Source of the DNA: Amoebophrya sp. A120
Lineage: Eukaryota; Protista; Dinoflagellata
Direction of reading: 5' to 3'
NCBI GenBank assembly: GCA_905178155.1
Contig: CAJINV010000003.1
Location: 2,681,740 to 2,745,739, forward strand
DNA: 64,000 bases
Under the pieces are notes generated by a model. That model did not search any database and had not been told where the DNA came from. It saw only the letters and a list, made by a program, of their open reading frames with translations. Position 1 is the first letter of the stretch. Every line of letters begins with the position of its first letter. Below, one piece after another: positions 1 to 64,000 of the stretch. The position numbers and the translations under genes are program-made.

Positions 1-363
1 AAACATGCGGGGCGTGGACACAGCCACTACTCTACCTGTCTTGCTGAGCTACTTGGGTCTTCGCTAAAACGCTATGTGCGTATCACGACTTTAGACGACG
101 ACAACGACGAGATTATCAGCATGTTCTTATATTACACAACATAAAATTTGCGGCAGCCGATTGGTTTTGCGTATCAACCAAATATTGCAGACTTCGTTTT
201 CTCGTTCCTCTTCCTGCCTGATGAAGTGAAAGAAAAATGAGAGGTTTACTGCGATCATGTAGAGCCGCCAGCTCCACAGCTACAAAGCGAGGAGGGCCTG
301 TATGCATTTTATACAGAATCAGCCAGAGATAGATCATCCTTTGGATGATCGTAGGCTTCCAGT

Positions 364-469
364 GGGAAGCCGTCTTCACCGGAAGGGCATGAGCGCCCGC
401 GATGGGGCACCCCGCCGGGAAGCCGTCTTCACCGGAAGGGCATGAGCGCCCGCGATGGGGCACCCCGCC
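364..469. repeat. 53-bp perfect tandem duplication
   Basis: gggaagccgtcttcaccggaagggcatgagcgcccgcgatggggcaccccgcc at 364-416 and 417-469. Confidence 0.9.
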
Positions 470-2379
470 ACCGCCGAAGGAGCCACGCGCCGAAGCAACC
501 CCAAAGAACCCGCAGGAAGCGAAGCGACCCAGCGATGAATTTGGGGGACAACACGCCCCATCGAAAAGGCCGCGGAGCCCTGGAAGGCGGGAAAGAAACA
601 TAAGTCCAAGCCAAAAAAACACAGTGAGCACCGTAAAGCGGGATCGGAAGTTTTCCTCAGCCTGCAAGGCAGGCGATATAGCCGAAACCCGTAGCACCCC
701 CAAAACAACGCGCAATCAATGGCGCCAAAGACGCGAAATAGCGCCGACCTTGGTCGTTTTATCCGTGACCTTTCTCGCAACGTAAAACTGGCAAAGGCCA
801 GACACGCAAAGCCCTATGGGAGCTCAAAAACCTCAACGGAATACAACAAGCCCCCGGCTTTTCTTATCCCAGTCTCCCCCTCTGCAAGGGTAACGGATTG
901 GGCTCGGAGCCCGTTTACCGCCAGTGCCAAACAGCCGAGAAAGGTCAGGATAAAAACAACCAAGGTCATTGAGACTGGCCGCGAGATGAAACCAAATATA
1001 AAAAGAGCAAAAGCCCAAAATCAGCGACCGAACGGGTCACCGGCGCGGAAAATAATAAGACCAGCCCGGGTTTAATTTCAAACCCACAGCACCAGAAAAA
1101 GCAAATCAGGCTGCCGGCCCCGGGCAAGCTACCCGGTTTGAAATTGGTGTAAAAAAGCACTAATCTAAAAGCGGGAAGGGGGCAAAAGAAGCGCGCCAAA
1201 GTGCCGGCGCGAATGGCCAGGGGGAAGGCGCGGCGCGTGGTCCAAACAGACAGGGGGCGAGCGCAGGCATTGGCCGTGGGCCCACGAGGACAGCCAAGGC
1301 CACACGCCTGTGGGCCCATCGCGCCCCCGGCTTCTGCACCAGATCACGAAGCGGAAACAGGACCCGGCAAAGGAATGGGAAAAACCAAGCCCCCCACGGG
1401 GCCCTGTCTACCGTGTGCAACACATTGGGCGGCGTTGGCATAACACAAACCGGAAACCAAGCACAAACCTTGCCGAAGATCAAAAGAAACCACTGCAAGT
1501 GGCCCGCAGGCTGCGCCAAAAAGGCCTACACCCTAAAAATTCCGCCCAAAAACAAAACCCTGGGCCCCCCCGGTTTCTTGGCAACCCACACCCAAAACAC
1601 TGCGACTTTTGCGCTTTCCCCAAATTGGGTTTCCGCTGGGATTATTGTGTTAATTTGCGTTTTAAATTTTTTTTAATTTGTGGTTTAATTTTGCATTAAA
1701 ATTTGCATTAATTTATGGGAGGCGCGATTTCCCTCATGTTTCGCCTTGTTTTGAAATTAATGCAAATTTTATTGCAATTTTTATTGCATAGATTATTGCA
1801 AAAGTTATTGCAGAGGTCAGGCCGCGGGACCATGCGAAAAAAGTCGCAAGTCCTGCCGCCCCCTCTGCAAAAACCCTCGACCCCCGTTGGCTCACAAGAG
1901 CGCCGCTTCCAGCAAAGGGCCACGCGCTTGGCCGGGGCCGGCTCCCAATGTCTCGGCGGGCGACGTCCTACCCCCTGAAGCCCCGGGGGAAGAGCCGCGG
2001 CAAAATCAAGCCCCCGGGCCGAGCAACACGACCACGAAAACACCGCCCGAGAAACAACCCGACAAGGCCCGCCCCCGGCGAGAAGCCGGGGAACTTCGGC
2101 ACGGCGCAGGGCAGGGCTACACCCTCGCAATGGGCACGGAACCCAAACACGGCACCCGCGGGCCACACACCAAAAGAGCAGGGCTTCCGGGCAAAGTTTC
2201 CCCCCCCGCGGACTCCGCGCGACGCTCTTCGGGAATTCCGGCAAAGCCAACCCCTGGCCAGCCAATGCCCAAAACCAACGAGACGAAACCCGGCCCCGCT
2301 TTTACATTAATGCTGTTTTACGCTGATTTTATTGGCCCGAATTTGCCCGGGGCTGGCTGACTGAAGCAAAGCCAGAAAC

Positions 2380-2840
2380 TGTGGCCGAAATGGGTCAGGG
2401 CTTGCAGACAAACCATCCGGCCAGGGTTTCATCTTAACCCTGTGTCGCCGAACAATCTCAATAAAACATCTGGCCAGGGTTTAATCTCAACCCTGTCTCA
2501 CCAGATAAAACAAAGCCCGGAATCAGTGACCGAAACGGGTCACCGGGGCGGAAAATAACAAGTCTGGCCGGGGTATAATTCCAACCCCGTCTCACCAGAC
2601 AAAGCGAAGCCAGAATCGCTGACCGAAACGGGTCAGGGCTCGCAATAATACGTCCAGCCGGGGTATAATTTCAACCCCGTCTCACCGGACAAAATCGATA
2701 AACCATCTGGCCAGGGTCTAATCTCAACCCTGTCTCACCAGATAGAATAAAGCCCCTAATCAGTGACCGAAACGGGTCACCGGGGCGGAAAATAAAGTCT
2801 GGCCGGGGTTTAATTTCAACCCCGTCTCGCCAGACAATAA
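2380..2840. repeat. Degenerate ~120-bp satellite-like tandem repeat; diverged copy at ~1020-1100
   Basis: Recurrent blocks tggccagggtttaatctcaaccctgtctcaccaga and tgaccgaaacgggtca. Confidence 0.75.
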
Positions 2841-3077
2841 TACTCCTCACTACCATGGCAGGGGCGTGACTCCCTGGGACCTGAGAATAATAGAAATACA
2901 GACGGAAATAGAATCTCACAAGCGAAATGGCTTGCCGTCTCTTAATTGGGGGAATGTTCTCAGGTCCTGGCTACCAATGGCCGAAGGGCTGGGGTCTGTA
3001 TAAAATACCGACCGACCAGCCTCAGCCTAGACTCACAGGCTCGCTAGACTTCTACTGCCCGGTCATACATTTAACAA

Positions 3078-4472
3078 TTACGAAGAGGACGAAAAACACC
3101 ACCGCGGTGATTTTGAATCCGTGAGCAGCCCAGTAGAGCCCCAGAAGCTGCTCGATTATGGCGTTCTCAACTGTTAAACTCTCAACTGTTGCATGATTTG
3201 CCATGCAAATTTACCACCAAGAGCGCCACGATTACGCTGCTTCGCCTTCGCGTGACAAATATCTAAACAGCATCGAAATCCAGATGTGTTACGCAGAAGG
3301 CGCAATCTTCCCCCTTTCTTTTCACTTTCGCCGCTCTTGCATTACAAATTAGCGCTACAGTTGAGAATGTAACATTGGAGAACGCCATATGGATGTACTC
3401 TATGTTCTGTTTCGCGGAAAGTTTGGATTCCCCGTGCAGCCGCTCCTGGAACATGATTGGCACGTCCTGGACCGAACACCGACAGCGTGCCATGATTTCC
3501 AGCCCAATCTTGAACCCGATCGGATTAATTTGGTCGATGCCACGCTGCAGCGTGCCTTTCCGCACGCAGAAGAACCCGCTCATGGGATCTCTCGAGCTAC
3601 ACAACCCCCACGCGAGCGCTGTTGCCCCCAAACCTGTTTTTGAATGCAGTTGTCATATTACATGGGGACCAGAAGCGAAGCGGAAGTATACTGCAAAGAA
3701 GGCTTTCCTGCATCTGTATATTGCAATTGTTCCAAGTACGTAGCAGTGAGCGACAAGCGCATTACTCAAAACTTGCCGCTTGACGCTCCAATTGAATGCG
3801 ATGCCACCCTGCTTCATATAGCGGCAGCCAACTGTGAAATCAACTTTGCGGTCCAGAACCGGGGCCGCTACTGCTGGGACTGACTCTGGCTCGTGTTGCA
3901 GATCGGCGTCCATGGCTGTATGTATGAGTTGGATGTCGAGGATTGATCTTGGGTTTCCACCATCATTCGGTGTTGTTTTTTACTACATGCGGTGCACGCG
4001 GCATGTGCCCGAAACAGATACTACCTTGTAACGCGATACCAAAGTCAAACAAAAACAAAAAAAGTGCATTAGATCACGAGCAGGATATGTAGTCACAACA
4101 GTGAGGTCGTAGAAAGCAAGCCGTGACGCGGCACCAGTTGTAGTTACAGTTAGTACATAGCATCACGTCATATTTCGCTTTCTGGAAACCCAGCATGACT
4201 GCGGAAGACAAACCCCGTCCCTCTGATCGGTAACGCCTGTGAATTCGTATGGGATACTTTTTGGCCGCCAGATCCGTGACCAGTTTCTCCGTCTCCTCTG
4301 AGCCAGCCGACTCGTCGTCCACAAGCAGCAGCTCTGCCGGAAGCTCGGGGAGCTCCTTGCGCAACGTCGCGAACAATCTTTCGCACAATGGCACCACGTT
4401 CTCCACCTCGTTGTACGTCGGAATCACTACGGAAAGCCCGTTCACAACCGCAACAGAGGAAGAACTCGACAT
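3078..4472 (-). CDS. DPM1: Dolichol-phosphate mannosyltransferase-like GT2 glycosyltransferase, multi-exon, 3' end approximate
   Basis: Motifs LSVVIPTYNE, LLVDD, GRGLSSAV, MDADLQH, DPMSGFF, GFKIGLEI, FQERLHGESKL. Two GT-AG introns (~3915-4157, ~3634-3764) plus an introner at 3157-3389. Confidence 0.85.
3157..3389. mobile_element. Introner, family B (TIR TATGGCGTTCTC...), in DPM1-like gene
   Basis: ~32-bp TIR; TSD atcca/atcga on the sense strand; removal gives NIEYI-EQLLGLYW. Confidence 0.85.
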
Positions 4473-5596
4473 ATTCACGGAAGTAGTCAGTGGCTCTGCC
4501 AAGAGACGGGAAAAAGCCAAGCGAGTCCGAGTGTCCAAAATCCGCTCAATCAAAAACAACTACGCCGCACTCGGTTTCAATTGGTAGATCTTTATCGCTG
4601 ACGTGACATGGGCTCGGGCTCAATTTTTTTTGTATTGCAGGTTGCTACAGCCAAAAAGCAAAAAAAACTTACTTACAAGATCATTGATCATGGATACAGA
4701 AGACGAAGAGTGAGCGTCAAACTCTCGTATAGTGGAAACTACGCTTGATGATCGCGACTTTCGTTTCCAGATCGGCGCTGAAAGACTGAGCTGCAACGCA
4801 TATGCAAAACACGTCCCGTAGGTTAACTGAGCAAAACTGCATGTCTGATGTGGATCTCAAGTGCTGTCTGAAAGCGAGATGTCGCTGATACGGTGATCGG
4901 TGCTGGTTCGGTCTTCCTTTGCGTTTGGAAACGACTGCTTTTGAGCTTGTCTGCCAAAAAAAGTGTCTTCATCAACATTCGTAAAGTAAGCTGAAAAGAT
5001 TTGGGATGATCAGCACGTTGAAGAGATTTGCTCCAATGGAAACAACTACAGGAGCACGACGGTCCAGTGCACCGGCACGCTTGTGAGAATAACGTGTGCC
5101 ATCTCTGGTGTTGCTTTGGTTTGCCGAATCGCTCAACTTGTGTGTCATCGTTCACGGTTGTCTTGTCCATCCAGCATCGGCACTTTTCGATTCGGAACCA
5201 AAATTGCGTCAAGAACTGTTCTCCAAAAACGCACTTGTACAAAAAACGATTAAAGTCAAAGAGATAATACCGTAATGGATTGTCACTATAAGCACTTGAA
5301 CTAAAGTAGAAAAACAAAGTACGTTTGATTTTGCACGAAAGAAATAATGGCTGCTGATGTCAATACGTAAATATAAATGGTTTTTTTTCGTAGAGACCAA
5401 TTCTTGACATGACGCCAGGCCTCTTTGCCGTTCTGCGGAAAACCATGTGCCTCTGTAGCGATGCTTTTTGGACGAAACGAATCTCTTGTGAAACAGGATC
5501 ACATCTGTATTGAAGCAATCCGTATGGCTAGGTTTTAATCATTTATACAAAGTAAAATCGCGAGAGATGCCATACAGAAAATCGTACTAACTACAC

Positions 5597-8363
5597 TTAG
5601 TCGAACTTTGCACCGGCGAGCACAGCCTTTGCCTTGGTCAATCCCGCGATCTCGTTCTCGCGAGCAGCCTTACGCTCCTCGAAGGCCTTCAGAATGAAGT
5701 CGCACTTCGCGTGCAGGTCCGCGATGGTTTGGTTAATGTCGGCGAGCTCCTCCTCCTTCATGTCCAGAGTGGACTCCGACGTTTGCTTCTCCTCCTCGGC
5801 AGCGGCCTTGGACGCGGTAGCGTCGTTTAGTGCCTTCTCGCTCTCGGCCTGATATAGTATGAATTTCAATTCACAATCAGGAGTTTTTCACTGTCTAAAC
5901 GCGATACAATTGCGCACCACAGAACTTGACGGTTCTCCATTTGTCCGAGCAAAGGAAGCATGAATGATAATGTGCTCAAATTCTCAAGATAAACAAACGA
6001 CTACGTGTATCATCAATACCACTTGCTGGGCCAAGTCGGCGGACAGGGCCTCGTAATCCTTCTGTGCGACGGTCTCGTCGTGCTCCAAAGCATCGGTATC
6101 CTTGTTGATGTCTCCGGCCAACATATCCATCAATGCCATGACGGAGGCGCCCTTGCCGCCCTTGGTCTTGCGCTCACCTGCGCCCCAGGTCTCCGGCATA
6201 CCCTCCGGCAGCTGCTGCACCAACTCCGGCTTCTGCACGTGCTTCTGGATCAGGGCCTGGTTGTGTCAGTATTACGCAGGAAATTGTACTTACTTATGAC
6301 AATTTTAATTTAACGACACATGCACATCGCTCTGATCATTGCTTCATGACAAATTACGGAAAAATGCGATTGCGGGCATAAGTAAATGCACTAGTCGACA
6401 ATCAGACATAGGCATTGGATTATGCGCAAGAACACGTGGCAAACACAAACTCAGTACCTCATGGAACCCTTGCTCCAGTTCCTCCTCGGCGGTCAACTCA
6501 GCCGGCTTTTCCTTGGGAACCAGCTGCGGGTTGTAGAAGCCGTTCAGCTTGTTCTTGGCCTTCTGGATGAGGGCGACCGCCTGGTTGTTGAGGTCCACCG
6601 CGGTGATGAAGTCCGCGTTGTCCGTCTTGCGCTGCTCGGTGGCCTGCGCCATGGACTCCTTGGCGGTGGCAATGTCGGTGGTGGCCTTCTCCATGATGGC
6701 CGCCTGGGCCTCGATCACGCCGGCCAGTTCGTCGATCTTGGAGCCGAGCCCCTTGATGGCGTGCTCAGTGTCCTTCTTCTCCGCCTCGGACTCCAGGAAG
6801 GATGCGTTGCAGCTGTCGCGGGCCTTGATGTCGTCGTCCGCCTCCTTTTTCAGCAAAACCACCATGTCGTCGATCATCTTCATCACCTTGGAAAAGTCCA
6901 CGCCGGTCTTCAGCGCCTGCTTGGCGGTGAGCGCCAGCATGGCGACGGCGGGGGACTTGTCGGCGACCTTCTGCAGTTCGGCGACCGCCTTCTCGGAGGG
7001 CCCGTTGGTGCGCAAACCGGTCTGGAGCAGGGAGACCTGCGCCAACGCCTTGGTGTCCGTCTTCTTGAACAGGTCCAGGGCGTCGTCGTTGTTCAACACG
7101 CTGATGGCCTCGTTGATGGCGGCCACTTCCGCGGCGGCGTCCTCCTGACGCACCTTGAACTCGTCGCCCTTCGTGCCGCACGCCTCCTTCAGCATGGCGG
7201 CGGTTTTCATGTCGTCGCCCATCTGCTTCTCCGTGGTGGAGATCAGGTTCTTTCCCTCGACGATCTTCACGGCGACTTCGCCCTTGAGTTCCTGCTTCTT
7301 CTCGATGGCGGCGCCGGAGGCCTTGATCAACTCGGTCAGCGTGGCCTTCAGCTCGGCGAAGCTAGCCACGGCCTTCTCCTCCTCACTCAGGATGCCACCC
7401 AGAGACTCGTCGAAGTTGTCCTTCATCATCTTCAGAATTCCGACGATTTCGCCGCTGGCTGGGGCGTAGTCCTTGCCGGACTGCAGGTAGGAGGCAACCA
7501 TCTCCTGGTCCGAAACGTCCAACATGGACAGCGCAGCGCTGTTACCGTCAATCACCTGGTTTTGAAAATAGTGAATTTTGATGCACAGCATTTATTATGC
7601 ACGGCGGGTTTGACAGAACCTGGAATTCTTCTTTGGTGTCCACTTTGAGTTATTTTTTTTAAGTGTTTTAGACAGTAGAAATGCAAATGAAACACAGCGT
7701 GACTGTTCGATATCAGTACCTTGCGCAAGTAGGCAGCGGCGCCGGTTTGCAAGAAAGACTTGCCCATACCCTTTTCCAAGGCGGCAATTGCCTTGTCCAA
7801 GTCGTCTAAGGTCTTTCGCTGCTCCTTGGTGGCCTCGTCGAACTTAGTCTTTTCCTCTGTGCGCTTCTTGGTAGCGGCTTCGAGATTTGCCTTTGCGTCT
7901 GCGCGATCCTGTTGTGTGATTTTTTCAGGCTTACTTCACAAGATCAGGAATTTCAATTTGCCGATCGGGCGGTGGGTGAATAAAAATCTAGCATACAGGA
8001 GTAAAGTTTCATCAGAACAACGTCTTTGTGCTCACTTCATGGGAACGTACAACACGAATAAATACGAACCTTCTTGTGCTTCTTCAGCTCCTCCGCCAGC
8101 TGCTTTTTTTGCCCCGTGAGTCCCTCTACCTCTGCTGTGGTCTTCTTTATCAGCGCTGCTGCTTCTTTGGTTTTTGCGTCGAGGGCTCCGTCGTTTTTCT
8201 TGCAGTAACACTGGAATTTCTCAAAGGCCTTGGCTTCCTTTTCCACCTCCGTCTCGATTTCCGTGGCCATCTCCTGCAGCAGTGTCACGACGCGTCGGAT
8301 TGGGTTTGGGCCCTGTTCGGCCACAGCCAACCCGACCAGGGACGTCTGGGCCACGCGTCGCAT
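5597..8363 (-). CDS. Dinoflagellate-type large coiled-coil protein of unknown function, probably secreted
   Basis: NPIRRVVTLLQEM...FEKFQCYC, SGEIVGILKMMKDNF, DFSKVMKMIDDMVVLLKKE, LHAKCDFILKAFEERKAARENEIAGLTKAKAVLAGA; apparently only canonical introns. Confidence 0.8.
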
Positions 8364-8810
8364 CTTATTCTGTACCGCGAAAACAAGGACTACGGTGCTG
8401 CGATACCGACCCTCTTTCCTACCAAACCGTCGTGCTATTCTATCATTCGAAACGAGGTGGCAAAAGCAAAACCGAAAATCTCGACGCAAAAGACGCCTTT
8501 CGATGAGATATATTCGAGATCTCTTGGAACTACGGGGCAACGACCGCCGACGTCAAATTCGGGGAACATGAGGATCTAGATTTCACTTTTAAGAAACCAT
8601 GAAGATGAACCGGAAAACGCGAAACCTCGATCTTCGCGAACAGGGTGCCGTGTGATTTCACGTACATGCATCGTCGGCGCCTAGTCCCAGTGCATCTCCT
8701 GGGTGCTTAGGTCGTGATCGAAAGCTTATGGGTGCCTAGGTCGTGATTGTAGGCTAGAGCTTATGTGTAAGGAGAACAAGAAGCTCTTCAAAGTCGGCAT
8801 CACGTAAATT

Positions 8811-11800
8811 TCAACACAATTGTTCGTACCTACCGGGAATAGCGTACTTCACATACAAAAGGTTTGGAAGGGTAATATGCCACAGTGTACGTCCTTTTCC
8901 AGCGACTGGGAATTTGCTGGTCTGCTGCCATGCAAGCTCCTCTTCATCAATTATTCCGAAGTGCCACGAATAATCGCTAACTGAACTTTTAGCCCGTTCT
9001 TGTTGTTGCATCGCACACCATGAGAAGGCAGAGGAGCCTTGCTTAACTATTTATGAAAAAATTTCTCCTGTTCTACGGATTTCTGAGTACTTAACATCAC
9101 GAAGGTCACAATCATCAACCACACAAGTGCATTTACTGGTCTTGCATTATCATGTTGACGCGGAAAATCTAAAAAATGTGAGCAAGAAGAAAGCGTTTTT
9201 AACGCCTGTCTCGGTCTTCCCTTGCTCGCAGACTTACATCGCTATACCGGTCTTCGTGGGGGAGTGCTGCGCCCCGGTGGCAAGCACTTGGTACTTCTTC
9301 CCCTGGTGGGTTGACAGCTCGGCCGCACTATGCCCGCCGACCACCTTCTTGCAATGCGTTTTCAGCAGCGCGTCGAGGACTGTGATGTTAGATGAAGGCG
9401 GATGTTTTCTCCACAAATGCTTCCCTTTGGTTGTGGAGCCAGCACCAAAAAATGGCCCGCATGATATTCACAAACAGTAATCGAAGATCCATTGATTAGC
9501 TGCGGGTGCGCCACGAAAGTATCCAAGAATACTTATCACCATAAACGAAGTTATCGAAAAAAAATAGTACAGCCTTTCGCGAAGAAGGTGATGGCGACGC
9601 TGCCGCTGGTCGCGATCATGATCCAGAAGAACTGCCCCTCATACAGATGTATTCCGTTCAGAGGAATCAGCACCATGCTGAAGACGACGCACAGGACTGA
9701 CAGCAGCCACGCGTTTTCCGCCGAGTTTGTCGCCGGCAGATAGGGTTCCTGCATCCTCGTGGGGTGCATCTTCCCCGCGCCCGGCGCCTTCGGAATGCGC
9801 ACGACCGTGGCTTCCTCGTCTTCGAACAGCGACACTTCCTGCTGCTTGTGCCAGTGTTCTATCTCGTGTTCCCCTCCTACGTGTTGTCTATGGGAGCGAA
9901 AAGACGGGGATGAGGAGGCACTTTTAAGGCGAGCAAATACCTTTGTGGCGACCAAGCACATGCAATATCTTGCGCGAGCACCAAGTGTTCTTCAACGAAC
10001 ACTGTTGCTCACCACGGCCTAGGCACGCTATGTGGTCCTTGCCTACATGCAAATCCCATCCCGTCTTCACTGTCGTACTGGTTGCTCCCGTGATATTTGG
10101 CTTCTTCTATTGCTTGCTTGTCTTTTTGCAGGCCGGTCAGCAGCGGCTCTGTCGGCGTTCTGATAAATTGCGAACGAGAATGATAAACCAACATTGGATA
10201 GGATACTAGCTGTGCATGCATCGACCATTTCTTGTTGCTTCTACGCGAGCGTATATAAATATGCTTTGCAGAAGCAGACTCGTATATGCGAAAATGAACA
10301 TCTCCTGCGGCACAAAAATTGGATTTAGACATTATTTAGAATTCAAGTTTTAGTTTATTGTTATTCCGACTTCTATACAGTGGTGAGCCGTGTGTCGGCG
10401 TTGCTGCAGTCACGGGAGATGGAAGGGCCTTCTTCGTGTTGAACGGCCCGCTCGGCGTCCACACGGTCTTCCCGGTTCGTGGCCTCACGAACCCGCCAAA
10501 GGCGGGTACTACTACTCGGCTTCCGGCTTTTATCGGGCGCATGTGGAACAGAAAGAAAGGTATTGAGGTTGGGGAGACCCAGGTGGCAATCGCGACGGAG
10601 AAGCTCGCCCAGACACCGGCGGAAGCTAAACTAGTCATGCACCCACCGATAATACCTGATAAAATATCACTAGTACCTCGTCGGATTCAAAAATCACAAC
10701 ATAATGCTGTAGTCCGTCACGTGGCCACCTCTATACTTCAAAGCGACCCAGGAGCTGCAGGCCCAAAGCTGCAGACGTCGGGCTGCCACAGCACGACAAC
10801 TCCAGCAAATAAGCGCAGTAGAACTTAAATAAGTACCTGATGCCATGCCACCGGTCATGGAGCACAGGACGTAGCCTAGCACACCGCTGAGAGCGATGAC
10901 GAGTGCGGTGACTATCGGCCACAAAATCCGGGGGGGCACCAAGCGACTCATGGAGTGCACGTCCACGGTGAGAAAGGAGACGTACTCTTGCTTCGCCAAG
11001 TTTGGCGGCACGTTCTGGTTTGCCAGGACGTAGCCGCCGTTCACGACGCACGCGTCGTGAATCCAGTATTGCACCGCGTTACCGTTGTACGCCATGGCCA
11101 CGCCGTATGCCCTGCAAATATGTTGTCCTCTGGGTCTGGAAAACTTCAACGCCTAATGCTGGCATTACTTTCGCTTATTTCCCGCGTAAGCTGTACTAAA
11201 TGACCAACAATAGTCGCAAGTAGAACCTCTTTTGTCATACAAAAATGCAGCAGCTTCTCATCCGGGCAGCGTACCTACTAAGCTGAGATGAAAGCCAAAG
11301 GGTTCTTCCGGAAAGCAGACACAACCATATTTGCATCTGATACGACGGCGAGGAGACAGACGAAGGGCACCAGGCGTGCGAAGAACATCCACGTGTTCGG
11401 CGGCAGCCACGCGGCCACCATTTCTCCGCGCACCTCCACGACGGGCTCGCCGCCGCTGGCGGTGGGCGTCGCGGCGCCGCCGGACCCGCCCGCAACCGCC
11501 TGCAGGCTGCGGCGAATCTGGTGCCACGCCGCGTCCACGAACCCGTTCTGGTCCTATCAAGTGCAAAAGTATCGTACTCGTATGAATTGCAGGTATGCCT
11601 GACAAATCTTCTTGCTTCCTACCCAAATCTGCATTACAAATTCCAAGTTTCTTCCTGATAAAATTTGTCATGCTATTTATACTAGTACGGTACTTTTCCT
11701 TTTGCAATGCGTAGATCCTCCAACTGCGCAATCTTGTGCGCCAGAGTCGCCTTCCGCACGTCTTTTTCGAACAGCGCGTGGTTCAAACCCGGCTGCAATC

Positions 11801-14800
11801 CCTGCATCGCGCGCGGAATTTTCGCGACGTGGGTCTCCGTTTCCAGCAGGGCCCGCTCGCTCGCCGACAACTCCCCGCGTCTGGTGGTCTTTGTGGTCTT
11901 CTTTGCTTGTTCTTTCAACATCCGGTTCATGTCGGAAGTAGTAGTACTGGATGCAATAGAAGATTTTTTCAGGGATCGGCGAACCGAGCTTGCGTCGTCG
12001 CTCCCGAAGAGCGTGCCCGTGAGGGAGAAGGGCGTGGTGGTCGTGGTCGTGGTCACGACCAGCGGCGCGCCCGTGGTTTCGCCCATCTCCGGTGGCGGGG
12101 TGGTGGTCTTGCTCAAGTCCACCGGGGGCAGTCCCTGGGCGACGAGCAGGGCGTTCTCGGTCTTCGCTTCAATCTCTTTCTCCAGGGCCAGCAGCTGCAG
12201 CGGCGTCACCGTGGACCGGAACTCCTGGATGTGCTTGGTCAGTGGGTCGATCAGGCTCGATACCGGGGCGTCCGCAATCGCCTGGAGTTCCGGGGCGATC
12301 GAGGAGCACTCGGACTCGTCGTAGCACCCGATCGCGATGGACACGGACACCGAGGACCCGCGCGGCGCGCCCGTGAGAAACCAGTAGGTCGTGTCCACGT
12401 CGATCGTTTCGTCTTGGATCGACGCCACCAGCCCCGCGTATGGCATTCTCAACTGTTACATTCTCAACTGTTACACGGATTTGTGATGCAGAATTGGCAT
12501 CAGCCTCCACTTGGTCAAGGTGCTTAGCATGACAAATTTTCGAAGGGCTAAACAGCGTGATAATCTGTGGAAAATTTGTGATGCGAAAGCTGCAATCAGC
12601 AATCTTGCCACTTTCACTGTTGCGATTCTTGCATCACAAATTCGTGTAACAGGTGAGAATGTAACATTTGAGAACGCCCTACCGCACTGATGGTCACTGT
12701 GTAGTTCGTGAACGGAGCCAGCTGCAATCCGGGCCGAAACGCCAAGGTTTCGCCGGAAAACACCAGCTCGCTGTCCAACTTCGTCAAGACGCGGGTGTTC
12801 TTGGCCGACGCGATCGTCGACGGTTCGAACTTCACCTCGCACGTCGCCACGCCGAAGAGGCTTTGTGATTATACATCGGCAATGATTTTCACTAGTAACA
12901 CTGTCCGACGAAGCATTATTTTATTCTCGTCCACAACCTCACTGCCGAAGTCGACCCCGCATTGTTGTTCACGAAAATTTTTACACGCAGCGTCCAGCTC
13001 TACTGGTGCCTCAGAAAATGGCTCTACTTTGGACAAGCCCAAGCCATTCTGTGAGGTGCGCAATACTATTACTAGTCCACATGAACATGGTTTGTCGTTG
13101 TACTTATGCCGCGGGCATCAAATAACACGAAAAGCTAAAGCTAAAGATAAACCATGTTGCACATCAGGTTGTAGAGAGTATACTCATAGGCCCCGGTGAA
13201 GCACGGGCCGGCTTTGATGGGTCGGTTGAAGGTGGCGTACATGTGGGCACTGGGGTCGCTATGCATCGCAAAAGCATCGCACTCATAGTAATTGCATTTA
13301 GTCTCTTTTGCAAGGGAGATCAGCATTGCACATTCAATTTGTAGTGCTGGGCTAATTTGTGATGCAATTTATACTAGTACGATGCTTTTGCAATGCATAG
13401 TCGCTGCTCGCGTGCGGGTCGGGCCCGGGCTGGGTCGCCACCAAACAGAGCCCTGCACAGGGTGTGGCCAGCTTGCCGTTGCGGTCCTCCGGAAGCAAGG
13501 TCGGCGCGAAGGCCGGCGTGGGGACCGTGACCCGGCTGTTGATGGTGTTCAGGGTGTCCAGGGACGGCCGGGCCAGCACCAGGAGCTGGTCGGGGTCCGA
13601 CATGGTGGAGCCGATGCGGTCCAGTAGGGAGTTGCGCACAAACGTTTCGGCCTGCTGCAGCTCGACCTGCGAGAGCTCGTCGAGCAGGCCGTTGACGGCC
13701 AGCTGTTGGCGCAACACGGCCTCGCCCTGCGGGTTGCTGCACGAGGAGGCGAAGTTCTTCAGCGCCTTGGCGCGCCGGGCCAGCTTGCCCATCACCCCGG
13801 GCGCGGAGTTCCGGCAGGTGTTGAACAGCTCCGAGTACTTGAGAATCATCGCCCGGCAGACGCCCGACCCGCACACCAGCGGGCGGTAGACGTCGTCCAC
13901 AGTTTCCACCCCCGCGTCGCTGATCACCACGTCCACCTCGCTGCCGCTGCCGTCCCAGTCCGCCAACCCAAGCTCCGCGAAGCGGCAGGTCCCGTGAAGA
14001 CTGTTCCACGCTTTCCTCATCTCGCCTATTTGTAGTTGGGGAGGAACATGTATGTCCACGACCACATGATGTGCGTGAACGATATCAATGCAAAACCTGG
14101 CCCTGGGAAGAAAAACCAACATGCACAGGCACAGCACGACGATGGAAAAAATGACAAAAAACTGACTTTTTTTTTGTGCAAGAAACTTTGTAGTACTTTG
14201 ACTGGGGCAGTTGCTGAGCAAGCGTTCCTCGGTCGGCTCACTAGTGGAGTTGACGTGCGCCGCGACACAGCTGCTGCGCGTCCACTTTTCCAGGTCCGCC
14301 CAGTCCCCGTAGCGGTGCTTTGTGTCCAGCAGCGAAACCATGTCCTGGCAGGCGGAGTCGCCCTCCGGGCATTTCACGGAGAGGGTCACCGCCGAGCGGA
14401 GCCCACTGGATTTTTGCCACACGGTGCACTTCGAGGGCGTGGGCGGCTCCACGGCGCCGGGAATTAACGGCAAAACCGTGGGCACGGATCCCCCCTTCAC
14501 CCAGGTCTCCTCCAAGTTGCCCACGCTGGCGTCCGCCAAAGAACGCCGCTTGATGAACCGCTCAAAATTTAAGCGCCGGACGCGGCGGGACTCGCACACG
14601 TATCCCGTCGTCGCCTCGTCGTCCGGGGTGCAGGTCTGTTTATGATTGGACAAAATGCAAAAACGCAGGGTCGACAAACCCGATTGGTATGGCTGTTTTG
14701 GCCCTCCCAGCGAACCGTTTGGACCTATGAAGATCCGGAGTCTCCCAATGCGCGGAGCAATTGTTGGAGCGCGAGTCGCCACACCCCTGCAATTGTCCGG

Positions 14801-17800
14801 GCAATTCTACGTTGCACCAAATTGAACCGGCGCGCGGTCGCCCAGCTGATAGATGCACCACCCGGGCCATAGGTTGCCCGACAAATAAATTGCCAACATG
14901 GGGGGGCCAAGATATTCGCAGCCCCTTGTCACGGCTCCCACAGGCCATTGATTATTATCACGGGCCCACGGACATACCAATAGCCCGAAAGCCGCCTTCC
15001 AATTTGCGGCGGGAAGCGCAGCCGCCCCAATGGCAGGGCGCTGCCAGAGCAAATTGCCGGCGCGCGCCCACCGCCTTTTGCATCCCCAAAGAAACGAAAC
15101 GGCAGGAACTGCAACACACCGGGGCGCCACTGCATGGTCGCTCGCCCCTGTGGCTGGCCGCGGGGCTTTGCGGCGGCGCAATGCAAAGAAACGGGCCCAC
15201 CGGGGGAGGCACGCGCCACACGCAAAACACACAAACGAGGAGGGCGCGCCCTTCTCTTCCACCATTAGCCGGACCCCAAACCCATCCCAGACGGCTCCCA
15301 CAACCAACAGCATTGCGGCTCTGGCCAGATTCTATTTGGCCGGGCGGCCAGAAATCGCGCACGTGCGAGAAAATGGCCAGCCGGCCCAATAGAATTCGGC
15401 ACCGGCCAAATAGAATTCGGCCACGATCCGAATTCTATTTCCCACCGACAACCGAACCGAAGGCCTCGGCCACGCGGTGCCGTGGTAGCTGGAACCCTGC
15501 TAGCACGATCCCCGGCCAGAGCGCCCGGGGCTGCATGGCCGCGCCGAGTCAAGCACACGTATCCCGTCGTCGCCTCGTCGTCCGGGGTGCAGGTCTGTTC
15601 GTTTATTTTTGGACGTCCAAGGAATCAAGTTGCTCAAATTCTTGGAATCACGTTGGTGACTGGAATCAAGTTACATGGAATCAAGTTGGATCCTGGAATC
15701 AAGTTGACTGGAATCAAGCATGACTTGCAAAAGCCCCCCCCTTTTCGCCGGAAAATTTCTCCGGACGCCTTCGAGAAACAGAATTCGCGCCAAGGAAGTC
15801 GATCAGTTTGGCGCGCTAGTGTAAGTTAGTAGTTCTTTTGAAGCTTCGCAAACCTCTGCAGCAGCACGAAGATCGACGGCACAAAACAAATTCCCCTGGG
15901 GGGGCAATCAAAGCCGGCTGACTTTGCGAGCGCGCTGACAACAAAAGCGAAAGCGCGCTGGCTTTGCACTTCGGGCTCGCCCAGAGGTCCCCTCAGGAAG
16001 GGACTAAGAAGTCCGCTCCTATTGGCTATATTTTACGGATAGGCTGGAGAAGTGGGAGAATGAAACTCCACTAACTTTTCGCACGCAGCGAGCTTTCGCG
16101 CTGCCTCCCGAAGACATTCAAAAAACCAAGTGAAAGCTCACTGGTTTTTTCACTCGGAGTGAGAAGTCGCCTACACATCCCGAAAGGCTTAGAGAAAAGA
16201 AGTGAGAAATCAGTGACTTCTCACTCTCGCGAAATCTTGACGGCTGGAAACCTTTTTGGAGTCCGACTCCAGAGTGAGAATTTTTCAAAAGTGAGAAATC
16301 AGTGATTTCTCACTACTTTTCTCGAAGGCACCCGAGCCCCGAAGAAATTTGGCGCTCGGGTCCCCCGACAGGAAACGTTGTTCCGGGCCTCCCGCACAGG
16401 AAAATTGTAGGCCTCTCTGAGCCGCGGAAAGTTTCGGGCCGAGAGGCCAGCTAAGGTGCATCCGGGACCCTTCGCCTCGTCGTCGCCTCGTCGTCCGGGG
16501 TGCGCCCTTGCGCCAGAGGCTCCGGCCTTAGCTAGGGGTCCCTGCCCTTGCCGCGTTGGCGGTGAGCACGGGCACCGGCAAACCGACGCACATTTCTTGC
16601 TTCGGCTTGGTTCTTACAAGTTGCCAACTTGTGTGGTTTGTGTGGTTGTCAAAGCGGCGCTTTGACAACCAAAGCGCGGCAAATGTGGCGGCCTGCAACC
16701 GAGTGGGGTCTTGATAACCAAGCGAGGACAATGCGGGCCGTGTAGTTAAGACAGACTGACGCAGCGCGCTTGCAGACACGCCGAAGGTCGCGCGCCTGCA
16801 CCCGAGTGCGTTTCAAAATGTGCGCCGGTTTGCCGCAATGTCCGTGGTGCCGCATCAGAGGGCTGCGGAGCCCTTCGACGGTCCATGTGCACAGCCCTCT
16901 GGCCTCTGGCCAAATCGGGACCATACCACCGGGGGAGGCCCTTCCGAAGCGGCCCAAATTGGGCCAGAGGACCCGACAGAGGACCCTCGGGCCCTCTGAC
17001 GGGTCCTCTGTAAAGTCCTCTGGTGAAATCGAGGCCGTGCCATCGGGGAAAGGCCGTCCGAGGCGGTCCAAATTGGGCCAGAGGACCCGACAGAGGACCC
17101 TCGGGTCCTCTGACGGGTCCTCTCCTAATTTTTGACCATGCTGCTAATGAAATCGAGGTAGTGCCGTCGGGGGAAGGTCCTCCGAGGCGGACCAAATTGG
17201 GCCAGAAAGTCCGCGAGGCAAAGTCCGCGCAAAATGTGCGCCGGTTTGCCGCGCCCCCAAATCCGGCGGCAAACAGCAACGTATCCCGTCGTCGCCTCGT
17301 CGTCCGGGGTGCAGGTCTGTTCGTTTATTTTTTCATGAAACTACCACTCGTGCTCGACGGGATCGGATCATGATCTGTGCATTACTGTACTTACTTTTGC
17401 AGTGCCACCCTTCTATCACGTGCTGCTTACATGTACATGTTGATCTTCTTTGAATAAAAAAAGAGAACAAGTCAAAAGTTTGACAGACGCGTTGTTTTCC
17501 TTTGCCACTTTACTAGAAAAAACTTACCTCGCTCGAACTGCAGGTGGCGGTAGCGCACACGTCCTCCTGGGTCTCGCAGTAGTCCCCGGTCCAGCCGTAT
17601 GCAAAGAAAAAAGTGTTAGAGTTACACATTGTGATGCAAAACATGCACCTAGTAAACCAAAGCGACACAAAGACCTCGAGGAACCATCCACAACCAAGAA
17701 CCTTGGAAAAGTGGAGTCCCCGAAGTCCTGGAGGTGAGATGCGAGGGGGACGCCTATTAGCTAAAGCACTAAAAATTAGCACTAAAGCAGAGGCACAAGG

Positions 17801-20800
17801 AAGCGGAGTAGTCAGAAATTAACTTGGAGCCGTCCTTACGGAGGACTCCAGCAACCTCAGTCCACCACTGCCCTCGCATTCACAAATGCAACAACACAAA
17901 AGTGCCGAAGCAACACCGGACGCTCATCCCACCGAAGGAACCACGGCAACTAAGATGCAAAACATGCAAGACAGATGGCCTCTGCCATGCGCAAAATGCT
18001 TGCGAGTCTCGTTTCGTGTTTTGCTTTATGATCTCTGCATTACAAGTTTTCTTCGTCATGCGATGCAACTTTGTAATGCTGAATTCACTGCAAATGTGTA
18101 ACTGTAACGCTTTTTTCCTTGGATAAGCCGGCTACACACGAGCACTGGTAGTTGCAGTCATCGTCGACGACCTGGCAGTAGCCGTCGTTCATGCATGGAT
18201 TATCCTCGCATACGGTGCAGTCGTTCTTGGGTGGCGGCGGAAGATTTGTGTCTGTCAGAATGTGGTTTATTTCACGTCGTTCTTGTACAAGTGCTACAGC
18301 AGGAGCTTCTTCGCTCGCCACTAAACATCATTTTGATTTTCATTTTGAACAAGGCCATCAATGAATTATTATCATGGGCATAGTCATGATAATATCTGTG
18401 ACCACGACGGGTACAGCAGCTGCTTTGAGGTCAAAGTCACCATCGCCACATGATATTTTATTTCCATCACCCAAAAGCAAAACTAAAACACCAGAAAGCC
18501 GTCAATTAGTCTAGTACTCTTCGGCACGCAGATGTCACCGCCGGTTGCGATTTCAAACCCGTCGGGACAGTGCAGGTGCTCGCAGCGTTTCCCGCCAAAC
18601 GAGACCGGGCAGTCGCATTTGAAGCCGTCGGGCGCATCGTGATCGAGATCGCAGGTGCCCCCGTGCTATCAAATGCAAGTGTCTGGGTCTGGGAGATTGC
18701 GAGACTTATCATGCTAGTCTGGCATGACTCTGAACTCTGTGTTGCATGGCCGCGAAGAGCTCCTCCCCCCTGTCATGCAAAAACGCAGTTCATCATGCGG
18801 AGTACGCAACTCAGAACCATGAAAAAGACTTGTCATGCTTGGCAGCCGCGCATCATAGTGAGTTCACTATTCCCTTTCTTGCATCACAAGTTTCCAGACC
18901 CAGACATATTTGCAATGCATACGTGCTGGCACGGGTTGGGGTCGCAGGCGTTCGTCTGCGCGACGGGGGAGCAGGTTTCCTGGCACAAGTCCTGCGAAAT
19001 GGAGGTTTCCTCGGCCGCGAACCCGGTGGGGCACTCGAGCTTGTCGCACGTGGGCCCGCTGAAAAAGCCCGTGCACTTGCAGGTGAAACCCGGCTCCCCC
19101 CGCGCCGCGGCCTCCGGGTTGCTGATGCACTCCCCGCCGCAGTTGCAGGGGTTGGGGTCGCAGTAGTTCTTGGGTTTGCACTGCTTGTCGCGGACGCAGG
19201 TGCGCTGCCCCCCGGCCGAAATGGTTTCCGTGAAGCACTCGTTGCACAAACACCGGTACCCGTAGTCGCCGACGCGGTTGGGGTGCCGCGAACTGTAGGA
19301 TCCGTCCAGGAGGGTCAGGTCCAGCGGTTCTCGACTCTTCCACGGCACACACTCCCCGTACCCGCACATGTTGTGATCACACACCGGGTCCTTGGAGCAG
19401 GTCTCCGGTTCCACCGACACGTCCAGCCGCCGCAGCGGGTGGTGCAGGATCTTGCTGAAGGCCTGCCGGAACGCCAGCTCTGCCTCTTTAATCGTGATGT
19501 CCGAACGCAGGTCGACGCCGGTAACCAGAAACTTTTGCGAAATCATCACCGATATGGCTTGCAAAATTATATGTGTCTGAGCGGTCATGGTCATCTGGAG
19601 CAAAGTTCGTGCTTAGAGGCAACATGTCACGTAAGAATCACAAATGTTACTAAGTATGTTCTTCTTATCCTTCTTGCAGACCCAGTAGACACATATATAA
19701 TTCAGCGTTGATACACGAGGACGCGGCGTTCTGGTGCGGGGTTACCAGGTGGCAGGTATCCTTGGAGGCATGCAACGCCTCAATCAACCGCTTGGAAGTG
19801 ACCAGAGACAAGGTGTGGTCCCGCCAGTGGACCTCCTCTTCGAATCGCGCCCGGGCCAGGGATATCAAATGCAAAAGTGTCTGAGTCTGGAAGATTCTGA
19901 GACTTGTCATGCATGTTTTGCACCTAGAAAACCAAAGCGACACAAAGACCTTTTTTTGGCTCGGACCCCCCACCCGCCTCAGCGATCTCGGATGTGAGTG
20001 TGCCCAGTCATGCGCAAAACCTGAAGAAGACATGACCAAAAAAAAACTTGGATGCTGCGGAGTCGCATGGAAAACAGAAAACTCCGAGCGGGCAACATCG
20101 CACATGCGCGACCGGCGGAAACGAGAAGTAGGGAGCAAGGGTGTCTAGTAAGGAGGAATGCAGGCCTCCCCCCCGTAGGGTTGAAACTGGTGAAAGTGGA
20201 ATAGTGCGACAGGCTTAAGATACTACGCGGACGAACCTCGAGGAACCATCCACAGCCAAGAACCTTGGAAAAGTGGGGTCCCCGAAGTCCTGGAGGTGAG
20301 CTGCGAGGGGGACGCCTATTAGCTAAAGCATGACCCAGGATGTTTTGCATGACGCGTTAGTTTTTTTTGCATGACGCATTTGCACGTCTATTAGTGATGC
20401 ATGTTTTGCATGACCCAGGATGTCTGTAATGCACGACCTAGCATCACAGACTTCTAGAGCGCTTCCTGATGCCTACTCCGCATGACAAACGCCCTCCCCG
20501 CGTAGTACAAACTGGACTCCTCTTGCTGGTCATGCAATACAGATTTTTTTAGAGTCCAAAATTAGCATCACAAGTTCTAACCTTCCAGACCCAGGCATTT
20601 TTGCATTTGATAAGGGACTGGCAGGTGGTAAAGGAGTTCCACGCGAGCTCCACGCGCCAGCGGCAAATTTATCCAAGAAAAAAACGTTGTTAGTGTAAAT
20701 TTGTGATGCGCAACATGCAAGATGATTGCGTCTGTCATGCTTCGCATGCATCGTAGGGTCCATCAACCGGCGTTTTCACGTACTATCTGCGCATGACAGG

Positions 20801-22629
20801 TTTTTGTTGTCATGCCAGACCAATTTGCAATGCTGTTCCACAAAAAATTTACACCTACAATGTTTTTTTCTTGGATAAAATTGGCGACACGCATAGTTTC
20901 TCCTTGATGTCGGGGTGAACCTGATCGCGTGCGGAGGACGAGTCGAAACGTTGCGTTTATTTTAGTCGGCGTTTGCCATACGTTGCCACCATCACCAAAC
21001 GGAATAAGGCACATCAAGCTCAGCTGCATCACCTTGCTGCTGCTGGTGGTAATCACTTACAAAAAATTCCATTCGTCATATCCCAGACAGCATGTATGTC
21101 TCGGGTGGCACAACTCACGACTGAAGTACCAATTCAAAATTTTTTTCTTGCTGTTGTAGTAGTTCGCCTGATGCATATCATTCAATTGGTTGATTATGAA
21201 GTATCTATACAACAAAAAGATTTGACTTTGATGACAGTTTCATACCGTGGCGAAGCTTCCCTTCTGCGTGTGCCACACCATTTCGTTCAAGTGAATCTGG
21301 TCCAAGCTACACGAATTGCTCACGTCCTCCAGTAGTGTTGCTGCTTCTTGGCACGTCGGACACCGGCCACAACTGAAGGGAAATGTGCCCTGGCACGGCC
21401 ACGCACCACTGTTTATTCAGCATATGGATTTGATGAAGTGTACGCACATTTATCATTCAGTCTTCTTGCATACAAAAAACGACCAACATCATATTTTTGT
21501 TAGAAGCGATGCTACCTTTATTTCGATTCGTCCCCCGATGAAGCAAAACTTTCCGTATAGTACAACTAAGTACCTCGGTGGTCTCTTGATACACTTCCCG
21601 AACCATGTGCGATCGTGCAATTGCAAGCTACCCACGAAGCCGTCGTTACACCGGCAGAAGCCTTTACTCAGTGTGGCGTGCAAGATGGGACAAGTGATCG
21701 GAGGGATCGTTGAACTAGTTGTCGTGGTCGACCTTATTTATTATCGTTGAATTCTTCAATGATTTTGTTTTTTGCAAGTTTGAATTTGAAAGTGATCAGC
21801 ACATATACTAGTGTAGTAGATTCTGTAGCCGGTTTATTTCTTGTGCGCCAGCGCGTAAGCCACGGTCCACCTGGTCTATTGATGATCAAGACCTAGTGCC
21901 GCACTGCTAGGGGGTCAACAATAATAGAATTCATTGTTTTGCAGAGCGCCTAGAAGATTTCTACTTAAGCACTTGTTACCCCGTGGCTTCACAGGCCTTT
22001 TTCTTCAGTTTCTCGTCGTCGAGCGTGGGTGTGACGTAGACTTTGTACATGAGCGGTTCGGCTCCGGAATGGGCCTCTTCCGTGAGCGCGACGTTTATGT
22101 CGCCACCCGCGAAGTCGCCGGTTCCCATCCCGGCCTCACTACTCCGTATGATGGTCGACAGCACCGCGCTGCCGTCGTCCTCAAACTCTCCCATGGTCAC
22201 CATGATTTTTCCGCCGGCGGAGGCTTCCAGGTCGGCGCCCAAATTCATCAGTGGCTCGCCGTTGCACTGCGGAACCGACAACGTGTAATCGAAAGTGGCC
22301 GGATCAAACGCCGGATTCAGGGTCCCGTAGGAAAACTTCATTTTCGTTAAACTCGCATGATCCGTGGCAACGGCAGTCCTGGACAGAACAGTTGTTGCGG
22401 CCAGGGTCGCCGTGCAGGCGGAGTAGAGAAAAGTGGTGGTCCTCCTCCTTCGTGGTAATTGTTCCATCGCTTCGCTGCTGCTGCTTCCGCGCCCTCGTCC
22501 GGGAGAAGGTGTTGCGCCCGGAGCCCGGCGCTGGTGTGCTGTGTTTGCCCTTGCGGATTTTTGTTTCATTTTTATCAGAACTGCTTCTGCAGCCGCACCA
22601 CCTGCCGGAGAGACGACCTGCGGCACCAT
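8811..22629 (-). CDS. Large multi-exon EGF-repeat protein with C-terminal multi-pass membrane region; single-gene extent tentative
   Basis: EGF units (CEDNPCMNDGYC...CSCVAGWTGDYC; CDPNPCNCGGEC...CKCTGFFSGPTC; CDPNPCQHGGTC...CDCPVSFGGKRC) become contiguous after introner removal. Hydrophobic helices at ~9560-11400. Confidence 0.6.
11106..11342. mobile_element. Degenerate introner, family A
   Basis: tatgccctgcaaatatg ... catatttgcatctgata; TSD cgccg/cgacg; removal gives CLLAV-VAMAYNG. Confidence 0.75.
11555..11713. mobile_element. Introner, family C
   Basis: tatcaagtgcaaaagtatcgtact ... tttgcaatgcgta; TSD ggtcc/gatcc; removal gives QLED-QNGFVDAAW. Confidence 0.8.
12439..12681. mobile_element. 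Introner, family B
   Basis: tatggcattctc ... gagaacgcccta; TSD ccgcg/ccgca; removal gives VTISA-GLVASIQ. Confidence 0.85.
13260..13399. mobile_element. Introner, family C
   Basis: tatgcatcgcaaaagcatcg ... cgatgcttttgcaatgcata; perfect TSD gtcgc. Confidence 0.9.
14594..17332. mobile_element. Stack of repeat-rich insertions separated by duplicated copies of an intron acceptor/exon start
   Basis: Target copies at 14594-14640, 15553-15610, 16478-16503 (partial) and 17279-17332. Internal tggaatcaag repeats, agtgagaa palindromes and ~114-bp tandem units. Confidence 0.75.
17598..18125. mobile_element. Introner, family D, carrying a nested insertion
   Basis: tatgcaaagaaaaaagtgttagagttacaca ... tgtgtaactgtaacgcttttttccttggata; TSD agccg; removal gives CSCVAG-WTGDYC. 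Confidence 0.9.
17648..17953. mobile_element. Nested element N1 inside an introner, 15-bp TSD
   Basis: gatgcaaaacatgca at 17633-17647 and 17954-17968; ~120 bp near-identical to N2. Confidence 0.8.
18667..18921. mobile_element. Introner, family A
   Basis: tatcaaatgcaagtgtctgggtctgg ... ccagacccagacatatttgcaatgcata; TSD cgtgc; splits the EGF motif PCQH-GGTC. Confidence 0.92.
19553..19713. mobile_element. Degenerate introner, family A-like
   Basis: tatggcttgcaaaattatatgtgtct ... agacacatatataattcagcgttgata; diverged TSD accga/cacga; frame restored NAASS-VMISQK. Confidence 0.6.
19863..20612. mobile_element. Introner, family A, carrying a nested insertion
   Basis: tatcaaatgcaaaagtgtctgagtctggaag ... 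cttccagacccaggcatttttgcatttgata; TSD aggga. Confidence 0.9.
19923..20396. mobile_element. Nested element N2 inside an introner, 14-bp TSD
   Basis: atgcatgttttgca at 19909-19922 and 20397-20410; shares the cctagwaaaccaaagcgacacaaagacct start and the ...cctattagctaaagca block with N1. Confidence 0.8.
20670..20877. mobile_element. Introner, family D
   Basis: tatccaagaaaaaaacgttgt ... acaatgtttttttcttggata; TSD aaatt. Confidence 0.88.
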
Positions 22630-25600
22630 GGAGAATATTTAGTACTCACTCAAATTTATGTCACGAAGAGGTGGAAGGATACTTCTTTCCTTCATTCTCC
22701 ACGTTATTCACCCACTATGCGCAAGCTACCAGACTAATTTGGTCTACTTCATGATTCACCAGACAGCTATTGTTCATCCGCAAAAGCCATGCTGGAACTT
22801 CGGCCTACAAGCAGTAAAACCGGAGTAGAAAGGTGTATATTTATTGCACCTCGACCTTCTTCATCTTCATGTGAATGTTCATGTTGCCAACCTAGGTTCG
22901 AAAGAAGATACCATAGAAGCAACAACATCCAGAAGTAGATTGACAGATAGAAGAAAGGCCTCTCAGTCGCTCGACTTTCCCTCAGGTACTAGCGTTCACC
23001 ACGACGCTTGAGTTCCTTTAAGAAATCGTTCAAAAATACGTGCCGTCATACAGAGCGTACGTTCGTGAATTGCTGCTGGCGATGATGCTTCATAGATACG
23101 ACAGGGCTACCGCCAGGAACATTGCATTCCATTTGCACACAGGAGGACTATATATGCACGTTTTATTGAGAAACATGCTCATTGGCGTCGGGGGCACCGC
23201 GACAACGGCAGCCTTTTGTGGCTTGTGTGTTGTGATGTTATGTTTTTGTTCTTCGTTGCGTGGCGTAAAAGTATGAAGTCTTTGCGCGAAAAGACTATCC
23301 AAAAAGTACAAGTGGTTTATTCATCATCTTCATCGTCGTCCAATGATCGCAATTAAAAAAAAAACCGGCCTGGTATGGTCACGGTAGACACACGCGACAC
23401 TGCACGAGTCTTGCGCGCGTACAGAGGCAGGCGCGCACCACCGTTGCATGACCAATCAATTGCTAGTCCATCTCCATTCAAAATGAAAATTGACGAAGAA
23501 AAAAAAATACAAATCCGCGCTCTTGTGGTGGTAGAAAAAAAAATACAAATCGGCCGCCCTGGTCCTGGTCGGTTTATCTTTTAGGTTTACGGGAGCTTTT
23601 CATTTTCTTACCGAACCGATGCCGGTTATCTATATCGATCATATTTCGTCCAGCCTTTTAGCAAAACTAGAAGTTATTTATTTTCATGTACAAGACTATA
23701 GTTTTTCCCGCACCAGGAAGAAGTAGATGGCAAGTGCGGCACCCAGAAGAATGGTGATTAGCAAAACCGGATTTACTCCGCCTTGGTTCTTGAACTCACC
23801 TGGAAAGATATTTTTGGAAATTTATAGCTCGCCCTCGCGTGCGTGTGGCTACTGCAATAACTTTTGCTTTCACATCCATGATCGTAAAAATGCAGTCGAA
23901 GTCATGTTGCCATCTTTCTCATCTAGCCAGTACGTAAATTAGCAGCCTTCCTGATTGGCAAAAAGTTGAAGATCAAAAGTAACATGAGCAGGTCTACTTC
24001 TGCGATTATACGGTTATTGATCCCGTGTCTGGATCGCAACTGCGACGCCGAGAGACTCGCATCGCCTTCACTCCCTCCCGGCCCATATCGCGACCTGATA
24101 ACGTTTTGTGAAGCACTGTTGTACTTACTGTTCCACCGAGTGACATGCACATAGACGTTTGAGTTTTTTTTTACTAAAACAGGGGCAAATGCTTCTCCAC
24201 ACGCACGGCAGGCCATGTTTCATCTTGGACATTTTCCATCCCCATCTTGTCTTGCCTTCCTGTTCGAACAGAAGAATTAATACGCGCGAGAACTAGAAGA
24301 GAAAATTCCATACCGTAATTGCGATGCGGAATAGCCGTCGTCTCCCATCTTGCAACTCAGACGTAATCTGTCAGGAGTCAGCGTTTTTGTTCGCCTTCCC
24401 GCGACAGCACAGAGGCAACAATGATTTTTTGGAGTCTGTGGTGGTCTTCAGCTCCGAGTGCGTGGTGGAGATAATGCGACCAAATGAAAATATAAGGTCT
24501 CAAATATAAAGTATTTTTTTTTTCTAGACGAGTTGCTATTTGATTGCTGCGATTCTATCTTCCTCCTTTGAAAAAAATGCAATGACTTTCAGTGTCGCCT
24601 TTTTACGTCAAGGTCGATGAAAATTTACGCAATACCGTTTTTCGAGTAGTGGTTTTCATTGATTTTTTTACTGAAACGAAAAAAGAGGGTTGCTCTTCCT
24701 GCTATTGGATCCTGTTGAACAAAAGAAACATGCGGAACGCGTTGGTTCTCGATTGTCTCTGTTCCATGGCAGAGCGAAAATCAAAGAAACTCGGTGCTCT
24801 CTCTCTAATCATATGAGAAAATCCTTGTCCTTTCTAAAATATCTTTTTAAGCAGTAGTAGGTCTAATTCTCGACAACTCTTTGCGCCTCGCCAGTGTGAG
24901 GGAGAAAACACGGCAAAAAGTCATACGCCATGTTCGGTGTAGTTGCTTGCTTTGTCAGAAAATCATGTAAATTCATACGGTGAATCACTACGATTGCCGC
25001 AGCGTGGTTCTCCTATACTGGAGGATGCTATCGGTATCGACCTTGCAGTGCCAGGTTGTACACAAAAAAAAACAACCGATGGTTCGTGTGTCGTGCGCTC
25101 CTTGGCTACTCTTTGTCTCTTGTTCCGGGAGGTTGCAGTGAAAATGAAACAAAAGAGATGCAAAGCATCTCAATAAATGTTTGTACTTGGTATAATCGTG
25201 CAGCAGCAGCTGCTGCACGATTTCGGGTACGGTAGCATTAGCGATAGGAAGATGAATCGCCAGACAGCGAGCACAACATCCGAAAAACAATACATGTACA
25301 CCTTGCGAGTTTTTTCGACATCAGACTTTGTCTTTGACGTCAATCTCAATGCTCAATTACTTGTTTCGAGCGGTGCCAACATGATGGTGCTATCGGTATG
25401 CATTGTGCGTTTGGTTATAGTACTGATATTCGTTTACAAGACACAGTATTATTCCCAAAATCTTCGTTCTCGCTCCTGCTTTAGGAGGACGACGCCCGTG
25501 GTTCCAGTTCCTTTCTTGTCCGTTCATTTCGGTTGAGCAGTCCGCGCTGCAGCATCCTGTGGTCCTTGGACTTGGTGTGAGTTTGCGTTTTCGTCTTCCG

Positions 25601-26029
25601 GTCCTTTTTTGGCGTTTTGCGTGGAATCGCGCTTGCTGGAGAGAAATCTTCGTCAAGCATTGCTCCCTGCTCACGGCTGCTCGACGCCTCGCTATCGCCA
25701 GGCTGTGGTAACAACTGCAATTCCGGAACAAAACCAGGGCCGTTGGGGTTCTGGCGGAGGTGATAGAAGTATCAAACGAGAGAAGTCGTGTCTTGTTCTT
25801 GGTACCGCCCCGAGAGGAGTCGCGTCCTGTTGGTCGTACTCTCTTCGGCAAATGATCCAAATGCAAATTCTTATCCGCATCTCCCATGCTGATGGTGCGC
25901 TTAGATACAGGTAAAACAGACACGGCATTGGCGTTTTTATTTTTACAAATCAAGTCGCAATAGGTCCTGAGACAGTCAAAAACTGAAATAAATATACAAT
26001 TGCAGAAGGACTGCGACTGACCGCCTGTA

Positions 26030-29020
26030 TCATACTGTTGTTGCTGTTGAGTTTAGAAGCCTCAACTCCAATGCGTCCACGTTCTGCAAGAGCGATAGAG
26101 ATACAGACACACCTTTTCTGCTTGATAGAGTTCGATCCACGTACATCTGTGCGCTTATCCACCAGGGTGTACCTCCTCGCGGAGTCGTACTCTCTTCATG
26201 TGGTCCGTCAGTGGCGTCGCGCTGGCGTCCCCAGCATTTGCAGTGCACGGCAATGAAGTAGCACGGTAGAATCAAGAAAGCAGCAGAGAGCTCCGTGATT
26301 CCCATTGCGTCCTTCTGGCTCTCATCGCTCACGCTGGCCTCTTATGCGGGGCAAAAGTGTAGTTGCAGCCATCGTAGTGGTCGTTGTCTTGCTCTACGTC
26401 TATCGCAAAACGTAGGTCCAACAAGAACAGCTCCTAGAGGTATAGCTGCACGATCATATTTATGCAAGACAATCTATAAGGGGCAGATGAATGCAAAAGA
26501 AGCAAAAGAGGTGCTGCAGCTTCATTCGCTCAAAGACCCAGCTAGTAAACCTTAGTCGCAATAGCAATACAACTTTTGCGGTTGATACATCCAGGAAGAA
26601 AAATATCGCGGTGGTTGCGCAGGTTTGGATCATAATGTTCGCAAACGCTGCGTCTTTTTTCGTCGTTTTTCCGTACAAAGTAGTCCACACGCCCTTGTTT
26701 GTTGATTCGTACGTCGCGCGGGCGGCTCCCTGCAACAGGTACAGTGCGACGACGATCCATGCATTTCCCTCGTAGAGTTTGAGAAAAATGACGACGGGCT
26801 GGGCCGCGAAGCAAACTGCCGCAATCAACAGCGGGACCCAGGGGCTTTGGCTGAATGCCGATCCGTAAATTCTACTGCATATCGCGGCGGTCACCGGTGT
26901 GAGAGCGGAAAGGGTCCCGATCCAATTGGATCCGATCAGCGGAGTGGTAATCTTGTTGTTGACCCAGCCGTTCAAAAAGGGTACGGAAACCCCAAAGGTG
27001 ACGTTCACCCACATGAGGAACCACACGCGGGGGTCGCTGAACATCAGCTGGATGGCGGAGAAGGCCGCCGTTGTCCAGCGCGGCTCCTGCTTCGGAACCT
27101 CGTCACGTTCCTTTTCTTCCCGTTCTTGCACTGCCGCGTCGGGTTCTTGCAGTGTGACTTGTTCGCTGATCTTGCCTGCTGCTCGTCGGGCTCTCGGCGA
27201 ACTGCCGTCGTCGTAGTTGTTCATGATCTCTGCGGCCACCGATGACGGGTCGTCCTCGTTTTGTCCAGCTTGGGTGACATAATCACGGTCTTGATTTTGC
27301 GCTAACTCCAGTTGATCCTGCTTGCTCGCCCTAGAGCTACTACTAGCTCCACCAGGGTCGGCGCGGGAACCGCGACTTCTTGAGCTGTCTTTATTTCCCC
27401 CAGTCGACGTGCTGCTGTCCGGAAAAACAGTCAGTTTGACTTCACGCACCTGCGACGGGCGACGAGCTCCGTCTAGTAGGGGACCTGCCTCCAGCAACCC
27501 CTGTTCTTGAGCAGCGGTCGGGCTGAACTTTCTCTCGATGTTTTTATCAAGCAGAAAGTGCATTCCGACCATGCAGGCGAGAGCCATCAGACCGTAGGCT
27601 GCGAACACGCCGCCACGCAGAGCCGGACTTTCGCCCACGAAGAACAACAGTCCCGTGGAAGCCACCTTGAAGAACACTTCACAGACCAGGTAGATCATGC
27701 TGAAGAGGCTGGCGAACTCTTGAGACAGTTTGGCGAAGGGGTCAACAACATCTACTTCTCCCGCAGGAAGAGTCTTTCCTCCTTCTTTCGGAGCCGCTGC
27801 GAGGGCCAGTGCGGTCACTTCGGTTGCAGTCGCGATAAAAGAACCCTGGGAAACCCAAATAATCCCAGACGCCAAACCACCGATGATGGACCCGACCGAG
27901 TGCAACACAAGGGGCAGTTCTTCTCCAGAAGACCAACCGACAAGAAACATCGAAGAAGTGCTTCCAGATTCGTCGCTCGCGCTCGAACCTCCGCCCTTCG
28001 ACGCCGCCAAAGCCAACCGTTGCGTCGCAACGATCATGGTTGCGATGCCGAAAAATAGGACGTAGAAGGCGAAGCTGCAGGAGCCCACTACCAACGCGCC
28101 CTTCGTGCCCAGCTTCGCCCGGGCGACGGTTGCGACGCAGAGACTGGAAACCATGGAGGCCACGTAGAGAAATGCGTTTCCGGTACTTCCCACCTTCGTG
28201 CCCAACACAGACGTGGCGTACCCAAGGGGGGTAGTTACGCAGGCGTGCGCCACTCCGAAGAGCAGCGACATCAGCCACACTTGCCTGCGCTTGTCGTCTA
28301 TCCTGTGCAAAAGTATCGCACTCGTATTGTAATCATGCATTACAAATCCTGTTCTTAAGGCACTGTTCTCAAGACAAATTAGCATTGCAAATTTTAATTC
28401 TAATGCTGATGAAATTTGTAATGCATTTCTACGAGTAGGAGTACGATACTTTTGCACTGCATATCGTCCACGTAGAGCTTGATGCTCAACTCCGCATCGT
28501 GGTGCGCGAGGTCCGTTTGATTCTCGTCTTGATGTTGCGGAGTCGCGAAGGGTGTGGACGGCAAAGGAATTGGTGCCCTGCTACATGTGAGAAAAAAAAA
28601 ACAGAGTATCTATGCACATGGATCCATGCCTTTGCCTTTGCCTCCCCGACTTCTTTCACTGTCATGCTTACGATGACAAAAAAAAATTAAGGCGACGCTT
28701 CGTCACCCTCACAATTATTATCACGCAGCACCAGTACGATATTAAGTTATGTACTAAAAATGAGTTTGCTTTTGCAGCTGGCGCATTCGCTTATTTTTTC
28801 TTCACCTCTGTTAGTATCCATCGTTCTCGAGGCCCACACGTAGCACGACACTTCTTGCGCTCGATTGCATACTGAAGGAGTTCCTTGGCCGGGGAACGAT
28901 CCCCGTAGCCCCATCGGCTTGTTGGTTCTCAGTCGCAAAAGCATCGGGCTCAATCTCGAAGCTGACGCCCGGCGTCCGCGGCCCTTCACCACGGCCGCCC
29001 TCGTGAAAGGTTTTGCTCAT
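26030..29020 (-). CDS. UNC-93-like MFS-type multi-pass membrane protein, ends approximate
   Basis: Two hydrophobic helix bundles with a central hydrophilic loop; GSTGNAFLYVASMVSSL...LGTKGALVVG and GLASGIIWVSQGSFI resemble UNC-93/MFSD11. Confidence 0.65.
28299..28463. mobile_element. Introner, family C
   Basis: tatcctgtgcaaaagtatcg ... cgatacttttgcactgcata; TSD tcgtc; removal gives KLYVD-DKRRQVW. Confidence 0.9.
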
Positions 29021-30801
29021 GCTGGAAACTTGCGAGTTGCGAATGGATGCGACTCACTGCGGGTGACGCTGGCGAGTGATATTAAAGAAAAATTGAAACT
29101 TTTTTGTACGTTGCGGAAGTAGTTCTTGTACTTCTTCAGCAATCAGACGGAATAGTGGCACCAGGTCGTGGCTGCACCCGTGCTGGATGAAGAGGAAGAA
29201 AAATCTGCGTTGCCTTAATACTTCGAATTCCGCAGAAAAGCGACTGATGTGCCGGGTAATCCAAAATTCGCGCACGACCCGCTTAGTAAAGTCGTGGAGG
29301 TTCTTCGTTTTCCGAATCCAGCTTTATTTGGGTCGAGCGAATAACTTCCTCGTCGTCTATCGAGCTCGTGGTACGGTGTTGTCTTAGTGTTTATCGTCCA
29401 CAAACCGTTGCCTGTCACGTTCTCGTCGTTCGTGATTATCTTCAACAATTTCGTGTCGTGGTCGTCGCGTCTTGGTTTTCCAGATCTGGACAATGTGCTT
29501 TCGTCTTTTAGCTTTAGATATAATGATTTTACTTATATATGTAGTTTCATGTGAGTATGGTGTTCATGATGTATTCGCGAAAGAACAAGAAGTAGTTAGA
29601 GTTAGAGTTAAGAAATAGAAATAATTGAAGCTTGAAGGTGGTAAAGTAAGATGAATGCCGTTCATGATCATGGCACCATCCAACTAGATTTGAGCCGGCT
29701 TCTACGGGAATGAAAAAAGACGGACACATAATTTACAACGAAGTGGAATGTCAGCATGACGGGCAAATTGTATTTGCGACAATGCATTGACCATGAGTAA
29801 TACGGGCGGGAACTTTCGGGGACTCAACATGGGAGCCGGAGGATCACTGCAAGGTCCCATGGATATACTTAGTTGCGCGCGGATCATGGTGAACTTCAGA
29901 ACAAATGTACTACCAATAGACCAGTTATCATGTAGACAGCAACAATTGACCTCGGTCGTGACGTCGGCAGAAGATCTCTTTTCGTCGCTCGGGGTGGATC
30001 TGCCGGAATCACTTGTTTGGTTTGGGGTAACAAATGCACAATGAATTCTGGGAAAGAAGTGCACCGGTGCCGGTGTCACCCTGAAAAAACCAAATGGATT
30101 GCGTAATTCGACCGCAATCTTTTGTATCTGTGTGCCCGCGACGAGATCAGACCCTCATGATCTCGGGCGAGGAAGGGTTACAAAAACATATTTCACCTCT
30201 GCGAGGAGAAGAACTCGTAGAACAACCAACGCCGTGCACCATGCCCTGACTGAGGAAAAACACTCGACACAGCCGGGTAATCTAACTCTGATGAAGAGTT
30301 ACTGAACTAAAACTATATGCGATCTGCATCAAAGGAATTGGGACTATGTGGTACTGGCTAATGTAGAGAATCCACAAGAAGACATGGCGGGCATGCTCGA
30401 AGGTCGTAATATCCTTTCTCTACTTCTTTCTGTGTGTTGTCTGACAGAATGCGGCTTCTTTGTGGTTGTCATTGTGGGCCGAGAAGGGAACGGAACAGAT
30501 ATAGAATCATGGGAAACAAAAACATATGTTTTTCTACTCGAGTACACGAAGTTCAAACAAGTGCAAAAAGAAATGAATCATAATATGACGAGAAAGTCAT
30601 TCATCATGATATTTTCAAGTGGTTGAGACGTTGTCGTAAGCTCGAAGAGTCGACGTAGACGTAGTGGTTCTACTTTTGTACAAGATCAGATGCAATAAAC
30701 TCAAGCAGATCTGTCCTACTCTGTGTTTGCACGTCTCCTCTGTCTCTGACGCAAAAATCGATGAGCTCCGCTATGTAATATCGTCTATACTATCTTTTAT
30801 T

Positions 30802-33800
30802 TCACGCCGGGCGGCCGGACGGTGGTGGCGAATTTCCACTGAGGAGCTCGCCGCCCTGGCCGCCACTCAGGTTATCTGTGTCCTCTCTCGTTTCGAGCGG
30901 TGCGTCCTCGGCTTCTGTGTTGAGCTGCACGGCTCGCAGCAAGGCGGTTTGGACCCGCGGCGCAATTTTGTCCAGCACGTCCGTGTAGCCGCTGTCGCCC
31001 GTGCCGTGGCACTCGAAGTCGAAGTACTTCTATCAAATGCAAAAATGTCTGGATCTGGAAGAGTGCAAGTTTGTCATGCTTGTCTGGCATGACTCAAGAA
31101 TCTGTGTTGCATAGGCGCGAAATAAAGGCCCTCTTGCCTGTCATGCAAAAACGCAGTTTGCCTTTGCCATGCGGAATACGTAAGACATGGGAGCCAAAAA
31201 AATTGTCACGCATAGCTGCGTATTGCAGTGCCTCTACCAATCACTTTTAGCATTACAACAAGTTTCCAGACCCAGACATATTTGCAATGCATAACTTCAG
31301 GGTGGCTGCGTACGCCTGGCGGTCGAAGCTGCTCCGCAAGGGCGAGCGGAACATGGTGTATCAAGAAGACAAATCCCCCCTCCCCATATTGAAGCGGAAA
31401 TCTGTGATGCAGATTCGCAGTCACGAATGAGCTTGTCATGCTAGAAGGAAAAAGATGCGGACTGTAGTGCTGGGTGGCGTGGGGAAGCCTTGCATCTTCA
31501 GCATGACAGGAAGCAACTGGAAGTGGGAAACAGCATGACAAATTGCCTGCAAACGAGGCCACAACTGCGGCTCTTGGCCTTCTAGCATTACAAGTCGATT
31601 TGTGTACTCAAATACAGCATCACAAATTTTGTTTTCGATATGGGGAGGGGGGATTTTTCCATTTGATATGGTGTCGGGTATCTTCTTTCTGGGACTGAAA
31701 ATCTTCGCGCCGTGCACGATGTTGGGGTCCTTCGCCGCCTCGTCCTCGGCGGCACCACCCGCCACCTTGTTCAGCTGCACCTCCAGCGCCCCCAGGTCCC
31801 CGTCCTCCTCGGTGCCCTCCAGAATGTGGCCCACGTCCAGCAGCTCGACGCGGAACACGGTGGCGTTGGGGCTCTCCGGGCTGACCAGAATGACGAATCC
31901 GTGGCGGTCGGTGCCGATCGCGAACTCGTCGGCGCAGCCGAGGGGGGAGATCGTGCACAGCACCTTCGTGGTGTTCGCGGACTGGTTCTCCGGGCGAATG
32001 GCCAGTTCCCAGCGCTGGAAGGCCATGTGCTGGTGGTCCCGGAACTCCCCGCTGTCCCACACCTTCCCCCCCGCGAAGTCGTCGATGCCCTCCTCGCGGT
32101 CCACCAGCACGCGGTCGCCCAGCCGCAGCTCGCTGCCGTCGCGGGACTCAATGGTCCACACGTTCTGCATGTTGTCCACGCAGTGGACGCGGTCGTCCTG
32201 GAAGAAGAACCCCTTGCCCGCGGGCTCCAGCGGTTCGGCCTCCTCCTTCTCCACCACGGTCAGTTCGCCGAACGCGTTGGCCTCCAGTTTGCTGTCCCAG
32301 TCCTTGGGCCAAATGGCCACCCGCACGTTCAGGCCCGTCAGCAGCGCCGTCGAGTTGCGGTTGGCCACCTTGCGCTGCACGTGCAGCAGCAGGTTCTGCG
32401 CCTGCCACCACCCGTAGTCGAAGTGCCCCTGCGGCTCTTGGGGCCCTGCGTTCGCGAGCGCGGACTCCGGGGTCTCGTCCTTCGTATTTTGGTCGGTGGC
32501 GCGCCGACGCAGCGTCCGCGCGGCCGCCGGGGTGGGGAGCCGCCCGGCGTTGGTGCCAGTACTAGACGTCGGGCTCGACCCCTGTCGTTGCGGTCGTTCC
32601 ACGTTGCTCGGAGACTCTACTTGTGGCGCGGGCCCCGGTTTCTCGGGGATGTGCAGCAATATCGGGTGCTTACCCTTGCTGTAGTTGCTGAAGTGGAGCA
32701 TCTCGGTGTCCATGAGGAGCACGCGACGCATATTGCTGGACACGCCGAGGCAAAACTCGGGCACGCTCTGGGGCGTGATCACGCGATTGGGGTGGAGCGT
32801 CCAGCAGTACCGGTGCAGTTCGTTGTCGTCTGCGTAATTGGAAATCGCACTGAACTCCACGTCGTGGTCCTCCTCCTTGTAGCACAACGCCGCGTGCGGA
32901 TTTTTCGCACTGCGCAGAAAGGGTCCGTCAAAGAAAAACTCGATCACGGAGTCCTGCGACATCGTCGGAACGGGCTTCTGACCCAGATGCTTCGTCAAAC
33001 CTGAACAAAGTTGGATCAAGCTCAACGTTGGAAAGTCAAGATTCATTTTTGTAGTGTAGTGACGATTTCTAGTTCTATTTTTAGTTCTACTCACTGCCGC
33101 GTACTCAGCACAGCATCAGAAAGGGGTGCAGAAAGACCGGTCATCTCGACGTGCAGTTTCTATTTGTTTCTTCAGGAAGAAGATTTAGTTCAAACATGTT
33201 CATTTTCATGTCGTGTAGTACTGTTTACGTTTAACATCAAAAAAAAGCACTAGTGTAAGTATGTGTATGTGTATACCAACAGGTCCGTTGGCGCATGTGG
33301 GGCCGACCTTCATGGCGATTCCCCAGCCGCGGTGCGAGGCCAGGTCGAAGCGGAACACCCGCTCCGGGCCGAGGCGGCAGGCGCTTTCGTCCAGGGGGAT
33401 GGCGTCGTCCACCCGAATATGCAGGCGGCGAACGGTATCCATTGCAAATATGTCTGGGGCTGGAACACGAATAGAAACTTGTATTGCAGAACTTCCATGC
33501 TCCGTGAGGTCTGGAATGCGGGACCTAGCATGACAGATTCTGTGAGGTCTCTATCATGCCTATTCTGCATGAGAGACTTCCTGTCATGTTGGTCAGAAAA
33601 AAGCAACTTTTGGTGATCACGCAAGACAGATTTTTGCGTGAGCCACCGGACGCATCACAAGTTCCATCCTCCCAGACCCAGACAAATTTGCAATGCATAA
33701 ATGGTGTCCAGGGCGGACACCAGGATGATCTTTCCCGTCTTGGACAGCCCCCAGCACAGGTCGCGGCGGTAGATCGGGGACACCGTGCCATCCGGATTCA

Positions 33801-36800
33801 CGAGGAACCGCTGCGTGTCCGCTCCGGTGCAGTAGTGGCACAGCAGCGGCGTTTCCGTCTCCACCGCGTCGGAGCAGTCGATGGCCAATCTCGGCGCCGC
33901 GGCCAGGCGCATGGTGCGCCGCTTCGCGCTGAAGTACACCTCCAAGGGCCTCCACGATTTGTTTCTCTTCACCGCGTTCGAGCCTCCTCGGGCCGTTGCG
34001 GGCCGGTAGCTGTCGCACGCGAGGTACCACTCGGCCTCCTTGGACGCCTCGTGCGCCAGCGTCTGCGGGTTGGTCAACATCAGGTCGTGCAGGCCGTCAA
34101 CATCCTCGGAAAAGTGGACCCGCGGGGTTTGCCCCGACGGGCCGAGCAGGTGGGCGATACACTCCTCCACGCGGATGCCGTAGCGGTCGCAGAGCTTGTG
34201 CACACGAAAATTTGCCATCCGCTTCAGTTCCCGGCCGGTCAGGCGGGCGATGTAGTTCAGCTCTCCAAAGTACCGAATGACGGGGTCGTGTTGTTCCAAG
34301 TGGAACCCCTTTGCAGCGTCGATGCTGGCGGCGGAGCCGGATTCCGAGCCCACGTCCATCAGGGCGCCTATCGTCATCTGGCGCACCCCGGTTGCTACCT
34401 TTCCGCCGCAAAGCTTTTGGAAAAACCGCCCCAACGCGGTTTTTGCCGGAGGTATGATTTTTACAGGTACTATCTTTTTCTCTACAACTTCGGTATTGTT
34501 GACAGCTATCGCGACGTCCGCCGCAGGGACAGACGGCGAAGTAGGCGGCTGCGCGTCTACTGCTGCCGCGCCCGGATTATTGGTATGGGACGCTGCGGGG
34601 GAGTCGTCTTCTTCCCGGTCCACCGTTATGCCCGTTGTTTTCGACGCCGCGCCATCGTTGCCCAGAGCTGGCTCCGCGTCTGGCTCGGCGTTCATGATGA
34701 GCCCGATATCATTCGGGTTTGCGGAGTCGTTCGCAGTAGGTGACGCGGCAGCAGAGGACGTCGATGCGCGCGGATCCTGCCCTGTTTCAAGAACAATGTT
34801 AGGGTCGTGCTGGTCGGCCAGGGTTGATGCCGAGTACTCTCGCGGAGTGGCCGCATTTGGAACCGGCTCGTGTATGATGGCGGCCCCCGCCGCGTGGGGA
34901 TCTTCCCCCCCCAGCGCGCCGTGCAGCGCGCCAAGACCTTCTCGGTGTGTCTGCTTTTTCTCCGCGTGCCACTCGGCCATACTTCGGTGCTCCGGCACCC
35001 CGCCCCGCGAGTTAAGCAGCAGGCCGCTTTGCCGAGTCACGTGGCGGCTTACCTTCCGCGCCAACGCGGCCTTCATCTCCTTATCGGAGTATTTGTACTC
35101 CATTTCCAGCGCAACGCGCGGGTTGTACTGTCTCTTTGTCAGCTTCTCCATGCCATCCACTGTAGAGTACTGATCTTGGGATTCGCGCGCCGTCATCTCT
35201 CGCTCGTCGCCGGATATCAACTGTAAAAATGTCTGGGTCTGGAAGAATCCAACTTGTCATGCTGATTTTGGATTCTAAAAAAATCTGTATTGCATGAGCA
35301 GCAAAGGGAACGCAATTTTTGCTACGCGGAGAGGGCATTTGTCATGCGGAATAGGCATCGCGAGGCCCTCAAAAAATCTGTGATGCTAGGGCATGCATCA
35401 CAGACATCATGGCCAATGCAAAACATGCATGACAAGTCTCAGAATCTTCCAGACCCAGACATTTTTACATTTGATACCGGAACTGACGTCGCCATTTGTA
35501 GTCGCGGTCGCACTGGAGGAAGCCGAAGCAGCTGCGCCAGTCGAAGGACCATTAACACCAGCGGCAGTGCCCGCAGCACTTGTGAGGTTTTCTGTGCTGG
35601 CAGATGAGCTGCCCGCGGGGCTGCGAAGCTCCGGTTTGCTTTTCGTTTTCTCTCCTGTAAAATCTTTCGGGTTCGAGACCAGCAAGGTGTCCAGGGCCTC
35701 GATCATCTCGATGTTTTGGATGTCCTTGACGTGCTTTCCCAGGTAGACCACGTTGCCAAGCACCTTTTGCATGATGACCAGGGGCACTCCCGTGGAGGTG
35801 AACAGCTGCACCTTGATCGCCGTCTCGGGGTGGACGTCGCGCAGCCCCGTGACGGGCACGCCGGAGACGTCGTCGAAGTGAAAGCGCTGCATGAGCATCT
35901 GGTCCTCCAGCTTCTCCAGGGGCGACTGGCACTTCACCAAAAAGATCTTGTTCGCGTCCGGAAACTCGCGGACCCGCTCCATCTGCGTGCGCTGCATCTT
36001 TTTCGAGTCGTTCACGGCCATCGCCCGAATCTCTTCGTCCTGCATCAAGGACAGGGAGGCGACCGTCCCTTGCCGCTTGATCAGCTGCATGGCGCTCTCC
36101 TTCTCCGGGTCAATGCTGGCGCTCGACCGGGAGAACGCCGACGTCATCGACCGTCCCGCCAGCCCGCCCCGCTGCATCTGGGGGCCGCCCTGCCGCACCA
36201 AGTCGTTGCCGTCGCCACGCAGCCGGCTCAGCGCCGTGGAGCCCTTGTTCGCCGCGGGACCGCGGCTGTGCGTGCCCTCGAAGAAGAAACTTTTTTTGTT
36301 CCTCGAACTTTGCCTCTGCGGGGGTGGGCCGCTGTGTTCTCCTTCCTCGAGGAGCGCGCCGCTGCTGATGCCTTTCCCGATCAGCTTCATTCCGGGTCGG
36401 TTATTTCCTTGTTGTCCACCTCCGCCCCCGCGGGCGTTCAGCAGCGCGTTCTCGGTCTCAGGCGTGAGCCGGATCCCGCCAATGCACAGGTCCGGCTTGA
36501 ATTTCGGGGACAGCGAGCCGTCGGAGTTGAGGACGAACATTTGGTTGGCATACCGGTGGTGGTAAAACACCTGGATCTCCGTGCCGACCTGGAACTTCTC
36601 GGCGTCGCGGTAGAAGGGGCGCGAGCTCCGGCCCGCGGAGTAACACGCGTTTTCGTGCAAAATGTACTCCTCCCAGGTGTGGAACATGCGCACCTCCACG
36701 GCGAGGTTGGGGTCCTGGACCAGGCGAATGAAGAGACCGTCGTAGTAGACTTCCAGCGCGTCCTCGGCCGGGCACATTTCCAGAAACCGCTCGCGGCCAA

Positions 36801-37948
36801 TGTTGCTACCGCGCCGGATGCCGCTGGTGCTGTTGGTAAACTCGCCGTTGCTGATCGCCGCGAGCGAAATCGCCTCGGGCGGCGCCAGCCTCAAACCCAG
36901 GCCCGGATGCGATCCCAGCGTCAATTTACGAACCTGTCAACAAGTGGGATGAAATCGAAATCGTGAGGCGTAGGATAAACATAAACGTAAAAGAACAAAT
37001 ACAAATATCTTAAATATTTGTATTTGTTCTCTTTGACGAGGTGCATCTATATATTTGTACCTTTGACGAGGTGCATCTATATAATATATAGATGCACCTC
37101 GTCATAGAAAGTACTAGTAGCTCGTCTACAACCAGTACCAGACGTAGTGGTTTTTGCGAGGTGCTAGAAGTTATTTGCGCATTTGGTTACCAGATCACCC
37201 GCGAGCGACGTCGGGTGGAGGACTGGGCGAAATTCATATGGAATGCGAATGTCATGCCGACGCACTCAAGAAAACCTGAAAAGTGCAATAATCTTTTTTG
37301 TCTTGTCTACGGTACCTGTAGAGAGCTTGGCACTCTCGGCGGCGCCCGAAAGTGTATTCCCGGCGGTGCGAGGGGGTTTCGGAAACAGGAATCCTCTTCT
37401 TCCTTCGGCATGTCGTCCTTCTTCGTCGATCCCTTCCCGCGAGCGGAGAGCGCGACTGAGGGGCCGGTGTGGACGAGGTTACTCGCGTTCGGGTCGCGCG
37501 CAATGCGGGCGGCGTACTTGTGGGGCATGTTCTTCCAGCCCGCCTCCGGGCGTTTCGAGACGTCGGTGGAGGAGAAATGCAGGGTGCTCGCCCGCCTCAT
37601 CACGTGTTTGTCTGCCGGACTGATACTGTCATCAATCACCTGCTTCTGTTCTTCGTCTTTCGCTGCTGCCAGAAATTCCGGGTGGAACCGTCGACTGTCA
37701 ATCGGGCGGCCGAGAGAATCCAAAATCTGCGGGTGTGCAGCCGGTGGGCTGCCGGGCGGCGAAGCGGGTGATGCAGCTTGTTGGTTATTATTATCGCTGG
37801 GCGTCCGCGCACTCAACAAGTTGTCTGAGCGCACCGTCATCTCACCCGCCCCGTAGCTGCTGCGCACCGGGGACGACATCCCTTGGTCGTGGAATTCGTC
37901 CGGAATCGGCTCCCCAACGGGTACAGGTGCAGTCGCGTCGGCAGACAT
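30802..37948 (-). CDS. Large multi-exon protein with degenerate ricin-B (beta-trefoil)-like repeats
   Basis: NQMFVLNSDGSLSPKFKPDLCIG, TQRFLVNPDGTVSPIYRRDLCWG, YCWTLHPNRVITPQSVPEFCLG; ORFs are joined by removal of 4 introners and GT-AG introns. Confidence 0.65.
31031..31293. mobile_element. Introner, family A
   Basis: Family A TIRs; perfect TSD acttc; removal gives ATLK-YFDFEC. Confidence 0.92.
31359..31668. mobile_element. Introner, family G
   Basis: tatcaagaagacaaatcccccctccccatat ... atatggggaggggggatttttccatttgata; TSD tggtg. Confidence 0.88.
33436..33699. mobile_element. Introner, family A
   Basis: tatccattgcaaatatgtctgg ... ccagacaaatttgcaatgcata; TSD aacgg/aatgg. Confidence 0.88.
35215..35476. 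mobile_element. Introner, family A, inverted relative to the copies at 19863, 42900, 45272 and 49223
   Basis: Family A TIRs; perfect TSD ccgga; interior matches the reverse complement of 49223-49488. Confidence 0.92.
36992..37104. repeat. Two adjacent perfect palindromes (17-bp and 20-bp arms) plus a direct duplication, inside a GT-AG intron
   Basis: agaacaaatacaaatat/atatttgtatttgttct at 36992-37030; tgacgaggtgcatctatata-a-tatatagatgcacctcgtca at 37064-37104. Confidence 0.9.
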
Positions 37949-39827
37949 CCTGCCTCTTCTGGTGGAGATTATACACCTGCAGAAGCGTTCTTCGACGGCT
38001 ACCTCAACCACTGACTATCACCAAACACCGCTTGTCACACGACGGTGCTTCAGGTAGATTTTTATCCCTTCTTTTCAGTCGCATTTTTGATTTGCTATCG
38101 TTTTTGAAAAACTATGATATTTTTGAAAGGTCTGAAATGTTGTGCGAATTTCTAAATGTTGTAAATGCAAACTTAGTTACGCTGCCGCTGGCCGTGGTTC
38201 ATGTTCTCCGGGGTCGGAGACCCCATGATAAAGACCAGGACAAGGACTTGCACTTGTTATTAAACACAATTACAAAGTGATTGGTGCTGGGCGTGATTAT
38301 CTGGAAGGAGTTGGGGCTGGGGGTGTTTGGAAGCCTGTGTAGATACGTGTAAGGGCTTGGTGTTCATCGTTTCGCTGAATAGTGCTACCTGCTTAGAATT
38401 GAACGAAACAAACACGCAGCTACTCCTGTTTGAGCTTCTTCTTGTAGGAACGAATACGATGCTTGGCTGAAAGATTTTGAAGTACATTCACGATGGACGA
38501 GAAAGACCGAGGATTGTTTTATCGAAAACAGATAGAAACAGGTGCAGGCGGCTTCTGCAAGAAGATAATGACGAGTGAAATTTAGCTTTGCGCCGAACGA
38601 TACGACTTCACCACGATAGCACGTCCGAAGAAAATCGAGATCGTAACCGAGACCAAAAGCAGAGATGAATTAGAAACAGAAAGTTTATTTTCGGTGTGGG
38701 CACGATATTTTGCGGAATCTGTTTTGCTGTTGCATTTTGACGTAGCTACGAGTCCAAATTCTCTCAAGGCTTCGAAAATCTCCGTCGAAGCGTTGCAGAT
38801 TTTTGCTTGTCGTCAAACTCGTCGAGTCCAAAGAACGAAAACGAGGCTGCTACCACCAGAAGGGCGTCAGAGTGAGAAGGTGGAAGATGCTAATCGCACG
38901 AGGGACATCGAACACGAAACTGGTGCTGGTGGCTCCCAGCCGTACCACGCATATTCATATTGCACAATTATCTCAAGAAGACCTGACTTAATCATGCGCG
39001 TACCGCACTGGTATAGGTTTTGATGCTTTTTTTGAAAAAAACTTGGCGACATTTTGTTGTAACTCCCTGATTGCCATAATCATGTATCATTGCTTCTGTT
39101 TCAGACAAAAGAGGCACTCTGTCTTCATCTTCTTCTAGGTGGTAAGTAGCAAGGTCGACGACTATGACTATCGCTATGCTTATAAAAGGTCCAAGAAGTG
39201 GATAAATGCTTCGGGGACCACCCGAACGGTTCAACTTCAATCAGAGACAAGGTTGCGCCCATTGCCCGCTCCGCTGCCCATTCAGATTCTGTGCGTCGGA
39301 CTTTTTTATTTTCTTCATGGTTTTTTACTTGTTTCTGTTACGAACGAGTTCGACGTCGCCCCAAGGCGACGTCATCATCTATTTCGTCCTTGTTTTGATA
39401 CGTGGTCGCACTCGCACATCAGTGTGGTTCCTGTCTCGTCGCAGCGCTAGAGAGACTGGAGCGTGCTGCTAGAAGTTTTGGTTCGGTGCAAGCAGTTGCA
39501 GCAAGTACGACCTAGTTAGCATGTTGACGGCATTCTCGGAAGACTTTGTTGTAATTATCTTCGCATCATGATCAGCTTCCGCATGCGCATCAGCTCGAGA
39601 AATGTGTCGTCGTACATTGCTGTTGCAAAGTGCATTGTCGTACGTAGCGGTGTTGTTCCTTCAAGTCGTGGTGAGTAGTCTCCAGCTTTTATTTACTGAT
39701 CTTGTGAGAGTTCAATCGTCGTGCCAATGCAGCTACTGTGCTATTTGTCCTCATTTATAAATTAGTAGAACTCGTCTTCGTGAACAACAATCGGTGAAGA
39801 TGTAGATGAGATAGTCCGGCATCGCCA

Positions 39828-42800
39828 TCACTGCTTCCGGGCCCGCTTCGCGGGACGCCGGTCCTCTTCCTCGGAGGAGGACTCGGAGGAGTCGGATTCC
39901 TGCGAGTTTTCCTCCGATTGCGATTCGTCATCGTCTGAGGAGGACGAAGAATTTGAGGATTCGTCGTCGGATGATTCCGAGGACTCGTTTCCCTTGTTCT
40001 TCTTCACCGCCGCCTGTTTATGTTTATCGCCACCTGCCTGCTTTGATGCCTTGGCAGCATTTGCATTGCGCGACGGACTTTGACGTTTATTGCTGTCCTT
40101 CTGCTTGTTGTTTTCGACACGACGACTTGCAGCTTGATCCACATTGTTCTTCCCGGAGCGTTTATTGATTGCGGCATTCTTGTTCGTGCCGGCCGGCGCG
40201 CCACTTGAAGTAGTAGAGCTGTTCTTCGAAGTAGGCTTGGCACTGGTCGTGCCGGCGGCGCGCTTGGCGTTAGCGGCCCGGTCTTTGATGTTCTCGTCCT
40301 TCTTCGCAGTTGTAGATCGGTTGTTCTCCTCGCGGCCGCGCCGGGGCTGGTTGGTCTTCCGCGGCGGAGGCTGCGCATCTTCGTTGGAATCACTAGACTT
40401 CGAGTCGTCGTCGTCCGAAGAGTCATCGTCATCTTCCTCACTGGAGCTGTCCGACTTGGAAGCCCGTTTTTTCTTTGCCTGCTGCTGGTCTGCACGCTTG
40501 TTGTTCGTGGCTATTCGACTGCTGCTCTCCTTGGCGGCTCCTTCACCCGCTCGCGGCCGCGCGGATAGTTGTGCCACCGTAGGTCGGGGCGCCGGTCTCT
40601 TCAAGGTCACTCCCCCAGAGGTGGTCGCAGTAGTACCACCTCCCGACTTGTTGATGTTCCGCGACGAATCATTTTGATGTCCACCTCGTCCCCGAAGGTT
40701 GTTGTCCGGAGGCGACGCGCCGTTCCGCCGGAAGTTGACGGCAAAGTTGGCACCGCGGCTATCCTGAGTAAAAACGTACCCACACCATAGTCAAGATGGT
40801 GAATCGGCTAGACAAATCCACAAGCTTTGGCTGTTTTGCATGACAAATTTGGATTCGTAGTGTAGTGCTGTTTGAGCTATCTCAGCAGCATCACAGATGT
40901 AGCATACCATGCTGATTGGAGCATGACAAATTGCAAAACACGACTAGAAAATGCTTCTCATGGGGCTCCGCATGAGAGACATTTTCAGCATGCAGATTTG
41001 CATTACAACTCTATTGTGGGTACGTTTTTACTCAGGATAGCGGCCGCGAGCGCGCGGCGGCTTTTGCTCCTCCTCCGAGGGGGTGTCGTCGGATCCGGAG
41101 GAGTTGGACTCATCGTCACTTATGACAGTGCACAACTCCCCCTCCCCCTCATTTGTATTGCATGAACAGCAATACAAGCGTCAGCAAGAATACAGATTTT
41201 GCATGTCAAATTTGGACAGGAGTGTAGTGCTATTTGGACTGCCAGAACTTGTCATGCAAACAGTGCCAAATAAAGGCACTTTGCATGAGAAATGAGGGGG
41301 AGGGGGGGTTGTGCACTTTCATATCACTTGAACTCGATGGCGAATCCGACCCGGAGCTTGAGGACGCTGACCGCCGGCCCGTCCCACGAGGGCGATGATC
41401 TCCTCCTCGCGCATGATGCTTCTTGGTCGCATTATTTGTTCCCCTCACCTGCTGGTTGCGGGAAGTTGTGGACAAGTGTAGATGTTGACCCTGCTTCGAA
41501 GTAGCACTGGCCCCGTTGTTGTGCGTGTTCCCCCGGTCGCGCAGTGCGTTTTTGGCACTCTTTTCGTGACCGCGGAGGTCCCCCGTGCTGTCGTGGTCCT
41601 GGCGGGGCAAAAGCTCCACGATCCTGCTGCTCTTGTTGTTATCGCGGCCACCACGGCCACGCGGAGATCGGCGGTCGTTCGAGGACCGACGCTTTTGCAC
41701 CACCGACGCACCCCGATGGTCGTTGTCGCGGCCGTAGGACGCAGCACGACGCGAACGGCGGTCCGCGTTGCGGTCATTCTCGTCGTGGTACTGATCGTGT
41801 TGCCAATTTTCGTCAATGTCCTGGTAGGAAAACTCGTTGCCCTTGCCCGTGGTACCACCGTGTTTGTTGTATTTCCCGTACGCGGCGCCCTTGCCGCCTT
41901 TGTCGAAAAACGAGGACCCGTTCTTGTCTCCGCGACCACCGCTTTCGTGCAGTAATTCCCTGCCGCCCTTTCCGAACTTTCCGCCCTTGCCCCCCTCGCC
42001 GAACTTTCCGCCCTTGCCGCGGCAGGTATGGAAGCGTCAGGTCGGAAATGGGCATCAGAATGGGAAAAAAACTTATATGTTTATGCATAGTTGCAGGCAA
42101 CAAAAACAACCACAATGGGAGATTCTAAGACTGAATAGGCTTTTGCTCGAGATTGAATGCCCAGGTGCCCTCTGTAAAATTTAATGTCACGTGCCGCATA
42201 GTACTAGAAATTGAAGTTGCGGAAGATCCAATGGGTACTGTCGATTGTATTTGAGCCAGCGCATCACAATTCTTTTCCACTTCGTGTCGATTTCTCAAGT
42301 CGCTGACACTTCCATACTAGGCGTTGGTCGCGTTGTAGGCCGATCCTCGGCCGCCCTCCATTGCCTGCCGCTCGTCCCGCGACAGCCGCTTCGTGAAAAA
42401 GTCACTGCCCGAATCATCGTCCGACGAGTTGTACATGCTCTTACGCGGCGCACGCTTGGCGCCGCGACCGCGGACCCGCATCTTTCCGTCGTCTTCCGCG
42501 CCCCCCTCGTAATTCTGCCCTTGCCGCGCACGGTAGTTCGTGCCGCCGGCGGGCGTGGACCCACTCTCGCGGCGGTCCTTGTCCTTTTTGTTCGGAATAG
42601 TTGTATCAGCGGCTGCTTGCTCATCATGGTCCTGCTGGTGGTCCTTCATGTCCTCCGCTACCACAGAGTCGCTGTGGTCCTTCCGGGTCGTGGTCCCCGA
42701 GTTTTTATCGCGATCGTCCTCGTCGGCCTGCTTAGTTTTGTTGTTCACACTATCCTTCTCGTCCTCCTCTTGCTCTTTCAAACTCCCGCGGTGGTAGTCG

Positions 42801-43258
42801 TCGACCAACAGCTGGGAGACCTTCACCTCCGGCGGAAGTTCCTCGTTCAGCTTCTTTTTGCCCTTGGTGGGTCGCGCGGTATAGTTCTGCACCCCGACCT
42901 ATCAAGTGCAAAAGTGTCTGGGTCTGGAAGAGTGGAAGATTTGTCATGCAGGTTTTCCATGGCCCATGAGGTCTGTAATGCATGGTCTAGCATCACAGAT
43001 TTTAAGAGGGCTTCCTGATGCCTGTTCCGCATGAGAAATACCCTCTCGCCGTGGCAAAAACTGGACTCCTCTTGCTGGTCATGCATTACAGATTTTTTTT
43101 GAATCCGAAGACAGCATCACAAGTTACAACCTTCCAGACCCAGACATTTTTGCATTTGATACGACCGTGCACTCCCACGTCCAGTGGCCCGCCTTGTTGC
43201 AGTTCTGGCACCGCGCGTTCGGCACGTACGTGCCTTGCCGGGAGAGTGGCTTGTCCAT
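39828..43258 (-). CDS. ZCCHC10: ZCCHC10-like CCHC zinc knuckle protein with long G/K/R- and S/D/E-rich low-complexity tail
   Basis: First exon RCQNCNKAGHWTWEC followed by YTARPT after introner removal; Ser/acidic C-terminus; four introners. Confidence 0.7.
40760..41039. mobile_element. Introner, family E
   Basis: tatcctgagtaaaaacgtacccaca ... tgtgggtacgtttttactcaggata; TSD gcggc. Confidence 0.92.
41121..41323. mobile_element. Introner, family F
   Basis: tatgacagtgcacaactccccctccccctcattt ... aaatgagggggagggggggttgtgcactttcata; TSD tcact. Confidence 0.9.
42027..42316. mobile_element. Degenerate introner, family H
   Basis: tatggaagcgtcag ... ctgacacttccata; diverged TSD gcagg/ctagg; removal of 295 nt rejoins two long ORFs in frame. 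Confidence 0.75.
42900..43161. mobile_element. Introner, family A
   Basis: Family A TIRs; perfect TSD cgacc. Confidence 0.92.
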
Positions 43259-44539
43259 CGAATAAAGGACTCCGCAGTTAATTCAAATTATGATCTACTC
43301 GACGGACGCACGCCGAGGAAGCCGACGTGGATGCTGAATAAGTACCACCGTCGTATTGATCGATAGACCAACCTCCAGCGAAGTAGTAGAAGATGTTGAA
43401 ATCGATGAAGAAGTGGATGGTTGCGTGGTCCTCGTCCTCAGCCACACAGATAATTCCTGCGAGTGATTCAACTCCTTTTCCGCTTCTTGTTGGGTGGAAA
43501 ACGGAGATATTCAAGCTAACTACTATACCAATAATACACAACCACGCCACTACTTCGAGTTCGATTGTTTTCTTCACGACCTCAAGTCGCTTGATGGGAC
43601 ATTCAACTAACAACCACCAGGACGAGCAACCCTAGATGTATGATGGAGTCAATTGAAAGAATTCCTCCTGTGGGTCGCTTCGCGATCGCATATGTAGAAA
43701 TTCCGTGCTGTAATCTTCGGGTTAATGGAAACCATTACCCTTTATCATATTATCAGGCATACTAGTTAAATAGCCAGCAAAATCTCCACTGGATTGGAAA
43801 TTTCGCATGAAGTAAGAATAGAAACAACAAATTTGATAAATCCTTGTTCTCTCTTTGTCCTGCAGCGTTATGTTGGGAATTGACTTGAATCTAACGAGTA
43901 ATTTCAATTTCAATTTGCGATGCTTGATACTTACTCGATTTGTCTTTTTGTCCGTGTCCTATTTGAAGATCTCCTTGATGGCGTACTACTTTGTCATTTT
44001 CCTCTATCGACATACAACATACAAAGGGAAAGGCAGGGGCATCGAGGAATGTTATCGTCGCATGCGGGGATGATCCTCCTAGCACTTAAACCTCCATTTT
44101 TGAATCATGTTGTTCTGGTAATTTCAGGATCATCTTCGTGCAAAGTGTGGATTTGTGTGATCGATTCTGCACGAGGTGTCAGTGACTGATTCATTTTGTG
44201 TCGTGCAGCCGGAACTATTTTTGCACATAGGTTGAGATCTTCTTAAATTGGACTTACTGTGGTCGTGGTTATCTTCAGAGTCCTCTCAACATAGTCCCCA
44301 AAACATCCGATCTGGAACAGAGATTCTAATCCGCAGCAGTCTTCCTCTTCGGTAAAAAAATTTAGGAAGAGTCCACCGTCACTGTAGGAATACAGTACGG
44401 GCACGACGGCGCCGGTGCAATTCGTCATCGTTTCAGAAGGGCTACAGCTACTCGTACTCGAACATGAAGAGACTTTTTCAACATTAAATGTTGACCATCA
44501 TAAACACTCGTGACGCGGCAGCGAATCGATTTCAGGACC

Positions 44540-47500
44540 TCAGCACCCAAGATATGCAAGTGCTTCGTTGAGTTCTTTTTCCGTGGCCACCTTCTCTTTC
44601 TCCTCTGCGCTCAGTTCGCTTTTCTCCTTCAGCTTTTCGATTTGCGTCAACTTCTTCTTCAAAGCTTTGGCTTTCTTCTGTTTCTGCTCGTCATCATGGA
44701 TCGCCATCACCTCCTCAAGCAACGGTTTCTTATTCGGGAGGACTTCGGCCGCAGTAACAGAAGCCTGCTCGGGCACTTGCTGTTCTTTCTGTTTTTCGTT
44801 TGTTCGCGAAGATGGAGAGAACTCAGCTTCCGCTGGTGGCTGCTGTGTCTGCTTTGGTTCCTTCTTGGCCTTTGGTTTGTTTTTTGCGGCAGCTTTAGTA
44901 CCACTAGGCCCTCCGCCGGCGGGCTCGATTTTTACGTTCCGCAAATGAGGCGGCACATATGCTTTTTTCATGTGTTCCGGCACGCCGTTGGAAGTAGACA
45001 AACCCTTGCCAGCCGTTTCATCCCCCAGCTTCTTCGCGGCAATAATCACAGCTTCTGGAAAAACAACGCTGGTGAGATCGGTCATGTCCGTTTTTTTCCA
45101 GTCACTTCCGGTGACACAATCTGCGAAGGTTATGCCATACAGCTGGTCGTCGGCTTCGAGCGGCTTTACGGCACCCGTAGACACATCAGCCGTGGCAGCG
45201 GTGGAGCTACCACTGTCAAGTGTCAACCCTCCCGCGAAGTCGTACAAGCGAAATGAGCATTCGGAGCGAATTATCAAATGTAAAAATGTCTGGGTCTGGA
45301 ACATTGCTGGGTTTGTCATGCATATTTTGCATGAGTCCTCGTGTCGGTGATGCATGCCCTAGCATCACAGATTTTTTGAGGGCTTCTTGATGCCTACTCC
45401 ACATGACAAATGCCGTCGCCGCGTAGCAAAAATCACACTCCTTTTGCTGGTCATGCAATACAGATTTTTCTAGATTCCAAAGACAGCATCACAAGTTCCA
45501 ACCTTCCAGACCCAGACATATTTGCAATGCATACGAATGCGTGGAGCCAGCGTGCTGCACAGAACGGAGAGTCCGAAACGGTGTATGGCGTTCTCAAACG
45601 TTACATTCTCAACTTTTACATGAATTTGTCATGCAAGAGCACCTTAAGCCGGCAGATGATCGAGCTGCTTCGCATCACAAATTTCGGGAGGGCTAGACAG
45701 CATGTAAATCTGCGCCAAACTTGTAATGCAAAAGGCGCCATCTTCCCCCCTTCACTTTTGCCAGTCTTGCATTACAAATTCATGGAACAATTGAGAATGT
45801 AACGTTTGAGAACGCCATACGGTCATACTCGATGTTTGTGCAGCGGTTGAAGTTGGCCGTGCGAATGCTCTATGCATTGCAAAAGGAAAAATATCGCTAC
45901 CGGAATCGGGCTAGCACTAACAGGAACAATCGCATAAACAAGTGTTTTGAAGAAAAACCATCCAACAAGGCGGGGCGGGGGCAACGTCATGCAAATTCAA
46001 GTAAGAAAGCAGATGCAGTAGATCCATCTGATTCTGATCCCATGCGCGACTGCCATTCTTTCTAAGAGTTAAAGTAGGACACCACCAGCACGATATTTAT
46101 ACTTTTGCACAGGATATTTTCGAGAACTGGGGTGGCTTTTTCGTGCCATGGTTCGCGTTGTGGTAAAAGTCCAGGTCCCCGGCGAGATTCCCCAGCCCAG
46201 CAAGGACGAAGTGATCCCCGGATGGCGACCACGCGATGTGGTTCCGGCGCAGGGACTTGTCAGGCACGATCTGCTGCAGGGTTTTCGACGGGTTGGCCCC
46301 GGAAATTAACGACAGCGAACAAGGCAAGGTACGCCCCTCGAGCACCAGAAACTCGTTTCGCCGCGGATTCCACGCGGCGGTTTGGATTTCCCCGAGATTC
46401 ACGGGCCCACTACTTGTTTCGGAGCAAGACAAGTGAAAGAGCGTCGTGGCGCCGTAGTAGCTGTTTTAATTTTACTATGCAAGTTCTTGCTATTGCTACT
46501 GCTCCTTTTCAGTCTTTGTCATATCGTACTTGCTTACGCACCAGTGGCACATTGTTGATGCTCCCAGCAATCCTTACACTTTCAGTGTACCTGTAGAAAA
46601 TCTGAGTCGTGGTGGAAGTAACTTCTTTAAACTTCCAGTCGTACTACATAGATCATAAGTACCTTGTCTCGCAATCCAGTGAGTCGCCCTTGGTGTAATC
46701 TTGCCCACTGAATACCAACACCGCTGCTGGGAGCTTGCTCATGTTCCAGCGAAGCAATACGGATGAGGCATTGTAGAAGGATTTTGAGCTCACGGGGCGC
46801 TGCAGCGCGGCATTTGTGTCTGCGGTCAGCTCGAACAAGCTTACCTTACCCGGTTGGGCCTTCGCCTCAGGGACGAACGCCGCGACAAAGAAACGCGACT
46901 GCTGGTCCGCGGCTGGGCTTTCGCCACCCTCTTCCTCTAGAAGGGACCGGATTGTCGCTGCTGTGGCCGGAAGCAAATGGGAACCGGGGCTGGAAAAGTT
47001 GTTTTTGGATACGTAGAAGGGACAGGCGTCGCTTTGGGTCGAGGCGGTGCAGCCGAGCACGCCGTTCGATATTTCGAATTGCGATATGTTCGGAAGCGCC
47101 AGCTTTTTTCGATTCAGGTCGGACTGGAAGGCTTGGCTGACCTCTTCCCCGGTTGGAAGCCCGGAGGCTGCGCCAGCGTCACCTACGATGAAAGTGGATT
47201 CGCGAACAGTTTTCTGTTTAACGAAGACCTAGACCGACGGGGATGGGTGAGCGTGAGCCATCTGGTGGATTGCATGCATGATTGAGATTGACTAGAAGTA
47301 GGTTGCTTGATGTGTAAAAATCATAAAAAAACTACGCTACGTGGTCGTGGGGGAGCGAAAAAGAGAAGAACCCCAGGAGAACTTGTACCTGTAGTGCGTT
47401 TCTTCCAAAACGTCTTGCAGAGAGTTAGGGATCGCAAGTCCACTACATTGAGGCCGTTCCCGACGGCACGACAGCAGAACTCCTCGCCGGCCGAGAGTTT

Positions 47501-47977
47501 CCATGCGGGCCAATTCAACGAGGGCTTTAGAGTCTGGATGGTGCAGCCGTCAACGCAAACGGCTTCACTCTTGGCCCAGTCCAAATACCACAAGTTCGCG
47601 TTATTTCCACCGCTTTTCACGTAGTGCTCGTACGTCGCGATGAAGTTCCCCAACGGTGAAAAATATGCTTCGACGACCCCTCGCTGTTTCTCGTTTTTTA
47701 CTTGTGGTCTGAGTTCGATCATCTGCAAGGCTTCTGAAGTCGTTTTTGCGTAAATGCGCATGAGCGGCTCGTCGTTGGTGCTGTCCCCGGAAGATTTTCG
47801 CTCCTTCTTGCCGAGAATGGCGTAGCGACCGCAGTTTTCAGCGTAGACTACACACCGCGCAGCGCTGTCAACGCGCATCTTCCCGTTGGCACAATCGTGC
47901 GGCTCAGGTGGTCCATGATCCTCCGTCGCCCCATCCGCGAAAATGCCACGGCTTTTTGACAACCCGAACAACTTCAT
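44540..47977 (-). CDS. EIF2A: Eukaryotic translation initiation factor 2A (WD40 beta-propeller), multi-exon
   Basis: FSPLGNFIATYE, FVPEAKAQPGKV, RNHIAWSPSGDHFVLAGLGNLAGDLDFY, STLAPRIR, KAYVPPHLR, KALKKKLTQIEKLKEK. Confidence 0.9.
45272..45533. mobile_element. Introner, family A, in eIF2A
   Basis: Family A TIRs; perfect TSD cgaat; removal gives LAPRIR-SECSFRLYDF. Confidence 0.92.
45584..45819. mobile_element. Introner, family B, in eIF2A
   Basis: Perfect 29-bp TIR tatggcgttctcaaacgttacattctcaa; TSD cggtg/cggtc. Confidence 0.92.
45871..46116. mobile_element. Degenerate introner, family C, in eIF2A
   Basis: tatgcattgcaaaagg ... cttttgcacaggata; diverged TSD tgctc/ttttc; frame restored PQFSK-IRTANFNRC. 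Confidence 0.75.
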
Positions 47978-49019
47978 TTTTCGGTCCGTCTCACGCCGAA
48001 TATATCACGTAGGCGTAGTACCCAAATGTGGGGCCAAAGACAAAATCTTCAATAGACAGCGATAATGTGAATGTGATGAATCTGCATGTGGTGTATACAG
48101 TTACTCAGCATGAAATGAATCTACGATCTCACTTAATACACATCCTTCACATGATTTATTTTTTTTTAATCACAAATCACCAAAAACTAAAACACAGGGG
48201 CCTGGAGTGTTTCTAACAGAGAGAATCATCAAAGCTCAGAAGGAGCTAGGTGGGCGAAATTCGGCATCGAAGTTTCTAAATCAAATCGGCAAGTAGACAG
48301 AGCGCCGGCAGAAGCTGGAACTCCCTCGTCTTGCAGGGAACCAACGAAAAAATTACGCGATCCCACTGCTGTTCTTAGTGTTCTCCGCTAGTTAGATCTC
48401 GTTGTATTAAACAAGGATCTGTCTGGATCAGGGTCGTTCAATCCGAGAGACCGGGACAGAAGGGAGCAAAGAAAGGTACTACATAAGCGTGACCGTGAGT
48501 TGCCTTTTCGTACGCCTTTGTCTTTGCATACACCACAATCCAATTGCGGCACAGAAGCTTGTTGCTGTTGAAGATATTCCGTCGAACGCAACAATCGCAA
48601 ATCGCGAATACAGGTCCGCCTCAGGAATTCCATGCGTTTAGGCTGCTTCCCCAGCTTCCTAGTATCTTTCTATGTCATAGGTTGGGTATCGCGGCCACGA
48701 CTGGCGTAGAGTTGTTGAAGACGCACATTTAAGGAAATCATTTTGGAGCAGGTTTCTTCTTGTACGAGGTACCCGTTCTCACACGCAACGTGATCATATT
48801 CATTTATCTTCCTGTTTGCTTTATATCTGTGGCGCTTTAGCATCGCCTTCTTCTTGATCCTTCATCAGTCGCTATATGTTTTTCCAAGGGCGAGGGGGGG
48901 GAGAAGACGGTAAAAAAAAGCTACCATCAACGAGGAACTGGAACTCTGCGTGTCTCGCAAAATAAACCGGCAACCCATGGTGCAGAGTCAGCGAGGTTGT
49001 AATGATTGACACTTTCTTG

Positions 49020-50065
49020 TTAGGCATCCTGCTTCACTTCCCCGCAGTCTTCTATGACAACTTTCTTGCTGGGCCGTCCACCATTGTCGCCGCACGCTTC
49101 CATCTGCTTCACGATGTCGAAGCCATCGACAACCTCGCCGAAGACACAATGAGCCCCGTCCAGGTGCGGCGTAGGGACGGTGGTGATGAAAAACTGGGAT
49201 CCATTTGTGTTTGGGCCCGCGTTATCAAATGCAAAAATGTCTGGGTCTGGAAGATTCTAAGACTTGTCATGCATGGTTTGCATGCGCCATCCATGATGTC
49301 TGTGATGCATGCCCTAGCATCACAGGTTTTTTGAGGGATTCTTGATGCCTATTCCGCATGACAAATGCCCTCTCCGCGTAGCAAAAATTAGAATCCTTTT
49401 GCTGCTCATGCAACACAAATTTTTGAGACATCCAAGTGCAGCATCACAAGTTCCAATCTTCCAGACCCAGACATTTTTACATTTGATACGCGTTCGCCAT
49501 TGACAGAAGGCCTGGCTTCGTGTGCTTCAACTTGAAATTCTCATCCCGAAATTTCATCCCGTAAATGCTCTCACCGCCTGAAATGTCAGAAACAAGGCGC
49601 TACTACGAGCTTTTCGAAATTAAAATTCAAACACAACAGGGCGAAATAAAGTAGACGTCGCAAGGGTAACAAATCTAAGTAGCTTGTTCCATCATGACAT
49701 AGACATACGACAGAAGATGACGAAGATAAGACCAGATTTTTTACACCACAAAGTCAGATATTAATCGAAAGAACAATATATTATCAGTCGTGCTACTTAC
49801 ATGCACATATGTTCATACCGGTTCCATTTCCACGAGTGAAGTCGCCGCCTTGACACATGAAATTAGGAATGATGCGATGAAATTTCGACCCCTTGAAGTG
49901 TAGCGGTTTCCCGCTCTTGCCCATGCCCTTGTCGCCGATACAGAGAGATCGGAAATTCTCCGCTGTCTTTGGCACTGTGTCCGCAAACAGTTCGAACAAA
50001 ATGCGCCCCGCCTTGGATCCACCAATGGAGACATCGAAAAAAACTTGCGGGTTGGCTGCAGCCTG
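49020..50065 (-). CDS. Cyclophilin-type peptidyl-prolyl cis-trans isomerase; first exon not located
   Basis: [65 protein letters not shown]. Confidence 0.95.
49223..49488. mobile_element. Introner, family A, in cyclophilin
   Basis: ~34-bp TIR; perfect TSD cgcgt; interrupts the conserved [13 protein letters not shown] motif. Confidence 0.95.
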
Positions 50066-50282
50066 TTTGAAAAAACGACTGTGGAACAACATTGTATCGA
50101 CTGCGGACAACTCCGATTGCGGAAAATGAAACACGACCAAGAATCAACTGATAAGGTGGAACCTACTTAAACTTATGTTGGCTATGACCAGATCAATTCA
50201 AGCGCCTGGGCAACGAGGATCACATCAGAGACACAAACAATTAGCAGTGAGAGGGGGAGCTGAAATCGCTGCGGGCCTGATC

Positions 50283-51708
50283 CCGTCTACATCAACATGG
50301 CGTCATGCCCAACCCGAAACCCCGCAGGACACTAAAAAGCCAACTTCTTGAGCATTCACTGAGCCCACCAGGTACCTACGCGACCGGTTCCCGGAACCCC
50401 AATGCCGGCCGGGCTGTCACCCATGGCAGAGAACGCGACAACAGCTAGCAGAAGTGCTAGAAAGTCAATGTCTTCCGAACCCCAACTCGCCAAATAAGCC
50501 AGCAACTAGCTGGAAATAGTTCCCTGCAAGCCAACGAAATGCTGTGAAGACCACGTCCGTCCCAGTAGGGCGCCCTCGCTACACACCCAACTCGCGGCCA
50601 TCCGCGCGATGCTATCCACCCGCGCAACAACCTAACCGCGGTGACATAAAGTGACTTGCTTAGGACAAATAGGGAGGACGCGTTCCAACCGAGTGTATGC
50701 ATTGCAAACGCCAAACGGGCTGAAACGCCTGCCCTTTCGCCGCCTATACCCTAGTCCTGCCGTCCCGCAGCTCGCCTACCAGGCCGCAGCGGCAATAATT
50801 TGCACAAACCTAGCCTGGAACCTGCCCAACCAGACCCTCGCTACGATCTCGCTACCGCCATCACCTCAGAGAGAAGTTGCAAAAGCTGAAATTTCCAGCG
50901 GCCCGGGGATGTGCCAACAAGGCCACGCGCCAAGAAAAAGTATAAGTTCCAAGGCTTCCTCCCGTTTTCCCAAACAGCAGCGCTTTCCTTGCCTCCTGCA
51001 AGCTGCAGTCAACAGGTCGTCCACTGTCCTAGACCTAATCCATGCGCGTCGCCTGAAGCGACCGCTTCCTGAATATGCTACTCCGGCACCATAACCTCCT
51101 CCAAGGGGCCTAGCCTAGTATTTGTACAACCTTGGCGGATTCTCCCACCATGCTCCACCACCCACTACCATTCCTTGACCTTGTGGCCCCAAATCACCGA
51201 GATTAAAGACTGTACCAACCAAGCCAAAACCCAAACAATGTGGGTACTTTAGAGAGGCGGCCCGGGCTACCTCTGCCTTCCTGAAGCCGCAGCCGGTCGT
51301 GTGCCCCGGAGAGGCCCCATACTTGTTCTTTAAAAGACAGCCACGCCCCTTTATTTCTCAATGTGGTGCTCCGAAAAGTGGAGGTGCCTACCTACCCTAT
51401 CCGAACCAGAGCAAAATGAACGATCCCAACCCCCAGTCCGACCTCCTCCCGGGACTGGGTCCAGTTGTCGCACCTACCGAGGCATGTCAGCCTTAGTGCC
51501 ATCAGGAGAGCCCACCTCGGCCCCCAGTCAACCGCGACTGGGTCCAGCCGATCGAAATAACATTCCATGGCACGACCCCCGCCTTGATGCGGGTCCAGTC
51601 CTAGTCGTGCCGCCGTGCATTAGCTTACCAGGGATCTGCTAGCCCTTTCTATCTAGTCGTAGAACTTTCCGTCACTTACTCGAAAATGATGCACCGGGGT
51701 GCATCGGT
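50283..51708. mobile_element. 1.4-kb insertion flanked by 44-bp direct repeats (putative long TSD)
   Basis: aattagcagtgagaggRggaRctgaaatcgctgcgggcctgatc at 50239-50282 and 51709-51752, 2 mismatches; no recognisable ORF. Confidence 0.65.
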
Positions 51709-53024
51709 AATTAGCAGTGAGAGGAGGAACTGAAATCGCTGCGGGCCTGATCATCTTCATGCAGACGATGGAACTACAGGAATGGGACGGCAAGGAGCTG
51801 CTTGTTTGTCAAAGGCAAGCCCGCGGAAAAAAAAAGAACCGTCTCGGTCTCTTCGGATCTCGTCATAAATAAATCATAGTAGTTTTGTTTTGTTGCCGAG
51901 GAGTGGGAAAGGGGATGAAGGCAGCAAAAACAAAAAGAAAAGTCAGAACAAGTGATCGGGAAAATCGGGGGCACGAGCTTTCGACACAGACACGGGCATC
52001 CTGCTTGGTTCCAGATCAACGTCTACGTTTTTATACATTTTCGATTTGCAGTTCTTTGTTCAATCCAGTTCGAAGAACGGCAGTTCATGCCGTGAGGAAC
52101 AAGTTGTGCCTCAAATTCGCAATTCATCGTCCGCTCGGATACGGAACGAGCAAGGCTTGTGAACACTGTTAATATTGTCGTCAACCGTTCCTGTTTTTCT
52201 TTCGATTTCGGGCGTCCTTCACGATCACGCCAAGAACCTTGTTGGAATATCTTAAAATTCAATATGCGTTTCTTTTGCGGTATTGGCGTAATGTTCGACA
52301 TGTTCTGCCATAGACCTCTTGAAATAAGTACAATGCAGAATTGATGTGAGAACTGAACATTGGACATTTTCGGGCCTCGGAAAATTGATGCCATGCCCAG
52401 GCATGGAAAGAAAGAAAGTACAATGCAGCGCTAGCTTCTAATCAAATCTTCCTATGAAATACAACGAAAACATTTTACAAGAATATAACGAGGCGCCTCG
52501 CTTTCTGCGTACAAACACTTTATTATATGGCTATCGAAAGAGTAAATATGTCGCGCTGCGTCGTGACGGCACAATCTAATACAAGAGTAGGAACGTGCGT
52601 ATTCTATGTGGATTCGTTTTTCCGGTTGCAAAAGTGAACCGATGACGAGGCAGAGTCGGTCCTGTCCCAGGCCCTTCACCTTCTTATCTATTAGCTTCAG
52701 TTGTACATCAAAACCCTTTGTGTACTAGTACAGCTCCCCCTTCATTCGGTGAAGAAATTCGAATGGTAAATTGTAATTCGCTTTCGCAGGTCGCTGCCTC
52801 TGCTGAAATAGTCTGCCGTCGGCGCTCAGCATGTCTTTTCATCTTCAAGGAGTCACCGAAGTGTGTGTGAATTCGAAAAGACATAGAGCGCGATGGCATA
52901 CGCATATCCGAGAGAAGAAGCAACACGTATAATAATGCCTTTTTTAGGTTTCTTTTGGTAGCTATCGATTCCTACTTGATAGAAGCCGTGGAGTTTATTC
53001 TTTGGTAGTTAGTAAGTACGATAT

Positions 53025-55331
53025 CTACTGCAGAGTGCAAGCTGAGCGGTTATGGTTGCGCAGCGCCTCTAGCTCCAGTGAAAGCTGCAACACGCGGTCT
53101 CGCCAGATACTCGTCGCATTTTCGCTGTTTGTGGTCTCAGGATCAAGTTGTAGATCTTCGGTGCGGATTCTTCGTGTCGTTGAGCATGAAGGTGATTTGT
53201 TTCGCTTGTTTGAGACTCGAGAGTCTTGTATTTGTTGTCGAAGTTGTAAATGCTCACTGTCAGAATCAGAAATCTCGTGGTCCCTCTCCGTGGAAAGAAA
53301 CATATACGGCGGGGGTTCATGTTGAGGCTCTGGTTTCAAATGCGAATTCTGTGCAAGAACGACGCGCTCCCGAATAAGAGCAAAGCGGTCCCATTCCAGT
53401 TGTGCAACCCGAAAGGCGTGTACGCAGTCGTGTGTGTCGCGACGCCGGCTCGCCGACTCCGCGTCGCGCCAACGCCGCCGCGCCTGTTCCCCAGCGGGGC
53501 TCGCGCACCACAGGGCTTTTCTCAAAGCTTGTCGGTCCACAGCGGACAGAAGCCGTTGCGGTTCTTTGGTTACCTCCGCTTCTGCGTCGTCCAGCTGCTC
53601 ATTGGAAGCAGGGCCACCAGAGCAAGGTTCGTGGCTCATTCTTTGATCTCTCGCACACAAGAAGATGAATTTGTCTTTTTTCCTTTTCTTGCACCTCCGA
53701 TTGCAAAAAGCACCACGGCCGAGCCGCAAGAAAGTTGGTGCTTCAGCGAACAAATCGCTCCAGGTTGTTCTCAGCGTTCCCTGATCATGTGACGATAGGC
53801 AACAACCGCGAGAGGAGCAACAGGTGTCGTGCTGGCGTTCTTCCGTCCGTGGGCTGGGAGTTGCATCGTCGAGATTATCGCACAGCATGCCTTCTTGCGG
53901 CGGAAGTTGCAGTGAATCAAACACGACGACAGCACGTGGTGATGCTCCTTCTCCTTCGGGGACTGGGTCGCTGATACTCGGGAAATATTTTATTTCGGGC
54001 ATGTAATAGGTGGGGATGGGCGAGTGCGTTGGGGTCGCTCCCGTCAAGTCCATGTAGTTCAGATCGCTGCCAAAAGACGAGGAGGTCCCAATGCTGCTCA
54101 TGCCAGAGCCCACGCCTGTGCTAATATCGTCTTCAGGGCAAGTGGGCGGCGAAGTAGGTGAAGATGCGTCTGAAGATGCCAACTGGGGCGGCGCGTGGGT
54201 TGCAGAGACAAGAAGTCGCTTGTTACTACTCTTCATGCTCCGATCTTCTCGATGGTTGTTCCCTGAGAGATGAATATGGGATGACGGCAAACAACTCGGG
54301 GCGGGCTGCGAATCGGATCCCCCTCCGGCCGATCTGTCCTTGCGGCAACGAATACCGGGTGAGAAAATTCGGTTCTCGACGTGCTGGTCACCTACTTTGG
54401 CGAGAGATGGCTCATCTGCAGCTGTACTGCCCTCCATGACGGTGATCTTCGGGGTAGGGAGGGCAAGTCCAGGATTGAGATCCGCCTCGGCAGTAACGGC
54501 GTTTGTGCTTTCCACGCCGTGGTCCTCGGTACTAGCGTACGACGCGCTCCTGGAGATTTCTTGGGCAAGAATAGCACGAGAACTGCTTTCGACTCCTCGG
54601 AGGTTTTGGTTTATCTTTTCGAAATAGTGCCACTCGTGTTGCGCAACCGCGAGATCCGAAGCCGCGGCGTCGACCTGGGCGGTGTAGTATTTCTGGAGGA
54701 GATTCAAGGCCGATGCAGAGCTCACCATGCGCCAGGAGGCGAAGCTTCCGCTCAGGGGATTCGCGAAGAGCGAGCCCGCATCGAGTCCCGTTTCGTGCAA
54801 CAGAAGGCGCAGCAAGCACAGGAGGGCGGCCTCGTCCCCGACCAAGACTTTCCCCTCGTCATCCTCGATCTCCTCAGGAAGGAGCGTATCTCTCGTAGAC
54901 CTATCTGCCGGTAAACATTTTTTTCGTACTGGGATCTTAATAATACGATCAGCTGGTGCACCTGCATGTACTCGTACCGCCGTTGCAGAACATGTGGCTC
55001 CTCCACGGGAAAGAAATGATGACAAAAGTAGCGCACCAACCGTGAGCACAAGGTAGTACGGTAGAAGTGCACTCAGCAGGCCGCGGCGCTGCGTGCGGCG
55101 AGCCGATGTATCTGCGCTGCAGCTGCCTGGGGAGATGCTGAGTAGTATGTTGGAGGTCCATGATGAAATTTGTGAAACATAACCCGGACCACGACCACAG
55201 GTGCCATCAGGAAAGAACTTCTGGCGCTGTCGACTTTTCGTTTTGGCATTGTCTCTCCCGGAGGCGATAAAGCCACTTCTTTTTTGTCGTGTAACAGCAA
55301 AGACGCTACACATTTTGATAATCAGCTCCAT
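53025..55331 (-). CDS. Hypothetical 768-aa protein with N-terminal hydrophobic segment and C-terminal coiled coil
   Basis: Long uninterrupted ORF on the same strand as its neighbours; no recognised domain. Confidence 0.55.
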   Translation of the reverse strand: MELIIKMCSVFAVTRQKRSGFIASGRDNAKTKSRQRQKFFPDGTCGRGPGYVSQISSWTSNILLSISPGSCSADTSARRTQRRGLLSALLPYYLVLTVGALLLSSFLSRGGATCSATAVRVHAGAPADRIIKIPVRKKCLPADRSTRDTLLPEEIEDDEGKVLVGDEAALLCLLRLLLHETGLDAGSLFANPLSGSFASWRMVSSASALNLLQKYYTAQVDAAASDLAVAQHEWHYFEKINQNLRGVESSSRAILAQEISRSASYASTEDHGVESTNAVTAEADLNPGLALPTPKITVMEGSTAADEPSLAKVGDQHVENRIFSPGIRCRKDRSAGGGSDSQPAPSCLPSSHIHLSGNNHREDRSMKSSNKRLLVSATHAPPQLASSDASSPTSPPTCPEDDISTGVGSGMSSIGTSSSFGSDLNYMDLTGATPTHSPIPTYYMPEIKYFPSISDPVPEGEGASPRAVVVFDSLQLPPQEGMLCDNLDDATPSPRTEERQHDTCCSSRGCCLSSHDQGTLRTTWSDLFAEAPTFLRLGRGAFCNRRCKKRKKDKFIFLCARDQRMSHEPCSGGPASNEQLDDAEAEVTKEPQRLLSAVDRQALRKALWCASPAGEQARRRWRDAESASRRRDTHDCVHAFRVAQLEWDRFALIRERVVLAQNSHLKPEPQHEPPPYMFLSTERDHEISDSDSEHLQLRQQIQDSRVSNKRNKSPSCSTTRRIRTEDLQLDPETTNSENATSIWRDRVLQLSLELEALRNHNRSACTLQ

Positions 55332-56294
55332 GCATTCTCATTCCCGGTACAGGCAGTGGGAGAATTTCATCAGGAAAAAGGGATAATTTTAGGTCGTTTC
55401 ATCTGTCGAGATCGAGTACAAAGAACATACAGATTGCGGTCGTGAAAAAATTAATAATTGCGTTTTAGCAGACAAAAAAATAACGCTGATGCAAGGGACG
55501 ACTCTAAAAGTGTTGCATGGATCAATGTGATATCTCATTTGATGATTTCATGGTAACTGTGGTAAAAACTACGTAGGTATATCCAAAAGAGTGAAGATCT
55601 GTATCTCTGCATGAGGTCGCTGTTGTAAGAAGGCGGAAAAATAAAGCAAAACAGGTGGACCAAACGACAGACGCCTTGGCTCTGACATTAAACGAAGAGT
55701 TTGATCCTTGCCATGGGTTGCCTTCTTGCTAAAAAACATGACAAAGAAGCGAACCGCGTCTGATTCACATTGTCGTCCGATGGACCACAGGAGAGGCTCC
55801 GCGGAAGGACTCCAAAAAAGAGATCATTTGAATCATTTTCATGCCTGGGATTCGAGCGCGGGTGCGCCCAAGCGAGGTACAAAAGAGACCTAACTCATTT
55901 TCATGTGCGCAGAACCGCGTCCTGTTTTTTTTTCATGGTCGCGTTTGATGTCAAAACTTGTTAGACAAGCCGCAACAACACCTGGAGAGGTTCGCTCTTT
56001 AAGAACGGTGCATCCAGACGCCGTTGTTAAGTACTTAACTTCGACTTCCGAAATGAAGCATCTTCCTCTTGTTGGGCAAAGTTGCCACTTGCGAAATTAT
56101 CGCCAGACAGTACTAGTTGGCTCGACGTAATAAAAAGAACCGCACTGTACAGCGTTTGTAGACATCGTTCGTACGCAACACTGAAACAAGTGCGATCATC
56201 TGTCTCTGGATAATGTCATTCCACCGAAGCAAGAAGTGTTCAACGCGCGCGTGACCACGACAGTCCGTCTAGACAGGACAATCCATTGAGTTCT

Positions 56295-59200
56295 TTAAGC
56301 CTTCGCTTTTGCTTTTGCCGCTTTTTCCAGCTTCTTTCGCTCCGCCTTGGAAAGCTCCTTTTCTCCGCACACCTCTTTCAGGCGCTTCATTTCCGCGACC
56401 GCTGCCTGAATTTCCTCATCGGAGGCCTTGTCTGCTTTCAATTTTGCGACGAGGTCCTTCGCCGCCTGCAGCTTCGCGAGGTCCTCCGGAGAAGCCTGTG
56501 GCTGCGCTGCAGCCGGGTCCGCCGCTGGGGCTGCCGCAGCGGCCGCTTCCTTGCCCTTTGCGCCCTGCAACTTGCTTGGATCAACTTTGCCCGCGATGTT
56601 GCTCATTGCCTTTGACTTCCCGTCCGGAATTTTAATGAGAACCTGAGAATGAAGATCATCGTCATATCGATCAACATGCCAGGATCGTCAATAAGACCTC
56701 ACCAAACACATGCTTCAATCAAGAAGTAGCAGATGAGGTGGACTTTGTCAACGTCTACGCTACCATCTACAACTAGTAAATCCTTTCAAAACAAATCAAC
56801 ATGACAGAACTATATTACCATGGGTTGTCCCTCCGGAAAGGCCGGAGAGTCACAGATAAAGAACCCGATGCGCTCAAGCTGGACAATGTCGCCCTTGCTC
56901 ACGTTTTTCAAGGGGGCTTCGCCGACTGCTACGGTGTCGAAAATGGTTTGTGGGTTGATAAAATCTTCGAATTTGTCGTCCTCGTCCAGTTTTGCTTTTG
57001 AGATCAAATGGTCGTATTCCCGCAGAACCACCTCCGTTTCGCGGCCCGTGGCGGCGACCCAGTGCAGCTTTTTCTTTGTGTCCTTCACGCTTCCTGTTAA
57101 TAGATGACGAGGTCAGTTGCTTCGGATTTGAATTTGATACGGATGGAAGGAAGTAGCAGCAGCGCCAGCGGCCACGAGACGGACTACACTCGCTGGCACC
57201 ACACTAACTTTAACTCACAGACGTGAGGAACTACACGAATACTAAAAACAGCAACAAGGCTACTAGTACTTGAGCACCATCATTTCAATTGCATATACCT
57301 TCCAAGTGCAGCTTGGCTTCGAGCAGGGTGACTTTGCCAGCCGCGTCCTTCGTAACCTTTTCGACAAGGACATTTCCCCAGTGTAATAACGTAATCTGTT
57401 CCTGTTCCGCGATCTCCGCGGCGTCGGCCGCCTCTAGAAAGACCGAGGCACCGTACCAAAGCGGCTTCTGGCCGGACAGCACGCCCTCCTGGCCACACTT
57501 GGGGTGCAGGTTGGTCATGCCCACGTAGGACTCGGCGGGCACACCGGAAATCTTCAACGTCACCGGGGCGGTGATGGCCGCGTACCGGGCCGCCTGCGGG
57601 TCGATGATCTGGCGGTTGAGCACCCAGATCTTGTCCCACTCCATCAGCACGTCCCGCTTGCTGGCCCCCTGCGTCTTCATGAACTCCTGCAGCGCCTGCA
57701 CGGTCATCCCCCGACGGAGGATGCCCTTCACCGTGGGGAACCGGGGGTCGTCCCACCCCGAAACCACCTTGTTGTCCACGAACCAAGTCAGCTTCCGCTT
57801 GGACAACACCGTGTGCGTGAACTGCGTCTTGGAGAACTCGTACAAAATGGTCTTGCCCACGTTCGCCTTCTGTTGCACCCAGTAGTACATCTGGTCCCGG
57901 TCCTTGTACTCGATGGTCCGCAGGGAGTGCGACACACCCTCTATCGCGTCCACAATCGGACACGCAAAGTCGTAGGTTGGGTAAGCCTTGTACTTCGTGC
58001 CGTGCCTAGGGAGAGTGAAAAGCAATAGAATTATTATGTCGTTGAAAATGAATACACAAACTTAAATCTAGGATCGTATAGTCGATTTAGTTGGCCTTGA
58101 ATTGGGGGTCGTCTCTTCTCATCTAAAAATGGAGAAAGTGAATAAAGAAATTGATGATTATGTGCTACGTATAGATACAATCTTCGTTGTGTGGAGGCAG
58201 CAGCTCCTGTGACGCAAGGGCAAGAATCGAATTCGAAAGGATCGAAAAAAATAAAACCCAGCACGGGTTACTAGTGTCACTTACCTGTGATGGGGCACGT
58301 CGGTTTTGCAGCGGTAGAAGACGGGGTCGCGGAGGCACTTGACTGGGTCCTTCATGTTCATTTTTCCGCGGACACAGCAGGTCAGGCCGGTCTTGGTCCC
58401 GGCGAGCATTTCCTTCCAAAGCTCTAAATTTTTCTCGACGCTGAACTTCCGGCATGCGCTTTCGACGCCGTTGTCACGCTCGTCGCGCATCTTCTCGACG
58501 GGAGTGTCGTCTACGTACGCGTCACCGTTCTTCAGCAACTTCTCCATCAGTTCCTGCAGCTTGGGAAAGTAGTCCGAGGTGTGACTCACGAAGTCCGGAA
58601 CGATGCCCAGGCTCTTGCTATCCTCCAAGATCGTGTCTTCGAACTCTTGCTTTTCCTGGTGTTGAGATAAATCAGACATCGCATACTCTCTTTTTCTATT
58701 CTATCTTCTTTCTTATCCTTTCTCATGGAAAAGAAAACCAATGCATGTTCATGGTGGGTCGCGGCGATGAAAGAATCAAACTCTGAAGCGGAGTTAGATC
58801 ATTCCGGGCGGACCAGAACAAAAACAAACTCGACGTTGTAGACTACTTACCTTGCTGGGGTTCGTATCGTCGAATCGGATGATGAGCTTTCCCTCATACA
58901 TGCGCGCATAAGCGTTATTCAGCAGCGCGGCCTTAGCGTGGCCGATGTGCATGTAACCACTGGGCTCGGGGGGGAATCGCGTGCACACTTTGCCCATGAC
59001 AGCGTTCGGCAACTTGCCTTCAATATTTGCTTCGTCCTTCCCCTTAGCACCGCCGCCGGTAGATGATGAGGCATTGTTTTTGTTGTTCATCTGCGCCGCG
59101 GCCCCTGGTTTGTTTCCGCCTTGCGGTTTACTATTTCCGGACGAGGTGGTACTGGTACTGAAGGCGAAAGGCCGCTGCCGCTGAAGTGCGTGGATGTGGA

Positions 59201-59671
59201 GTGCCCAGCGGTAGGTGGAGGGCAATTTCTGCATATCTGGGATCTTACCGTTCAACTTGGCCAAACAATCCAGATCGGCAGGCGAAAAATCCGCACCGTT
59301 CTCCACGTACGAGCGGTCCTTGATAAACTTTTCGAAATCCGTATCCTGAGTAAAAACGTCCTCACCCCATAGTTGTAATGCTAATCCGTATGCTGATAAT
59401 GTTTCTCATGCGCAGCCCCATGAGAAGCATCTTCTAGCCATGTTTCGGAATTTGTCATGCTCCAACAAGCATGATATGCTAGATCTGTGATGCTGCTGGA
59501 CCAGCTAAACAGCATTACACTTCGAGGCAAAACTTGTAATGCACAACAACCAAAGCTGGCTGATTTGTCTAGCAGATTGCCCATCTTGACTCTGGGGTGG
59601 GGACGTTTTTCTTTAGGATAATCCGGCGTACCGGGATTACCGACCGGAGGTCCACTCGCGGCTGCCGTCAT
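56295..59671 (-). CDS. GluRS: Cytosolic glutamyl-tRNA synthetase with N-terminal GST-C-like and C-terminal WHEP-like extensions
   Basis: [21 protein letters not shown] (HIGH), [46 protein letters not shown]. Confidence 0.95.
59342..59620. mobile_element. Introner, family E, in GluRS; inverted relative to the copy at 40760
   Basis: tatcctgagtaaaaacgtcc ... ggacgtttttctttaggata; TSD atccg; removal gives [14 protein letters not shown]. Confidence 0.92.
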
Positions 59672-61699
59672 ATTGGAAGAACTACGTCGCTTGGGTTCGA
59701 ACTGGATTTTTACACCCAATGAAAATTAAGAAGTTACGGTTAGAAGAAGCCTAGCTCTGACTACAATGAATGGAAATCGAAATACAACTCCGCCAATTAT
59801 TCATACTAGCTCAAAATACAGTTATGCTGCGGAAAAAAGATCCAAAGACTGTGTGTGAATGAGAACCACCAAAATAAAAACCACTGAATCATAGAAACGA
59901 ACCGGTCGTCATTGATAGTTTCTTCTAATTCCATGATCCATCAACAAACAATTGCAAGACACGGAGAGTGTTCCGTAATCGAAATAGATCACGACTCGGG
60001 GCGATCGGAAAAAATTGTGTCGTGACAGGTGGCATACTCTGAGTCTGATCCAGCGCAAGAAATGACGTGGCTTTGGTCATTTGCAGGAAGCTATAGACGA
60101 CTGATCTTGTCGTTTCTTACAGTTACCTATAGGATGATCGAGAACCTCCATACAAAAATGGTGTAGACGGCGAAGTAAATGATCCTGATCGTCTGCTCTG
60201 GCAAAAAGTCGAAAAAAGGAACGAGATATGCGTCGCGATCTTCACCGTCGTGATGACTAAAATGGGCATCAAGACTTTGTAGCGACGTGCTTATCTTATC
60301 ATGCTGTTGCTCCGTTTTCTACGTTGTTCCGGTGTGAGTTCGATGGTGAACCGGCTAACAGAGTTTTACAGGGGCCAACTGTGTTTGGGACCATCAGTTT
60401 TGGTACGACATCAATCGAGCAAGCGAACAACGAATGCGGATGGAAGCTGATGCGCCTGAAGTACCTGTACTCGGTTTTTGCATTTTCTTTTTCTTCCTTC
60501 GAGTTCGAAATTATTGAGGCAAAGGATCGTCGCGATACCAATGTGCTGTTGAATGGTTCAAGGTTTCAGTGGTACAACTTTTGGCTGCACCATTTCTGAT
60601 TGCCAGTGATGCACAACAAGACAACTCCAAACACCCTGTGGAAAACAGTGTGCTGAGTCTTTCTGTCATCTGCTAGTGTCGCAACTCTGGTGGTTGTGCA
60701 GGTTGAGGGTGCTCCTGCTCCATTCAAAATAAATGTGTTCGGCCCCTTTAAATTTTACTATGTTTATTGAAGCAAAAAATAGAGGCGTGAATGTGAAATA
60801 CCTCTCGATAGATAGATTGCCTCTTTTTCGGTGAAACATTTTTTTGGCGAAACGCAACGGGATACGCAAGCGTCATCTTGAAGGACCACAATTTGATTTC
60901 TTCGTTCGCTCGGGAGAGCGCTTTTTCGGTCTGAATTATTAAATTATCTTCGCAGGAGGGCGGTCTCTAATTTTCATGACAAGACAGCGAAAGGCGAAAG
61001 AAAAAGACCTGAAGTGCGGGCTACGCTACTCACAGAGTCTACTATACTTGTTTTGAAGCCGCGCAACGCTCACCGGGATACGGATCGCGAAGAGCATTGA
61101 GGGAAATCGTGACTTGAGATGTAATTGAAAAGTCTTGATATATCGATGTACGAAAATGCTGCATCATCGCATTCGCCTCCCTTGTCGATGAACTGCTTTC
61201 TATGACAAGCAGCGCAAGTACGAACTTCATGAAAGAGAAAAGCATAGCAAGTTGCAGAGAAAATGACTGTGAATTTGGAAAATTTTGTGTCAAACTGAAA
61301 AGAAAACAAGCAAAAGTGAGTTGAAATATGAAAGTTTTGTTTGATACTTGGACAACTTCTACAAGAATTCGTTTTTATAAAATCAATACACCACCACCTG
61401 TGTATACTAGCTAGTAAAAATTCTAATTTTGTTTTGTCGTAAACTCGATGTCGATAGTTATGTACTTCATCAAGCTGCGAGTGTGAAGATCAACATCAAG
61501 CGAGCGCTGTGACCCAATGGTTTTCTTGGTCAACTACACATCTTGATTTGATTCCGTCTCAGTCTCTCTCGCGTCAGGATAGGATTGTCCCTGGTAAAAA
61601 AAGCAAGCACCCCAATTATGCAACTATAGTGTGTTTGCATGTTTCTGGGACGAGAAGATTTTCCGCTAACAAGGTTGAAATTCGTTTCTTCTTTCCGCT

Positions 61700-63435
61700 G
61701 CGTTTCTTCTTTCCGCTGCGGGTTGAGGTCGTCCTCGCGGCTGCTAGTTGTACAACTTACGGCTGCGACGATTCCGGTGCGCTAGAATCCGACATGACGT
61801 CAGACTCAGCACCGGTGGGCGCGACGACCTGTTGCTGCGCCCCGGACGGGGGGCGGACAGCACCCGAGGCGGGCCGCGAGGCGGACGGGGGGCGCGGCGA
61901 GATGTGACCGCCGATGGAACTCGGGATGCTCGCGCCGAAGCCCTGGATCACGGCCACGCTTTCGGACGGGGTCGACGCCATGCCGGCTTGCACTGCGACG
62001 CCGGGCTCCGCGGAGAGCAACGCTTGTTGTGCCGACTTCTTGGAGGACCGGGCCGCACCGGACTGGCGCTCCGTCATACCTGCCACCTGCGCCGCACCAC
62101 TTTGCCGGGCTGCAGAGGTGCGGACACCGGCGCCCTGCGAAAAGAATTTTCAGATTCATCGAAATCGGTCAGGTTTGATTGACGTCCTCCTTAGCTTCTT
62201 CATCTTTGTTCGATGCTTCAGTTTAAATTATGCTTCGTGATCATGATACGGATGCAGGCACTAAAAAAGTTTTACTAATACTAGGCTCGAAAAATTTGAC
62301 ATCAAAAACTAAAACTGCTCAATACTAATTTTAGAAGTATACCATGACTGCGCCTGCGTTCAGTGCAATGCCAGCTGCACCCGGTGTAGCTGCTGCGCCG
62401 CGCTGCTGCGCGGCTGCAGCTCCTGGTGCGGCACCCCTTCCGGTAGCTGGTCGTGCCCCCTGCCGCGTGGCTGGCGCAGCGGCCTGATCCCGGCGGTTCA
62501 GGAGCAACAGGGCAGCCACCAGTGCGCCGGCCAACATGCCGAACAGCAGGGCCATACCCAGGCTCTTCCAGGGAAACCCGGTCTTGCTGTTCAGGTCGGT
62601 GAGCTGGTCCTCCGTCATTTCGGCCCAGTTCGGTTCCCCCACGCACTTGTCCTCGCCGTTCGTGTATCACACTGAAAAAAAACTGTGCTAGCATAAAAAT
62701 TCTGTTTATAGTACACCACCACGTAGTTATAGTTTCTGTTTCATCTTGTGATCACGTGCAGGTGATCATCATCCCACATCTTTCTTGTTCTTCTTCCTTG
62801 TCTTTATCTCTATGCTCCTTCGTACACTTTCTTCGTCCTCTTGAGGTACAAAGAAGGAACGCAAACGCATGCCTCTATTGTATTATGCACATGCTTTAGG
62901 CCATCAAGGCCAACATGGCCATCTCTACAAAAATTCATAGTCGAGGACACCTTTGCAGGTGTGCTTCTACGGCCGCTCCTGCTAAAAGATCAAGATACAG
63001 ATTATAAATGATCCATCAGTTAAATCCATCAGTTTTCTTGCTCGTCGTATTATATCAAACAAGATCATGGCAAAAGTAGTACTATGCTAGCGCAAAAAAT
63101 CATCAAGTTTCCACGAGGATAGGTTGTACAGGTCCTTGCAACCCGCGTCGAAGTACAGGGAGTCCTTGCAAGAAGCGCCGTCCTTGTACTTCGGCCACCG
63201 AATGTACACCGACAGAGTTTTCGCGTTGATGGGCTCCTGCTTGGTGTAGGCCGAAGTCTTCACCTTGGCGGCACACCAGATCATTTGGTTACGGTCCGCG
63301 TAAATTTCGAACCGGTCCACCCCGCTCATCGCCTGGCACATGGCACAGTTCTGGTCCGGTTCGACCTTGTCTCCCAAGATCAAAGCTTCCGTGAAGGTCG
63401 CGTACATCGGATTGGCGTCGTGAATGTGTTCCCGG
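61700..63435 (-). CDS. Putative type I membrane protein, 5' part incomplete
   Basis: GC-rich exons at ~63090-63435, ~62340-62670 and ~61700-62135; Cys-containing segment, then TM LGMALLFGMLAGALVAALLLL followed by NRR and a low-complexity tail. Confidence 0.5.
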
Positions 63436-63621
63436 TATAGCAGAGAAAAATATTAGCAGAGATTTAAGAGCACGAATGTTGAAAGTGATCTTCTATAACT
63501 CCTATTGCTGAGCGGTGCGAGTTAAAATTTTGCAACGGGAAAGAAAATCGCCCACGTCGACAATTTTTTTGCAATTTTCAAACTTTCTAAAGCTGTCGCG
63601 ATTTGCGAAATCGCTCACCGC

Positions 63622-64000
63622 CCAACGGCCAACGGCAACCGGCCAAATCGCAAACGGCCAACGGCCAAATCGCAAACGGCCAACGGCCAAATCGCAAACG
63701 GCCAACGGCCAACGGCCAACGGCCAACGGCCAACGGCCAACGGCCAACGGCCAACGGCCAACGGCCAGCGGCCAAATCGCAAACGGCCAACGGCCAACGG
63801 CCAACGGCCAACGGCCAACGGCCAACGGCCAGCGGCCAAATCGCAAACAGCCAACGGCCAAATCGCAAACGGCCAACGGCCAAAACGCAAACGGCCAGCG
63901 ACCAAATCGCAAACGGCCAACGGCCAACGGCCAAATCGTAAACGGCCAGCGGCCAAATCGCAAACGGCCAACGGCCAAATCGCAAACGGCCAACGGCCAA
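63622..64000. repeat. Minisatellite of GGCCAAC units interspersed with GGCCAAATCGCAAAC
   Basis: Directly visible tandem array running off the window end. Confidence 0.95.

What the first reader, a model, noticed from the sequence alone, without database searches (positions are those of the whole stretch)
17633..20410. A second mobile element that inserts inside introners at TGCA-N5-TGCA
Seen: two introners of different families (D at 17598, A at 19863) each carry an insertion of the same element. Both copies begin cctagwaaaccaaagcgacacaaagacct and share a ~92-bp block ending cctattagctaaagca. N1 lacks ~285 bp present in N2, with acct microhomology at the join. The TSDs are 15 bp (gatgcaaaacatgca) and 14 bp (atgcatgttttgca). 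These are the same TGCAAAACATGCA motif in opposite orientations, and the insert starts immediately after the second TGCA in both. Inference: a sequence-specific hyperparasite that uses spliced-out introners as a safe haven. One fixed end, one variable end and a ~14-bp TSD fit target-primed reverse transcription by a site-specific non-LTR element or its SINE. I do not know of a description of this.
Basis: partly seen in the sequence, partly recalled or inferred. Interest (0 to 1): 0.88.

Follow-up and report, generated by a model that had tools for sequence, protein, structure and literature searches.

The report
Retroelement that targets spliced-out introners
A small non-coding mobile element sits in the same short palindrome at all four or five insertion sites seen in this likely dinoflagellate genome, in both window copies inside an intron-making transposon; it likely copies itself through RNA and would escape harm because those introns appear to be spliced out.

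Summary
N1 (17648-17954) and N2 (19923-20396) sit in two TIR introners of different families, in introns of one gene. Removing insert plus a 14-bp duplication restores 207 and 262 bp hosts (siblings 208; 262-266). Contigs of public DNA runs show two or three further insertions; all 4 contigs covering the fixed end in each of two runs continue into TGCA, and the readable sites are ATGCA-N5-TGCA. One copy is only about 22 bp long between 14-bp repeats. The target is a palindromic subunit shared by introner families (5 of 5 full matches in the window lie in introners). One end is fixed, the other truncated, with flank-templated filler; the minus strand folds strongly (z -4.1) and has an A-tract near its 3' end. 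A spliced RNA contig skips both introns, though from another sample. Best reading (0.62): non-autonomous, site-specific retroelement moved by target-primed reverse transcription; no partner enzyme was seen. Main rival (0.22): cut-and-paste element with aborted gap repair. Retroelements that target other transposons are known (Tx1L/Tx1D; SINEU-3/Mariner-N4); targeting a motif shared by introners was not found in my searches.

The parts
17598..18125 (.). Host introner, family D (TAT...ATA TIR, 5-bp direct repeat agccg at 17593-17597 and 18126-18130); 207 bp without N1
   Evidence: sibling at 20670-20877
17634..17647 (+). Left target duplication of N1, ATGCA-AAACA-TGCA (15 bp if 17633 is counted)
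17648..17954 (-). N1, 307 bp: fixed end, 287-bp internal deletion, then structured domain; inferred RNA is the minus strand, likely near full length at its 5' end
17648..17676 (-). Fixed end (28-29 nt tag), inferred 3' end of the RNA
17673..17954 (-). Structured domain: three C(UUCG)G and one GNRA-capped hairpin, long stem; z -4.07 (plus strand -2.21); no Rfam family
17955..17968 (+). Right target duplication of N1
19863..20612 (.). Host introner, family A (5-bp direct repeat aggga at 19858-19862 and 20613-20617); 262 bp without N2
19909..19922 (+). Left target duplication of N2, ATGCA-TGTTT-TGCA
19923..20330 (-). N2, 408 bp: fixed end, T7 (A-tract on minus strand, 19951-19957), unstructured interior, 96-bp block; truncated at a GCA microhomology with the target
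20331..20396 (+). 66-bp filler: 16- and 14-nt copies of the host sequence at the junction, a 13-nt self-copy, 7 nt of the element end
20397..20410 (+). Right target duplication of N2
17528..21060 (-). Part of the host gene (cysteine-rich, EGF-like repeats by eye; no Pfam hit for the exon frame tested); frame open across four introner junctions when each introner plus one direct repeat is removed

Best explanation
N is a short non-coding mobile element that inserts right after TGCA in the palindrome (TTGYV)ATGCA-N5-TGCA, a subunit shared by several introner families, and it is likely a non-autonomous retroelement copied by target-primed reverse transcription using an unseen partner enzyme. Inferred steps: the minus strand is the RNA (about 600 nt: structured 5' domain, variable interior, A7-11, 28-29-nt 3' tag). 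A partner endonuclease nicks after the distal TGCA; the 3'-OH primes cDNA from the tag; a second nick 13-14 bp away on the other strand, after the mirror TGCA(T), gives the duplication; cDNA stops after 22, 408 or all nucleotides, or jumps across a 4-6-nt microhomology (N1), and is joined by annealing and filler synthesis from the flank (N2). Because the site lies 50-60 bp inside the TIR, the end-to-end stem of the intron is predicted to be unchanged and the insert leaves with the intron. Shown: site, duplication, one-sided truncation, filler origin, open frame after removal. Inferred: RNA intermediate, enzyme, benefit.
For: Same fixed end at every junction; 4 of 4 contigs over the tag continue into TGCA in X2 (all listed) and in X1 (2 listed, 2 from depth bins). 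Sites read: AAACA, TGTTT, AAAAA, TATTT between ATGCA and TGCA. A single-copy-depth contig holds ~22 nt of the tag between 14-bp repeats (X2 record 11). 2 of 3 copies seen at both ends are truncated, both keeping the tag. Tag faces the TTGYV side at N1, N2, the X7 site and one X1 flank. Filler copied from the flank with 3-4-nt microhomologies, as described for LINE 5' junctions (PMC4760211, passages). 14-bp duplications are typical of R1 (PMC3414825 abstract), longer than the 4-10 bp given for long-TSD DDE groups (PMC3706591, passage). Minus-strand fold z -4.07, 0 of 200 shuffles as good; 3 CTTCGG in 307 nt against 0.4 per kb; a diverged relative keeps a 7-bp stem with one compensatory and one compatible change (read by eye from one loose end). 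A-tract length varies 7/9/11. Terminal stem pairing 0.85 and 0.91 with or without N; RNA contig skips both introns.
Against: No reverse transcriptase or endonuclease in the window (0 of 38 long frames; motif scan) and no genome to search. The A-tract is 28 nt inside the end, not at it. No tRNA, snRNA, 7SL or ribozyme head. Two copies 2.3 kb apart in one gene (chance 0.2-0.9% for 10-20 copies in ~106 Mb) suggest local hopping, a DNA-transposon habit (recalled). The ends match at 5 of 6 nt as an inverted repeat and the target is palindromic. Depth is higher over the internal block than over the tag, the reverse of a simple 5'-truncation gradient, unless diverged tags went unlaid.
Confidence: 0.62

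Rival explanations
1. N is a non-autonomous cut-and-paste DNA transposon with minimal ends and a palindromic target preference (Dada-like); short and one-ended copies arise by aborted gap repair after excision.
For: Two copies 2.3 kb apart; palindromic target that folds as a hairpin; 5 of 6 terminal bases inverted; internal deletion at a microhomology; contigs of the tail all stop at 17944-17950, so the right end may be fixed too. Dada transposons are target-specific and lack TIRs (PMC3706591, passages).
Against: 13-15-bp duplication exceeds Dada's 6-7 and the 4-10 bp quoted there; both truncated copies keep the same end; same polarity at 3-4 sites; strand-biased RNA fold and A-tract have no role in this model.
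Confidence: 0.22
2. N is moved by another retroelement class (Penelope-like or an undescribed reverse transcriptase), or is a chimera in which a reverse transcriptase copies a 28-nt primer template and then jumps to a polyadenylated structured RNA.
For: A-tract lies between the tag and the rest; sequences next to the block differ among contigs (five different loose ends at 17663-17671 or in N2); a tag-only copy exists; template jumps are documented for R2 (PMC3414825 abstract).
Against: The tag-A-tract-interior order recurs with homologous interiors in several contigs, so it is now a fixed family; no hammerhead or HDV-like fold found.
Confidence: 0.11
3. The inserts are repair patches or products of local duplication or misassembly with no targeting.
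For: The copies are neighbours and share alleles absent from the majority contig; N1's right junction is not bridged by a listed contig.
Against: Different hosts, different duplications each matching its own host, junction-spanning contigs, and 2-3 more loci with the same end at the same motif.
Confidence: 0.05

Closest known systems
SINEU-3 of crocodilians (SINE inserted in the non-autonomous DNA transposon Mariner-N4_AMi; PMC4494074, passages)
   Same: Short non-coding element, site preference for an abundant non-autonomous TIR element (313 of 347 copies flanked by it), long duplication (16 bp given).
   Different: SINEU heads come from U1/U2 snRNA; N matches no Rfam family. N's target is a palindromic subunit common to several families, and these hosts are introns in genes.
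Tx1L in Tx1D, Xenopus (PMC4494074, PMC1950540, PMC6719617; passages)
   Same: Sequence-specific retro-insertion into another transposon, read as a safe haven.
   Different: Tx1L is autonomous with an APE endonuclease and has one host family; N has no ORF and its enzyme is unknown.
R2 and R2/R1 SIDEs (PMC3414825, abstract and outline)
   Same: Short non-autonomous element with structured 5' part and a recognised 3' end; 14-bp duplications for R1-site copies; could be co-transcribed with the host (N1 and N2 are both sense to the host gene).
   Different: Target is rDNA; 5' part is an HDV-like ribozyme, which I did not find in N.
Amoebophrya introners (PMC7789003, passages and section 10; PMC12130899, passages)
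   Same: Hosts have inverted repeats, short direct repeats over the exon boundary and non-canonical splice sites as described.
   Different: N does not make introns; it inserts inside them. 'nested' occurs 0 times in either main text; PMC9860276 mentions secondary TE insertion in introns only as a filtering problem.
Dada DNA transposons (PMC3706591, passages)
   Same: Target-specific, no TIR, present in the alveolate Perkinsus.
   Different: 6-7-bp duplication, RNA-gene targets, DDE transposase.

Membership tests
Non-autonomous site-specific non-LTR retroelement (SINE/SIDE-like) | Fixed 3' end with variable 5' truncation | tested here: met
   Inserts of ~22, 307 (internal deletion) and 408 nt share one end; only 3 copies seen at both ends
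Non-autonomous site-specific non-LTR retroelement (SINE/SIDE-like) | Long target duplication at a specific sequence | tested here: met
   13-15 bp at ATGCA-N5-TGCA in 3 copies; left junction in 1-2 more
Non-autonomous site-specific non-LTR retroelement (SINE/SIDE-like) | 5' junction with microhomology or flank-templated extra bases | tested here: met
   66-bp filler in N2, 1-nt microhomology in the 22-nt copy
Non-autonomous site-specific non-LTR retroelement (SINE/SIDE-like) | Partner element with reverse transcriptase and endonuclease sharing the 3' tail | not testable with these tools
   No genome held; none in the window; 0 hits in metagenome and viral scans
SINE in the strict sense | Head derived from tRNA, 5S, 7SL or snRNA | tested here: not met
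   ARAGORN 0 genes; Rfam only two chance miRNA matches, E 7-8
SINE in the strict sense | A-tail or simple repeat at the very 3' end | tested here: not met
   A7-11 lies 28 nt inside the end
R2-type SIDE | HDV-like ribozyme at the 5' end | tested here: inconclusive
   0 hits with my own descriptor, which had no positive control; no Rfam ribozyme hit
MITE / non-autonomous TIR DNA transposon | Terminal inverted repeats and both ends present | tested here: not met
   5 of 6 terminal bases only; 2 of 3 copies lack the right end
MITE / non-autonomous TIR DNA transposon | Duplication of 10 bp or less | tested here: not met
   13-15 bp against 4-10 bp (PMC3706591)
Helitron | 3' CTRR, insertion in AT, no duplication (recalled) | tested here: not met
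   Minus strand ends CTAGG but there is a 14-bp duplication
Penelope-like element | GIY-YIG plus RT partner, pseudo-LTR, hammerhead ribozyme (recalled) | tested here: inconclusive
   No hammerhead by Rfam; one loose core match on N2 plus strand lacks the closing pair by eye; partner not testable
Introner | Element ends coincide with splice boundaries | tested here: not met
   N lies 50-60 bp inside the host ends

The most novel reading that the evidence does not exclude
N and its more abundant relative define an undescribed retroelement lineage whose endonuclease reads the palindromic subunit common to this genome's introner families. It has no promoter of its own, is transcribed as part of host pre-mRNA, leaves in the excised hairpin intron, and is released by a structured 5' RNA of a new class (possibly self-cleaving). 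It would be a parasite whose target pool grows with intron gain, and whose target marks the motif that introners need for transposition or non-canonical splicing.
Probability: 0.2. Interest if true: 0.87.

Novelty: new variant of a known kind. Interest (0 to 1): 0.66.

Why it matters
It extends safe-haven targeting from rDNA, snRNA genes and single transposon families to a motif shared by intron-making transposons, which lets a mobile element live inside genes of an intron-dense genome. It points to the GTCATGC-N7-GCATGAC-type subunit (13 of 14 ATGC-N7-GCAT units in the window are in introners) as a conserved feature of these unexplained non-canonical introns, and shows that they likely tolerate 320-490 extra bases, a natural test of how they are spliced. 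It also predicts an unfound site-specific enzyme with a short palindromic target and a conserved RNA fold with no Rfam family.

Tried and rejected
Whole-genome census: no genome held. Exact-pattern scans found 0 loci: fixed end and block in metagenome contigs, fixed end in viral contigs. Estuary metagenome X9: 0 records laid; no proof of absence. Raw RNA run X12: 4 reads laid, all on introner parts; uninformative on splicing or expression. No RNA holder on record. Rfam at E up to 10 over 17500-20700: two miRNA chance hits. HDV-like and hammerhead pattern search: nothing credible. U1/Sm-site origin of the head considered (U1 was reported undetected in Amoebophrya, PMC7789003 section 10) and dropped: no Rfam match, and the AUUUGUG stretch is not kept in the relative. 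Spliced-leader origin of TTTTGGCTC after the tag dropped: not kept in other copies (motif recalled). Interior of N2 has no significant match elsewhere in the window. No further inserts with a TGCA-ended 13-bp repeat in the window that look like N. Supplements: N motifs absent from 12 of 14 files of PMC12130899 (files 13, 14 not searched), from the 1 file of PMC7789003 and the 1 (cut) file of PMC9860276; an introner motif used as control was absent too, so these files probably hold no such sequences and the blanks say little; figures and FASTA deposits were not visible. Earlier findings of this scan: 0 in 3 look-ups. PMC12614454 not held.
Full report
Setting. The window is eukaryotic, about 52% G+C, with genes broken by 140-310-bp elements that start TAT, end ATA, have long terminal inverted repeats and mostly a 5-bp direct repeat (I kept 21, adding one and dropping four weak calls by eye; 8% of the window). 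This anatomy matches the Amoebophrya introners described in PMC7789003 (passages and section 10 read). The taxon is inferred from that and was not tested by phylogeny. No genome is held, so evidence beyond the window comes from contigs of public runs.

Observation. N1 (17648-17954) lies in a D-family introner (17598-18125), N2 (19923-20396) in an A-family introner (19863-20612). They share 28 of 29 nt at the left end and 93 of 96 nt of a block. N1 lacks 287 bp between them. Removing each insert with one 14-bp repeat gives 207 bp (sibling 208) and 262 bp (siblings 262, 266, 262). The two hosts align at only 52% overall and each repeat matches its own host, so these are two insertions. A contig with no differences spans the N1 left junction in runs X1 and X2 and the N2 right junction in X1. 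The N1 right junction is not bridged by any listed contig; contigs of a commoner variant stop at 17944-17950. X1, X2 and X7 are one sample and may be the window's source.

More copies, same site. Laying runs on N1 alone gave 11, 9 and 34 records for X1, X2, X7 and 0 for X9. In X2 four contigs cover the fixed end: N1; one matching from 17634 with 5 differences; one matching from 17644 (TGCA); and an 1,883-nt single-copy-depth contig that matches 17634-17670 with 2 differences and then reads TGCAAAAAATGCA, i.e. about 22 nt of element between two 14-bp repeats. An X7 flank ends TTTGTCATGCATATTT before TGCA, the A-family context. An X1 flank ends AAATTTGCA before ATGCA. Depth bins are reproduced to 0.1 by exactly four contigs in each run, all starting at or before the TGCA (in X1 two of the four are inferred from the bins). 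That makes 4, probably 5, insertions, none at another kind of site. Depth ratios suggest roughly 4-5 tags, 4 tails and 6-8 or more blocks; the tool warns that depth is no copy number.

The target. ATGC-N7-GCAT palindromes are a building block of these introners (13 of 14 in the window), and TTGYVATGC occurs 66 times, 57 in introners, 5 expected. N uses the subset ATGCA-N5-TGCA. The full context TTGYVATGCA-N5-TGCA has 5 sites in the window, all in introners, 2 occupied; the bare TGCA-N5-TGCA has 7 sites, 2 of them outside introners and empty. So N reaches different families because they share the subunit. The repeat can be read as a symmetric 13-bp cut after TGCA on each strand plus 1-2 nt of microhomology (inference). 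Residence in an introner is certain for N1 and N2, very likely for the X7 site, and unknown for the rest.

Anatomy. On the minus strand N reads: structured domain, interior, A7-11, 28-nt tag. The domain (17673-17954) folds at z -4.07 (0 of 200 shuffles as good) against -2.21 (4 of 200) for the plus strand; it has 3 CTTCGG against 0.4 per kb in the window; the N2 interior is not structured. A relative at higher depth (231 and 367) matches 17727-17747 and 17846-17885 with 97 instead of 98 nt between them, keeps a 7-bp stem with one compensatory change (by eye, one sequence) and runs on for 255 nt or more; it may be the partner family. Rfam, ARAGORN and my ribozyme patterns found nothing. N2 stops at GCA and is followed by 66 bp made of host sequence from the junction (16 and 14 nt), a 13-nt self-copy and 7 nt of its own end. 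No frame among 38 long ones hit a reverse transcriptase or transposase family.

Splicing. Both hosts are introns of one minus-strand gene; removing each with one direct repeat keeps the frame open across four introner junctions, and retention gives stops in all frames. Record 17 of X5 (4,251 nt) has consecutive pieces 18126-18251, 18518-18661, 18922-19548 and 19715-19857 with no differences, starts and stops exactly at the expected boundaries, and its depth explains cover of the next exon from 17528. The two joints themselves were not displayed, and X5 is another sample, not shown to carry the inserts. Predicted pairing of the intron ends is the same with and without N. Both copies are sense to the transcript (2 of 2).

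Mechanism. One fixed end, truncation of the other with the duplication intact, 14-bp repeats, flank-templated filler, polarity and an RNA-like fold fit target-primed reverse transcription (junction features: PMC4760211, passages; 5' truncation: PMC13580325, passage; 14-bp R1 repeats: PMC3414825, abstract). I give this 0.62. Aborted gap repair after excision of a DNA element can give one-ended fragments with filler (recalled) and explains the closeness of N1 and N2 (0.2-0.9% by chance, though the window was picked for holding both) and the palindromic site; against it are the repeat length (PMC3706591), the lack of a real TIR and the polarity: 0.22. Unexplained under the best reading: the internal A-tract, the higher depth of the block, and the two neighbours.

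Known and new. Tx1L inserts in the DNA transposon Tx1D, and SINEU-3 in Mariner-N4_AMi (PMC4494074, PMC1950540, PMC6719617; passages). N works like these but cannot be filed as a SINE (no RNA-gene head, no terminal A-tail) or as a Tx1-clade element (no enzyme seen). Searches for a description: Amoebophrya + introner (12 listed), introner/nested/TSD/retrotransposon (25 of 509 listed, mostly plant LTR papers), five-term target-specific/MITE search, 'within introners' (1 listed, unrelated use). None describes an element targeted to introners; subscription papers (such as Roy et al. 2023, seen only in a reference list) and Repbase were not searchable.

Verdict. Real feature, sequence-specific, probably a non-autonomous retroelement; new variant of a known strategy. 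Interest 0.66.

Noticed in passing
contigs laid on window 17727-17885 (X1 record 8, X2 record 16): A related, higher-depth repeat family shares the paired arms of N's structured domain and continues at least 255 nt further; candidate autonomous partner.
   Followed up: partly
window-wide, e.g. 18708, 31073, 35341, 49342: ATGC-N7-GCAT palindromes and TTGYVATGC recur, several per element, in introner families with different terminal repeats; possible transposase or splicing signal.
   Followed up: partly
window 19549-19714: Intron skipped by the RNA contig with GT...GG ends on the minus strand; looks like a decayed TAT...ATA element missed by my introner scan.
   Followed up: no
window 63576-64000: Tandem array of 7- and 22-nt units (CCAACGG-type) running off the window end.
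   Followed up: no
window 14578-17321: Non-coding stretch with four exact copies of a 26-nt motif about 0.8-1 kb apart, plus 114-nt tandem units with internal inverted repeats at 16903-17206; no Pfam hit in the frames tested.
   Followed up: no
window 1048-2837: Seven copies of a ~52-nt motif containing GGGTTTAA-like cores, in 90/145-nt tandem units.
   Followed up: no
window 57285-59405 (minus): Class I Glu/Gln-tRNA synthetase gene (PF00749, PF03950) with an introner at 59342-59620.
   Followed up: partly

What the first reader, a model, noticed from the sequence alone, without database searches (positions are those of the whole stretch)
35215..59620. The same introner acts as an intron in either orientation
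Seen: all host genes are on the minus strand. Family A copy 35215-35476 is the reverse complement of the copies at 42900, 45272 and 49223: its right end gcaaaacatgcatgacaagtctcagaatcttccagaccc matches their left end. Family E copy 40760-41039 is the reverse complement of 59342-59620. In both orientations removal restores the frame, including in GluRS. Inference: excision cannot rely on a polarised donor/branch point/acceptor carried by the element. It is more likely defined by the symmetric TIR stem or a symmetric protein-binding code, implying structure-guided or non-standard splicing.
Basis: partly seen in the sequence, partly recalled or inferred. Interest (0 to 1): 0.85.

Follow-up and report, generated by a model that had tools for sequence, protein, structure and literature searches.

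The report
Reversible hairpin introns with fixed cuts
In the marine parasite Amoebophrya, copies of the same hairpin-ended mobile element sit in genes in both directions and are missing from RNA assemblies either way; their mirror-image ends look the same in both directions, and the cuts likely fall at one fixed distance from the hairpin, a testable clue to how these already known odd introns are removed.

Summary
Observation confirmed. The window is Amoebophrya sp. A120, and the elements are its published introners (PMC7789003). Copy 35215 is the reverse complement of five family-A copies, and 40760 of 59342. RNA contigs lack element plus 5 nt at 9 of 9 element joints shown, including 35215, 40760, 42900 and 49223. 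For 59342 the skip is shown by length and depth arithmetic. Either-orientation introners are already reported in Polarella and Aureococcus (bioRxiv 2020.10.14.339549). What I did not find in print: seven imperfect target duplications all fit one asymmetric register, N+TAT...ATA+NNNN. This puts the element's TA at intron +2/+3, like the GTA of every canonical donor here, with no AG rule at the 3' end. Best reading (inferred): a relaxed spliceosome takes its donor from the inverted repeat and measures the acceptor from the stem. This scan noted similar AG-less hairpin introns in other dinoflagellate genomes (unchecked).

The parts
35215..35476 (-). Family A introner, flipped relative to the other five; 262 nt, perfect 5-bp duplication; intron at the inferred register 35211-35477
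   Evidence: RNA joint 35209>35477 in X3
42900..43161 (-). Family A introner, common orientation; the only element with a possible GT..AG reading (register 4)
   Evidence: RNA joint 42894>43162 in X3 and X6
45272..45533 (-). Family A introner in an eIF2A-like gene
   Evidence: contigs of X3, X5, X6 keep 435 of 1396 nt between 45266 and 46663, as predicted; P0001 reproduced exactly
49223..49488 (-). Family A introner in a cyclophilin gene
   Evidence: RNA joint 49217>49489 in X3, X5, X6 and not in DNA run X1; Pfam PF00160
33436..33699 (-). Older family A copy with an imperfect duplication; register limited to 0-2
   Evidence: RNA joint 33430>33700 in X3, X6
19863..20612 (-). Family A copy carrying a nested 474-nt insert; annotated as a 755-nt intron
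40760..41039 (-). Family E introner, 280 nt
   Evidence: RNA joint 40754>41040 in X3, X6
59342..59620 (-). Family E introner, opposite orientation, after codon 16 of glutamyl-tRNA synthetase
42027..42316 (-). Introner with a twice-mismatched duplication; RNA joint is unique and gives register 1 (intron 42023-42317, GT..TG)
   Evidence: joint 42022>42318, no ambiguity, X3 and X6
19553..19713 (-). Introner with a twice-mismatched duplication; annotated protein fits register 1 only, but the A25 orthologue has the residue of registers 2-5
45871..46116 (-). Introner, duplication 3/5; annotated protein fits registers 0-1; lies whole in a DNA contig
3157..3389 (-). Family F introner in a dolichol-phosphate mannosyltransferase gene; registers 0-1 (predicted before the look-up)
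11106..11342 (-). Introner, duplication 4/5; registers 0-2
45584..45819 (-). Family F introner; registers 0-4
12439..12681 (-). Family F introner; mismatch is synonymous, uninformative
11555..11713 (-). Introner; mismatch is synonymous, uninformative
13260..13399 (-). Introner, 140 nt, annotated intron 145 nt
17598..18125 (-). Introner related to 20670, carrying a nested 307-nt insert; annotated intron 533 nt
18667..18921 (-). Introner with family-A-type ends and an interior like 31031; annotated intron 260 nt
20670..20877 (-). Introner, annotated intron 213 nt
28299..28463 (-). Introner, perfect duplication; splicing not tested
31031..31293 (-). Introner with family-A-type ends
   Evidence: RNA joint 31025>31294 in X3, X6
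31359..31668 (-). Introner, 310 nt
   Evidence: RNA joint 31352>31668 in X3, X6
41121..41323 (-). Introner, 203 nt
   Evidence: RNA joint 41115>41324 in X3, X6

Best explanation
These are non-autonomous inverted-repeat DNA elements of Amoebophrya A120 that sit in exons in both orientations and are missing from RNA contigs together with one copy of their 5-bp duplication; they are likely removed by a relaxed spliceosome that reads only the ends, which flipping leaves almost unchanged. Step 1 (anatomy shown, transposase inferred): insertion makes a 5-bp duplication around TAT...ATA ends. Step 2 (shown at RNA-contig level): element plus 5 nt is removed exactly in both orientations. Step 3 (shown at 2 RNA joints, supported by 5 annotated proteins): the intron is the last base of the upstream duplication, the element, and the first four bases of the downstream duplication. 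Step 4 (inferred): the 5' repeat supplies U+2 and A+3 of a donor whose G+1 is dispensable. Step 5 (inferred): the long end-to-end stem brings the 3' end to the active site, and the acceptor is set four bases past the stem with no AG. Orientation independence follows from end symmetry; it rules out interior strand-specific signals, not polarised end signals.
For: 9 of 9 element joints among the 15 joints shown equal element+5. Nine of 24 duplications are imperfect and 7 are informative. Their allowed registers are {1}, {0-2} (RNA), {1}, {0-1}, {0-1}, {0-2}, {0-4} (annotated proteins); only register 1 fits all. The chance of all seven readings under independent uniform registers is 6e-4. The site at 3157 was predicted before the look-up and held: the annotated protein and the A25 orthologue read Q, and 51 of 64 matched homologues read QQ. 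At register 1, +2 is T and +3 is A in 24 of 24 elements; canonical donors of the window are GTA in 20 of 20, with A not required by the filter and one of the 20 a doubtful model. At -2/-1 AG occurs in 1 of 24. Opposite copies share 30/30 and 28/30 terminal bases. A terminal stem is predicted in both orientations for the 22 elements folded: 15-25 of the first 25 nt pair with the far end. The two arms match less at element positions 4-8 (83/120) than at 9-13 (108/120), p=9e-5, a post hoc comparison; this fits a stem base that can open. In both duplications where the +1 base differs from its exonic twin, the intron has G. A120 keeps nearly all spliceosomal proteins and U2, U4, U5, U6 but no detected U1 snRNA (PMC7789003 section 10).
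Against: No lariat, branch point or factor dependence was tested, so 'spliceosome' rests on the TA/GTA coincidence. TA at the element start was a search criterion, so only its placement at +2/+3 (1 of 6 registers) is independent. G+1 is not significantly enriched (10 of 24, p=0.15). No branch-like motif stands out (YTRAY in 5/24 elements, 4/24 flipped, 3/20 canonical). The flipped copies have perfect duplications, so their register cannot be read. At 19553 the A25 orthologue has V, the residue that registers 2-5 give, while the A120 annotation has L. Five of seven register sites rest on gene models built from transcript alignments, which may share data with the RNA runs. PMC7789003 calls splice sites variable relative to the hairpin (Fig. 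3 legend; Fig. S23 legend, 1-5 nt). Four elements fold no better than shuffles or only weakly (z -2.1 to +0.5 as transcribed) yet are spliced or annotated as introns. A stable stem over +2..+6 would have to open for U6 pairing (established knowledge, recalled).
Confidence: 0.6

Rival explanations
1. A spliceosome-independent nuclease and ligase recognise the stem base and cut 1 nt before and 4 nt after it, as discussed for euglenid nonconventional introns. The TA/GTA match would be coincidence, or a relic of the transposase target.
For: No AG rule, no G+1 rule and no branch motif; long stems in both orientations; U1 snRNA not detected. A fixed staggered register is what a structure-measuring nuclease would give. 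Euglenid introns yield full-length circles, not lariats (PMC11282704 section 6).
Against: The register places TA on the only invariant canonical donor bases after G. Both +1 changes go to G. Several weakly folding elements are still removed. No such enzyme was sought or found.
Confidence: 0.22
2. An RNA-binding protein code, the octamer TGT[ACG]ATGC and its reverse complement, marks the intron symmetrically and recruits the machinery; the stem is incidental.
For: 69 hits in 6,502 nt of elements against 2 in 57,498 nt outside, shared by otherwise unrelated families, often at about +33 to +49 and -33 to -45, pointing inward.
Against: 11106, 19553 and 41121 have few or no exact copies yet are spliced or annotated as introns. 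Inward-facing subterminal repeats are typical transposase-binding DNA sites (recalled), which explains them without a role in RNA.
Confidence: 0.08
3. The skips are reverse-transcriptase template switches across a hairpin flanked by direct repeats, and the mRNA retains the elements.
For: Direct repeats plus secondary structure are the known recipe (PMC4176328 passages). The evidence is contigs, not direct RNA reads. RNA contigs holding element sequence from other loci exist (tables 3 and 7).
Against: A switch at the stem base would keep the downstream repeat copy (register 5); the two informative RNA joints give {1} and {0-2}, and 42022>42318 has no homology at the joint. Retention truncates GluRS, cyclophilin and other ORFs. 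Single contigs skip elements and canonical introns alike with no mismatches (table 8).
Confidence: 0.03
4. The elements are excised from DNA in some cells or stages, or the RNA comes from insertion-free alleles.
For: The DNA control was laid only on 44400-60200, so 35215 and 40760 have none; contigs drop rare forms.
Against: DNA run X1 runs from flank into the elements at 45272, 49223 and 59342, spans 45871 whole, and shows no 49217>49489 joint. The long RNA contigs across the elements have no mismatches to the window.
Confidence: 0.02
5. Each copy uses cryptic or recruited GT-AG sites, as in Polarella and Aureococcus introners.
For: 42900 can be read as GT..AG at register 4. PMC7789003 reports that 15% of A120 canonical introns have the same repeat layout.
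Against: 8 of 9 RNA joints and 23 of 24 elements have no GT..AG reading in any register.
Confidence: 0.02

Closest known systems
Introner elements (IEs) / non-canonical introns of Amoebophrya sp. A120 (Farhat et al. 2021, PMC7789003; I read sections 10, 11, 12, 16, 25, term passages, and supplement parts 2 and 3; figures not held)
   Same: Same organism (window proteins 99-100% identical to A120 records). Inverted repeats start TAT, then 7 variable bases, then As. Short direct repeats at the junctions, hairpin, non-GT-AG ends, about 240 nt. Hairpin-assisted alternative splicing already proposed.
   Different: I saw no statement on element orientation in the passages and supplement hits read. 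The paper calls splice-site position variable relative to the hairpin; here imperfect duplications point to one register.
Either-orientation introner-like elements of Polarella glacialis (classes 1, 2, 3, 6, 7, 8, 10) and Aureococcus anophagefferens (bioRxiv 10.1101/2020.10.14.339549, passages; the Aureococcus paper itself not seen)
   Same: TIR/TSD elements that create introns in both orientations, with a bias toward one; splice positions fixed relative to element and duplication, one site partly recruited from the duplication.
   Different: Those carry or recruit GT/GC/GA donors and AG acceptors, so target sequence is constrained; here +1 is any base and no AG is needed.
Euglenid nonconventional introns (PMC11282704 section 6; PMC6221363 passages)
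   Same: Non-canonical ends joined by a stem, TSD-like repeats, probable MITE origin, mechanism unresolved.
   Different: There the conserved pairing is +4..+6 with -8..-6; here +2 pairs with -5, one base further offset, with TA at +2/+3. Circular products are reported there and untested here.
Fritillaria borealis TIR introners (PMC11282704 section 6; bioRxiv 10.1101/2025.08.15.670264 passages)
   Same: MITE-derived introns whose non-canonical ends are the inverted repeats, removed by an adapted U2-type spliceosome.
   Different: Ends are mostly AG-AC/AG-AT, a specific pattern; the Amoebophrya 3' end is taken from arbitrary duplicated exon sequence.

Membership tests
Amoebophrya A120 introner elements (PMC7789003) | Host genome is A120 | tested here: met
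   P0001, P0004, P0006 named Amoebophrya sp. A120, 99-100% identical to window exons
Amoebophrya A120 introner elements (PMC7789003) | Inverted repeat starting TAT, 7 variable nt, then As | tested here: met
   TAT in 22 of 24 5' ends, ATA in 24 of 24 3' ends, A at element positions 11-13 in 18, 20 and 22 of 24
Amoebophrya A120 introner elements (PMC7789003) | 3-5 nt direct repeats overlapping the junctions | tested here: met
   5-nt duplication, perfect in 15 of 24, 3/5 or 4/5 in 9
Amoebophrya A120 introner elements (PMC7789003) | Repeated, non-GT-AG, removed from RNA | tested here: met
   families; 9 RNA joints, 8 without a canonical reading
Either-orientation canonical introners (Polarella, Aureococcus) | Introns made in both orientations | tested here: met
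   families A (5:1) and E (1:1)
Either-orientation canonical introners (Polarella, Aureococcus) | G-starting donor and AG acceptor carried or recruited | tested here: not met
   GT..AG possible in 1 of 24
U2-type spliceosomal intron | Donor U+2 and, in this genome, A+3 | tested here: met
   24 of 24 at register 1; canonical 20 of 20; partly built into the search
U2-type spliceosomal intron | G+1 and terminal AG | tested here: not met
   G+1 in 10 of 24, AG in 1 of 24
U2-type spliceosomal intron | Branch-point motif | tested here: inconclusive
   no clear motif in elements or in canonical introns
U2-type spliceosomal intron | Lariat product and snRNP dependence | not testable with these tools
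   only contigs cover the genes; raw-read runs had no exon cover
Euglenid nonconventional intron | Stem joins both ends | tested here: met
   predicted folds, both orientations
Euglenid nonconventional intron | Pairing of +4..+6 with -8..-6 | tested here: not met
   here +2 pairs with -5
Euglenid nonconventional intron | Released as full-length circles | not testable with these tools
   no excised-intron data
Curated structured RNAs in Rfam (group I/II introns and others) | Match at gathering score | tested here: not met
   0 matches among 4227 families over the window
MITE (non-autonomous TIR DNA transposon) | Cognate autonomous transposase | not tested
   no whole genome held; PMC7789003 reports none in A120

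The most novel reading that the evidence does not exclude
About 30,000 A120 introns are removed by a dedicated, spliceosome-independent hairpin-measuring nuclease-ligase that cuts 1 nt before and 4 nt after the stem whatever the flanking sequence or element orientation. Any TAT-ended transposon would then be a harmless intron at any exonic site.
Probability: 0.2. Interest if true: 0.9.

Novelty: already known. Interest (0 to 1): 0.42.

Why it matters
The system is published and either-orientation introners are known elsewhere, so the headline is not new. How Amoebophrya removes more than 60% of its introns without GT-AG or a detected U1 snRNA is still open. A single register turns 'variable splice sites' into a defined substrate: N-U-A at the donor, the acceptor four bases past the stem. 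It can be checked genome-wide from public data by using imperfect duplications, would correct intron boundaries for tens of thousands of gene models, and names the bases to mutate or probe for lariats. If it holds, it shows a splicing route with no sequence demand on the target site, which would explain how these elements flooded coding exons.

Tried and rejected
No whole genome was held, so no genome-wide sense/antisense count was possible. Raw-read RNA runs X10 and X11 laid 147 and 8 reads, nearly all on repeat ends, with no exon cover: uninformative on splicing efficiency. In one search, 15 of 44 joints were shown: 9 element, 3 canonical, and 3 short-sided joints inside or between elements (31148>31258, 31157>43133, 40799>40920), which I set aside as other genomic copies. 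In one search the DNA run filled 13 of the 15 joint rows shown (34 not shown) with cross-copy joints, so 59342, 45272, 45584 and 45871 could be judged only from contig lengths and depths. Table S4 of PMC7789003 lists nine top A120 motifs, all with T at +2 (20% of introns together), and nine A25 motifs, all TT. I give it little weight: the genes were aligned with BLAT, and I recall that BLAT slides ambiguous joints toward partial GT/AG or CT/AC matches, which also favour T at +2. Two imperfect duplications (11555, 12439) are synonymous and were dropped from the register count. Branch-motif scan: no signal. G+1 enrichment: not significant. The GluRS representative search returned only a 98% variant starting downstream of the element. 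The Aureococcus paper was not held. Literature searches for orientation or register in Amoebophrya found no such report. Figures 3, S19-S25 and supplement parts 1, 4 and 5 were not seen in full and may bear on the register. Look-ups of this scan by place and by sequence returned nothing.
Full report
Identity. Three window exons matched named proteins of Amoebophrya sp. A120 at 99-100%. The repeats match the introner elements described for that strain: inverted repeats beginning TAT, seven variable bases, then As, with short direct repeats at the junctions (PMC7789003 section 11). I found 24 such elements. Two scans gave most; one came from an RNA joint, one from protein mapping and one from the self-comparison. 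The census may be incomplete. All have a 5-bp duplication, perfect in 15 and imperfect in 9.

Observation. With the ends stripped, 35215 matches 42900, 45272 and 49223 at 82-86% only as reverse complement, and 40760 matches 59342 at 83% only as reverse complement (alignments). Family A is 5:1, E 1:1, F 3:0. Hosts are on the minus strand.

RNA. Runs X3, X5 and X6 (one study, two samples) are labelled RNA by guess, but their contigs skip canonical introns, so they behave as RNA. Of 15 joints shown (44 listed), nine are element joints and each removes element plus 5 nt. They include the flipped copy 35215 (X3 only, in a 6,220-nt contig with no mismatches) and 42900, 49223 and 40760. For 59342 the joint row was crowded out. 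However, X6 record 24 is 2,895 nt at depth 40.5, and the bin depths 18.7 and 15 match 18.7 and 14.9 predicted if 284 nt are skipped, against 33.4 and 0 if kept. For 45272, 45584 and 45871 together, three runs keep 435 of 1,396 nt, the predicted figure. Retention would truncate the ORFs. So both orientations are removed; efficiency could not be measured, as the raw-read runs had no exon cover.

It fails on logic and on precedent. As transcribed, 35215 and 49223 share 30 of the first 30 and 28 of the last 30 bases; the E pair shares 23 and 27. A polarised donor in the 5' repeat and a polarised signal in the 3' repeat are therefore present both ways. Polarella and Aureococcus introners create introns in either orientation with ordinary splice sites (bioRxiv 2020.10.14.339549 passages), and a 2022 survey allowed for opposite-orientation insertions in its method (PMC9860276 passages). 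What flipping does exclude is a strand-specific interior signal or ribozyme fold; Rfam gives no match. The non-canonical part is real: 8 of 9 RNA joints and 23 of 24 elements have no GT..AG reading.

The register. A perfect duplication hides the cut among six or more positions; an imperfect one reveals it. Let k be the number of upstream-duplication bases inside the intron. RNA gives k=1 exactly at 42027 and k=0-2 at 33436. Annotated proteins give k=1 at 19553, 0-1 at 45871, 0-2 at 11106 and 0-4 at 45584. I then predicted Q rather than E at 3157; the annotated protein, the A25 orthologue and 51 of 64 matched homologues have Q. Two further sites are synonymous and were dropped. Only k=1 fits all seven (6e-4 under independent uniform registers). 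Against: the A25 orthologue has V at 19553, the k>=2 reading. Five sites rest on transcript-based gene models. The flipped copies have perfect duplications and cannot be read. The paper calls the sites variable, which duplication ambiguity could explain. The register also argues against template switching, which would keep the downstream copy (k=5; background in PMC4176328 passages).

Mechanism. At k=1 the intron begins N-T-A. All 20 canonical donors collected here begin G-T-A (one model doubtful), with no conservation beyond. TA was a search criterion, but its landing on +2/+3 was not. G+1 occurs in 10 of 24 (p=0.15) and terminal AG in 1 of 24. In the two duplications mismatched at both terminal positions, both intron ends are G. 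The ends are predicted to pair in both orientations, and the arms match least at element positions 4-8. A120 keeps nearly all spliceosomal proteins and U2, U4, U5 and U6 but no detected U1 snRNA. I therefore favour (0.6, inferred) a relaxed spliceosome that takes U+2/A+3 from the 5' repeat and places the acceptor four bases past the stem. In standard spliceosomes the first and last G of the intron pair with each other (recalled), so losing both demands together is coherent. The main rival (0.22) is a spliceosome-independent nuclease-ligase, as discussed for euglenid introns. The octamer TGT[ACG]ATGC is a real symmetric code (69 hits inside elements, 2 outside), but some removed elements lack it, and it more likely serves a transposase.

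Novelty. The elements, their non-canonical ends and the hairpin idea are published; either-orientation introners are published for other species. In nine searches and in the passages and supplement parts of PMC7789003 that I read I found no statement of orientation independence or of a fixed register for Amoebophrya. The figures were not visible, and the Aureococcus paper was not held. PMC12130899 (passages) and PMC8469720 (passages) added no orientation data for this case. Notes of this scan describe similar AG-less hairpin introns in other dinoflagellate genomes (unchecked).

Verdict. Real and already known as a system. The fixed asymmetric register is a modest addition that makes an open mechanistic question directly testable. 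Interest 0.42.

Noticed in passing
window 19923-20396 (inside 19863-20612) and 17648-17954 (inside 17598-18125): Two unrelated introners each carry a nested insert flanked by a 14-nt duplication of a similar TGCA-N5-TGCAT site. The inserts share a 96-nt block at 97% and the same 22-nt end, and removing them gives 262 and 207 nt, the family lengths. Possibly a second element that targets introners as safe sites; both host elements are still annotated as single introns.
   Followed up: partly
all elements: Octamer TGT[ACG]ATGC and its reverse complement: 69 hits in 6,502 nt of elements against 2 in the other 57,498 nt, shared across families, often facing inward 33-49 nt from each end.
   Followed up: partly
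42027-42316, 19553-19713, 3157-3389: Where duplication copies differ at intron-terminal positions the intron base tends to be G: 2 of 2 at +1, and 3 of 5 at -1 (the other two are C). Too few to test.
   Followed up: partly
window 49440-49488 and 35483, run X10: 147 raw RNA reads lay only on family A ends, run on into foreign flanks (one near a run of A), and no exon of the region is covered. Perhaps a related strain sharing family A, with one copy retained near a transcript end.
   Followed up: no
window 58440-59046: X3 and X5 contigs at depth about 6 differ from the window at 4-7 positions in GluRS, and a 98% identical protein exists. The paper lists two GluRS genes in A120, so a paralogue or another allele is possible.
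   Followed up: no
window 14636-17527: A 2,892-nt canonical intron filled with direct and inverted repeats, including four exact 26-nt copies spaced 809-959 nt.
   Followed up: no
window 1000-2900 and 63576-64000: An array of 52-nt repeats with 53/90-nt spacing, and a tandem array of short units at the window end.
   Followed up: no
window about 37030-37110, inside canonical intron 36934-37315: A long near-perfect palindrome with a partial duplicate, seen by eye.
   Followed up: no
window 53025-55337: An apparently intronless 770-aa minus-strand ORF, covered in part by X6 contigs; no function sought.
   Followed up: no
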